Numbered from the stretch's first letter, positions 1-64,000 are shown. The stretch: 64,000 bases of DNA from Vicugna vicugna (GCA_013265495.1 MU057640.1:1311303-1375302); one strand, 5' to 3'. Numbers and translations: made by a program. The notes: generated by a model from the letters alone, not told the origin.

Positions 1-1364
1 AGAATCTTCCATGTTCACTTGAGAGGATGTGTATTTTGTTGCTTTTGAATGAATTCTTATGTATATATCTGTTAAGCTCACCTGGTCTAAGATGTCATTT
101 AATGTTGGTGTTTTCTTATTAATTTTCTGTCTAGATGATCTGTCCATTGATCTAAGTGGGGTATTAGGGTTTCCACTATATTGTATTGCTATTTCTCTTT
201 TTAAGTCTGTTAAAATTTGCTTTATATATTTAGGTGCTCCAACATAGTGGACATAAATATTTACAAATGTTATATCCTATTATTGAAATGACCCCTTTAG
301 AATTATGTCACTTTCTCCTTTGTCTCTTATTACTGTTTATCTTAAAGTCTATTTTGTCAGATTTAAGTACTGCTTCCTCACTCAGCTTTCTTTTGGTTTC
401 CATTTGCATGGAGTATCTTTTTCCATCCTTTCAAATTTAGTCTGTTTCCTTATATCTGAAGTGAAATTCTTGGAGGTAGCATATAGATGGGTTTTCTGTC
501 TTTTTATCCATTCAGCCACTCAATGTCTTTTGCCTGGAGAACTTAGTTCATTTACATTTAAAATAATTATTGATATATATGTACCTGCTGTCATTCTGTT
601 AATTGCTTTCTGGTTTTCTAATTACTCTGCTCTTTTCTTCTTCTCTTGCTCTCTTCCATTGTGACTTCATTTTCTGTAGCGATATGCTTAGATTCATTTC
701 TTTTTATCATTTGTGTATCTACTCTAGGTTTTTTGCTTTGTTGTTACTATGACGCTTGCATATGGCTTTAACTTATAACAGTCCTTTTAAAGTTGATAGC
801 AACTGAGGTTTGAACTCAGTCTAAAGCTCTAAATTTTTACTACCCCACCCCAACATTTTATCTTTTTATATCAAAATTTATATATTTTTATCTTGTATAT
901 CCCTTACCAAATTATTATAGTTATTCACTACTTCTGCCTTTTAACCTTTATACTAGCTTTATAAGTGATAAATCTACCACCTTTACTACAAAGATTATTC
1001 TGAATTTTAATATATATTTACCTTTACTAGTGAGATTTATACATCTGTATTTTTTCTGTTACTAATTGGCACCCTTTGTTTCAGCTTAAAATCCCTTTAA
1101 CATTTCTTACAAGGCCAATCTAGTGGTGATAAACTTCTTTAGCTTTGCTTATCTGAAAAATTCTTTATCCCTCCTTCAGTTCTGAAGGACAGCTTTTGTC
1201 AGGTAGACTGTTCTTGGTTGGTAGTTGTTTTCTTTCAGTACTTTGAATATATCATGCCATTCTTTTCTAGTCTGCAATGCTTCTGCTGAAAAATCTGCTG
1301 ATTAATGGAAGTTTCTTTCTACATAACAAGTTGTTTTTCTCTTGCTGCTTTCAAGATCCTCTCA
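1..1364 (-). mobile_element. Old L1 (ORF1 C-terminal half, inter-ORF, ORF2 endonuclease start), decayed; continues off the left edge
   Basis: Minus strand reads ERILKAAREKQLVM-like ORF1 and ATATTCCATGCAAATGGAAACCAAAAGAAAG-like ORF2; resembles 24690-25990. Confidence 0.85.
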
Positions 1365-2010
1365 AGTTTTTTTTCTTCCAGTTTTATTGAGCTATAATTG
1401 GCATATAGCACTGTATATATGTTTAGGGTATACAGCATAATAATTTGATTTACATACATTATGAAGTGATTATCACAGTAAGTTTAGGCACAAAATTAAA
1501 GAAATAGAAATCTTTTTTTCTTGTGATGAGAATTCTTAGGATTTGCTCTCTTAACAACTTTCATGTATGTATACATGTATATAAGTATTTATACATATAT
1601 ATGCATTCACATATATAGTAGTAGTATATTTATCACGTTGCACATTATATCTCTAGTACTTTTTGTGATTCAATATTTTTATAGTTAACCTCCATTTTAA
1701 GTTATTGTAAAATGTTGGCTATATTCCCTGTGCTGCACAATATAGTCTTGTATCTTATTTATTTGATACATGGTAGTTTCTCCCTCTCAATCCCCTATCC
1801 TATCTTCCCCCTACCCTCCAACTGGTAACTACTAATTTGTTTTCTGTGAGTGGGTTTCTATTTTGTTAGTCATTCCTTTGTTTTATTTTTTAAATTCCGC
1901 ATGTAAGTGATAACATACAGTATTTGTCTTTCTCTGACTTATTTCACTAAGCAGAATACCCTCTAGGTCTATCCATGTTGGTACAAATGGCAAAATTTCA
2001 CTCTTTATGG
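1365..2010 (-). mobile_element. L1 3' end (ORF2 tail plus composite 3'UTR, A-tail at ~1365-1375)
   Basis: GCCATTTGTACCAACATGGATAGACCTAGAGGGTATT... and ...CTCAATAAAACTGGAAGAAAAAAA on the minus strand. Confidence 0.8.
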
Positions 2011-5005
2011 TTGTTTTGGGTTCATCTTGTTTGAGACCCTCTGTGCTTTCTGTACCTTGATCTCTTCTTCAAGTTTAGGAAACGTTCAGCTATAATTTCA
2101 TCAAATATATTTTGACCTATTTTTGTCTCTTTTCTCCTGGGATGCCTATAATGTGAATGTTGGTATGCTTGATGTTGTCTCAGGTCCCTTAAACTATGCT
2201 CATTTTTTTTAAATTTGTTTTTCTTTTCACTGTTCTGATTGGGTGATTTTCATTGTTCCATCTTCCGTATCACTTACGCATTCCTCTGTATCACCTAGTC
2301 TGCTGTTAATTCCTTCTAGTGTGTTTTTCACTTCCGTTATTGTATTCTCCATTCTGAATGGTTCTTTTTTATATTTTCTCATTCCTTGTTAAAATTCTCA
2401 CTGTGTTCATCCATTCTTTTCCCTAATTCAGTTAGTATTCTTTTTTTTATTTTGTGTATATTTCCCTGTGCTATACAGTGTAATCTTGTTTATCTATTCT
2501 ACAATTTTGAAATCCCAGTCTATCCCTTCCCACCCTCTACCCCCCTGGTAACCACAAGTCTGTATTCTCTGTCCATGAGTCTATTTCTGTCCTGTATTTA
2601 TGCTTTGTTTTTGTTTGTTTGTTTGTTTTTGTTTTTGTTTTTTAGATTCCACATATGAGCGATTTCATATGGTATTTTTCTTTCTCTTTCTGGCTTACTT
2701 CACTTAGAATGACATTCTCTAGGAGCATCCATATTGCTGCAAATGGCATTATGTTGTCGGGTTTTATGGCTGAGTAGTATTCCATTGTATAAATATACCA
2801 CATCTTCTTTATCCAGTCACCTGTTGATGGACATTTAGGCTGTTTCCATGTTTTGGCTATTGTAAATAGTGCTGCTATGAACATTGGGGTGCAGGTGTCA
2901 TCCTGAAGTAGATTTCCTTCTGGATACAAGCCCAGGAGTGGGATTCCTGGGTCATATGGTAAGTCTATTCCTAGTCTTTTGAGGAATCTCCACACTGTTT
3001 TCCATAGTGGCTGCACCAAACTGCATTCCCACCAGCAGTGTAGGAGGGTTCCCCTTTCTCCACAGCCTCTCCAGCATTTGTCATTTTTGGATTTTTGAAT
3101 GACGGCCATTCTGACTGGTGTGAGGTGATACCTCATTGTAGTTTTGATTTGCATTTCTCTGATAATTAGTGATATTGAGCATTTTTTCATGTGCTTTTTG
3201 ATCATTTGTATGTCTTCCTTGGAGAATTGCTTGTTTAGGTCTTCTGCCCATTTTTGGATTGGGTTGTTTATTTTTTTCTTATTGAATTGTATGAGCTGCT
3301 TATATATTCTGGAGATCAAGCCTTTGTTGGTTTCACTTGCAAAAATTTTCTCCCATTCCGTAGGTTTTCTTATTGTTTTATTTCTGATTTCCTTTGCTCT
3401 GCAGAAGCTTGTAAGTTTCATTAGGTCCCATTTGTTTATTCTTGCTTTTATTTCTTCTAGGAGAAAATTTTTGAAATGTATGTCAGATAATGTTTTGCCT
3501 ATGTTTTCCTCTAGGAGGTTTATTGTATCTTGTCTTATGTTTAAGTCTTTAATCCATTTTGAGTTGATTTTTGTATATGGTGTAAGGGTGTGTTCTAGCT
3601 TCATTGTTTTACATGCTGCTGTCCAGTTTTCCCAACACCATTTGCTGAAGAGACTGTCTTTATTCCATTGTATATTCTTGCCTCCTTTGTCGAAGATGAG
3701 TTGACCAAAGGTTTGAGGGTTTTCAGTTAGTATTCTTATGAGTAATGCTTTGAATTCTTTATTTAGTAAATTGTTTTTTTCTGTTTCATTTGCTGTTTTG
3801 TCAGGGGTTTTCTCTTGTTCTTTCATTTGAAACAAACTCCTCTGTCTTCTCATTTGCTTAACTTTCTCTGTCTGTTTCTGAAATTAGGTGACACGGTTAC
3901 CTATCCCAGTCTTGAAGGACTGTTATTGTGTGGGAGCATCCCTGTACGATTTGTTTGTGCCCAGTGGCTTTGAGGAGTGAGTTAGATCTAGCATGAGCAT
4001 GAGTCATGTCTTCCCCTAGAGTGTGCTGGCAGTTATCACCTTGGTAAGAGATGGGGCTGGAGATGGAGGGGCTATGGCCAGATCCAGGTGTGAGCTGGGT
4101 CTTCTCTGCTCAGTGGCCACCACCACCCTATTGGTCCCAAATGCTGGAGCAGAAGCACTGAGGGCCAGATCCCAGCCAGCCCTGTTCCCTCTGTGTGCTC
4201 TCCTCCCTCCCAGCACTGGCACCTTTGCCCCAGAGGGGAGCACTGCTGGAGCAACAGGGCCCAGGGTGAGTGCTTTGCATGGGTGTGGGTACAGCTATGG
4301 CAGTCCCAGTACCAATCAGTTCCAAACTCCTCCCAATCCTCTACCCCACTGAGTGCCAGCAATGGCCCCCCTCACCCCATTCAGATGCCATTGCCAGATC
4401 TGAGCCGGCTCCATCCCCCACAACTGGGCACTTGTCTCAGCTATGGCAGCCCTCGCTCCAGCGTGGAGCTGCACCACAGAGCAAGTAGGGCCTGGAGTGG
4501 GTGCTTGGCTCAGGCTGGGATGTGTGCTGGGGCAGTCACGGGAAACTGATAGGAAACCAGAAGAGTTCTTGGCAGTGTCAATCGGCTTCCTCTGCCTTCT
4601 TTTGAGAGTAAGCAGGTATGTGCCTGCTTTTCATAAGCCTAGTCCAGGTTTCTTGTAGCCCCACTGTCAGTCTGCTTTTCAAACCAGCTAAGGGGACACT
4701 GGTCCTCCCAGCATCAGACCCCGGAGTTGGGGCACCTATGTGGATGGAACAGCTGACTCCCCAGGGAAGATCTCAAAATCTATGCAATCCCCCTCCTCTC
4801 CTGTTTCCCCTTCCAGGAGTGCAGATCCTGACCTGATTGCTTCTCTTCCCTTCCTAACTCTTTCCTTGTGGATTTTTCTTACAGCCTTGGTTGTAATGAG
4901 AGTCTCTGCTAGTCTCCAGTTTGTTTTTAGTGAGGATTACTCCACATGTAGATGTATTTTTGATGTGTCCATGGTGGGGAAGTGGGCTCCACCATCCTAA
5001 TCTTC
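2011..5005 (-). mobile_element. Old L1 5'UTR + ORF1 (ATG at 3853), interrupted by a young L1 at 2443-3721
   Basis: AGGATGGTGGAG 5'-end motif near 4990; ORF1 start [20 protein letters not shown]1 resumes at 2426 and runs to KMNPK at ~2015. Confidence 0.85.
2443..3721 (-). mobile_element. Young camelid L1, 5'-truncated and 3'-short, ORF2 C-terminus open
   Basis: 16-bp TSD ttcagttagtattctt at 2427-2442 and 3722-3737; ORF2 NPQTFGQL...SLICGI with the CWRGC...HCWWEC knuckle. Confidence 0.95.
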
Positions 5006-7147
5006 CTCTCTCTTTTTCCTTAACTTTTGACACTTTAGTTATAATGTGTCTTGGTGTGGATTTCTTTGGGTTCATCTTATTTAGAACTCTGAGCTTTCCC
5101 TTCTGGGTGTTTGTTTCCTTCCCCAGGTTAGGGAAATTTTCTGCCATTATTTCTTCAAATAAGTTTTCTGCCCCTTTCTCTCTCCTCCTTCTGGGGCTCT
5201 TATAATGCAAGTGTTGGTCCACTTGATGCGGTCCTATAAGTCCTTAAGCTGTCTTTACTCTTTTTTATTTCTTGTTGCTCTGATTTGGTGAGTTCCACTG
5301 CCCCATCTTTGAGTCCACTGGTCCTTTCCTCTGCATCATCTAGCATGCTCTTGAACCCCTCTGCTATAATTCTCAGTTCAGTTACTGTCCTCTTTGGCTC
5401 TATGACTTCTATTTGGTACTTTCATATATGTTCCATCTCATCGTTGAAATTCTCCCTTTGTTCATGCATTCTTCTCCCAAGCTTCGTGAGCATCTTTATG
5501 ACCATGAATTTGAAGTTTTTATCAGGCAGATCACCTGTCTCCATTTCACTAAGGTCTTTTTATGAAGTTTTATCTTGCTTTTTCATTCTGAAAACTTTCC
5601 TGTGTTTCCTCATCTTTCTTGACTGTGTTGGTTTCTGTGCTTTAGATAAAGCAGCCACCTCTTCCAGTCTTTAAGGAGTGGCCTCATGTAGGAGATGAAA
5701 CTTCCTGTTCTACCCTGCTCTAGCTCTCAGTTGTCTCTCAAACCTTTGTGATTGTCCAAGCAGCTAATTTTATTTTTAATAGCCTCTGGTAGTTGAGGGT
5801 GTGACAAGACCTGTCAGTGTTCTAAGGGGGAGGATTTTAGCCAGCACCTAGATTCAGGCTAATTGGAAGCCAGACCTTCGGGCAGTAACTTTAAAATTAT
5901 GCAAATATGCCTCTCTCAGAGGAAGACCGGGAGATGGCACTTCTCTGTGCTCTCTGTCTGCTGAGACCTGATAGCCAATTAAGAACTGTTTCTTTGCCAT
6001 CAGCCCACTGAGCACAAGTCCCACTGGCTACCAGAGGGGCATCCCCTGGGTGGCAGCTGTAAAACAAACAAACAGAAAAATAGGCTACCAGACATAGAAA
6101 CTGTGGTACCAGATAGGGGCTGCATTGCAGGAGATAACAGTGCTCTGGAGGGCTGCGGAGGGAGTGTGTGAGTACAGTGCCTGTCCTCCGAGGTCTCTAG
6201 AGAGGATTAGAGCCAGCTGTTCGATGTGTGTTTAATTAGAAGCCGCCCCTCAGGCCGCAGCAATGAAGACAAGCGAATAAGTCTCTTTCACAGAAAGACT
6301 GGACACCTCTGTTGTCTCTCTGCTGTGCCCTGGGAATGGCAGCCAATTAAGAACTCTTTCTCCATTTGTTACAGCCCTATGGTACCCCTGAGCATAAACC
6401 CCACTGGCACCTGAGCCAGGAGGTCTACAGGAGATCTGCTGCCGTGTGGGGTCCCCTGGGCAGCAGCCACAAAAACTGGGGTGCCAGACAAGCTCCATTC
6501 TGGGAGACAGAGGCACGCTGGAGCATGGCTGAAGGGGACAGAAAAATGGCACTTGCTGGTGTCTGTCTCTGCAGGGTATTTCAGTAGACCCCAGACGTGT
6601 GTCTAAACTAGATGCCTGCTCCTCAGGCTGCTGCTTTAAGATAAGTGAATAAGCGTCTTTCACAGAAAGTCTGGGTGCTTTTCAGTCGGCTGCCTCTGCG
6701 TCGGGCTCTGGGAGAGGTGAGCTTGCATGTGAGCCATCTGAGGACTGCTGCTCAGTTCACTGTAGCCTTGTGGATCTCGCAGACACAGGACTCATTGGCT
6801 TTCAAAGCTAGATGCCTTGGGGGTTTCATCTCTTAGATGCAGGTCTTAAAAGTGGGGGTGCCAAAAGTGAGGTCCCAGCCCTTTGCTCTTCAGGGAGAAG
6901 CTCGGGCTTGTGAGTTTCCTCCTGATTGTGAGTTGCCAGGCTGGGGTTGAGCTGATGGCGAGATTGTATCTTAGCCTCTTCTTCCCACTTTGATGTGGGA
7001 TTTTCTCATTTGCGTGATGTGTAGGAGTCACTGATCTAGTTTTGGATTTTTTTCCCAGGAGGAGTTGTTCCATATATAGCTGTGGATTTGATGTGTTCAT
7101 GGGAAGAACTGAGTTCAGGATCTTCCTACTTCATCATCTTGAACTCT
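5006..7147 (-). mobile_element. Old L1 5'UTR + N-terminal ORF1, same family as the intronic L1 at 23510
   Basis: 5' motif CAAGATGATGAAGTAGGAAGATCCTGAACTC at ~7110-7142; ORF1 [14 protein letters not shown]...TPRHIITK (ORF 4854..5222); 5640-5900 resembles 23800-24060. Confidence 0.85.
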
Positions 7148-7224
7148 GCCTTGTGTTCTGGTCGTAAGGATTTATGAGTCTGAAGGGAGAATGGCTCCGA
7201 TCCTATGGGAACCAGAAGAGGAGA

Positions 7225-7740
7225 GGCTGGCTATAGGAGATCAAAGATGGTGCATGTTCTTTGATTAGCCTCTCCTTGAGAGGTGGGGTGTGTCTGTTTT
7301 CCGTCCCCATGACTCTGAGCTTGACAAAACATGAGGAAGTGACCCTAAAGCATTTCTGGACCCACCTTTTAAGAAGACTGGCAGTGTCCACCTTGGCCCC
7401 TTGGAGCTCTGAGTACCATGTTAGGAGCCTAGTCACCATGCTGGAAAGAGCACATGTAGACACTCTGGGACCATATAGAGGGGGGAAATGGGTCCTGCTG
7501 GGCTCAACTTTCTGCTGTTCCTACTGAGAGGCAGAAATGTGAGTGAAGCCATCTTGACCTTTCCAAACCGGTCCAGCTGAATACCACTGAGTCACCCCAG
7601 TTAATGCCACATGGAGCTGAACAATCACCCAGCTGAGCCCTGTTTGAATTCCTGATCTGTGAAATTGGGCATAATAAAATGGTGGTGGTTTTAAGCAGCT
7701 AAGTATGACATAGTTTAAGTGGCCATAGAGAACCAGACGA
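7225..7740 (+). mobile_element. MLT1-type solo LTR (ERVL-MaLR)
   Basis: gtgagtgaagccatcttg..., cccagctgagccc...aattcctga..., aataaaatggtggtggttttaagc..ctaag 3' signature. Confidence 0.8.
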
Positions 7741-8467
7741 CAGGCTGAAGGAGGTGGGTCCTGGCCAGGAACACTGACTCCCAGGTGTCCTGCTGCAGCC
7801 TTGGCAGGCAGTCTGGGGGCATTTGGACTTTTGCCTGGGTGTATACTGGGGAGCTAGGCTTGTTTTGTTCCTCTCAGTCTGTTGCTTTAGCAAGCAGACT
7901 GCAAAGACCTTGGGCATGGTTTTCCACCAGATGGGTTTAGAAGCTGGAAATCTCTTTGTCTCTTTGTCTTTCGATTGCTAAAAACAGGGACCAACTTTGA
8001 AATCCGAGTCCTTTCTGCTCGCTGGGAAGGATACAGAACTGCAGCAGGTTATTACAGCAACATCGGTAATGAGATGTGATTAGGCCAGGGTGTAAAATTA
8101 ACAGCGTTACAGTTTATCTTAAGGAGGGAAGAGTGTTACATACAATATTTAGAAGTTGATTTTAAAACGAAGATTTTAATTGTCTTCCACTAATGAGTCT
8201 TGGTTTAAAAAAGGGAAAACCTGGGAGAAGAGTGGTGTGAGGCTGACGATCATCAGCTGCTGAATAAATGGCTTCTTAAAAGGTAACACTACCCTTCTCT
8301 CCCTGCAACCCTGCCTGGCCAGCCGGGCTCAGGCTGCTCTTCATCTACGGAAGAGCGGCAGGGCATCCAGGTAGCTCAAGCCAGATGACCCCTTCAGCAA
8401 CACCACCTGCGTGAACATGCCATTCCCTAGCTCAGAAGAGCTGGCTGAGAGTTTCTGAAAGCTTAGG

Positions 8468-8657
8468 GCAGAGTTTCTTAAAGAGTGGCCCAGGAGCCAG
8501 CAATGTCCTAAATACTTGGGATGCTTTTTAAAATGAAACTTCACAGCTCCGTCCCAGACTTCTTAATACTAAACTTTTGAGCCTGGAGTGCAGGAATCGG
8601 AACTCAGACAACCTCTCCAGGTGGTCCTGATGCATCCGTAAGTCTAGGAACCGTTGG
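8468..8657. mobile_element. MER5-type hAT-Charlie MITE
   Basis: cagagtttcttaaagagtgg...ctctccaggtggtcctgatgcatccgtaagtctaggaaccgttg. Confidence 0.65.
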
Positions 8658-9009
8658 CTTGGGCTTTGCAAAACCTCTTTATCTTCATATTTAGCCCAAG
8701 ATCGGATAGATGAGATGTTTTCCTGAATTGAAACTTCCAGGGAGAACATCTGTATTGTAGGAGAGAGAATACTGAAATACTTTCAAGTTCTGTCCCTGCT
8801 AAGGACCCCAAGAAGAGGCGGTTTCCTCTTAGTCCTCTGGCCTTCAGGGACATTTTTATTTGTCTTCCCTGGCTCCCCTGTTTACAGCCGTGTCCACGAT
8901 GCTCACTGACTAGATCCCTTTGGTAAGGATCCACGCAACCAGGCCATGCACAGAGCCACAGGTATTGGGCCCAATACGTTTGAGAAATTGCAGATTAAAA
9001 ATTGGCTCT

Positions 9010-9175
9010 GAACTCATGGGTCTGCGTTTGAAGCTCAGCCCTACCTACTCTTCACCAGCTATTTACTTGACCCCTCTAGGCCCTAGTTTCTTGTTTTTGC
9101 AAAATGGGGGCAGTAATAGCACCCCTCACAGGGCTGTTATGAGTACTCAATGAGCAAATGCCTGCGAAGCAATCA
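9010..9175 (+). mobile_element. MIR SINE
   Basis: Core cctagtttcttgtttttgcaaaatggggg..taatagcacccctcacagggctgttatgag. Confidence 0.7.
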
Positions 9176-9439
9176 TGTCCTTAATACACATTACGTACGA
9201 ATTAGATTACGGAGGGGACGGGGCTGGAAACCATGACACATGAGGATAAGTGGACAGAATAAAGAATTTTTATCCTGGGGAAGAAATAACATTGGGAAAA
9301 CTTGATGCTTTTCAACAATTTTTCAACATATTGATGGTTATTACCTGGGAAGAGAATTTTATATTTGTACAACGTAAGGTGGTAAGACTGGGAGTATTAA
9401 CAAAAATTAAAAGGGAAAGGATTTTCCCTGAATAAGAGG

Positions 9440-9620
9440 AAGCACTTTTTAAAAAGAGGAGGTGAGAGAGAAAATGTCTCAGGGAGTAGTGAGCTCCCCA
9501 TCCCTGGATGTGCTCGAATCCAGGTGGCTGGTCATGTGGTCAGACAGTGAAGGAGAGAGTGAGTCCTGGGCGGGGAGGTAGAACTGTAGCTTTGAAGGTC
9601 CCTTTCCATCTCGAGTCTGC
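9440..9620 (+). mobile_element. L3/CR1 3' end relic
   Basis: gtagtgagctccccatccctggatgtg...tttgaaggtccctttccatctcgag. Confidence 0.6.
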
Positions 9621-12019
9621 CTCATGCCTCCAAGTTTATTTAAAGAGAGCACAGTCCACTAGGAAAGGTGATGGAATGGCGTTTTTGCAAAGTGGTTCCT
9701 GGCCTAATTTAGTTCTTGGCTTCAAGCCCAGGGAACCACCCAATCACCGCTGATCAGCTACCTCGGAGACGTAATCTGTTTCTGTAACTCACATCCACTG
9801 GTCCCAGTTTGGTCTCTAGAACCACAGAGACCAAGGCTGGTTTCTCCTTCAAACCACTTCATGATCAGTAGTTCCGTATCCCTGAGCCCCTCCGACCCAC
9901 CACCGGATCTCTTCTCTTTAGGGGCAGAATTGCTTGTTCCCAGTGCCTGTACGTGAAATTCAAGATCCTGCTCCATCTGGAATCTTTAATATTAAGCTAG
10001 ACTGCATTTACAGTGCGTGTTTTAATAGGCGTAGCCTCATTAATTTGATATGTGCCTAGATCGGGCTGAGTTTATCTCTGTACCAACTAAAAGAAGAGTT
10101 TGCTAAGCATATTCATTGTCTTAAGACTGCAGGGCAACGTTTAAGCTGCTTAAGAGAATTAACTGTTCAAATACTCCTAAGCTCTTTAGAAAAATTACTA
10201 GGTCAGTTACAAATCCATTCCCACCTCTTCACTAAGTGACTGAAGGTCTGCCTCTAGGCGACTTTATTAGTTGCTTCGAGTTTGCTATTTGAGCTTGAAT
10301 AAAACTACTTTCTTAAATACATTTTCTCAGAGCTTTCCCTCCCAGGCACACAGAGGAAGTGAGGGTAGGGGTGTGGTGGGAGTGTGTGCACAGCCGGGGG
10401 CCAGGGCTGGTGAAGAAAATGGCTGCCTTGGGTTTGGTGTTGGGGTCTTGACACCAATTCCAATGTCTGCGAACCAAGCTAGTTACATAAGTGTGTGCAG
10501 GTGAGCTGGGAGTGGGTAAGGCAAGAGGGAGTGGAGGTGTCAGTGCCGAGTGGGGGAACCCACACCCTCCCAAGCCATTTATACTTTTGCCAAGGGAGCT
10601 GGATTTGATTGGTGGGTAGCCCTTTGTGACCGTTTTCTTACATGCTGAGTTACCGAAATGTGTAGGAGAGGAAATGTGTAGAGCTGGGTGGGCTCATTCG
10701 AAATTCAGGGGTGTGCTGACAAGATCTAAAAAAATATATATGGAGGGATATCGGCCCTTGTAGAAGAAGGAGAAGGAATGATGGGAGCATCCCTAGAACA
10801 TGCGATGAGATCCCTCAAGGAAGTGTTAATCTAAAGATACAAAGGAAGGTGACCAAAGCTTTGTCTGGGAGATCATTCGGGTTGAAAATGGGTCATGAGA
10901 GAAACAACTTGGATAAAACGAGCTGCATATATTTAAAGGCAGGGCTGTGCCTGGCAGAGGAGCTCTTGAAGAGGCGTAGTGAGATGTGCCCATTTAGAGT
11001 AAGTAATGAAGGACACTTGAGACATGCGTGTTCTCAGGACCGAAGGCCAGCGTGGTGATGGGGTATAAAATGAGAGGCGTAGAGTCAGGGAAGGTCTCAG
11101 CTGTGATGACTCGGATGAGCCAAGGCATGAGAGGAAGACGTTGGATTTTCAAGGATGGAGGACCAGAAGGGCGAATATGACAAGGACTCTGGTAGGCTCT
11201 CCTGGGGAGAGGCAGGAGGTCCGAGGAACAGAGAGCAGGAAAGGAGGGAAGTGGACAAAACAGTAGCAAATAAACCAAGCTTGTAATGATCTCAGAAAAG
11301 AGCCAGCGTCTTCAAGTCTTTTGAGCTGCGGCTCATCTAAAGGGTGTAGATAAGCAACCCTTTCCTTCTGCCCGGACAGTAGCACAGAAAGTGGGCCGTG
11401 CTACGGCAGGAGGGTTTAGGTGACGGTTTCTTAGATCTGGGGCAGGTATGAGGGCATTCGGAAATCTGCTTGTCTAGTAACCTTGAGGTTTGATAGGTTC
11501 TTGGAGATTCAGGCAGGCAGGCTAGGCTGTATTTGGACGTTAGTGACTGGACTTCAATGCTCCCAGCCTGAGATGGTCTCTTCATCTTTGTACTTCTGTG
11601 TAGCCGCACACTGCAGGCCTGGTGAGGGCTCTTCCACTGCATCCAAACTGTCAGCTCCTCAAGGTCACCAAGGTCATTCTTTGCTGACCTGGTAACTAGT
11701 CTCATACCATCAGTGGTGGTAGGGACACTCCAATCACATCCAGGTAACACAGGAATTTACAAGTCAGGTGGCATAAGGCTTCATGCAAAGAGGGTGCTAA
11801 ATTACCTTTTTAGTAAGAAAAAAAAGTTCTTTAAGCTGTCATTAGCCATAATTTAAGCCTGTTTCCTCTCGCAAGGTGCTCTGTGTTCAGCCAACCTGTC
11901 AAAACAATACTTAGGTATATGGACCTGGTTAAGAGCCTTGCACTGTAGCATCTATTGCTTTTAATTACTAGTGGGCATGGACATCCTGTTGTTAACACTA
12001 TTCCTGCAAAGCCCTGTTT

Positions 12020-12165
12020 CTAATCGTCACCTGGGAAGTTGTAGAAAATACAAAGTTCCCACCCTAGACCTGTTCAGTCATAGATTCTGGGGACGTAGCC
12101 CAGTGACCCATGTTTTAACAACCCCCCCAGGTAATTCTGATGCAAGCTCAAGTTTGAGTCATTCT
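12020..12165. mobile_element. MER5A-type fragment
   Basis: tcacctggg...tgttttaacaacccccccaggtaattctgatgcaagctcaagtttgag. Confidence 0.7.
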
Positions 12166-12339
12166 TCAAAAATATACAGTGAAGGGTTAAAAGCACATGA
12201 CAGATATTAAGCAGAGTGGATGAGCTCATTCTGGCTCTTCCATCCCACTTTCCTATTAATGTGTCAGGACTCTCCTAGAAAAACAACGTAAGAGCCCTAA
12301 TGTATTGGAGGTGGGGGAAAAGGAAAGACCTGTTTGTTG

Positions 12340-12530
12340 TGTCTTCAGTTTGGCAGTCACTGGTTTCACACATATGATCCCATTTAATCCTTAAAATAAT
12401 ATATGAGGCTGTTACTATTTGACCAGATAGGAAGCCAAATGCAAAGATATTATGTAATTTACCTGAAGACACAGCTGCTATGTAATTGATGGGATTTGAT
12501 TCCAAGTCAGGTGTCTTTTTTAATCATAGT
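12340..12530 (-). mobile_element. MIR SINE
   Basis: cccatttaatcctt...aatttacctgaagacacagct...gggatttgattccaagtcag. Confidence 0.55.
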
Positions 12531-13725
12531 GTGCTGATTCCTTCTGGACAGGTTATTAGTAGTGTAATTTACAGAAAGAGAAGATATCCAACATTACTGT
12601 GCTATGATTCTTTTAAAACAACACGGTTCACCATTAACGATGCCCAAGTCTTTACTGGTCATGCGTGTTTCTGAGCAGGGCGGGCCATCTTGCACGTTCA
12701 TCTCAATTTTGTTTGTCCTGGGGAAGCAGCATCAGAGAAGTTACTTGAATGTATCTACTGTGAGACTGGAATCTGTCCAGGTCACTGTTCTGCATTGAAC
12801 TAGAGGCAAATGGCTTCAACTTGCTGGGCCTATTTCCTTTGCCCTCGTACTACCATTTCTATTCCCATCTAGAGTTAGTTAACCAGCCCAACCCCATCTG
12901 TTTTCCACCTGCAGCAGATTTGGAGCACAACCAATTGGCCCCTCCAGTCAACTCATGGATGAAGATCTTCATCAACGTAGGTCAACAGTACCGTCTAGGA
13001 AGTGCCAACTCATATCCAAGCCCTTCAGAAATAATGTATAAACCTTCTTGACCAGGTAAGAATCACGGTCTCCGCAGACCTTTTTTGCTTGCTCATCAGT
13101 ATCTTGTGGCATTCAGTCTTACTCTGCCATGTAATTCTAGAATTTGTAGAATTGTTAGACCAAATAAAAAGAAACTCTACTGTCAGCTCTCAATTAGCTG
13201 CACCACTGGAGAGGAACAGGGACGTGGTAGATTTTAAACATTTGGTTCCATTTGGCTTTGGAATGCACTGTGATTTTTTTTTCAGTAGATTAACTTTTCT
13301 AATTATATTTTGCACAGCCTAATATTAACAGGCATTTGTATTCCCTGGGCATGTAACATCTAACGTTGAGAGTTGGGAGATGCAGTAGAGGAGTCCAAAA
13401 ATGTGCTGGTCTCAGGGAATGACAATGTTGTTATGGAAAATCCACACATGGATAATAAATAGGGAACTAATTATAAAGCACTCTGCAAATGTTAAATCGT
13501 AAGCAGAGAAGGCAAATTAGGAATTCTCTATGGACATGTGAGCAGAGAGCAAAAAAGCTTATTAAAAGGGACAGAAAGTTTCAAGAATCATCTTGGGTGT
13601 TAATGGAGACTGATGGAAAAATTAGGATACAAGGCGGGTCCATAAATTACTACTGGGTGGTCTTTCAAATAAGAAAACCTCAAGCAATAATACCAAAGCG
13701 TTTTAAAAGAGCGTTTAAAATGAAT

Positions 13726-13731
13726 TTTATT
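13726..13731 (-). terminator. Distal polyadenylation signal AATAAA
   Basis: aaacAATAAAattcattttaaacgctctttttaaaacgctttggtattattg on the minus strand, at the end of the AU-rich UTR-like block. Confidence 0.7.
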
Positions 13732-14622
13732 GTTTAAATTTTACAAGTAGTCTTCAAAGGCTTCAAACAAGAACTCTGTTGCAAAACTCTAATAAATAGC
13801 TTGCCCCAAGTCCCCAAACAAAATGTAAAACAAAATAAAAACTAAACTCTGAAGGATAAGCAAGACTTCAGAATGCTTGGATGTTAGCGGTATTTCTCAT
13901 TTATAAAGAGATTATCAGGCAACGTACAATCTCCTTCATACAAGTCAAAGAGAGAAAGAGACAGACAACTGAGATCTTTACAAAGCACTCCGAAATCTTC
14001 CTATTTCCATGACAAGTGTCACCAGGAAAAAAAAATCCCATGGAGAAATCACAATAATGAATGAAACTGTAGCATAAAAGTCTGGTGATGGGGGTGAGGG
14101 GAGAAGAGAGGAAAATCCACCCTGTTTCTTTCAGGGATGGAGACAGGCAGGATTTGAGATTCCTCAGGGCAGGGAACTTCTGAGCAGATGCCGCTAGACT
14201 GCTGAATGTTCCCTTAGACCAGAGTCGCCACTGAAGGGGCACAGGTGGTAATTCAGTGACAAAGTCAAGGCAAGAAGAAACAAGGCCACCAGGGGCTCCC
14301 CTGGGGCCTCTCAACACTGGTGGCCCAGTGTCTCTGTGCTGCGTGGGACTGCAAGCCTTGGAACAATGGCCAGGGACCCAAAGCAGCTGCATTACTAGAT
14401 GGGAAAAACAGCACATCAATCATTTCTGCAGCAGAACCCTGTGGACGGCGCACAGGGATGCAGAAAATGCTGGGCTGAAATTGCACACCGGGACATGCAG
14501 GTCTCAAAAGCCCATTCCATTATCACAGTCATTGCTCCTAATTAAGTATTAAAAGTTCACAATTTAACATTCACTTTTCCTAGTTACAAATACTGGTGAA
14601 GTCTTGCTCTGGAGAGAAAGGA

Positions 14623-14636
14623 TTTATTACTTTATT
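14623..14636 (-). terminator. Middle polyadenylation signal pair (AATAAA at 14631-14636 and 14623-14628)
   Basis: attaataaagtaataaatcc on the minus strand. Confidence 0.4.
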
Positions 14637-15368
14637 AATGTGATCATTTTGAGCGAGCTAAAAATACAGTTTTGCTACTTGTTATCTTTAAAAAAAAAAA
14701 ATCTCCAAGAACTACACTTTTGACCAAAATGCATACAAGTCATAAGATTTTTAGTTTGGAGGAATTGAAACCGATTACTGTTGGGAGCCAGGAAGCTATA
14801 GAAAGGCTGATTCCAATTTAGAGGGACTCAAGCCAAACAAAAAGGGCTCCAGCTCTGAGGAGCACACAGCCCCTGGGACCATCTCCCTGGGGGGAAGGAT
14901 GACGTAGTGATGTCACAATGCAGGACAGAAAAAGGGCGTGGCCCGCAGGCTCGTCTCTGCCTCTCTCTGGTTCACTGATTTGCTATTGTTAACTAACCCC
15001 GACTCTGTTGATCTCTGTAAGGTAAGTACAAACATCACTAGCTCATGCACAAGCCATTCAAAGGAGGTAGGCGTTGTCTGAAACCACCTCCCTTCACAGG
15101 TGTTTCAAGAACGAAGGTAAGGAAATCCCCCTCCCCAAATAAACAGTTTTTAAAAACTTTATTTTCCTAGGAACAATGACATTTGTCAGGATAACAAGGG
15201 GAAAGCTTGGGTTACCTGAAATAGATAAAAGAAAGAGCTGATGGAAATAGAGGCAGATGGGCTGGGGTGGGAGAGACCCTGGTCCTAGGCCCAGTTTCTT
15301 TTTAAATACATAACAGATAAAGATATTGTGCAAAAAAATAAAGACATTCACATTTTAGCAGTTAAACT

Positions 15369-15395
15369 TTTATTTTACTTTTTAAAATTTTTATT
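15369..15395 (-). terminator. Proximal polyadenylation signal pair (AATAAA at 15390-15395 and 15369-15374)
   Basis: Two AATAAA on the minus strand, followed by U/GU-rich element tgtgaatgtctttatttttttg. Confidence 0.65.
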
Positions 15396-15588
15396 TACCT
15401 TTTTTTTCTTTTTCTTTTCTACAAAAGGCAGACAATGATTGTTGATCTGCAGTTGTTGTGTTGTGCACTCCCCGAAAAGGGGCCAAGTCGGGAGCTAGGT
15501 GGGGAGCTCTGAGAATGCCTTCAGCGGCGGAACTTGGGGGCTACAAGACCTTGCCAGAGAGGGCGCCCCCGCGGCCCCCCGTCCTGGC

Positions 15589-15732
15589 CTAGCTCATGTC
15601 TATGGTGTTGAAGACCCACTCTGTGAACTTCTTCAGCTTGTCGGAGGCATTCTGGGACTCCTCCTGCAGCCTCAGGTTGTCCTCCCGCAAGTGCTCAACT
15701 TCTGCCTGGAGGTGGGCCTTGTCCTCTTTCTC
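15589..15732 (-). CDS. SIPA1L1: SIPA1L1 last coding exon: [47 protein letters not shown]
   Basis: 3' part of ORF 15589..15843; acceptor ctccctcccag|G; TAG at 15589-15591. Confidence 0.97.
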
Positions 15733-16378
15733 CTGGGAGGGAGAGCAGGGCAGAGAGGGACTCGGAGGGGGCCCGCCTTGCCCAGCCGCTGGGAGGAGTG
15801 GCTGGGGCTCTCTCTGCACTTGACCCTTATTTCTCCTCTTCATTCCACTAAACAGGTGTCTACGTGGGCCGGCCCTGGGCGTTTTAAGATGCTCTCACCC
15901 CAGGAGCAGGACGTCCAGAGAGATCCACCACAGGTTTATTTTGGACTGTAAGTACATGACTGCGCAGTTTAATGTCTTTGTTAAATAATAAGGAATAAGG
16001 GCTGCCTTACTTTTTAGACGATTGTTTAAGAAACAAAACAGTATCTCGCCTGGATAACAATGAGGACATGTGGGTCTGGGCTGTGGACCGCTGATACGAG
16101 GGGTGGGGAGGCCGGGAGAGGGCTCAGAGGGGGCTGGCGGAGGTTTAAAGGCTTTCACCGAAAAAGGGAACGCTTCTTCTGTACGTGGAAAACGCCCACA
16201 ACTTTGCACTCTGTGTCAGTGGAACCAGGCCCCAAGCCCACCCGCCCCCAAAGGCGTGTGTAGCAAGAAAACGGAAAACGCCCACAACTTACTCCACTAA
16301 CACTAGAGTAACTCGGCTCTCGAGGTTTAAGGGCAGCTTGCAAGCACTGGGCAACCCGCTTTGAGAATGTGTGTTTAC

Positions 16379-16463
16379 CTTCTTTAGATCTTCTCGAAGC
16401 ATCTTCAGCATCCCTTCCAGCTGGTCCACTTTAGAAGCCAGAGTGGGAGAGGAATCTTTACTG
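16379..16463 (-). CDS. SIPA1L1: SIPA1L1 coding exon K (85 or 82 nt; NAGNAG acceptor): (S)[28 protein letters not shown]
   Basis: Acceptor ttcttgttcccag|cag|T, donor AAG|gtaaac; start of the coiled coil. Confidence 0.94.
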
Positions 16464-18426
16464 CTGGGAACAAGAAATAAGAGACCAGGTTGTCAGGAGC
16501 CTCCACGGCTGGGTTTGTCTGGCATTTGTTTCAGAGCCAGCTATATTTATAAAACTGTTTGCAATGTCAAATGACTCAGCATGGTGCCCCAATGCACGTT
16601 TTTTAAAAATGGCAATCTTAACGAAAGGTAATATAAGTGTGAATTACAGCCAATCAAAGATTGCTTTGATTTTGTCAAAGATGCTGCATCTCTGTGACCA
16701 AAGAATATAGGACACTAAGTGAACAAGGGCTCTTTGGTGGCATGCGAGGGACTTTCTGGCAGACACCACTGTCAAACAGTGAAAGGAGTCACTTTAAGGA
16801 GAGCTACTCCTCTGTGTGAGCGTGTCAGGTCGGGGAAGGGTTGGGGCGATCCAGGTAAGTCAAGTCTGTGACTACTCATCCAGTGGCAGCTAATTTATCA
16901 TGCCCAAGTCTTTTAACTTAGGCTAGTTTAAATATCTAAGTATTTTAAAGATAAGACTACATCTTTCAGAAGCTTGTCAGTCCAACCTTAATGTCTTAAA
17001 TGCTTTTCTATTATGATGAGCAAACACTAAGGCCCACAATTTTCTTATCTGCTCGTTTTCTCCCATTTAAGTGCTAAAAAGGCTAGGCTAGGGAGCACTG
17101 AATGGAAGGGGACGTAATGGATGAGAAGGCCATGCCGCTGGCCGGACAGGTGACTCAGCTGAGCCGGGGCTGAAGACTCTCTCAACTCCTTTCCTCTGCA
17201 CTCCTCCACTTGAATTCAAGCCTCGGAAAATTTCCCGGTGAGTGAGTTCCTCAGAGTCAAAAGACCAAAAATCTCAAGGCTCCCATTGGGATTATATGCA
17301 GCTTCCTTTTTCCAGAGGTCAAAGGGGAAGAGGCAGTAACTTGGAATTTTTGGCATCATGAAATAAAAGGTATTCTTTACTTTAAAAATCAGAAGTTCAA
17401 GCTAGAATTCCTGACCTACAGGAAGCTGTGTGGCTGTCTTCTAATTTCAGATCCACAGCCAGCCCACAGGGGCATGGAGTGTGACACATAGGCTGTAAGT
17501 AGAAGGGAACGATCATGACCTCGAAACTCTAAGACAGGACAACCAATTAAACGCTGACAGTGAGTAGATTTTAAAAGGGAAGTGGTCAGCCACAATCCAC
17601 GACCTCACTAGCGGGTCAGATCCGCATGGGTTGAAGGCTAAACGTGTGACAGAATCAGGCTGGTGCTGAACAGAAATACTGAAGTGGGGCGGAGCCGGGG
17701 GAGGGTAGGGCAGGGCTGTCCTTCACAAGCCACTGAGTCCACTGTCCCAGCTCCTGGCACGGCTGACGCAGCCGCTGTCCCTAACTCTCAGCAGGCCAGC
17801 TTGGCTTCTGAAGACTTGCAAAATGGATTGCGTGTCTGTGTGGGCACTGATAACCTTTACAAACAGGTTTAACTCCGTCTGTATTGGCTCACCCACACTG
17901 AACAAAGAAAAGACCCCATCCTCATCTTATGATTCTACAAAGATTTAAGGACTGTTTCATAATCCCTTTTCAGGAGAACAGTCCCTGCTCACTCAGGCTT
18001 CTCTTCACCCTAAAAAGCTACATTTGGGGCTCTCCCCACCGACTTTTTTAAAGTTCTCGACAGCCAAACTACCCACCACTTTCCTTCCTCAGCAGTCCTA
18101 GTGGCAGGATGAAGGCCGCGTCAGACTGCTACACTCGTAACAAACAACCCATGACTCTCACGCTTTCTCCGTGAAGAGGGTTCCTTGCAGACTTGCCTAA
18201 GACGTCTTCCTCGGGTTATCTGCGCACTCCATTCCAGCCTCACTCTTCCTGTTTAGTGGCTGTTTCTGACCAAGTTTTATAGCTACCTGGATTCTTAGTC
18301 ATTCTCGAAAGGTTTTTAAAGAAGAGATTTCAAATGGACGACATGATTCTGCATTGAGGAGTGCTCACTATGTGTCCACAGCTGACTGCTGGGATGCGCT
18401 AATATATAATAGCATCACCCATTTAC

Positions 18427-18504
18427 CTAACAACTTCACCATCTGAAACTGAGGGGGAAATGGGACAGTCAGCCTCTCCATAGTTAAGGTCACCGTTCAT
18501 ACTT
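18427..18504 (-). CDS. SIPA1L1: Candidate 78-nt cassette exon, adds RSMNGDLNYGEADCPISPSVSDGEVV
   Basis: Acceptor gttgttttacttattttacatag|, donor TAG|gtaaat; phase 2-2, open (3' end of ORF 18423..18662). Confidence 0.6.
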
Positions 18505-18954
18505 CTATGTAAAATAAGTAAAACAACAGCTGAAGGAGATCTTAATGCTCCTCCTGGGGACTCAGTTCGAACGTAGGTCTGAAGCAGAACAGAGGGAGAC
18601 GCAGGCACGTTTACAAGCAGGACTGACAGCTGGGGAAGAGGCTTAAGCTCAGACTCCGACACGTTTAGTCCTTGAGTCTGGTTCTTATTTACCGCAAATG
18701 ATTTCTCTTAGCTTACCCAATAGACCCTCAAGACATAAAACGTATTATGGCATTAAATAGTCATGAATTGTCATAATTATGACTTTAAGTCATCAAGAAC
18801 AATTTAACAGTGTTTACAGTATCTGTAACTACAAGGTGAGTGTCTGGCACCCTAGGGCTGAGCTTCATTCAGGGAACCCATGTGGCCCCATCGCCTCTCC
18901 CCCACGCCGGCTGTCACCCGTGGAGATGACGCGAGGTGAAGAGTGGTGACTGAC

Positions 18955-19069
18955 CTGCTGTAAGACTTCATCTGGGCCAGAGCCTGGTCCTCAAGCTGGT
19001 CACTGTTGGATGCAGCACTCAGAGGGCGATGGTTTTCATCACTAGCAGCAAAGAACGAGGCTCTCTGGA
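18955..19069 (-). CDS. SIPA1L1: SIPA1L1 coding exon J (115 nt, phase 1-2): [38 protein letters not shown]
   Basis: Acceptor ctcccttttccag|T, donor CAG|gtcagt. Confidence 0.95.
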
Positions 19070-20491
19070 CTGGAAAAGGGAGAAGAAACCATTCAGAATT
19101 CTGGAGACACAGCCCGGGCCCTCTCTATCAGAAGCCAAGCAACGGCCTAATGGACAGTCAACTCTAATCGACAGGGAGGAACGCATCGGAAACCTTATCT
19201 CCCAACCCTCCCAGGACAACATGTTTTACCTGGAAGAGGATAGTAGCCTTGTAATTTCTTTTTTAAAAATAATTGTTTTGAATCAATTTCTATTCCTGCT
19301 TTTCCCTTACTCATCAAAGTAGCATTCTGTTCAATGCTTCCCTGGGAACAAAACTTGTGCCAAACTTCCAGACCAAGGCTTTCCACTCAGTGACGCCATG
19401 CAATGCATTAAAGACCTAGTATGCAGCTGCGTGAGGCTTTGTGAAGGGTGTGCTCCACGAGGCGCCTGGCCACCTTGATGGGCTTTAACCTAGAGCCACA
19501 CCAACTTCAAGCTGGAGCTAAGGAACAAAATCAAAAAAATTTCCCACTAAGAAAACAAAACTGATTTTATATGAAGGAGAGTGACCAACACGTTGAAATT
19601 TACAATCAAGTGAGTGCTGGGGACTTGTCATCAGCTAAAATGGGGACTCACTGTTCACCGCTCTATGGTTGCCTGACTTTTGAATTCCATGGCCTAGTCA
19701 ATTTCCTCTGAAAATTGGAGCTTGACTGAATAGCAACTTTCATTTTTCCAAGCAAGGGCAATAGAACAAAACCTCAAAAACCAATCACTTACTAGCATCA
19801 TCATTTTACAAAGAACATTTTAGCACCAAAAAAATTTTGGAATGACAATTGTAGAGTCAGTATATTAAAAAAAAAAAAAAGATACATGACAACCTTGTGT
19901 CAGCACAGAAAAGCATTACTTCTAGTTTTTTGTATTTCAGCAGAGCATGTCCGTACTAGTCTAAGGGCCCGCATTTAAAGACCACTGGCTTAACACAAGC
20001 ACAGAGCCAGTGGGCTGACCAGGAGCACTGCAGACAGAAAGCGCGCTACCACGCCCGGGAGAGATGAGTGAGGGGGCGGAGGGAAGACCTGACGTTTGTG
20101 GGGACTGGGGCTGGGCCCAGCAGGACAAGCATCCTAACACATCCAGCTGTGCATTTGGCAATGATGAAAACACATGATGAAAAACTCTCTCTGGACCTGT
20201 GTTTTCAGTCAAGTGATAGCTGGGATTCCTCTGCGCTCTGCCCATCCCACGTGGAGGGAGGGGAGGCATCCGAATTATGAACTCCTATGTGAGGAAACAC
20301 CAGGTTCCACCTGATTAAATCCAACAGCATGGGTCCTACCACGTGCTCGAGAACTGTCAGCTCACCTGGTTTCTGGCTGTGCTGGTGAAATGCATGTGCT
20401 GTCAGTGTGTCCAGAGCTGTCAGTATGTCCAGAGCAGCTCACACTGCCCACGACCTCAGCGTGGCCCAGCCTGGATGGTCAGCGGACTCAC

Positions 20492-20638
20492 CCTCATAGG
20501 CCTTGGCGGCATCCACTAGGTTGGACCAGTCCAAATCTGCAGCAGCGTCGGGCAGCGGCATCAGGCCGGGGTCGGGCATGGGTGGCCTCCGGGTCTCCTG
20601 GACATCAGTGAGTGAGCTGTCTGAGGCTGAGAACTCTC
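20492..20638 (-). CDS. SIPA1L1: SIPA1L1 coding exon I (147 nt, phase 1-1): [49 protein letters not shown]
   Basis: Within ORF 20439..20654; acceptor tcccttcctgcag|G, donor AGG|gtgagt. Confidence 0.95.
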
Positions 20639-23360
20639 CTGCAGGAAGGGACAAGGAATAAGAGACGTCTCATGCCTGCAGCAGAACCACTCAAAATTTT
20701 ACACATTTCCTGTTTGCCACGATAGATCTGTAAGTTATTCGTTACCTGGAATCAGTTTCTAGTCTAACAGGCCATTAGTGGCCATTCTAAAGCTGAGTGG
20801 AACTAGGAACTGGCTTCCTCCAGTCCTCATTTTTTTTTTTTTAATAACTCCCACTGTCCCATTTCTAGTGATGGGAGTCACGGAAAAGTTATGAAGGGGA
20901 TGACTTCACAGAGAGCTGGGTTTTGCAGCCAAACCAGGGAGGCTCGTGGATGCCTGTGGGAGGGGATACTAAAGCTTATTTTTACCTGCATTGGACTCTG
21001 GGATCTGACTGCCCTCCCTGTGGACTCCCAGCACCCCTGGGACTGGGGAGGGACAGACCCATCCGTGGCCCACATCTGTCCTATATCCCAGGGATGGCCC
21101 ACTGGTTTCTCCAGTTGGGTGTATCCAGGGTGGTGTGAGAACCAAATCCGAGCACGTGAGAGTGAGGGCTGGGTCACCCAGTGGAGTAACACAGGTTAAC
21201 TGTTGTCAGCATCCTTCTCCTTCCAAAGGACACAATAAGTAACTCTCGGCATCAGTTTTGGTTTCCAGCAGCCCAACATCCCAAGCCCCTTCTAAGGTGG
21301 CAATTAAAAAAAAAAAAATACAAGTATTAAACTATAGTAACAACTCCTCTTTGCCTAGGCTGGGCACGGGAGGAGCGGGTGCAACGAGCCACTCTGTGCA
21401 GCGGAGGTGTGCTGCTACGGCTCAGGCTGATACCGGCAGAGAAGGGCGGGAAAGGGAGCTCATGAAATGAAGATGCTCTCAACGCGGCAGAAGCTGGGGT
21501 GGAAATGAGGGCAGAACGTGCGCCTCCTTGAGATGCGCCGCCCGCAGAATCCACGCAAACAGCCAAGAGTGAAGCTCTCAGTTAAAAATCTATAAGCAAC
21601 TCCAGAAATACCTGTTTGTGAGGAGTTGCCAATGATGACAGCCTGTAAACCAGAGTATATTTAGTGCTTGTTTTCCTTTCAAATTACACAAAGAACCACT
21701 CTGAAGCACAGCTGCTAGTTACTAATGTGCTTAAAATTAGCACAATTTTGAGTAAATGGAAACCAACAGATATTGCCTGATAGTAAAGGCTCAGTTCTAT
21801 TTAAACTTGCTCCCACCAAGGATGAATAGCAGGAACAGACAATTCTGTGTGTCACTCACAACCCTTCAGCCCTTTTATCCCTGGGGCTCAAATTTCTATT
21901 TGGGAAAGAAAGAAGTCGCGCATTCCTGAGACACCTATGGGGTGGCCACGCCCACAAGACCAAGGCGGAGGGATCAGCCCAGCAAGGATCGGCCAGTTCG
22001 GGGTGTGGGGGCACTGCGGCTGCTGCCGACTCTCAGGAAAGCAAGAAGAGGTGATGGGAGGCTGCTCCGAGAGGGGGCACCCGTTCCTTCCCTTCCTCAG
22101 CGCTAGGCCTTCCAGCCCAGGCTCCCTCGGCTGGACAGAGACCGCGGGCGGGAGGCAGATTTCAAGGCCGTTCTCTTAGTGTGTGAGCTTCGAGGAGGCA
22201 GGGTCTACTGTAACGCAGCACATGCAGACAGGCCTTCACGGAAGGTTTGCTATTATCGCTACAAAGGTTAAAAAAGGGACATGAAAGCAGCATTGGAGGT
22301 AGGCAGGAAGTTGTAGGAGGGATGGACTTGAGGGAAGAGCGGTCCCAAGGCAGGGGGAGGAGGGGTGGTTACCATTTAGGTCACTCTTAGGAGGCGGTGT
22401 CTAGAGTCTGGGTGGTAAAAAGCAGTCATTTCATGTGCCAACTTTGGTTCCTGGAGGGTGACCTCTCAGAGCAAAGAAAAGCCAGATTCGAGCTGCAGTT
22501 GGATGTGAGGAGGGAGGAGGCGGGGTGATCCTTGAGTGATGTCTGCCGAGGGTGACAAGGGGAGGGAGGGGCTGTGTCGGGGAGCAGGATGGAGTTGAGG
22601 GACGAACAGTCATGAGAGGGAGTTGAGAGCTCAGGAATGATGCGGGAAGAAAGCAGACTATGCAAGCAGGAGAGCTGGAGACAGTACTGACCCAAAGCAG
22701 CCGCAGAAGGAAGGAAATGGGGTATCAATGGACACTGAGGGAGGGAAAGCTCTAGCAGAATTCACCAAAGGATAAAGCACAAGAGGGAGGTGGCGTTGCA
22801 GCCGTACTTATGAAAAACAAGCGGGAACACAGGTTTCATGATAAGTATCTGCTGTGCTGGGCTACAGTGGGGAGGGCAGGTGCAGAACCCTGGAATGGAG
22901 CTGGACAGAGAGACAAGGAAGAAAAAACAAAATCCACAGGCCCTCACTATGGCCCTTAATAACACTGGGATCTAGTAAGGTCATTGAGGAAATCAGGCAT
23001 TTATGAATCAAAGGGAAAAACATGGAGATGCTCATCAATAAGCCTTTTTCTAAAATAATACCCACTTACTCAGTGCATGAATGAATGAATGAGTGCATGA
23101 GTCAACAGATGAGTGGCTGACACCACAGGTAATATTCTCACATCTGGGGAAAGGCAGAACAAATGGCGTGGCTCGGGAGAGCCAGTAGATACAATTAAAC
23201 TAATAATATGTAATAATAAAATAATAAATAATGAAACTAATCTAGTGTTAGCCAAATTTGCCCAATCCTAACAGTAGCTGGTAAAAATACTAATTCCCAC
23301 ACCACACTTTTATATTCAAATTCAGCAGGTCTTAGGTGAAGCCTGGAAATCTGCATTTTT

Positions 23361-23483
23361 GGGGTAGGAAATGGGGGGAGAGGTAATTAGATTTATTTAT
23401 TTTTAAATGGAGGTACTGGGGATTGAACCCAGGACCTCATGCATGCTAAGCATGTGCTCTACCACTGACCTATACCCTTCCCC
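23361..23483 (-). mobile_element. Vic-1-type camelid tRNA-derived SINE inserted in a MER5 relic
   Basis: GGGGAAGGGTATAGGTCAGTGGTAGAGC...GGTTCAATCCCCAGTACCTCC with A/B boxes; near-TSD cctggaaatctgcatttt (23342-23359) / cctgaaaatctgtatttt (23485-23502). Confidence 0.9.
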
Positions 23484-23509
23484 ACCTGAAAATCTGTATT
23501 TTCAACAAG

Positions 23510-26500
23510 TAGCCCAAAGGAGAGCTTTTACACACATCAGGTGCCCGAGTTTTGTGGCTGCTCCATAGGGGCTGCCCCTCAGTCACCTGGCTCTGAAGGC
23601 CAAGGGGGGCGTATGTTCCTGGGTCCCACAGAACTCTTAACAACTGGAGACACAGTTCCTGGCAGGGTAGTACCCCTGGGGAGCTGCTAGACAGCAGACA
23701 GAACCCCCCCACTGCAACTCCCATCTTTCTAGGGAAGAAGACCTATTTGCTTGTCCTAGAGTGCTTATCCTTGTGGTTCCACAGGACTGTACAGTTTTGC
23801 ATACTTTAACAGCTGCTGCCTGAGGTTCTGGTTTCTAATCAGCCTGAATCTAGGTGCTGACTGAGATCCTCCCCTTGGAGACACTGACAGGTTTTGTCAA
23901 ATCCTCAACTACAGGAGGCTAATGAACATAAAATAGGCTGCTTGGACAATCACAAAGGTTTGAGAGACAACCAGGAGCTTGGGCAGGGTAGAAAGATAAG
24001 GTTCATCTTCTACATGAGGTGACTCCTCAAGACTAGGAGAGATGGCTGTTTTATCTAATGCACAGAAACCAACAGAGAGAGTCAAGGAAGACAGAGAAAC
24101 AAAGGAAAATGTCCCAAATGAGAAAACAAGAAAAACCTCAGGAACAATCCTCAGTGAAATGAAGGTAAGTAACCTACCTGATGAAGAGGTCAAAATGATG
24201 GTCCTAAAGATACTCACCAAGCTCAGGAGAAGAATGGATGGACACAATGAGAACTTCAACAAAGACACAGAACATACAAGAAAGTACCAAACAGAAGTCA
24301 CAAAGTGAAGTATACAATAAGTGGACTGAAAAATACACTAAAGGGTTTAAACAGCAGACTAGATGGAGCAGAAGAAAGAATCAGTAAAGTCAAACACAGG
24401 GAACTTTCCCAGTCAGAGCAGCAAGAAGAAAAAAGATTGAGAAACAGTGAAGATAGCTCCAGGGACTTATGGGGCAACATCAAGTGGACCAACATTCACA
24501 TTATAGGGGCCCCAGAAGGAGAGAGAAGAGGGCAAAAAACTTGTTTGAATGACTGAAAACTTGCCTAACCTGCAAAAAGAAACAGATATCCAGATCCAGG
24601 GAGTCCAGAGTGCTCCAAAACGATGAATCCAAAGAGATCCACACCAGAACATATGACAAGTAAAAATGTGAAAAGTTAGGAGGAGAGAATCTTAAAAGCA
24701 GCAAGAGAAAAACAACTTGTTATGTGAAAGGGAACTCACCCCCACTAGACTACCAGCACATTTTTCAGTAGAAACTTTCAGAAGGGAATGGCATGAGATA
24801 TTCAAAGTGGTAAAGGGGGAAAAAAAAACTGCCAACAAAAAACACTCTACCTTGCAAAGCTGTCATTCAGAATTGAATTCCAGACAAGCAAAAAAGCTAA
24901 GAGTTCACACTAGTCCCCAGCCTTACAAGAAATGCTAAAGGGTCTTTTTTAAGCAGAGAGAAAGAATGCTAATTAGTAACAAGAAAACATATGAAAGTAT
25001 AAATCTCACTGGAAAAAGTAAGTATATAGTAAAGGTGGTGGGTTAACCACTCATAAAGCTAGTATGAAGGTTAAAAGACAAAAGTAGTAAAAATAACCCT
25101 AACTACAACAGTTAGTTAAGGGATACACAAGATAAAAAGGTGTAAAATGTGACATAAAAACATAAAACGGGGGGAGAGCAAAAATTAGAGCTTTAGAATA
25201 TGTTCAAACTTAAGTTGTTATCAACTTGAAATACACTGTTATAAATTGTCTTAAGTAAGCCTCATGCTAACCACAAAGCAAAATTCTATGGTAGATACAC
25301 AAAAGATAAAGAAGTCAAAGCACACCCCTAAAGAAAGTCATCAAACCACACAGGAAGACAGTAAAAGAAGAAAGGAACACAGGAACTACGAAACAGCCAG
25401 AAAACAATTAATAAAATGGTAATAAAAGTACATAACCATCAACAATTACCTGAAATATAAAAGAAAAATTCTTCAATTAAAAGACATAGAGTGGCTAAAC
25501 AGATAAAATATCCAGCTCTATCTAATTGTTGCCTTTAAGAGACTCACTTCACAAGTAAGAACACATACAGGCTGAAAGGGATGGAAAAAGATATTCCATG
25601 CAAATGGAAACCAAAAGAAAGTTGGGGTAGCTATACTTAGATGAAACAGACTTTAAGACAAAGAAGATCATGACATAATGATAAAGGAATCATTCAACAA
25701 GAGGATATAACATTTGTAAATGTTTATGCACGCAACATAGGAGCAGCTAATTATATAAAGCAAACGTTAAAAGACCTAAAAGAATAGACAGAAATACAAT
25801 AATAGTAGAGGACTTTAATACACCACTTTCAACAAATGATAGGTCATCCAGACAGAAACTAAGTAGGGAAACAATGGCCTTAAATGACATGTTATACCAG
25901 ATGAACTTAACAAACATACATAAAACAGTCCATTACAAAGCAAAAGAATACTTGTTCTTCTCAAGTGCACATGGAATATTCTCCAGGACAGACCGTATCT
26001 TAGGCTACAAGTCTTAGTAAATTTAAGAAGAGTGCAATCACATGAAACATCTTTTCTGACCACAATGGTATGTACTAGCAATTAATTACAGGGGAAAACT
26101 GGAAAATTCACAAATAGGTGGAGATTAAACAACATGCTACTGAACAACCAATGGGTCTAAGAAGAAATCAGAAGAGAAATTAAAAAAAAATACTTTGAGA
26201 CAAATGAAAATGGAAATATAACACACCAAATTATGGGATGCAGCAAAAGCAGTTCTAAGAGGGAAGTTCATAGCAATGAATGTCTACATCAAGAAACAAG
26301 AAAGATCTCAAACAACCAAATTTTACATCTCAAGGAACTAGGAAAAGAAGAATAAAGCCCATAGTTAGTAGAAGGAAGAAAATAACAAAGATCAGAGTAA
26401 AATAAATGAAATCAAGACTAAAAAGATAATTCAAAAAAGACCGATGAAATTAAGAGCTGGTTCTTTGAAAAGATAAACAAAATCGACAAACGTTAGCTAT

Positions 26501-29500
26501 ACTCAGAAAGAAAAAACAGACAGAGGACTCAAAATCAGAAATGAAAGAGGAGATGTTACATGTGATACCCCAGAAATACAAAGGATCATCAGAGATTGCC
26601 AACAAACTGGACAACCTAGAGGAAATGGAACACACAACCTACCAAGACTGAATCATGAAGAAATAGGAAATCTGAACAAACCAATTACTAATAAGGACAT
26701 TGAATCAGTAACCACAAACCTCCCAACAAACAAAAGTCAGGAACCCAGACAGCTTTACTGATGAATTCCAAAAAACATTCCAAGAAGAATTAATACCATT
26801 CCTTCTCAAACTCTTCCAAAAAAACAGAAGAGGATGGAACACTTCCAAACTCATTTAATAAGGCCAGCATTATCTTGATATGGAAACCAGACAAGGACAC
26901 CACAAGAAAAAGTTATAGGACAATATCCCCAATTAACATAGATACAAAACTCCTCAGCAAAATATTAGAAAACCAAATTCAACAATATGTTAAGAGGATC
27001 ATACACCATGTTCAAATGGGTTTTATTACAGGGATGCAAGGATAGTTAGGTAATGTTACTCACCACATTAACAAAATGAAAGCTAAAAATCGTATTATCA
27101 TCTCAATAGATGCAGAAAAAGCATTTTACATTTTCAACATCCATTTATGATTAAAAACTCTCAATACCCCAAAGTAATAAAATATCTGGGAATAAATCTA
27201 ACCAAGGAGGTGAAAGAATTATACACAGAAAACTATAAACCATTGATGAAGGAAATGAAAGAAGACTTTAAAAAATGGAAAGATATTCCATGCTCTTGGA
27301 TTGGAAGAATCAATATTGTTAAAATGGTCACACTGCCCAAGGCAATCTACAGATTTAATGCAATCCCTATCCAATTACCCAGGACATATTTCACAGAACT
27401 AGAACAAATCATAATAAAATTTATATGGAACCATCAAAGACCTAGAATTGCTAAAGCATTACTGAAGAGAAAGAAAGAGGCTGGAGGAATAACTCTCCCA
27501 GACTTCAGACAATACTATAGAGCTACAGTCATCAAGACAGCATGGTATTGGTACCAAAACAGACATATAGACCAATGGAACAGAATAGAGAGCCCAGAAA
27601 TGAACCCACAAACTTTTGGTCAACTCATCTTCGACAAAGGAGGCAAGAATATACAATGGAATAAAGACAGTCTCTTCAGCAAATGGTGTTGGGAAAACTG
27701 GACAGCAGCATGTAAAACAATGAAGCTAGAACACACCCTTACACCATATACAAAAATCAACTCAAAATGGATTAAAGACTTAAACATAAGACAAGATACA
27801 ATAAACCTCCTAGAGGAAAACATAGGCAAAACATTATCTGACATACATTTCAAAAATTTTCTCCTAGAAGAAATAAAAGCAAGAATAAACAAATGGGACC
27901 TAATGAAACTTACAAGCTTCTGCAGAGCAAAGGAAACCAGAAATAAAACAAGAAGAAAACCTACGGAATGGGAGAAAATTTTTGCAAGTGAAACCGACAA
28001 AGGCTTGATCTCCAAAATATATAAGCAGCTCATACGACTCAATAAGAAAAAAATAAACAACCCAATCCAAAAATGGGCAGAAGACCTAAACAAGCAATTC
28101 TCCAAGGAAGACATACAAATGATCAAAAAGCACATGAAAAAATGCTCAATATCACTAATTATCAGAGAAATGCAAATCAAAACTACAATGAGGTATCACC
28201 TCACACCAGTCAGAATGGCCGTCATTCAAAAATCCACAAATGACAAATGCTGGAGAGGCTGTGGAGAAAGGGGAACCCTCCTACACTGCTGGTGGGAATG
28301 CAGTTTGGTGCAGCCACTATGGAAAACAGTGTGGAGATTCCTCAAAAGACTAGGAATAGACTTACCATATGACCCAGGAATCCCACTCCTGGGCTTGTAT
28401 CCAGAAGGAAATCTACTTCAGGATGACACCTGCACTCCAATGTTCATAGCAGCACTATTTACAATAGCCAAAACATGGAAACAGCCTAAATGTCCATCAA
28501 TAGGTGACTGGATAAAGAAGATGTGGTATATTTATACAATGGAATACTACTCAGCCATAAAAACCGACAACATAACGCCATTTGCAGCAACATGGATGCT
28601 CCTAGCGAATGTCATTCTAAGTGAATTAAGCCAGAAAGAGAAAGAAAAATACCATATGACATCGCTCATATGTGGAATCTAAAGACTCATGGACAGAGAA
28701 TACAGACTTGTGGTTACCAGGGGGGTAGAGGGTGGGAAGGGATAGACTGGGATTTCAAAATTGTAGAATAGATAAACAAGATTACACTGTATAGCACAGG
28801 GAAATATACACAAAATGTTATGATAAATCACAGAGAAAAAAATGTGACAATGAGTATGTATATGTCCATGAATGACTGAAAAATTGTGCTGTACACTGGA
28901 ATTTGACGCAACATTGTAAAATGATTATAAATCAATAAAAAATGTTAAAAAAAAACTCTCAACAAAGTGAGTATAGAGGGAACATACCTCAGCATAATAA
29001 AGGCCAAATATGACAAGCCCATAGCTAACATCATACTCAACTTTAGAAAGCTGAAAGCTTTTCCTTTAAGATCAGGAGCAAGACGAGGATGCCTACTCTT
29101 ATCACTTTTATTCAACATAGTATTGGAAGTCCTAGCCTAGACAATTAGGCAAGAAAAAGACATAAGAGGCATCTAGGAAAGATGGAATAAAACTGTCACT
29201 ATTTGCAGATAACATTATTTACAGAAAACCCTAAAGACTCCACCAAAAAATTCTTAGAACTAGTCAAAGAACTCAGGAAAGTTGTACGACACAAAATCAA
29301 TATACAAAAACCTGCTGCATTTCTATGTGCCAATAACTATCAAAAGCAGATATTAAGAAAGAAATCTCATATATAGTTGCATCAAAAATAATAAAATGCC
29401 TCAGAATAAATTTAATCGAGGTGGTAAAAGACCTGTACACTAAACAGTATAAGACACTAATGACAGAAACTGAAGAAGATATAAATGAAGATATTCAATG

Positions 29501-31299
29501 CTCATGGGTTAGAAGAATATTGTTAAAATGTCCATACTGCCCAAAGTAATCTACATATCCATCAATCCCTGTCAAAATCTCAATGGCATTTTTCATAGAA
29601 AAACAGCAATCCTCAAATCTGTATGGAACCACAAGAGGCCCTGAAGAGCCAAACCAGTCTTGAAAAAGAATCTAAAAGCTGGAGGCATCACACTTCCCGA
29701 TTTCAAATTTTATTACAGGGCCACAGTAAAACAGTTTGTACTGGCATCAAAACAGACAGATAAATCAATGGAACAGAATAGAAAGCCCAGAAATCCACAT
29801 ATGCAGTCAATTAATTTATGGACAAAGGAGGCACGAATATACAATGAGGAAAAGACAGTCTCTTCAATAAATGGCACTGGGAAAACTGGAAAACCACATG
29901 CAAAACTGGACCACTATTTTATAGCTTACACAAAAGCTAACTCATCATGACTTAAAGGCTTGAATGTAAGACCTGAAACCATAAAACTCCTAGAAGAAAA
30001 CAAAGGTGGCAAGTTCTTTGACAGAAGTCTTGGCGATGATTTTTTTTTTTTTTTTTGGATTTAACACCAAAAGCAAAGGCAACAAAACGAGAACTAAACA
30101 AGTGTGACTACATCAAACTATAAGGCTGCTTTCTGCACGGCAAGGGGAACCATTAAAAAAAAGAAAAGGCCACCTACCAAGTGGGAGAAAATGTTTGCAA
30201 ATTATATATCTGATGGGGGTTAGTATTCAAAATACATACAAATAACTCATACAGCTTGACAGCAAAAAAGCAAACAATCTGAATGAAAAACAGGTAGAAG
30301 ATTTGAATAGACATTTTCCCAAAGACATACAGAGAGCCACAGGTATATGAAAAGACACTCAACATCACTAATCAGCCAGGAAATGCAAATCAAAACCCTA
30401 CTGAGATGTCACCTCATGCCTGTTCAATGGCTATTATAAAAAAGACAAGAAGTAACAATTGTTGGTGAGACTATGGAGGAAAGAGAGCCCTTGTGCATGG
30501 CTGGTGAGAATGTACACTGGTGTAACCACTATGGAAAACAGTATGGCCGTTCCTCAAAAAAAATAAAAACAGAGTTACCACATGATCCAGCAATTCTACT
30601 TAGTATTTAACCAAGGAAATCAAAAACACTTACTTGAAAAAAATATATGCATCCCATGTTCATTGCAGCATTATATACAATAGCCAAGACATGGAAGCCA
30701 CCTAGGTGTCCACTAATGGATGAATGGATAAAGAAAATGTGTGCACGCGTGTGCGTGTGTATATAGACACACACACACACAATGGGAATTTATTCAGCCA
30801 TAAAAATGAAATCCTGCCATTTGAAACAACATGGATGGACCTTAAGGGCATTATGCTAATTGAAAAAGTCAGAGAAAAGACAAAAACTGCATGACCTATT
30901 ACACTTCTTGTGAAATCTTAAAAAAAAAATTGAGCTCTTAGGCAAAGACAATAGATTGGTGGTTGTCACAAGTACAGGGTGAGGGTAGTCGAAATTAGTG
31001 AAGGGAGTTAAAAGGACAAATTTCCAACAATATGACTTGTTATAAAACAAGTAAGTCATGAGGATAAAATGTATAGCATGGAAACTATAGTTAACAACAC
31101 TGTTTTGCATATTTGAAAAAACTACTATAAAAGTAGATCTTAAACATTCTCATCAGAATAAAAACTCTTACACTACGTATGGTGATGGATGTTAACTAGA
31201 CTCATATCATTTCACAGTATATACAAATATCTAACCATTATGTTGTACACCTGAAACTAATATAATGTTGTATGTCAGTTTTACCTTATTTAAAAAAAA
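23510..31299 (+). mobile_element. Old near-full-length L1 (partial 5'UTR, ORF1, ORF2, L1MA9-like 3'UTR), antisense in SIPA1L1 intron H-I
   Basis: Frameshifted ORF1 (24042-24938 ORFs) and ORF2 remnants; 3' end ...gttgtacacctgaaactaatataatg...tttaaaaaaaa. Confidence 0.92.
27165..28950 (+). mobile_element. Young camelid L1, 5'-truncated, with an uninterrupted ~505-codon ORF2 C-terminal part and full 3'UTR
   Basis: 12-bp TSD aaaaactctcaa (27153-27164, 28951-28962) at a canonical TT/AAAA site; ORF 27147..28682 (YLGINLT...SLICGI). Confidence 0.96.
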
Positions 31300-31535
31300 C
31301 AGAAACCAGCATCCTAGATGACTCTCATGGTCTGGCGAGGTTCAAGGTCTATATTCCCCATGATCTGAGATTACAGGTGAGAGGCTGAATGAGGGAGGGC
31401 TGGTGAGCCTGGATAATCTGAGCACGCACTCAGCACTTCCTCTAATTCTCATTCTCTGAGCAAACTGAGTGGTAGGTGTTTCTGGGGACACCATCATCAG
31501 TAGGGCTGTTCAGCTGCAGCTGAGAACAAACTTAC

Positions 31536-31782
31536 CATGCAGTGACTTCATCCCCAAGGTGTAAGAAGGCCTCCTCAGTGGAAGAGACTTGGGGAGAGAA
31601 GGGTACGTGCTACTGAAGAGGACATCGTTGGGCAGGGCTTGGTCCAGAAGTGAAGCCCTTGAGGTGAAAAAGTGCTCCCTCTGGCCACTGTAAATACTCT
31701 CATCCGACAGAGTTCTGTGCAAGGCCCGCCTCGAGGTGGGGGTGGTGGGAAAAGGAGACTGAGGAGAGGAGAGCGCGTGGAA
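31536..31782 (-). CDS. SIPA1L1: SIPA1L1 coding exon H (247 nt, phase 0-1): [29 protein letters not shown]...YTLGMKSLH
   Basis: Overlaps ORF 31510..31722; acceptor gctgtttttcag|T, donor ATG|gtaagt. Confidence 0.95.
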
Positions 31783-32084
31783 CTGAAAAACAGCATCAAG
31801 ACAACAGAGTCAATTTTCCGGGTCATGTACCCAAGACCTGGGGCGGAGGATGAGTGGGTTAACAAAATCACTCTTGTAGACCCCACCCTTCAAATCCTGG
31901 AGCCCAACACGTAAGCCAAGGTCCACCATCTCTGTCCACATCCCTGAGAGCTAAAATGGGAGTTCCTGGTCACGGTTGCATAGCTCAGCACGCTGCCTGC
32001 AGCCAATCAGCACTCAGCACAAAGTTCAGGTATGTGCCTGATAAGCAGATTCATCACTATCATATCACGGCTAACAAGACTTTA

Positions 32085-32260
32085 GGATCAGACAAGGGTG
32101 TGTTTTATTTGAATCCTATGTCTTTGAGCAAATCATGTAATCACTCTGAGTCCAATTCCTCGTCTACTGAGACAGGGCACAACACCTCTCAGGATCATTA
32201 TGAGGATTACACGAAACACTGGACGATCACAGTAGCGTTTTATCAGTGGCATTACAAAAT
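32085..32260 (+). mobile_element. MIR SINE
   Basis: ttgagcaaatcatgtaatcactctgagtccaattcctcgtctactgagacaggg...ctcaggatcattatgaggattac. Confidence 0.6.
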
Positions 32261-33874
32261 AGCATTATGGTCCCCAGGGGAGCAGCCATGGTGCCCAGAA
32301 GGGATCCTCAGAAGCTTGTCATGTGACCGCACGTCTGCCGGGCAACAGGAACATTTGAGCATCACGATATATTAACTCAAATAATAGGTGGCTCTTGATA
32401 AACATTAACTCCTAATATAGTTAATGAGTTTGAGAGATTATTTTTTGAGATGGATTTCTTTTCATGAAATAAAAATAGGGGAAGTCATCTTTATAAATGA
32501 CAAGTACTTATACAGTTGTATATAAATGACAAAAGCTCCAGACGGCTATATCTTATCAACGTCTTATGCCTTTGCGACCAGATTTGATTTTCACTTGAGA
32601 TTTTTCTGCAAAGAGCAAGCTCCTGAGAATCCATTCGTGGTGAAACCACAGACACATTAATAATATTGAAATATCCAGCATGCTGAAAGCCAGCAGGGCA
32701 TTTGGTCCGTTAACAGAGGTGTCCTTATTCAGTTCCTTTTAGATGATTGTTCACCTTGGCAGGGGGAACAGTGTGCAGAACAGGCGAGGATGTGAGTAGG
32801 AGGGCTGACTCACTGCTGGCAGGAAGCCACTGTCAAACTTTCCATGATACTTTGAAGGGACAGAGAGATAATGATACGGCAACAGCTCCATTTAGGAGGC
32901 TGAGAACAGAGTTGAGGTTCAGACTCATTCACGTGTGGAACATACTTCCATCTAGCAAGCCTAGGGTTATTCAAGTCAAAGCTACCCACAATGTGGTACG
33001 TGCAGTTGCTGCATAAATATGAAACAATGATTAATCAGATGCATTGTAAATGAGCCCCAGGTGTAGCCAGCTGTGTTCACTTTTTAAAATCCACAATGAG
33101 TTAAACCCAAAGTATGTATACATGCTTACCTTGAAAACTAAGCCGCTGTGATAAATGCTCTGTGAGTCTTTAAGTGGAGGGGACTCGGTATGGAAATTTC
33201 CCTTCTCACTTCACAGAGAAGAGTGGGCATTAGAGAAGTTAAATGACTTGTTAATGGTACTTAAAAAAAAAATAAAAGCCAAATCATCTCTCTCCACCTT
33301 CAAGGTTCTAGGACTATCACATAAGGCTCCTGCCTACGAGGCCAGATGTCAGATCTCTCTATTCAAAACCTGCTCTCAGTCTTTTCTTGCACCTCTGGGT
33401 TCAGCAGAGGGTTTTCCTTTTCCAGTGACTATCCCCACCCTGATGGTTTTACAGGAGGGAGATTTCCCACCAGTTCTGGTTTGGCCTCTTTGGGAAATAA
33501 TATACTTCAAGGCAGTAAACAGCTACCTTGAAGAGATCCTTTGAGTAATGTGATTTATTAAAAGGCATAATATCCTCCCCTAAAGGGAGGCAGGGGAGAA
33601 GGAAGGAAGCCCATCTGCCCAGATGCTCTCTACCCATTGAGAAATACCAGGACCTAGTCTGGTCCAAGCCCTGGGAAGGCCCCTGACCCCATCCCTCTTC
33701 AATTCCTGTCTCAAAGGTGTGCACACATGCCCAGTTCCCTAGGGCGCCCTCTGCCTTCCTTGCAGGTCATAGCGAGACTGCTGAGTGGCACTGCCCTGGG
33801 CTGCCGGCCCCAGGGAGAGAACCACAATGGGGTGGATGGCAGACTCGGAAGGGGTTTTAGAAATCATTAGGAAG

Positions 33875-34088
33875 GGAGGTTTCAAAATGTGCTCCAAGGA
33901 GCTCTAAGAGTTTCTCCCAGCATCACTGCCTGGGGAGACAAGATGTTTGGGGGGACCCAAGAGCCCATGACACCCCATGCCTCCCACAGAGCAACTCTGC
34001 TTTCTCAGTTCTACATAATGAGCTTCCATGTATAAATCTATTAAGAAAAAAGGGTACCTGAGCTTTAAAATTGTTTGGGAACCACTGA
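33875..34088. mobile_element. hAT-Charlie-type MITE relic
   Basis: Ends ggtttcaaaatgtgctcc and gtttgggaaccactg (Charlie-like TIR). Confidence 0.5.
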
Positions 34089-36783
34089 TCGAGCCTGGGC
34101 CTCTATTTCAAAGGCGAGGAGCAAGGCCTTGAGACGGGGCATCTTGCGTCGGGTCAGCCTCCTGCTCTCCTCTTGCTCCTCTCAGTCCTCCTGGCTCTCA
34201 GTGACACAGGTCACCCGCACATGCATTCAGCAAGTATCCCCTCTTCCTAAACATTGGAGCCGCATGAAGCCTTTTCCTTTGGTCTGTATCTGAGAGTGTT
34301 GGCCAGAGAGCAGGACTCTCAGTTTGTACTACCGTCTATTCACTTGCCAGACTGTTCACTCACGTAGCCCTCAGGGAAAATACGGTTATCCATCTTTGCC
34401 TGCCAGTGAGCTTTCTTAGACTGTTATGGCTCTGCCATTTTCCTTGAGGTCCGAGCTCAGGGCAGCTGCGTGGGGCCCGGCAGCCACCCCACCCCCCCAG
34501 CTCCAGCCCGCCCGGCGGAGGAGCGCTGCCCCGTCGTGCAGCAGGCATTGCACGCTGCTGGCAGGCGAGCCCGGGAATAACCCCGCCACTGGATATCCAT
34601 GGTGGCTCGCAGGGAGCACTTGCTATCTGAGAAAGCCCCTGTGGCCTGAGCGGGTTCCAGGTATCACAGCCCAAAGCTGGCCACTCCTTGTACCCTGACG
34701 CCTGATGCAGTGGCTCGGAGCCTGGAACCAGGCGGGCCTGGAAGACGTCTCAGTGGCACGCTGGCCCTACTGACACAGCAGAGACACAGTTACTCACAGG
34801 GTGAGTCTCCAAAGACACACAGAGCTACTTAGCTGAACTCATCTGAAACTACCCAGAAAGGATGAAACAAGAGAAAACAGAGCATATTTCCAGCTCCTGG
34901 CTCCAGCCTTTTCACCACAATAGTTCAGCCGGCAGAAGCACTTTCGTTGCAGAGGTCTGCACAGTAATATAATCACAACAGAAAGAATGTGCACTCCTGT
35001 TTTAAATAGGAATGTTAAAGTCATTCATTTTGGAAATAAAAGCCAAGACCTGGAATAGGAGCAAGACAGACATTTGCTTTCAATTACTTCCACTGCATGA
35101 GTAAATCAAAAGAATGAAAGCTCTGAGCTTGCCCCTTTCCGAAGTGTTAAACTCAGAGGTGGAGGAAAGATTCCTTTCCAGGGCAAGTTTTATTTTCCTC
35201 TGGCCTCAAAGGAAAAATCTGAAATAATTTTTATTTTGAAACTGGTAGTTAAAAATTTTAATACACCTCTTTGGGTTTTTGACGGATAGAGAAAGAAGTT
35301 TCAAGTACTATCTTTTGCGAGGTTGCTAAGGGAACCATTTGGCCCCGGGGTGATGAGTCACAGCTGTTAAGTGCTGGGTTATAAAACAGAAATCACAGAA
35401 ATCAAGAATGGCAAGTCTTTAAAATGATTTATGGTGTCCATGTTTATGTTAATAAATCAATCGATTTCTCAGCAAAACTCCAGCATGGTCTCTGGAGTAC
35501 ATTTCATCTCTATAAATGTTGATTTGTAAGTTTAGGAGGTATATCTGATCTATCTGGAGGAAGACGCACACGCACGCGCGTGCACAAACACACACAGAAG
35601 CACATACATGCACACACACTAGAAGGGTGACCAGAAAGCCTGGATGAGACAAGACCACACAGCTCATCCAGCTGGGCACGTCTCTTGCACTCTGATCATG
35701 TTTTGAGGATGGTGAGTGGTTAAGGAAACATGTCAACTTCCGTTTTCAATCAATTCTCAAAGGTCTTCTTAAATTAAGCTTTCTAGTCACTTCAAACAGA
35801 CTATAAATCATGTAACTAAGAACCTAGAGGACTGAAAATGGTAAAGTTTGCATCCGTGAACTTCTGGGGCGGTGGTGGGCTCACTTCTCTGGGCACCCAC
35901 CTCACCCCCAGTACACTGCAGACAAAAATGCCTTCTGCATAGAGTGAAATACCTTTGGGCCCAGCTCAACCAGCACCAGCTCTGTATCTGGGAGTGCGAG
36001 ACAGCAGACATTAGCAGCCAAGAAATCAGAGAGCCTTCCGTAGGCTTCAAGGATCCTCCAAGCTGAGATGAGCAGAAACAAACCCTTCCACGTGGTCATG
36101 CAAAAGGTCTGGCCACTGACACACCCACGAACTCTGAGCAAATGCTTGGGATTTGATGGGGAGGAATGCTTCTAGAGAAGGCATTTGGAGTCTGGAATTC
36201 TGAGAGTGAAGTGGAGAGGAGGCTTTATGAAGTGAAGAGAGTCTGGAAAGTTTCAAAGGTAAATGTGCAACCTGTGTGTGCTGCATTGAAGAGCATGAGC
36301 TGGTAGGTGTGCCTGGCCAGGGGCAGAGGCTAGGCCAGACGGCAGGGTCCTGGGGACCCCCCAGGGCGGGAAGCACACTGGGAGCTGCCTGTGGGAGGAG
36401 GAGGCCCCTGTGGACAGAAGGTACTAAAGCCCTTTCAGAAAACTTTCTGTCCGACACAGGAGCCATGGGTATCTCTGCAGAGTTCTGAGAAGCAATGTCA
36501 TTTGAGTAATACTGTTCAAGAAAGAGTACAGCTTGTGCACTGTGAGGAGGACGCCCTGGAAGGAAAAAGCCCTGGGGTGGGGGCCGGTTATCTAAACCCA
36601 GACTTGAGAGCAACGGCTCCAGGGACAGAGTATTTGGAAAACACTAGAAACTAATTATTGAGACGGCTGGGGTGATGGCAGGAAGTGGGCTCTGATGAAG
36701 AAGAGCCGGAACCACCACCTCCTGGAGGCTGTAACTGCCCGGCCGGCCTCTAACTGCTCTTTACCCCAAGCTCTGCCCTGTAC

Positions 36784-36949
36784 CTTGAAGTTCTTCTGCG
36801 ATTCAGGAGTTGGGCTTTCAAGGTCGATGAGTTTCTTGAGCTCCTCCTCAATGGTGGACTTGGAGGTTGGCTTGGGGGACGCGCGGAGGTCCCTGGTTGA
36901 GGCCCGCAGCCTGGTGTGGGCTATTTCGTTGCCATCACTCTGATGACGT
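36784..36949 (-). CDS. SIPA1L1: SIPA1L1 coding exon G (166 nt, phase 2-0): [55 protein letters not shown]
   Basis: Acceptor cccttctttccag|A, donor AAG|gtacag. Confidence 0.95.
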
Positions 36950-37341
36950 CTGGAAAGAAGGGGAAGAGAGCGGAGAAGTTAAGTGGACAAGGGTGACTCA
37001 AGGGCATGATGGGCTCTGAAGGAAGTAAGTCAATGGAGAACGATTAAAGAAGAATTGCTTCTATTCAATTACACGAGAACCTGCTCGGATAAATGCTTGT
37101 CAGACAAACAGAACCAATTTGAAATACAAAATAAAAAGCCTGCTGAATAAATCGCTCTTTCACAGGAAGCTATTAACTCTGTAAGTCAAAATTAGCAACA
37201 GACTCATTAATAAAAGACCACAGGGTATGAATCCCAAATGCAATCTTTGTACAAACAAAAATGAAGTCATTGACTGAATATTTTTTTTTCTGCTGTACGA
37301 CTTTGTCAAAAAGTTCTTTGTGTTTGGAGGTAGTCACTTAC

Positions 37342-37404
37342 TTTCTGACAGTCCCTCTGGTGCCTCCTGGCCTAGTTAGGATTACGTGGGAAAGCTGTGA
37401 CAGA
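37342..37404 (-). CDS. SIPA1L1: Candidate 63-nt cassette exon, adds NLSQLSHVILTRPGGTRGTVR
   Basis: Acceptor cttgtccttttcatgcag|, donor AAA|gtaagt; phase 2-2, open. Confidence 0.5.
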
Positions 37405-37729
37405 CTGCATGAAAAGGACAAGTGTGGTCTTAGTACCCGAGGGGCGATGATTCTGAAGCTTGTTCTTCAGACACACTCTTTCCTAGGAGACTTAAGATTC
37501 TCAAACCCGAATGTTCTGCAATACATCTTACTTAAGGAATGCGGCAGAGAAATAATTTAAGACAAGTTTCACTTAAGGGAAAAAAATTAACATCTCCCTA
37601 CTAAACCAAGCCCTCTCTCCCCCTGCCCCTAGCCCGGCATCCTCTCTTGTAGGAAACTGCCCCAACCCGTTCTGTTCTCTGTCCTGTTATAAGCAAAGAA
37701 GCGAGCAGGAGAAGCCGAAGAATTCTTAC

Positions 37730-37954
37730 TTTCTTGTGTCCATAAACCCCACGGAGTTAATGGTTCCTTCGGGCTTCTTCCATCCGATCAGGTACTTGCT
37801 AGTAGCGCCCTGGCGAGGGTAGAAAGTCCTAGGACCGGAGGAGGAGGAAGAGGAGGAGGAGAAGGGAGGGGCGGCAGGATGAAGTTCTTCTTTGGGTGAA
37901 CTTCTGGCGCTGCTGAAGACAACCGGGCTGGCAGAGTGTCGGGAGCTCATGGTA
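37730..37954 (-). CDS. SIPA1L1: SIPA1L1 coding exon F (225 nt, phase 2-2): [14 protein letters not shown]...[24 protein letters not shown](K)
   Basis: Core of ORF 37726..38034; acceptor ctttcccccgcag|T, donor AAA|gtaaga. Confidence 0.95.
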
Positions 37955-38504
37955 CTGCGGGGGAAAGCGGGACAGAGACACAGCGATGCATGGCATGTGT
38001 GCACCCCGGGGCAGTCTGTCAGCCGTAAAAGCACCTGCCGGGACGGGGGTTATGACCAGGTTAAAGAACAATGAATATTTTATAAAATATTAATGGGGCT
38101 GGCTGGCCTTCCTTGCTTTCTCATTTTAATTTCAATGTCTGCTGTCAAAGTGAAAGATGGTGACTGGGGCTTATTCTGCACTCTTAAGTTGAAAAGTAAA
38201 AATAATTCATATGGTCAGGGACACTTTGAAATACGTGAACACCACTGAAGTTGGCTGCAGTGAAGTCTAGAAGAGGCAAGTGATGGGAGAAAGTCGGCAA
38301 TAAAAGGTCTAGCAATCTCAATGGCTGTCTGTCTTCCCATCCTCAGAACTAAGGGTCATGGTCAGGCCCGAGCTAAAGAGGGAAGGCAAGACCGGATAAG
38401 GCACAGAGCTCTCCACACACTCATGTCCAAGGCCAAAGGGGAACCTTGAGGTCTCCTTCCTCTTTACACCTGGCGCTAACTTTTACTTTCTAAAAAGCTG
38501 TTTA

Positions 38505-39320
38505 TCAGAATGAAACTGACCACTGTCTTACACTATACATAAAAGTTAGCTTGTAATGGGTTAAAGACTTGAATGCAAGACCCAGAAGAAAACATAGGGG
38601 GTAAGCCCCTTGACACTGGTCCTGGCAGTGATTTCTTGGATTTGCCACCAAAAGCAAAGGCAACAAAAGGAGAAATAAACAAGTGGGACAACAGCAAACC
38701 AAAAAGCTTCTGTGCAGCAGAGGAAACCATCAACCAAATGAAAAGGCAACCTACTGAACAGGAGGGAAGTATGTGCAAATCACACATCTGACAAGGGGTT
38801 AATAGCCAAAACAGATAAAGAACTCATACAACTCAGTAATAAAAAAAGCAAACAATCCAAAGGAAAAAATAGGTAGAAAATTTGAATAGACATTTTTCCA
38901 AAGAAGACATACAGATGGCCAACAGGTATATGAAAAGATGCTCAATATCACTAATCATCAAGGAAATGCAAATCAAAACCACAATGAGATATCACCTCAC
39001 ACCTGTTAGAATGGCTGTTAGCCAAAAGATAAGAAATAACTAAGAGCAAAGATGTGGGAAAAAGGAACCCTTGTGCACCGTTGTTAGGAATGTAAATTGG
39101 TATATACACTATTGAAAACAGTATGGAGGCTCCTCAAAAAATTAAAAAGCCAAACTCTAGATACAGAGAACAGACTGGTGATTGCCAGAGGTAGAGGCTG
39201 GAGGGTGGGTGAAATGGCTGAAGAGGGTTCAAAAGGTACAAACTCCCGGTTACAAGATAAATAAATCCTGGGGTTGTAATGTTAGGCATGGTGACTAAAA
39301 ATAAAAAACTGTTCATCATG
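38505..39320 (+). mobile_element. L1 3' fragment (ORF2 C-terminus joined to 3'UTR by an internal deletion near 39145)
   Basis: aaatgcaaatcaaaaccacaatgagatatcacctcacacctg; then jumps to gatacagagaacagactggtgattgcc. Confidence 0.85.
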
Positions 39321-39669
39321 TGTGTTTCACATCTGGTTAGAAATTATGAAACTAAAGTCCTGTAGGACTCAAGGAGATTACTTCATTATACTTTTAAAAC
39401 TCAGGCCAAATTTTCAAAACTAGAGATGAGAGTCTAAGTTGACTACAAACCTGGAGGTCCTTTACCTGCAGGATTTCCAGACTTCCTTCCCAGTGACCTC
39501 ACGGAAATGACGTGCACACCACTTGAGCCCTGCTAAGATGTCCAGCTTAGTCTGACACCAAAGACAGGTCACTACAGTGGACTTTTTTTTACTGAAGGTT
39601 TAGTTAACAAGATACGGTCTCAAAGTATTCTTCAACAGCACTTCCATTTGTTAAAAACTAATGGTCCTG

Positions 39670-41060
39670 ATCTGAATGAAGTACGGGCTTTAGTTAATAC
39701 GAATGCATCAAAATCGAGGTCTTAGCTACGGCAAATGTGTTACAGTAACATAAGATGATGAGGACGGGAAAATGATTAAGAGGCACATGGGAACTCTGTA
39801 CTATCACCGCAACTTTTCTGAAAATCAAAATCTATTTTAAAAGAAAAAAGGGTGTTATAAAAAGAAATAAGCAAAAACCAAAATACAACAAAAAACAAAA
39901 CCCTAATGGTCCAGATATCTATAGATATCTGTATATACACACATAAGAAAATGAACCTCGAACTCCACCTCAAACTTTACGTAAAAACCAATTCCAGCTC
40001 GATTGTGTATTTAAATGTAGATCTAAAGATTCCAGACTGTAACATGAAAGAACATCTTTATGATAGAGACAGAGGTTTCTTTAATTGGATCATAAAGGAA
40101 ATGATTGGACCCCATTAAAATTAAGAACTACTATTCATCAAAAGACACAGAGAAGGAGAATATATGTAAAATACCTATACAACAATGGGCTCCTATCCAG
40201 AATATAAATCTAACTCCTAAAAAATCAAGACAACCCTATAGAAAAATGGGCAAAGATCCAAAAAGGAATCTCGTAAAAGAGGGTGTCTAAACACCATTAA
40301 ACATTGGTGCTCAACATCATCCATTATCAGGAAAATCCTAATTAAAGTCACAAAGAGGGACCACGACACACCCACCAGAATGGCTAAAATTAAAAAGACT
40401 CACAATATCAAGTGTTAGAAAGGATGTGAAGCAACTGGAACTCTCACACACTGCTGGTGGGAGTGTTAACTTGTTACACCCACTTTGGCAAACTGGCTCA
40501 TGGTCTCTGCTAACGCTGAATATATGTAAATCCTACGATAGCAGTTTCCCTCCTAGGTAAATACTGGAAAGAAGCGTATCCATGTGTGTACCAGAGGACA
40601 TGTACAACAGTCTGTAACATCCCCAAACTGGAAATACTCCGAATGCTCATCAGCAGTAGAACGGATAAATGAATTGTGGTGTGTTCTCACAATGTAAGTA
40701 TAGTATAGCAATGAAGATAAACCAAGGCTGCTTGCAACACATGGATGAATGTCATGACATAATGCTGACTTAAAGACACCAGACACAGAATAGTATCAAT
40801 GGGATGAATCCATTTATACAAAGTCCCCAGATAGGCAAAATGGGTGTATGACATCAGGATTCAGGATCTGTTCCTTTGGGGAGGAACGGGGGTGACTGGG
40901 GAAGGAATGTGGGAGAGAGGGAGCCTGGATGCTGGTGAAGAGGCAGCTCTTGATCTGGGGAGCGATGACACGGGGATGCTCACTTTGTGAAAATCCATTC
41001 TGACGTATACTTATGACCTGTGCCTATTTCTGGATGCATGTTATACTTGGATGAAAACCC
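39670..41060 (+). mobile_element. Ancient L1MC/L1ME 3' fragments
   Basis: gggaactctgtactatc..gcaacttttctg; gaagcaactggaactctcacacactgctggtgggagtg; cactttgtgaaatccattc. Confidence 0.75.
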
Positions 41061-42084
41061 AGCCACAAAAACAAAGCAAACAGAGATGACCTGAAAGGGG
41101 AAGGCCTTAGTCACTCCATGAGGCTGTGCAGCAGATTGGAGAGTGCGCGACAAAGTGTCAGGGGAGGACAAGGACACAGGGTAGAGGCCACCTCGAGGGT
41201 TTTCCACACGAACTGGGCCCTAATGCTTCCGATTAAATATAACCATCTCCTTTATTTCCGTAACTAAGAAGGAGGAACGAGGTTCAAACTTAACAAAAAA
41301 TACAATTTGAAAAATGACTAACCACACCGTAATCCCAATCCCTCCAACCATTTTCCCCCCGAAGATTTTTCTGTCAAGAGAGAAAGGGGAAAGGCCTCTC
41401 ACAAAACCTCAAAGGGCAGCATAACTTGAAAAGGACTGCAGTCTCATTTAGTTTTCACCTTTCAATAACAGATAGCCTACTTGTTTGCTTTTAAAACGAA
41501 GACAAGGGGACGTAAAACTTTTCCTTAAGTGTAGTACGTTAAATCAGTAAGAACAAAATGACAGCAGGTCTCTGTTACGGAAGAGAGATTACAAGAGGAC
41601 AGGTGAACCAGAAGAAAGAGGAAGGGGCAGGGATGGAGGGGCTGGGAGGAAAGACGCATGCAGATCGAGGCAGACAAGCTCACAGACAGTAGCACCTGAG
41701 ACCCAGTTTAACAGCAAATGCACTGTTGGTGCATTTGTTGGTGCATAACACAGGGAGCATCAACCCAGAGAGGTTTCTGAAGTCAGTGCAGCCCTTGGGA
41801 AACTCGGAAGCAACATGACAGGCTTGCAGCTGTTGGTGAGTTACTTAGCGACAAGATCTAATCTTTGATTTGCAGATTTTTTTTCACCGGACTATTCCTA
41901 CTCCATACACATTTACAACACAGATGTGGAGATGTCTCAAGCAGATTCTAACAAAGTGCAAAATTGTGCATTAGGGTCTAACATACTCATGTCTCATCTT
42001 GGATGGTATAACGTGCTTGCTTCACCAGCCCTGACTGGCATCCTCTAGTGAGTTGAGAGTGTCTGAATGACTAGAGCCATTCTC

Positions 42085-42240
42085 CTGCTTGAGCATCTTA
42101 AGATACAGACTGCAGGGCCTCGCCCCAGAGATTCTGGGTCGGAAGCTTGGGTGGGATGGGGAAGACCTGAGAACTAGCACTTCTAACTTGTTCCCAGATG
42201 ATGCCGTAGCCCTGACCCAGGCCCTGGAGGAACACTGGAT
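42085..42240. mobile_element. MER5-type fragment
   Basis: gatacagactgcagggcctcgccccagagattctg...ttctaacttgttcccagatgatgc. Confidence 0.6.
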
Positions 42241-42594
42241 TGCCCATGTCTTACATTTCTCAGCAACAGGTATCTTGATGTGGTAACATCGATATTCAAA
42301 ACCCTGGGGCTTTCAAAGACTAAGTGCTTGATCAAAAGAGAATTAATTAGCCACGAGAAAAGAAAGTACATTTGCACAGTCTGTTAATTTACAAATCATT
42401 CCTTCATGTTTTACAGAATAGCTATGCCGCTTTTAGCCGCAGTGTTATGTACTGCATAAAAGGGAAAGCTCCTTACAAACGCCCGGGGGGGGGGGTAGGG
42501 AGAAAGATATACAGCATACACAGCTTTTGGAGCTCATCTTCCCATATAAATTTAATTGCAACCATTATTTCCCTGAAAGGCATTTAATAAGTTT

Positions 42595-42895
42595 TTGTAA
42601 ACTCTTTGATGGCAGGGATTTATCTTTGTGTATCTCACAATGTCAGCATACACTGGACTCCCAGTAAACTATTTGTTGAATAGAGGGATTTTCCTTAGGA
42701 TTTACGTAGCACACTATATATATTTAATTTTTTTTCCTTGTTCATAATATGTCTCTCTCCCCCTGTTTAAAGACATGCTCCATAAGGGCTAAAATTTTTG
42801 TCTGTTTTGTTAAATCACTATATTCTCCCTGCCTAGAACAGTCCCTGGCCATTGTAAGCACTTAATATTTGATGGAAGAAACTGCCAAATAAATG
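42595..42895 (+). mobile_element. Two L2 3' ends in tandem
   Basis: gtaaactctttgatggcaggg...atttgttgaat and ctccataagggc...gcctagaacagtccctggc...taatatttg. Confidence 0.7.
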
Positions 42896-42909
42896 ATAAA
42901 TTAGCCATC

Positions 42910-42910
<1 letters not shown>

Positions 42911-42974
<64 letters not shown>
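42911..42974. repeat. (TTTC)16 microsatellite
   Basis: Perfect tetranucleotide array. Confidence 0.98.
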
Positions 42975-42976
<2 letters not shown>

Positions 42977-43004
42977 TATTTAAATAAACTTGACTTATAG
43001 TGCT

Positions 43005-44340
43005 TTCTTTTTTTTTAATTGAAATATAATTGATTTACAATGTTGTGTTAGTTTCTGATACACAGCAAAGTGATTCAGTCATACACATATATATGTATTC
43101 TTTTTCAGATTCTTTTCCATTATGGGTTATTACAAGATGCTGAATGTAGTTCTTTGGGCTATACAGTAGGACCTTGTTGTTTATCTCTTTTATATATAGT
43201 AGTTAATATCTGCAAACCCCAAGCTTCTAATTTATCCCTCCCCAACCTTGATAACCATGTTTCTTTACTGTAAATTAATTTCCACTTTATAAATAGTTCA
43301 TTTGTATCATTTGTTTTAGATTCCATATATAACGGGTATATTTGTCTTTCTCTGTCTGACTTACTTCGCTAAGTATGATAATCTCTAGGCCCATCCATGT
43401 TGCTGAAATGGCAATATTTCATTCTTCTTTTGTGGCTCAGTAATCCACTATATATATATAAAGCACATCTTCTTTACCCATTTATCTGTTGATGGACTTG
43501 AGGTTGCTTCCATGTCTTGGCTATTGTAAATAGTGCTGCTATGAACACTGGGGTGCATGTATCTTTCCAAATTAAGAGTTTTCATTCTTTCTGTATGTGC
43601 CCAGGAGTGGAATTGCTAGATCATATGGGAAGTCTATTTTCAGCTTTTGAAGGAAACTTCATTCTATTCTCCATAGTGGCTGCACCAAACTACATTCCCA
43701 CCAACAGTGTAGGATGCAGCAACATGGATGGACCTAGAAATTGTCATTCTAAGTGAAGTAAGCCAGAAAGAGAAGAAAAATACCATGTGATATCACTCAT
43801 ATGTGGAATCTTAAAAAAAAAAGAGGGAAAAAAAGGACACTATGAACTCATTTACAAAACAGAAACAGACTTGTAGACACAGTAAACAATTTTACGATTA
43901 CCAGGGAAAGAGGGTGGGGACGGATAAATTTAGGAGTTTGAGATTTATAAATGTTAGTCACTATACACATAAAAATAGATTTTAAAAAAGTTTATGCTAT
44001 ATAGCACAGGGAACTGTGTTCAATATCTTGTAGTAACCTTTAATAAAAAAGAATATGAAAACAAATATATGTATGTATATGTATGACCGAGACATTGTGC
44101 TGTACACCAGAAACTGACACATTGTAACTGATGGTACTTCAATTAAAAAGCAACCCCCCCCCAAAAAAAACCCTACCAATGTAAGAGGGTTCCCTTTTCT
44201 GCACACCCTCTCCACCATTTATCACTGGTGGACTTTTTAACGATGGCCATTCTCACTGGTATGAGGTGATACCTCATTGTAGTTTTGATTTGCATTTCTC
44301 TAAAAGTTAGTGATACTCAGCATCTTTCCATGTGCCTGCT
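43005..44340 (-). mobile_element. L1 3' fragment (sense to SIPA1L1), interrupted by an opposite-strand L1 3' end at 43715-44170
   Basis: cttggctattgtaaatagtgctgctatgaacac...cattcccaccaacagtgtagga | insert | gtaagagggttcccttttct...tgcatttctc. Confidence 0.88.
43715..44170 (+). mobile_element. L1 3' end (cetartiodactyl/camelid-type 3'UTR) nested in the previous L1
   Basis: gcagcaacatggatggacctagaaattgtc...cattgtaactgatggtacttcaattaaaaa; degenerate TSD cccaccaacagtgtagga / ccctaccaatgtaaga. Confidence 0.85.
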
Positions 44341-46959
44341 CAGCGTCCACTTTAAATGTAAGGGAGAGTTATACCCAAAGTTACTGTATTTTACTCATAT
44401 TCTTTAAAACTGGATATTGCTTTATTTTTATTGCAAGAAATAATGAAATCTGCAGAGTATGCTTCTGTTTACAAGTGTATTCTCAAAAAGATAACTGCTT
44501 AATTATCCATAGACCCTGATTATTGGTTTTTATCTGTGAACAGGATGGCTGACACAAGATCCCAGGTGTGACCTGCCAGCACACTTTTGTTCACTAATGG
44601 TTATAGTCAAGTACAGCCCTACTTAACAACTGATTAGATTTGGGAACAACAGTAAAATCGGAAACAAATGCACAATTCATTGGTAGTTCTTCCTACTTTA
44701 ATGTGTACAATTCACAGCATGAAGTAAGGTGGGCACTTCAGTACACATGGCCTCTGGTTCGGTAGGGACATGACGATCACCTGGGAGCTTTAAAAATATA
44801 CTTTCTTGGGTTCTAATCCCAGAGATTTCAATTTAAGAGAGTTGGGGTGGTGCCTGGGTCGTGTATTTTGGCAAAATCTCTCCCAAGTGTGCACACGCAC
44901 TGAAGACCGCTTGAATCCAGCTGAATTATCATATCGTGATGACTTCGTGAAAACCCAGCTTCACACAGTCAAGATCAAGAAGGGGAAGGCATCCCAGCAG
45001 TGTTTCTCCAGCCACGGGCTTTGGCCTCTACAAGTGCTCATGTAAATGATGATTCCTTGGCTTCCATCCCATTTCCAAGAACCCCAGAAACGTGTATGTT
45101 AACAACCCCCCAAAGATTTTCAGGTTCCCTAGAGTTTAAAAACCGCTGCATGAGTCCCTCAACACTTCCTCCACCACAGTGGGTTGTCTCCCTCCATTAG
45201 GAGCCCCTCCCCAGGCCCAGCTATGGGGTGTGTGTGTGAGGGGGTCCTTGAAGGTGACCAGTCCTGCTGGCCTGGAACCATGCGGAGAGAACGACACCCA
45301 CACATTTCCCCTAAGAATCTCTGAAGTGGCTTTAATTACAGAACAACTGAAATGAAGTTGTCTGCTTCATACTTTTCAAGGGGAGCGGGGTAACTGAGCC
45401 ATTTTTCATTTTCCTGGAGATTTCACATTAACTCACTAGGCTGCAATTCAGTTTTAGCCCTGGCAAACTAGATCTCTCCCCAGGAGCTGAGCAAGAAGGT
45501 AAGGAGCCAATGATATGGAAACAAAAAGAGAAGAGTGATGGATACGTAGGAAGTGACAAGGGCAGTGTCTGTCTGAAAAGCGGGTTTAGCTGTGAGCATG
45601 GCTAAGCTGGAACCACTAAGGACTTAGGCCGATGTTCCTGGATTCCTCACAAAGAGACCCTAGCTTTATTTCTTATATGAAGTTTAGGGCATTACCCCTT
45701 TCCAAACAAATGGACCAATCTCTGATTCGTTTGGTCCAGGACATGAATTTTGAAAGGAAGAGAGGACACATGCACATATGCATGAAGCCTCATGGAAAAA
45801 GAGGAGAAGAGGCAACAGGGCATCTGTTGATGAGAATTGAGACAGTCTGAATCTGTCCAAACTTCTTATCCTAACTTGTGGCTCAAACAAAACTGTGAGC
45901 CAAACACACTGCAACCTGGTTATTTCACATTCCTGGCTGTGGTACAGCTTTATAGGAGAGGACGCGAGATGGCCAGCCTCCAAAAGGAGCTTTGGTCACA
46001 GCAGGTGCCCCTTCACAGAGGAGGGTTTGCATCTGCTTGTCGACCTTGGAAAGGAATGAGCCCCACAGGACAGGGCAGCCTGAATGTGAGGGGTCAAAGC
46101 CCCAAGTGCCGAACCTATGAGGGCCTGGCAAACTTCTGCAATTTCTGCTTCATCAACGAGGCCACCACCTCCTCCGGCTGCCGAGAGGTGCCGAAGGGAA
46201 CACTTGGAGCCACCTGCTGCTGGGCCTGACACCGAGGGATGGATTTTAGACAGACTGGGCCTCTAAGGATGGTATTTTCAGGAGGGGGAGAAAAGTTACA
46301 CAAAGGCTGAATGCTGGCCCGATACCAAGGGAAGGGGAGCTGATGGGGTTTCTGTGATTACTTGTGCAGATAACAAGTAAGTCTCTGGGTGACAGACAAT
46401 GTGGAGGGTGATGATTAGGGAGGGCTCCTCCCACTGGGTTCAGCTCTGGCCAATTCTGTCCAATACTGGCTCTACAATTTAGGAGGCCTTCCGAAGACAC
46501 CAATTCTAAAGGACTAGGGGAAAAAGCAGCGAGGTGGGAATGATTAAGCTGGCAAAGGGGATGCCCAAGTGACTGCAGTAAAGAAAACTGTTCATTACTA
46601 ACAGGGAGATATACTTAAGGGCACACAGGGAAATGAGTGGCTCGGCCTGCAGAGCAGAAGGGACCTCAGGGGTCACTGCGGATCTCAGGCTGAATAAGTG
46701 CAATGCTGAGCTAGTTACTGGGGAGCGAACAAGATAACTATGGATATGATCATTTTATTAAGCATAGCCAAGGAGAGTGTCATGGCCAGATGTGGCATCT
46801 AAGAAAGGATAAAGAACACAAAACAGGAAACTTGAGAAGCAAAGTTTCTTGGGAGATACATGTTTCCTGAAGGAAAAGTAACTGGTAACTACACTAAGTG
46901 ATGGAGAGCTTAACAAAGGAAGTGACAGCAAACCTTCTGTCTTAAAAGGACATTTGCCA

Positions 46960-47155
46960 TGCATTTGATAACCTTTTTAAATTCTCAACACACCTATGAA
47001 AATAACCACTTAGTAAGGGCACTAGGTATTATTAGGTTACAGATAAGGGACAAGCTCACTGAAACGGCGGGACTGGCCGAAGGCCACATGGCTGGCTGGT
47101 CAGCGGTAGAACTGAGACTTGAACCTAGATCTCAGGATCCAAATCTACTTTCCTA
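46960..47155 (-). mobile_element. MIR SINE
   Basis: ttaaattctcaacacacctatga...ttacagataaggg...aaggccacatggct...gagacttgaacctagatct. Confidence 0.65.
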
Positions 47156-48612
47156 CACTTCCCTCTCGACTTGCCTGGAGGTGCAGGGCTCTGACCATAT
47201 ATACTTTGAAATTGTTTTCAAATCTCCTCTTGTTGGTATCTACAAATTTCATAATCTTAGTCTTCAAAAAATCTTCTTAGTCTTTAGAAAAGACTCAGCT
47301 CAGAAAAATCATTTGCTCTCAATTATAGATTTAAGCTGCAGCTAGAGGAATTTCAGATAGGTGGATACAGGATCAAATTTTGAAGAGGGAGGGGACTAAA
47401 GTACTGAAATTACTCGAAAAGATTATGGAATCTTTTAGAAATTCTTCTTTCTTTTCTTTTAGCAATTGGGTAATTTCTCATCCTAGTAGTATAGCCAGAT
47501 GGTTTTAAATAGAAGTAGGAATAGATACTCTGTCCTTGCAGAATTCCTGCTGGTCTTCTGATGTAATGACACTTAGAGAATTTGGGCTTTCCCTATCGAC
47601 TGGATGAATGCGTTAGTTGCTGCACAGAACAAAGTCCTGATAAACTGTTGGTGAGCTCTGCAATCAAGAAAGCTGACCTCTGTGGCTGGACAGAGCTCAC
47701 TCTCTCAATGTTAAAACTTCAACCATAGTGGCTCTATTTTTCGGTCATTAAGGTTAGTTGAACATCCCCAAAGCTCTGGGTGAAATAATCACCCAATTCC
47801 ATAAGCTGGAAGAAATGGAAATGGAACAAGACAGCTTAGGCCAGATCACCTAGAGTTCTGATGGATAAAAGCAAAATAAAATAGAACCCTGAATGGTCAC
47901 TGGGCACAGGACCACAAAGCGAAAACCACCGATAAAAGCGATTCATAAACATGTGATCCGTAGAGCCAAACACATGTTGGAGAGAAGTCCTGGGTAATTT
48001 TAGAGGCTTCACTTTAAAGTCAGAATTAGTCCATAAAATTTAGAAAAAGAACAGCCTCGTCCTAAGGAAAAAATGTAGAAGAGAGGCAATGAGTTGTTAG
48101 TAATCTAAAAGGATTCCAGGCAGAAGAGATTTAACACAGAAACATTACAGATAATGAAAACGGAATGGTTTGTAATCAAAAAAGGCAGGCGTATTTCTCA
48201 CCTCGGGTGCCAAAGAGGACAAAGAACAAAATTTATAACTCACAAGCGCCAATATTCATCCAGATCACACACACAGAGAGAGCCCGGTCTGCTGGAGGAG
48301 CCGAGGCATTCCTTAATGTTCAGTGTACGCCTAAAGTAACAAGGCCTTCTTACCCTGACTCCCAAGAAACACACAGCGTTTCTGGCATGGGTAGCTAACC
48401 TATGAGGCTAATCAGGAAAAGCACATTCAAGAATTTGAGCTTCACGAACAGCCGGGCAGGCTTTTTTGGCCCTTAATCACCCCATCTAGTGACCCCAGAC
48501 CCTGACCAATATATGCAGATATTGATTGATATTTGCATATAAGTTGTTATAAAGGCCCTCCTGGTTATATATTGCAGGCTGAATAAAAAAACTTGTACAG
48601 AAGTGACTTTAC

Positions 48613-48654
48613 CAAAAATTCACAAGGACTTTATGCAGACTCTTATGATAACGC
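48613..48654 (-). CDS. SIPA1L1: Candidate 42-nt cassette exon, ...HA-RRYHKSLHKVLVNFC-TMSS
   Basis: Acceptor gagtgcttttatttatag|, donor TTG|gtaaag; phase 2-2, open; UGCAUG at 48716-48721. Confidence 0.45.
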
Positions 48655-49279
48655 CTATAAATAAAAGCACTCGACCTCTGTGCAAATATTGACAATTCTA
48701 TACAACAGGCTTTGACATGCAGCAGGGGTTTTCTAGAGGAGTCAGGAGTTGAGGATGTAGGCTATTTTCAAACTGGTTTATTAGTAGGGGCCTTGAGTCA
48801 CCTGGCAAAAAGTGGGAACTTTTAAGGAAGAAGTTATTCTTATTTGTTCACCAAACTGGACTGAGCGCCTACAATGCTGGTGGACCGAGCACCTATCCGT
48901 TGCACTTGGTGGTGCGTACGATGCAAAGGTACTTCGGATGAGCACACGGGATGCGAAATCCTCTTGGATTGGAGGGCAGTAAAAATGTACATGGGTCACA
49001 TAAGTGGGGGCTAATAGGCAGCAGGGCTCTGAAGGGGCCTCCTGGAAGTAAGAGGCAGCGGCAGTACGGGGGGCTAGTGAGAGTGGGTGCAGACGCAGGA
49101 CACCTGAACAGGTCAGACAGGTCACGTTAGGATGTTACAGAGGAGATGTGCGTGTGCAAGCGCCAGGTGGGGTTTTTAGCTTTATCATCTGTGGTCTTAA
49201 ATCTAGTTCTGATGTCAGCAATGGCCACTAGTCAGTAGGACTAGAGCTCTGTATACTAAGGAAGTCTTTGGTCAGCACA

Positions 49280-49612
49280 CCAGAAAGGAAAGAAAAAATG
49301 CCATATGACATCGCTTACATGTGGAATCTAAAAAAAAAAAAAAAGACACAAACTTATCTACAAAACAGGAGCAGACTCACAGACATAGAGAACAAACTTA
49401 TGGTTACCAGGGGTTAAAGGGGGTAAGAAGGCAGATAAATTGGGAATTTGAAAACTAGACCTCTTGGAGAGTGACGGAAATGTTAGCTATCTTGATTGTG
49501 GTGGTGGTTTCATGGGTGTATATATACCAGTGAAATTCACCAAAGTGTACACGTGACATATGTGTAGTTTACTGTAAAGGAGCCATACCACAATAAATAT
49601 GTGTTGAAAAAG
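49280..49612 (+). mobile_element. Short L1 3' fragments (camelid-type, then L1ME-type)
   Basis: atgtggaatctaaaaaaa...gactcacagacatagagaacaaacttatggttacc; then gacggaaatgttagctatcttgattgtggtggtgg. Confidence 0.75.
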
Positions 49613-52182
49613 AAATCAAACCCCCCCCCAAAAAAAGAATATGCTTTTCGGTCTCCTTGGCTTTCCTATCTTTTCATTAAATAAATTATGATCCTTTAAA
49701 AAAAAAAACTGGTCAGAGTATATTAAAATTGGAACTATCTTCATCTCTCGTATGCTCACCACAAAGCATTTTTTTGAGTGGTTTAAGATCTGAAAGTGAA
49801 AACAGCCATTATCAAAAAAACAAACAAAAAACAAACAAAACTCCCTAAGTTTCCAAACTTCATGGAAAATACATCTATATTCAGAGAGCAATACTTTAGA
49901 ACAATTAATAGACTTTTTAATTGTAGAGAGCTTTCAGCGTATATGGCTTCTCTTAATGACATCCGAATATAACAACCCTATGTAATTACCGACCTACATT
50001 AATGCAGTTCTCATGGCAAGGGGAGGGGCGGGGCAGAAAAAACCTGCACAATCATCAGCCGGGAGACTGGAGGACAGAGGGAGTAGGAACACAGCCCAGG
50101 CAGAGATACACAGTGGAACTTAATCACTGTAATTTAGATTTTGTCACTAAGTCCCAGGTACAAGCTCTTTTATGCGCTGTCAAGAGATCTCCACATTAAT
50201 TGCTGTTCCTGTCTTCTGAGGACACACACACTCTAATTTGCAGTGATTTTAGTTTCTCTAGCAATGTGCATTTGGTGGCTAAGTCCTCCTCTTCTCCAGA
50301 AGAGGAAGTTGCTAAAGCTCTGATTATCCAGCTCACTCTGCCAAGATCAACAGCCTGAAGTCACAAAGCATCCCCGTTTACCAGAGTCGCGAACGAATGT
50401 GACTCAACCTATCAGTGGGTGGGAAGACCTGCCACCCTCCCTGAAAGGCCACTTGCTTCTCTAGAATCTTTGATTTTCAACAGAAGAGTTATTTCTAGAC
50501 GATGATTTAAATGATTTCTGCATGGTCAGTTGGAAGGAGAAAATGTGGATAATCCTTTAAGGCCTTCAGGCAGGCTCAGTCAGCACATTCAGCTAACAAA
50601 AGCCCAGGTGCCGACTTTCCGGGAAGAGGGGGCGGGCACTGTAGATCCCTGGGATTTGGCATATCTGTTAGATGGCACAGCCTATGTTTTGTGCTTTGGC
50701 TTCAGAAGCCCAGCCCTTTTTGACTTTACCCTGTGGGGATGCCATTCTAGACAAGATGTTTATGGCTGACTTTCTTCCGCCGTCAAATTAGACCAGAGAT
50801 CCATTCCCAGATAGAATATCATTTCAAAAAAAGACACCCTCCTTTCAAAATGAAGAACTGAAAACCAAAGATCTGGGAGTCAGGGGAGACCTAAAAACCC
50901 CAGAGGAACTATTCAGAACTGAACTCTCTTCTGAGTCAACGCACAGGCTGTACTTAAGGGGATGGTGGGCGTGCCAGAGACAGCAAGCCAGTGGCACAAC
51001 TTGGTGGCAGGCGCCCCCACATCTGTGTTATCATTATGGGATCTGACGCCAGGTCTTCTAGTCTACTTTTCCAAACACTTCCTTAATCCACTTGAACCAT
51101 TTTGTTTTCTGGACTGTGGGAAGGTAACTGGATGCCTGGTACTCCAGAATCCAGAGATGGCTTCTCCATTTGTCTTTCCACAGGGGCCACGCAGTTTCCA
51201 GACCTGCCACAATCACTTTATTACTGCAACAGGGTAGTGGTAAACAGATGATGCTCGGGAAAGGCTTCATCCCATCGGGCCAACATGAAAGCTTTTAAAG
51301 ATGGGAACTTGAGAATCTTATCGGGGACAATACAGACAAGCGGAGACGTGAATATTAAACTGATCGAGTTAAACCAGTCCCAGTCGAGTCAAGGATGTCC
51401 TCTCTCATTACGATGACCTGCGGTTTACGAACAGCTTATGTGCCTGGATTCCCACTTGAAAAGAGAAACTAAATGTGGCCGCGCTGCTGCTTTTCTTTAG
51501 GGTGTGACAGTAAAAGAGGCCTGGAAGACAGCAAGGTCGGATGCTGTCACACAAGCTGATGAATGACTGGCAACAATAAAAGGTAAAAGGAGAAACCATC
51601 GCAGAGACCAACAGGCCGCCAGAGAAAGGAAGGGAATGTTTCCTCCCTAAAAGTTATTAGGATCTTGTCATTCTTTGGACTGTAGGCTCGAATCCAAAAG
51701 AGGAAATGAAAATAGTATTTATTTTGCCTATCAGTGTGATCTCCAGGGATACAGGGGAGTGTGCACCTTTCTATTCTGAAAGGTAGATGGGCTGCGTCTA
51801 ATTTTAGCTTCACTTTCCTGTTGGACAACCCCCATCCTCAACACATCACTGTCAGGGACCAATTACTGAAAACAAATCATCCTGCAAACACTGGGGAAGT
51901 GATGTTCTCTGACAGAGAGCCAGTGTAAAGGATGCATCCAGCCTCATAAATGATTCCCTGTTAGTCTTGGAAAAGACCGCTTTCTTTTAAAAATATGGTC
52001 CAGATTTTCTTTGAATGTCTTCAAAACACTGTCCCATTCTCCACTCTCTATTCCTAGCTGGAAGCCAACATTACAAAATTCTTCTCTTATTCCGGTATGC
52101 AGTTAGGAACATTTTCATAAAATCAAATACAGCTACAAAGAACAAACTTGCAAACTTTTCTCAGTTTAAAATAATGCATTGA

Positions 52183-52306
52183 GGGGAGGGCATAGCTCAG
52201 TGGGCAGAGTGCATGCTTAGCAGGCAGGAGGTCCTGGGTTGGATCCCCAGTACCTGCATTAAAAAACAGTAATAATAAAGTAAAATAAAATTAAGTTAAA
52301 TAAATT
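52183..52306 (+). mobile_element. Vic-1-type SINE
   Basis: ggggagggcatagctcagtgg...ggtcctgggttggatccccagtacc + A-rich tail; TSD aaataatgcatt / aaataatacatt (52169-52180, 52307-52318). Confidence 0.9.
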
Positions 52307-52501
52307 AAATAATACATTAGGATTGAAGGCATAAAGTATGTTGGAGGCAAATAAAAGGCAGTGAATATACAAACATAACTGTCGTGGCATGAAACCACCC
52401 CCCCCTTTCTTAATACACTCCCGAGCAAAGGGAAGCGGGGGGAGGCCGGGAACTGGACGGAAGTGGCCCCGAGTGGGAGGAGCGGCAGGAAGGGCGGGTA
52501 C

Positions 52502-52944
52502 CTTGCGTGGGAAGCAGCGTCGTTGATGCTGAAGGCGCTGTTCTCCCTTGTCAGAGGGCTCGCGCCGGCCTGGCTCTTGGTGTGGATGTCCAGGCTCAGG
52601 GAGGACTCGGCTTTCCGGTCCATGCCGTGGCTCTCTGCCTCTAAGGTCCGATCTGCCATGGAGATGACTTCGCTGGAACTGTGCCACAGGGGCGCCACCT
52701 TCTCCTTGCCCGGCCCTGAGCGCGGCGACGACGTGGCCGCCCCCAGGGAGGCTGTGCTGCCGTGGCTGGGGCCGTAGGAGGTGGTGTCGATGCCGCTGTC
52801 CGCGGAGGTGCCCTGCAGATAGTTGTAGCTGTTGAGCTCGGACTCGGCGCGGTCCCCGTCACACCACTTCTCGTCGCTGTGGGCGCTCGACGCGTTGCTG
52901 GACAGGGTGTTGCTGCTGGAGTGGCTGGAGTAGTGGCTGTCCGA
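52502..52944 (-). CDS. SIPA1L1: SIPA1L1 coding exon E (443 nt, phase 0-2): [16 protein letters not shown]...DSGIDT...SINDAASHA; CpG-rich
   Basis: Core of ORF 52291..53040; acceptor cttcccttgcag|T, donor AAG|gtaccc. Confidence 0.95.
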
Positions 52945-53419
52945 CTGCAAGGGAAGCAGGATTTCCTTAAGGTCAGGCTTTGCTTCTGGAACGACCCTGG
53001 GACATGTGTCTATAGTTACGGGGTTTGCAAGGCACAACAATTCCTATTCCTTTGACAAAACAAAGGAAGGCAGGAGGTACCTGGAAAAACCTATTCAGAA
53101 GACTCCATGGCAGAGAGCGCTGGAGACATTTTTTTTAAAAAATTCACTTTTTATTACTTGGCTTATGCTAAAGTATCAAGAGTACTGAGTTCATTTTAAT
53201 AAGAAAAATAACTTCAACTGTCATTAGAGTCCTTAATATCTTCATCTTAAAATAGCAAGTGATAAATCCAAACGGCTTATAGTTAGAAAAACCCTACTGA
53301 TCAGAGTAAAAAGAAGGCAGAATATAAAACGTTTTCCTAGAGACATCTCTTCTTTTGCCAATTAGGATCTATTTAGGAGACAGCTTTCTAAGGAGTGCTT
53401 AGAGGTAAAATTTATCCAG

Positions 53420-54475
53420 AGGTACCAAGACAATGCAGCGGGGGAAGACAGGCTTTCTAACAGATGGTATCAGGACAACTGGATATCCACATGCAAAAAA
53501 GAATTAAGGTGGATCTTTACCACATAGAAAAATAAACTCACAAAGGTTGAAGACTTAAGTGTCAGAGCTAAAACTGCAGAACTCTTAGAAGAAAACACAG
53601 GTCTTCATCTTCATGACCTTGGATTATGCAATGGTTTCTTAGATACGACACCAAAAGCACACACACACAAAAAAAGATAAATTGGGCTTCATCAAAATTA
53701 AAAACTTCTGTGCTTGAAATAACCCAATTAAGAAATGGCCAAGGGATCTGAACAGTCATTTATCCAAAGAAGATATAAAAATGGCCAACAAGCACATGAA
53801 AAGATGCTCATTCGTCATAAGAGAAATGCAAATCAAAACCACAATGAGATAACAGTTTACACACACTGGGATGGCTGTAATAAAAAAGGCAGACAGACAA
53901 TAAGGATGGCATCGTTGGCAGACATGTAAGATGGGGCAGTCACTGTGGGAGAACAGCTGCAGTTCCACTCAAGAGAAATGAAAACCTACTGCCACAAGAA
54001 TTTCATAGCAGCATTACTCACAATGGCCAGAAAGCAGAAACAACCCACATGTCCATCAACTGATTAACGGATAAGAAAATGTATATCCACAGATTGGCAT
54101 CTTCTTCAGTCATAAAAAGAAATGAAGTACTGACTCATGCTACAACATGGATGAACCTTGAAAACATGACGCTAAGTGAAAGAAGCCAAGCACAAAAGAC
54201 ATCGTGTGTAATTCCATTCATACGGAATGTGGAGTTGGCACCACAGAGACAGAAGGTAGACTCCCGGTTGTGGGGGCTTGGAAGGGATGAAAGACTTGGG
54301 GTGACTCCCTAAGGATACAGGGCTTTTCAGGGTGATGAGAATGTTCTGGAGTTAGATAGTGGTGCTGGCTGCATACCTCTGTGAATACACTAACCACCAC
54401 TAAAGTGTACATTTCAGACATGTGAATATTATATGTGAATATATGGTGTGTGAATCCTAACTCAATTTAAAAAAA
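53420..54475 (+). mobile_element. L1MB-type 3' fragment
   Basis: caactggatatccacatgcaaaa...catggatgaaccttgaaaacatgacgctaagtgaaagaagcc...gtgatgagaatgttctggagttagatagtggtg. Confidence 0.85.
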
Positions 54476-54889
54476 TGTGTCAGAACCTTTGCTGCAAAGT
54501 GGCTTAGTTGCTCAGAAAGAACATTTGATAGCTTACCAAAGAAACAGGATTTCAAAAGACACCTGAGTAAAATGATATTTAAATTGGTGGGAGGCTGGAA
54601 GTCCAGATTACTTGGTGGAGATGGAAAGAAAAGAGGAGGAGACTTGTGAGTGGGGCTCGTGGCTGAGGAAGGAGCATGCTCTTTGTTAGCTGCGGGGGTG
54701 GGGGGTGCGGAGTAGGGGGACAGGCCTGCCTCACCTCAAAGTGAAAGATCTCTTCCCCTGGAAAAGGGATTAATCCCAGTTACTTTCCTGTGCAACTCCA
54801 GTTTTTCTTAGCAACAACGTTTGCATTACAACACCATCATTTATTTCTACCCTTTGTAATATCCGGACCTGGGCTGTAGAATTTGCTGG

Positions 54890-55165
54890 CCCCAGGCCAC
54901 GTGTAGCCACTTTCCACGTGTCTAGAAAATACCCAGCACTTTCCACGTGGCTAGTCTGCACTCAGATGTGTCGAGAGTTTAAAGTACATGGCAGATTTAT
55001 ATGCAGAGACAACCTGAACTCCATCTGTAATTTTAAGTGTTCTAGCCAAATTTGAAAAAGTAAGAAGAAACAGGTGAGGTTAACTTCAAGAATGTATTTG
55101 ATCTAACCCAAGCTATCCAAAATGTTACTTGACCAGGTAATCAATATAAAAACTATTAATGAAAA
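54890..55165. mobile_element. MER3/MER33-like hAT-Charlie relics
   Basis: gtggctagtctgcactcagatgtg; aaaagtaagaagaaacaggtgaggttaacttcaagaatgtatttgatctaacccaa..tatccaaaat. Confidence 0.55.
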
Positions 55166-55974
55166 AGGGGTAGCTGACACATGGACTAGGGAAGTAATCC
55201 AGCATTTACAAATGCAACTGGGAAGGCATCACATTTCCCCTACAGCCTGGTGCAGGGTGCCAGCTCGTAAACATGTGTGCTCTTTTTTTTTTTAAGCTTC
55301 AGTATTCACTTCATGAAAGCAAAACTTACATGAGCCCTCTCATTAAAGTTCTCTGAGTATCCTATAAATTAGGGAATAGGAAATATAATCGTTCCTCATC
55401 CGACAGAATGACACAGACACAAACACACATTCCAGTGAATAGACAAATAAGGGAAATCAACTGCATTTAAAGAGGGAGGAAATGATAGCTTCTTATTCCC
55501 AATTCCACCCGTAAGTGGTAAGCTGTGTCTGACTATGGTAACAGGATGAAAACGTGCGTAGCCCTGGAGATCAGAGCAGCAGCAGGGGGAGCTGTCGGGA
55601 AGCTGTCCCTTTGACTGATGCTCCAACCACACACATCTCACGCTTGCAACTGTGTAAGCAGATAAAACCTATGTCTAGCACCTTTCTATTCCTCCCATGA
55701 GGACTGTTTGTGATTGGGTTACATGGCCTTCCACCCAAATCGGTGGGGGTAGCAGGTGCATATCAGTGAAGAATTTCAGTTTATCTCAAAGTAAGCTGAA
55801 GGCCACTGGCGGTAGAAATTCCAGGGCCCTGGCAGCCCAGGCCCACCTTCTACCAGGAGGACTTCCTCTCTGACATCATGGAAGAAGGAGAGAACAGACC
55901 GGTACCATTTTCACCTTGCAAGGAAGGTACGTTGCTAGGAATCCATCCTTTTCATTATCTTACAGTTAACTTAC

Positions 55975-56093
55975 ATGCCCTTGTTTGTTCGGAGACAAAT
56001 GAACCACCGGGTCCTGACGCATCAGTCTCCCGCTGGGGCTCTCTCGGAAGGCTGGCAGTACCTTTGATACTGCTGGGAGGTGGCACGTTGGCT
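55975..56093 (-). CDS. SIPA1L1: SIPA1L1 coding exon D (119 nt, phase 1-0): [40 protein letters not shown]
   Basis: Acceptor gctgtattccag|A, donor CAT|gtaagt. Confidence 0.95.
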
Positions 56094-56512
56094 CTGGAAT
56101 ACAGCACAGGACATTATGGTGCAGGTACTAAACAGATACCAGCGCACGCTGACAAATGAAGACGGCTTGCCACTGCATCTCTCGGGTCACTGGCCAGCAA
56201 ACTCTGCATTTCAGCAAGAAGCTTGTTGAGAGTTTACACAATAGACAGCATGTCAAAAACTAAGTGGCTGATGGATAAAGCTTGCAGCTGGTGACAGTGT
56301 GTCACACCATACACATTAGCATAGCCAAGTACCACCAAACCAAAGGCCATGAACAATGCGGCAAAGTTAGGCATCAATTTTTGGTTTGGGGGGGCGGGGG
56401 AAGTCTAGAAAATATGGATTAAATTTATGAAATTCATTCATTGCCAAGTGTGGCTAACCTCGCTTGGTCTACATCACCTAGACAGGCATGGATGCAATCA
56501 CGTGTTACTTAC

Positions 56513-56536
56513 CATGACACTTTGGAAATATTTTAC
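56513..56536 (-). CDS. SIPA1L1: Candidate 24-nt extension of exon C via downstream donor; adds GKIFPKCH
   Basis: Consensus donor ATG|gtaagt 24 nt downstream of CAG|gtaaaa; in frame, no stop. Confidence 0.55.
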
Positions 56537-56599
56537 CTGTATATTCATGCTGCTCGAGGACAAAAGAATTGAAATCCTGAGGTCCTCTATAACTGTAAG
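56537..56599 (-). CDS. SIPA1L1: SIPA1L1 63-nt symmetric (phase 1-1) exon [22 protein letters not shown]; skippable in frame
   Basis: Acceptor ttttctgttgtgcttag|C, donor CAG|gtaaaa; peptide recalled from the long SIPA1L1 isoform. Confidence 0.92.
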
Positions 56600-57576
56600 C
56601 TAAGCACAACAGAAAAGACACACAGCAACTAGTTTACTTAAAACAATTGCTTCCTTTTGGACTCCACTGGCGTTCAAGATGGGGTTCCAAAGGTACAAGG
56701 TAAGTGATTGGGCCTCTCTGGCGCACCTAAGAGCTAACGGCAACAATTCTGCATTTCTGCGACACCATTCCTAACGCGTACGGGACTGGGCAGCAAACTC
56801 TTTGCGTCTCACTCTCAATCATGTCCAAAAGCGGAGAGGCAGAAAAACACACTCCACTGAGAGTGAGCCAATTAAACAAGCTAAGCTCTGCGTCCCCACT
56901 GGGCATCAGTCTATCACACACTGATGAACACCGACAGGTGGGTCTGGCTAACGGATAAGAATCTGCACAACATTTTCAATCGGTGACCTGAAGGGCATTC
57001 AACAACTGTGTTCTTACGAATTGAGCATTGGGAGGTCAGCCCTTTATACACTCAGTATAGTGTCCTAAGGAGTGAGAACACAGTAATTGTACTTCTTGGT
57101 TCCTCCCCAGCGTGGCTTATACCCGTGAAGCCCCCGATTCCTTCTGGAAAAAGTGGGGTTATTTTTCTGGAATGCTGGAAAACCAAAAATTACAAAAAAA
57201 TTATTTGAACATTTTATTTGGAGCCTTTGATTTTGGATGGAGAAAGGCTATCATTTGGTAAAAAGGGCTTCTCTGGCAGGCTCTAGGGCTATCATCTTTT
57301 TTTTTGTTTAAAGGTAGACCTTACTAAAAGAGTGAATGAATGTATTAAAAAGATTCACCCATATTAATTTCAGAGCCTGTCTATGAAAAGTGGGATGCCA
57401 TGCAACTAAAGTGGATGTGAGAGAAAAAAAGACTAGAGGAACGTTTACGTGAAGGAATGAATACAGGTCTAGAACGAACCTTGTAATTACCCTTTCCAGC
57501 CCCAAGATACTGCTTCACTCCCCATATAACTTCACGAGTGGGACGTGTGACAGTGAATGGTGTACAAAGGACTCAC

Positions 57577-57600
57577 TGGCAGCTTTGTTCAAAGCCTGCA
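57577..57600 (-). CDS. SIPA1L1: Candidate 24-nt microexon (VQALNKAA), phase 1-1
   Basis: Acceptor gctttttttggctcctag|, donor CCA|gtgagt; open in frame. Confidence 0.3.
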
Positions 57601-58320
57601 CTAGGAGCCAAAAAAAGCTGCTAAAGTCATGCTGAAGAAGGGACCCTTTTCACATGTGTCGTTACCATCTCAACAGTATCAAAACATATGGGATTAAATA
57701 CATTCTGTCAAGAGCGGAACCGTGGATCAGAATATGCTCAGGTTTTCTGTGGGGGGTTGGGGGGGACGAGAGTGGGGAGTGACAGATGGCTTCAATAACA
57801 AGGCACGTCTCACTGAAGTGATGGAACAAAGCTTATCCTCAGAACCTGAGAATTACGTTTCTCTTCCTCAACTCCTGGCTTAGCTGAAAGCATCTCCATT
57901 CCCTTCTATGTTTGTGGGTTTTTGGCTGACTGCCCCCATCCCCCTTGAGCAGCTTGGAGCTCCGGCTTGGCCCCAGCCTCTGCACCGAGGAACCCCTCTC
58001 CCCAGGCATGGAACCAGGGGCACAGACATTAAAACAGAATGAAACGACCTATTTGCAGAGGAGATTAAACTATGGGGGTCTTTGCCTTAAAAGTTATCTT
58101 TTTTTTCAGCCCTGGAAATTTTACTTCTTTTTATCCAACTTTGATGGGAAAGCTATTAGAGGTAAGATCAAGGGAAAAAACCCCAACAGTTCTGATCAAG
58201 TCCCTGATGTACCAATTGTGTGGATACTAAATCCCTGGTGCTACTGTGTTGACACTTAATCTTGTCTCATGGTAAAATTTTATTGTATCATCTAGTGTTT
58301 GGGTGTCATTGTAGAACTGC

Positions 58321-58352
58321 AGAGAGAGAGAGAGAGAGAGCGAGCGAGAGAG
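58321..58352. repeat. (AG)n microsatellite
   Basis: (AG)10 followed by cgagcgagagag. Confidence 0.9.
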
Positions 58353-58936
58353 GGCGGGCCGGCTGTGCACCAGAAACCTAAATGAAGGCTCACTCTTGCA
58401 GATCTTCCCATCCAGCAGTTTCAGACTGCTAAGATACCTCCTTAGCTGACAGTTTAATAGTGAGGGGAGGGATGGTATAAAGGGAGGAGAAAGACGCTAA
58501 CTAAGCCACAGATGTGACGAAACACCTGAATCTCTTTCCCACTTTGTACATAGTTAAAAAAAATGTTAAACTCAATATTAAGAACACCAACTCATCTCCC
58601 AGGGCACTCATGCCTGGCAAAAACAAACAAACAAACAAAAACAAACCAGGGGGGAGGGAGGGAGGTACTCAGGTCCCAGGTGGCTTGATACTCTGGCACT
58701 TTAATCTGGGGGCTGAAAATAATTCCCGTGTGCTTCCTGTTTTTTAAGTCGGGGTCACTGAGGCTTCCTTGACTTTTCTCTCAGGTACTAACTGGCTTTC
58801 ATTCACACGTATGCTACTGACTGAATCTTCAGTCACACTTACGAACCAGGGCTGTATAATAGAACAGAAGGCTTTGATGACATCACCTTGGTATAAAAGC
58901 AACTTGCGTGTTGTGTTGTAGGAATTAGTGACTTAC

Positions 58937-59061
58937 CCATCTGGTCGGCGATGCTATCCTCACTTCTCTGCCAGCTGGGTGTGGATTTCCCGCTGCCACC
59001 AATTTCTGACTGGGTGTTCTGCCTGTCGATGGAGGCTGGGGATCGGCGGCTGACTCCAAAC
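58937..59061 (-). CDS. SIPA1L1: SIPA1L1 coding exon B (125 nt, phase 2-1): [41 protein letters not shown]
   Basis: Acceptor atccccacag|G, donor TGG|gtaagt. Confidence 0.95.
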
Positions 59062-60344
59062 CTGTGGGGATTTCACCAAACAAAGGCAAAGACATTAGGA
59101 CCTCACCCATAGTGGAAGAGAAGGTCGTCCTGGGTGTAACGAACTCAACTCTAATGACAGGGACTCCCAGTTTTCCTTGCACAGCTGTACGTTTGTATTC
59201 ACCCTTGTGCATGTGTACGTGGGTGCCGGAACTGTGTTCGTTATGGTCAACATACCTCCCTCGGTTCAGATAAGTATGCATGCTAAGTAAACAAGGGCAG
59301 GGGCCATTAGCACTCAGCTAACCCAAGATACACAGAATAAGAAACCCAAATCTTCTGGCTCCTGTGGAGCTATGCTCAGATTTTCGTTCACAGCCCAAAG
59401 GAAAATATCACCATCCTAGCGTTCCATGTGTATCGTCCAACTGGCACATTCCAGGGGTTTTCTCTTAACTCAGTAATCTGCTAAATCACTAAGGCATTCA
59501 TTCTTGAAATAAGCATTTTCTGAGCACTTACTCTGAGGTCTGAAAGACAAAGACTGCTACCACTCACATTATACAGGGACCACTTTCAAAATGTGTAAAT
59601 TTCAATTTTTAAAAATTGAAATATAGTCAGTTTACAACATTGTGTTAATTTCTGATGTCCCCAAAGGTGATTTAAAACGTACACGTTTTTGAAGATACTA
59701 CTACTTGAAACGCCTTTGAGAGGGCAATTTGGAAAGAGGTAAACTGGTATATATAAAGGCAAATGTCTATTTCTGGAAAGATTAGTTATTTAAAGAGTCC
59801 ATTTATTTTTCCCTGTGTGGGATAATAATAATATAATATATGCTTAATTAAAGCATATGCCTTGATTAATAATATCAGCAAAGTAAATATTGACTGAGCC
59901 CACGGAAAAGGGCAGGAGTGTAAAATTCAGAGTCGTGGAAATTTAGAAATCTGGGTGTGGTTACTAATGAACTTATGCGTAATCTATACGAGAAAACACC
60001 AGCAGGGCCTGGATTGACAAGTGTCTTATATGCTATAAACTGATAAGTGCATAGGAAGGACCAAGGGGAGTACCGGACAGAGCAGGACAAGAGGAGGAGG
60101 AAGACCCAGGAAGACCGCAGTCAAGCTCAGCTTCCCCACCCAGATCCACTCATGTTTTATCTTTCTTTGTTTATAAAATGGCAACACTATTATATGGATC
60201 CAGGGAGAAAGTCCATATAAAAGCATTTGAAAAGTAGGGAAGGCTAGAAAATATTTTAGTAAAACTCCTATTCTAACATCTCCCTCGTTATTTTTTGCAC
60301 AAATGACAGTTGTCTACAAACTCAACTCAGAAACATCACTGAGT

Positions 60345-60482
60345 GGGGGAGGGTGTCGCTCAGCGACAGAGCTGCTGCTTGGCATGCATGAGGTCCTAGG
60401 TTCAGCCCCCAGTACTTCTGTTAAAATAAATAAATAAACAAATCTAATTACCTACCCCCACCACAAAGAAAGCAAAAAAAAA
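60345..60482 (+). mobile_element. Vic-1-type SINE
   Basis: gggggagggtgtcgctcag...gcatgcatgaggtcctaggttcagcccccagtac...aatctaattacc; perfect 14-bp TSD agaaacatcactga (60329-60342, 60483-60496). Confidence 0.92.
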
Positions 60483-62224
60483 AGAAACATCACTGACCAT
60501 GAACAAAGTTACCCCCATTAAAAACAAACAAAACCCTTGACTTATGAAAACTTTCAGCAAAAGTGCTCATTGGAAAAAAAAAACCAACTCACTAGTTAAC
60601 GATCTTTACCATTTCCTAAGTAACACCCTTGTTTAGTTTAGAACAGCGAATATCCTCAAACTGGCTCTATGATTCTGTTCTCTGTGTGCACTAAATTAAG
60701 ACTTTTTCAAAAAGGCACAGAGATAAAAGTAGAAGTGGACGCCAATCTTGCTTTTACTCTTTGGTAGCAGTGCAAACTAAAGACAAATTTTTAAACCTCC
60801 GAATTTAAAGCCAAATGCTTTTGTGGCTGTCTGCTTTTAAATAAATGACAAAGCTAGACTGTCTTTCAATTCTGCCTTGAAAACCATCTTCATCCAATGA
60901 ACTTTTAATTTCAGTTCTCACACAGCCCCCTCATTTACCGCGGGGCCAGGGGGCCAGGGCTGTGAAGACCCTATCCTTAAGAAGCCCAGAAAAAACCTGT
61001 TCTAATTTTACACTGTGCCTCTTTTTGAAAAGCTTAATTGTCCCTTTGTTTGGAGGAGCGCTTAATACTTCAAGAGTCACGGTTCAGATCTGAAGGAGTT
61101 TTTCAGTAATCATTTGGCTGATTCATGAGACACATTCAGTGACCAAGAACTTCTACCTCGTGAGCCAGTCCATTGCTCTCCGGAGCAGGCTGACAGCTTT
61201 GAAATACCTTCCTAATAATGGGCTGGAAATTTCATCTCTATTATAACTTTCATTTATTGATCTCAGGTGCCCTCACAAGCAAGTTTAATCCCTCGTCTAA
61301 GAACGCTGGAAGAAAGCCACCGTGGGCTCCTCGCCCCCGCAAGGCTCCCCGCCCGGTTGCACATCCTCAGGTATGTTTCTCACACCACCACCTCCAACGC
61401 CTCGTTAGCCCAGTCCGTCCCTCCCTCTAGACGTTCAAGATTCCTGAGAGCGTGTGGTCTCAGAACACATCTCCAAGGAAGGGAGAACAGACTATGTCTT
61501 TTCATCAGTGTTGCTTTTTAACTCTTTCACTCCCATCCTAAACTTGTGCAGATGCCTTTTCTCCCTCCACTCGAGTAGGGCAGGTCTTATTAACCAGCCT
61601 CTTAAACTGCATCTTTCAGCTGATTTGGATGGTCTCAACATCCTTACACACAACGCACACACGCGGACACTGAGCCCACCGAAGCATGGGGAGGGCAACA
61701 AAGGGGCAGACTACATTTATGGACAGCCAGTGTGTGTGGACCTATTATTACCTCATGCTCTGGAGCTTTTCCAAGTTTCATTAATGAGTCTGTAGCAGAC
61801 TCCATACATGCCTGCTTCACTGTCCACCTGCACCTACTTATTTTTACTGGACTAAGCGGCCGAGTAGATGTAATAGTTGTTCCCTTGGTAAGCATAAGTT
61901 TAGGATCAAACCTGGCCCATGAGCAATGCATGTGAATCAGACACAAGGTTCCTTGCATCACTGATACAGACAAAAATTGCTTGGAACCTGAAGGGAAACA
62001 CCGTATCATCATCATCTTATAAAGGCTCATCTGGGTAAAACTGATGGTATACAGCCAGGTAAGTAATCACCAGGTAACCTCCAAAGCAATCGGGGGGAAC
62101 CCTCAATACCACCTATGGCAGGTTTTTACCTGGCAGGCAGATTAAACATTCAGTTGAATAATTACCACCTCATTAAAAAGTGCAAGGTGAACACTGGAAT
62201 CATGTTTCTGACGTTAATACTCAC

Positions 62225-62272
62225 CAAAACTTATGTTTCAAATTACATTTTGGTATACGTTTAGAGTACATA
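62225..62272 (-). CDS. SIPA1L1: Candidate 48-nt cassette exon, adds MYSKRIPKCNLKHKFW
   Basis: Acceptor ctgtttactttcattttag|, donor TTG|gtgagt, upstream CTAAC branch motif; open in the phase-2 frame. Confidence 0.55.
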
Positions 62273-62630
62273 CTAAAATGAAAGTAAACAGTGATTTCTG
62301 TTGTTGCTGTTAGCGCATTTACACTTCATTGCTGTACTACCACTGAAGTTGCAGTGAATTCTTATTTTTGAAGTCAAACTGGACCATTTAAAATCTGCTA
62401 ATTAAAACAAGAAATAATTAGCTGGGCTTGCGGTGTGGTATAATAATAATACTTAACTCATAAAACCTTTTGCAGGGGCTCATAAATAGAGAGCTAAATT
62501 TTTTTTTCTAATTGTCACTGAAGTAATTAAAATAAGAAATGTGCATTTTAAATATGCCACCAAAGGAATCCTGGGGGAAGTGAGGGGGTTGGGGAGGGAA
62601 ATATATTTTATAATGGTTTTTACTACTTAC

Positions 62631-62636
62631 TTTCCA
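62631..62636 (-). CDS. SIPA1L1: Candidate 6-nt microexon (TGGAAA), phase 2-2
   Basis: U-rich acceptor ttgtggttgtttttgttaaatgtttatgttag| and consensus donor AAA|gtaagt; frame-preserving; prediction only. Confidence 0.4.
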
Positions 62637-63565
62637 CTAACATAAACATTTAACAAAAACAACCACAAAATTATACTTAATAGTGGCAAAAATCAACAAA
62701 ATACTATAGGATAAAAAATGAAGGTATTCTTATAAGCATAATTTTTTCGTAACATGGTAAAATCTCAAGAAAGTAAACAAACCATGTGTGCACTTGTTAA
62801 AAATAATTTGGGGAAAACTTGGAAGAGAAACATCAGTTTTTTTTACACACCCCATTTTTGAATTTCGAATGATACTGAGTTCTTCATCAAGTTCCCCAGA
62901 GAGATCCCAGCAGTAAGTCTGCGATGTGTCTTTTACTCTTCCTCTGGGCCAAGCCAGCTTGTGTGTGTCATGTGATGTTTGCTGCTAATTACTTCTCAGC
63001 TTCAGACATTCCAATTTTTTCCCCTTTTAATAGCCTCTAAAATCATGTACATTTAGCTTTTTACTTTTAAGTCTTGTCAGGAGCAAACAGTTACTTTTGG
63101 GTGTTCAGTGTTTTCAAAAAAGATGGGGGGGACCCCCCAAACAACCCACAGACTGAAATCACAGATTTCTAAACTGTGAGAAAAATCATTTCAAGCTTCG
63201 GATATGATGTACATTTCCCCTACTTTATCAGCAATACAAACTCCAACCAGTGCAAGCAGGACCCTACTGAATTCACTTTGAAGGATATTTTTAAAAGTGG
63301 CAAAATCTGTACTCTGAAACTAGACCATACATATAATGGAGCTGATATAATCTGATTTCTTTGTCACTGAGTCCTTAGACACTAAAGAATGATAAACTTT
63401 CTAAGACATAGTTTGACCCAGCCATGAAATCATTTTTTAATCTGGAGTATTAACTGTATTTTCCCTTTTGCTCTTTTGTGAAATGATCCAGGCTGGCTGC
63501 ACGGAAGTCATTCTACACGCCTGAATTACAGGTGAGAGGCAGCGATGCTGACTGGGCATACCTAC

Positions 63566-63715
63566 CCTTCAGGCATGGATTTTTGCCTGTAAGTGCCCCC
63601 ACCAGAGCCAGTCTCGCTGGATGAAGACAGGTTGCTCGGGGAGTTGCGACACGGCTGGGATCTTGCTAAAGCCATGGATGAGACCGTCACATAGATGTCC
63701 GAACCAGGAGACAGC
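63566..63715 (-). CDS. SIPA1L1: SIPA1L1 coding exon A (150 nt, phase 2-2): (R)[49 protein letters not shown](G)
   Basis: Acceptor ttgcaacgcag|G, donor AGG|gtaggt; open frame matches SIPA1L1. Confidence 0.95.
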
Positions 63716-64000
63716 CTGCGTTGCAAACCAGACACATGAAGTCAACAATTCAAAGGGAAAATCTCAAGGTGACGCGCGATGGGTAATATAGAAATGTCAC
63801 AAACACGGTGACTTCGTGGAGCTAGTGAAAATGAAGCCAGCTGGAAGCCCACAAAAGAAACTTCCCCATAAAACTACTCCCTAAAGGAACAGCTGGGAAA
63901 CGGTCTTGAAGGGGTGGGGGCGTCAAAAAATAACAGGGGGGGACAAAAAAAATTATGTATGTTTCCAAAAGCTGCCAGAACTCCAGGCCTGAATTGCTTA

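Follow-up and report, generated by a model that had tools for sequence, protein, structure and literature searches.

The window, by which we mean the whole stretch of 64,000 nucleotides of Vicugna vicugna DNA (GCA_013265495.1 MU057640.1:1311303-1375302) analysed here, carries on its minus strand the 3' half of the camelid SIPA1L1 (SPAR) gene with the last 12 coding exons. Several of these exons are alternatively spliced in frame (Table 1). In the SIPA1L1 proteins compared here, E3 is included in 49 of the 246 that span E2 to E4, E1 is skipped in protein P0240 and in about 30 of the 291 aligned (a heuristic count), the first 44 residues of E5 are absent in 7 proteins, and E6 is wholly skipped in 17 and partly in 4 members of a set of 282. 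At the tandem acceptor of E11 a single Ser is missing in 53 of 162 proteins, and a SIPA1L1 minigene was employed in a study of 3' wobble splicing (PMC2875228). The phosphodegron of E5 is coded at positions 52783-52800; in PMC2570879 it is described for SIPA1L1 as setting the stability of this synaptic RapGAP.

An earlier note on this DNA proposed that the introns between these exons hide a further layer of eight cassette exons and microexons that preserve the reading frame. Here we examine these eight elements, each designated by its lower coordinate, with 56513 being a 24-nt extension (+24) of exon E3.

Table 1. Annotated splicing features and candidate elements of SIPA1L1 in the window
Feature	Position	Strand	Length (nt)	Location	Residues added	Remarks
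Exon E1	63566..63715	-	150			In-frame cassette
Exon E3	56537..56599	-	63			In-frame cassette; weak proximal donor CAG/GTAAAA
E3 extension (56513)	56513..56536	-	24	3' edge of E3	8	Distal 5' splice site ATG/GTAAGT at 56513/56512; encodes GKIFPKCH
Exon E5	52502..52944	-				DSGIDT phosphodegron; internal alternative acceptor 52812 (-132 nt)
Exon E6	37730..37954	-	225			In-frame cassette; internal alternative acceptor 37828 (-126 nt)
Exon E11	16379..16463	-				NAGNAG tandem acceptor, 16463 or 16460
Element 62631	62631..62636	-	6	Intron E1-E2	2	Unsupported, probable pseudo-exon; acceptor -5.4
Element 62225	62225..62272	-	48	Intron E1-E2	16	Unsupported, probable pseudo-exon; scores 2.5 and 4.6
Element 57577	57577..57600	-	24	Intron E2-E3	8	Unsupported, probable pseudo-exon; acceptor 3.5
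Element 48613	48613..48654	-	42	Intron E5-E6	14	Unsupported, probable pseudo-exon; donor score ~0
Element 37342	37342..37404	-	63	780-nt intron E6-E7	21	Unsupported; best splice signals of the seven intronic elements
Element 33130	33130..33159	-	30	Intron E7-E8	10	Unsupported, probable pseudo-exon; acceptor -2.3
Element 18427	18427..18504	-	78	Intron E10-E11	26	Unsupported, probable pseudo-exon

Materials and methods

The product of the window was compared with 291 aligned SIPA1L1 proteins, of which 214 to 268 span each junction. The set includes RefSeq X-isoforms of many mammals and proteins derived from Logan transcripts; the two largest clusters, which have 889 and 167 members, were sampled, with 40 proteins of each being read and 15 of each listed. 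One JGI-sourced protein, P0125, resembled a mammalian genomic ORF. The splice scores were obtained with a simple splice-site matrix, the values of which are approximate, and come from neither MaxEntScan nor SpliceAI. The pool of chance candidates consists of the AG..GT pairs of 3-120 nt in 46,098 nt of intron, with the thresholds set to admit all eight elements.

Results

All eight elements are found on the minus strand where the earlier note had placed them, in the implied introns or at the exon edge, and all are flanked by AG upstream and GT downstream. Their lengths are all multiples of 3, and on being spliced in each of them leaves the frame intact with 0 internal stops, as had been claimed. 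The description of their acceptors as pyrimidine-rich fits some of the picks but not others, the acceptor scores being -5.4 for 62631, -2.3 for 33130 and -6.4 for 56513, with the last not being an acceptor-defined element. The best of the elements had also been described as lying in repeat-free sequence, and every candidate region does match itself alone in the 2.03-Gb assembly, which leaves room for older, diverged repeats; a LINE control in the same assembly search returned zero matches because common words were skipped. The candidates are not high-copy repeats.

Of the eight, only the E3 extension is present among the 291 aligned proteins. Its distal GT lies 24 nt past the proximal donor and scores 6.2 versus 3.1 for the latter, and the extended junction was the second-best one in the exon mapping. 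The peptide GKIFPKCH, identical to the translation of the window, stands at the end of E3 in P0192 from Sus scrofa (UniRef100_A0A4X1U128, 1811 aa) and in P0197, isoform X1 of Delphinus delphis (XP_059860274.1 and others, 1811 aa), while GKTFPKCH, which matches the window at 7 of 8 residues, stands there in P0238 and P0240 from Dipodomys merriami, whose insert-bearing isoforms are X1 (XP_069887025.1 and others, 1811 aa) and X4 (XP_069887042.1). Thus 4 of the 49 E3-containing proteins carry the insert, and in the pig, dolphin and kangaroo-rat proteins it has the position and the length of the extension, directly after E3. The caveat in the earlier note that some of the elements may already occur in predicted isoforms is borne out for this one. 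Judged from these sequence comparisons, the extension marks a real alternative 5' splice site for cassette E3, one that placental mammals have conserved and that has been annotated before. None of the proteins listed is a camelid isoform with the insert, and no RefSeq camelid isoform is among them; for the species of the window, unlike for the isoforms above, use of the distal donor is read from the genomic sequence, and the camelid itself probably uses it.

It is noted that the isoforms with the E3 extension are absent among the 162 cluster representatives and were found only among cluster members. Because they are invisible at the level of the representatives, and because the large clusters were sampled only, the protein comparison is an insensitive one, and the following null results should be read at that sensitivity. 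In intron E1-E2, no 2-residue insert corresponding to 62631 and no insert corresponding to 62225 occur among the 214 proteins spanning E1/E2. For 57577 there is no insert among the 246 proteins spanning the junction, for 48613 no matching insert among the 261 spanning E5/E6, for 37342 no insert among the 260 spanning E6/E7, and for 33130 no insert among the 266 spanning E7/E8. At E10/E11, the 263 spanning proteins show no insert matching 18427, the inserts that other species have there being different sequences. Two inserts of other species, of 11 aa in the wallaby (E4/E5) and of 15 aa in the elephant (before E11), gave no tblastn-short match in the window at E<=50. Moreover, the 42-aa ORF around 37342 had 0 matches among 1.84 billion representatives, and the 40-aa ORF around 18427 gave 18 word-sharing candidates (proteins of 71-2000 aa), none of them at E<=10. 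When metagenome contigs were scanned with exons E8 and E5, there were 593 and 195 pattern matches, respectively, none of which was confirmed as orthologous; among the sequencing runs matching exon E5, none is on record as RNA (14 guessed to be RNA, 4 unknown and 5 single-cell raw-read).

Three of the intronic elements do not have the most favourable acceptor for their own donor. The donor of 62631 pairs with a stronger acceptor to give a segment of 73 nt, that of 57577 to give one of 19 nt, and that of 18427 with stronger acceptors to give segments of 22 and 16 nt, all of them out of frame. The strongest signals among the seven are those of 37342, where both scores are near consensus (5.9 and 4.7), the donor is GTAAGT, the pyrimidine tract is good and a branch-point-like TACTAAG motif precedes the AG by about 30 nt.

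Neuronal microexons are 3-27 nt long and SRRM4-dependent, and they are marked by a strong pyrimidine tract and by an enhancer with UGC that lies shortly before the 3' splice site. Taking about 3-27 nt, or up to 30 nt, and a multiple of 3 as the length range, three of the elements fall within it, namely 62631 (6 nt), 57577 (24 nt) and 33130 (30 nt). Within 40 nt upstream of these three there is no TGC, and their acceptors score -5.4, 3.5 and -2.3, respectively. Thus 62631 and 57577 resemble members of the neuronal programme in having the right length and preserving the frame, but they differ from them in having neither a TGC near their acceptors nor a trace in the proteins. In supplementary file 2 of the mouse MicroExonator study (2,988 rows) there is no entry at chr12:82.1-82.5 Mb, the mm10 interval taken for Sipa1l1, the gene symbol Sipa1l1 is absent from the MicroExonator supplements, and the supplementary files of further microexon papers that were searched have no SIPA1L1 entry. 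A literature search for SIPA1L1 together with microexon returned nothing relevant, its sole match concerning the 3' UTR.

We now consider how many such elements the introns supply by chance. At the thresholds that admit all eight, the pool contains 1,295 pairs, 444 of them multiples of 3, and the in-frame pairs that are open number 209 when read in the true phase; the two wrong phases give 170 and 186, and the antisense strand gives 178. With the thresholds placed at the weakest real-exon signals, 384 pairs are left, of which 137 have a length divisible by 3 and 61 are open in the true phase versus 51 and 59 in the wrong ones, and at the stringent thresholds there are 50 pairs, with 14 open in phase versus 10 and 13. 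From these counts we take in-frame openness in the true phase to be no commoner than in the wrong phases at any of the three threshold levels. Four of the 14 stringent pairs that are open in phase were on the earlier list (37342, 62225, 57577 and 18427), and the other 10, equally strong, were not. In local dinucleotide shuffles the number of such stringent pairs is 5.4 +/- 2.1, versus the 14 observed, and 0 of 40 shuffles reach 14. We rejected this excess as a sign of real exons, since the enrichment is just as great in the wrong phases and since the pairs have splice sites in common, the 50 stringent pairs using 43 acceptors and 37 donors. Note also that P0001, a dromedary gene model predicted ab initio, includes two other intronic decoys.

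Discussion

Decoy splice-site pairs, or pseudo-exons, abound in long mammalian introns. It is very likely that the seven intronic elements are chance pseudo-exons of this kind, with the E3 extension being a real and annotated alternative 5' splice site. The seven preserve the frame because they were selected from a large pool of decoys, and eight open in-frame elements are the yield that is expected when a search favours in-frame hits. Intronic pseudo-exons of long mammalian introns are plausible AG..GT pairs that are abundant and without phase preference, from which the seven candidates differ in nothing, while the E3 extension is not a pseudo-exon. On this reading, the seven would be AG..GT pairs picked from among hundreds for being stop-free multiples of three, not known in mRNA and presumably unused.

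As for the E3 extension, the spliceosome would choose the distal GTAAGT over the weak proximal GTAAAA, which would add the eight residues GKIFPKCH to the protein. These residues would then lie within the Act2 region and ahead of the DSGIDT degron.

The claim of a hidden layer of eight cassette exons and microexons therefore survives for the E3 extension, which is found in annotated isoforms, but is unsupported for the other seven, which are absent from the junction-spanning proteins (214 to 268 per junction). Similarly, in-frame alternative splicing of the C-terminal, disordered half of the protein, which the earlier note suggested could form a combinatorial code, is real, but it rests on the annotated events, that is, cassettes E1, E3 and E6, the internal acceptors of E5 and E6, and the NAGNAG acceptor. 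It affects the same disordered Act2/GKBD-side region as the known in-frame splicing of SIPA1L1 (the NAGNAG minigene in PMC2875228, and the RefSeq and Logan cassettes), and the window has the matching exons and internal acceptors. These known events have been annotated and are met with in one species after another; the other seven candidates, by contrast, are in none of the proteins examined. Combinatorial in-frame splicing is thus real here, by way of the annotated events.

It may alternatively be supposed that the hidden layer is real, with several of the seven being low-inclusion exons, tissue-restricted (for example neuronal) or lineage-specific, that annotation and assemblies have missed. 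All the elements are frame-preserving and stop-free in single-copy sequence, 37342, 62225, 57577 and 18427 clear the stringent thresholds for both signals, and many in-frame alternative events are demonstrably in use in this part of the gene; moreover, the E3 extension proved real in spite of its absence from the 162 representatives, which implies that variants of this sort can hide. However, true-phase openness being no commoner than wrong-phase openness, the frame-breaking competitors at three donors, the poor acceptors of 62631 and 33130 and the lack of a nearby upstream TGC at 62631, 57577 and 33130 argue against this supposition, as do the spanning proteins, the ORF searches of 18427 and 37342 and the mouse MicroExonator table at the interval taken for Sipa1l1, none of which holds a trace of the elements. 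We consider it very unlikely, and the evidence says instead that the hidden layer is an artefact produced by looking for in-frame hits. If it were true, it would multiply the isoform space of this synaptic RapGAP, for which the DSGIDT phosphodegron close by sets the stability.

Among single elements, 37342-37404 is the one for which a genuine, unannotated in-frame cassette exon can best be imagined, perhaps used tissue-specifically with E6 or instead of it; we hold this to be quite improbable. If true, it would put 21 residues between the Ser-rich segment of E6 and the beginning of the GKBD-side region. A second, weaker cassette that is likewise unannotated might be the element of 78 nt at 18427.

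A role at the RNA level without entry into mature mRNA, in which the elements would act as decoys or recursive-splicing-type intermediates that bind U1 or U2 and tune the use of the neighbouring alternative exons E1, E3 and E6 or the removal of the long introns, appears highly improbable. In its favour, there are 50 stringent pairs in the sense strand versus 21 in the antisense strand and versus 37.3 +/- 6.5 in local shuffles, of which 0 of 40 reach 50, 37342 lies in the short intron adjoining cassette E6, and the two decoys taken up by dromedary model P0001 indicate that such pairs look exon-like to predictors, but the sense-strand excess is to be expected from the T-richness of the transcribed strand (AT skew) and needs no function.

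Returning to the reading that we prefer, with the seven as chance pseudo-exons and the E3 extension as a real splice site, two points of a more general kind follow from the analysis. For short AG..GT segments in long introns, frame preservation has almost no discriminating power, and protein clusters at 90% identity can hide isoforms with small inserts. The surviving result is a modest one, namely that the species of the window has the splice signals by which the long E3 of the annotations could be made. Of the two donors the distal one is intrinsically the stronger, yet the extension occurs in only 4 of the 49 annotated E3-containing proteins, and it merits a look in RNA data.

Exon map and annotated splicing events

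Open frames of the minus strand code for parts of a large protein. A frame of 250 aa gives 561 protein matches, and among the best 120 of these the top one is a Camelus dromedarius entry, with 98% identity. By tblastn with three of the matched proteins and spliced mapping of Bos mutus isoform X3 (P0011; P-numbers denote the SIPA1L1 protein entries collected for comparison), twelve exons, E1 to E12, were obtained, with intron phases from E1-E2 through E11-E12 of 2, 1, 1, 0, 2, 2, 0, 1, 1, 2 and 0. The DSGIDT motif coded here is the beta-TRCP phosphodegron of SPAR, lying within its Act2 domain (PMC2570879). It is noted that in the Ser-rich tract of E6 the window's product is about 5 residues (TSSQL or variants) shorter than nearly all other mammalian SIPA1L1, a difference that a shift in the alignment could explain, or else a 15-nt deletion specific to the lineage, the tract being of low complexity. 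Four long open frames translate into LINE-like sequence and lie inside intron E8-E9 and downstream of SIPA1L1; two of the four are near-identical.

Features mapped in the window, with splice scores and residues added on splicing into the mapped coding sequence (E1 to E12 by tblastn and spliced mapping)
Feature	Position	Strand	Length (nt)	Acceptor	Donor	Residues
E1	63715-63566	minus	150	0.7		
E2	59061-58937	minus				
E3	56599-56537	minus	63		3.1	
E4	56093-55975	minus				
E5	52944-52502	minus				
E6	37954-37730	minus				
E7	36949-36784	minus				
E8	31782-31536	minus				
E9	20638-20492	minus				
E10	19069-18955	minus				
E11	16463 or 16460 to 16379	minus				
E12	15732 to stop at ~15590	minus				
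E5 internal acceptor	52812	minus				
E6 internal acceptor	37828	minus				
250-aa frame	52294-53043	minus				
DSGIDT	52783-52800	minus				
Element 62631	62631	minus	6	-5.4	4.7	2
Element 62225	62225	minus	48	2.5	4.6	16
Element 57577	57577	minus	24	3.5	3.2	8
Element +24	56536-56513	minus	24		6.2	8
Element 48613	48613	minus	42	1.3	0.0	14
Element 37342	37342-37404	minus	63	5.9	4.7	21
Element 33130	33130	minus	30	-2.3	6.9	10
Element 18427	18427	minus	78	3.2	2.8	26
P0001 decoy 1	54735-54757	minus	23			
P0001 decoy 2	34694-34766	minus	~73			
LINE-like frame	27087-28679	plus				
LINE-like frame	27623-28195	minus				
LINE-like frame	2645-3883	minus				
LINE-like frame	3129-3701	plus				

The comparison set comprises 294 SIPA1L1 proteins, namely 120 from the E5-frame query, 42 new ones from the E8 query (347 matches, best 120 listed) and 132 cluster members. 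From the two big clusters, of 889 and 167 members, 40 each were read and 15 each listed; RefSeq isoforms from camelids do not occur in the set. The 291 proteins of at least 60 aa were aligned to the window's spliced product, each junction being spanned by 214-268 of them. Every recurrent event preserves the frame and has its signals in the window. E3 is missing from 197 of the 246 spanning proteins and E6 from 17, while the first 42 residues of E6 are missing from 4 proteins and the first 44 of E5 from 7, each shortening corresponding to an internal acceptor. The cassette exon E1, also in frame, is left out of Dipodomys merriami X4 and about 30 of the 291 proteins, which gives the SIPA1L1 isoforms of ~1,733 aa. 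At the NAGNAG acceptor of E11 one Ser is absent in 53 of the first 162 proteins; the SIPA1L1 NAGNAG has served as a minigene model for 3' wobble splicing (PMC2875228).

Splice signals and chance expectation

The earlier note had proposed eight hidden frame-preserving cassette exons or microexons, and its description of them is accurate: on the minus strand all eight have AG directly upstream and GT directly downstream, all are open in the frame set by their own intron phase, and none introduces an internal stop when spliced into the mapped coding sequence. Their signals vary in quality when scored with a simple log-odds matrix (approximate frequencies, not MaxEntScan), with which the real SIPA1L1 exons give about 0 to 11.3 for acceptors (placeholder E1 start left out) and 0.1 to 6.2 for GT donors. 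In a search of the 2.03-Gb assembly every candidate region matched only itself, and a LINE-derived control stretch gave zero matches because the search skips very common words. High-copy repeats are thus excluded for the candidates, old diverged ones being outside the reach of this test.

AG..GT pairs 3-120 nt apart in 46,098 nt of SIPA1L1 intron
Thresholds	Pairs	Length divisible by 3	Stop-free in true phase	Stop-free in wrong phases
Low enough for all eight elements	1,295	444	209	170 and 186
Level of the weakest real exons	384	137	61	51 and 59
Both scores >= 2.5	50	21	14	10 and 13

The in-frame openness of the eight elements is not beyond chance. With the permissive thresholds 178 antisense pairs are open in the nominal phase. 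Only 4 of the 14 stringent in-phase pairs (62225, 57577, 37342 and 18427) had been listed, the other 10 being of equal or better strength. Moreover, the donors of three elements pair with stronger acceptors that break the frame: that of 62631 with an acceptor of 4.1 (73 nt), that of 57577 with one of 4.9 (19 nt), and that of 18427 with ones of 4.9 (22 nt) and 6.6 (16 nt).

Local dinucleotide shuffles give 37.3 +/- 6.5 strong pairs and 5.4 +/- 2.1 in-phase open ones, below the observed 50 and 14, and none of 40 shuffles reaches the observed strong-pair values, which argues somewhat against pure chance. This excess is not taken as a sign of coding constraint, since the wrong phases are equally enriched, many strong pairs span a trivial 6-12 nt, and sites are shared, the 50 pairs using 43 acceptors and 37 donors. 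The sense strand holds over twice the number of strong pairs found antisense (50 vs 21), probably reflecting the pyrimidine richness (T-richness) of the transcribed strand.

The extension of E3 and the other seven elements

One element is real and already known, as the earlier note had allowed in its caveat that some might be in predicted isoforms. Four proteins, all cluster members (none of the 162 representatives), have eight residues inserted precisely where E3 ends: GKIFPKCH in Sus scrofa (P0192) and Delphinus delphis isoform X1 (P0197), and GKTFPKCH in Dipodomys merriami X1 and X4 (P0238, P0240). The in-phase translation of the +24 element is GKIFPKCH, which makes the element a conserved alternative 5' splice site with existing annotation in other mammals; we infer that the camelid itself uses the distal donor. 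Although this donor (GTAAGT) is stronger than the proximal one (GTAAAA), only 4 of the 49 E3-containing proteins use it.

For the other seven, no corresponding insert is found at any junction among the 214-268 spanning proteins and sampled clusters. In a search of proteins of 71-2000 aa the 40-aa open frame that contains the 18427 peptide has no match at E<=10, and the 42-aa frame that contains the 37342 peptide gives zero matches among 1.84 billion representatives. These protein negatives are weak, because small-insert isoforms hide inside clusters, as in the +24 case, and the big clusters were sampled. A TGC motif close to the acceptor is linked to neural microexons, and none is found near the acceptors of the three shortest candidates. 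One catalogue of mouse microexons lists none in the presumed Sipa1l1 interval. The E3 acceptor has TGC motifs near its AG.

Lineage-limited inserts also occur in the set (P0077, P0079, P0133, P0201 and others; P0049, P0050, P0055, P0168, P0176, P0193; P0024, P0025, P0029, P0263; P0194): at the E10 donor, bats and reindeer carry 3-5 extra residues; elephants (13 proteins) have 15 ahead of E11, a wallaby has an 11-residue cassette at E4/E5, and bonobo isoform X1 has 41 residues that look Alu-derived. None corresponds to any listed candidate; no GT stands in the E10 donor region of the window at the offsets matching the bat and reindeer inserts, and for the wallaby and elephant peptides the window offers no counterpart.

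In the Camelus dromedarius GenBank model P0001 (447 aa), two intronic decoys replace real exons, one in intron E4-E5, whose signals are the strongest of any decoy there (4.6 and 6.7), in the place of E3 and E4, and one in intron E7-E8 in the place of E8; this looks like an ab initio artefact.

Discussion

The list of eight is accurate as an observation, yet it arose from biased searching of a large decoy pool. Of the proposed hidden layer, the +24 extension stands, with its insert in pig, dolphin and kangaroo-rat proteins, while the remaining seven, without matching inserts in the sampled proteins, are very probably best read as pseudo-exons. The least unlikely novelty among them is that element 37342, singled out because it has the best splice signals, is a real exon. 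The proposal of combinatorial in-frame splicing holds for this region of the synaptic RapGAP, but by way of E1, E3, E5, E6 and the NAGNAG acceptor rather than the seven elements: the real combinatorial frame-preserving splicing here consists of the annotated events.
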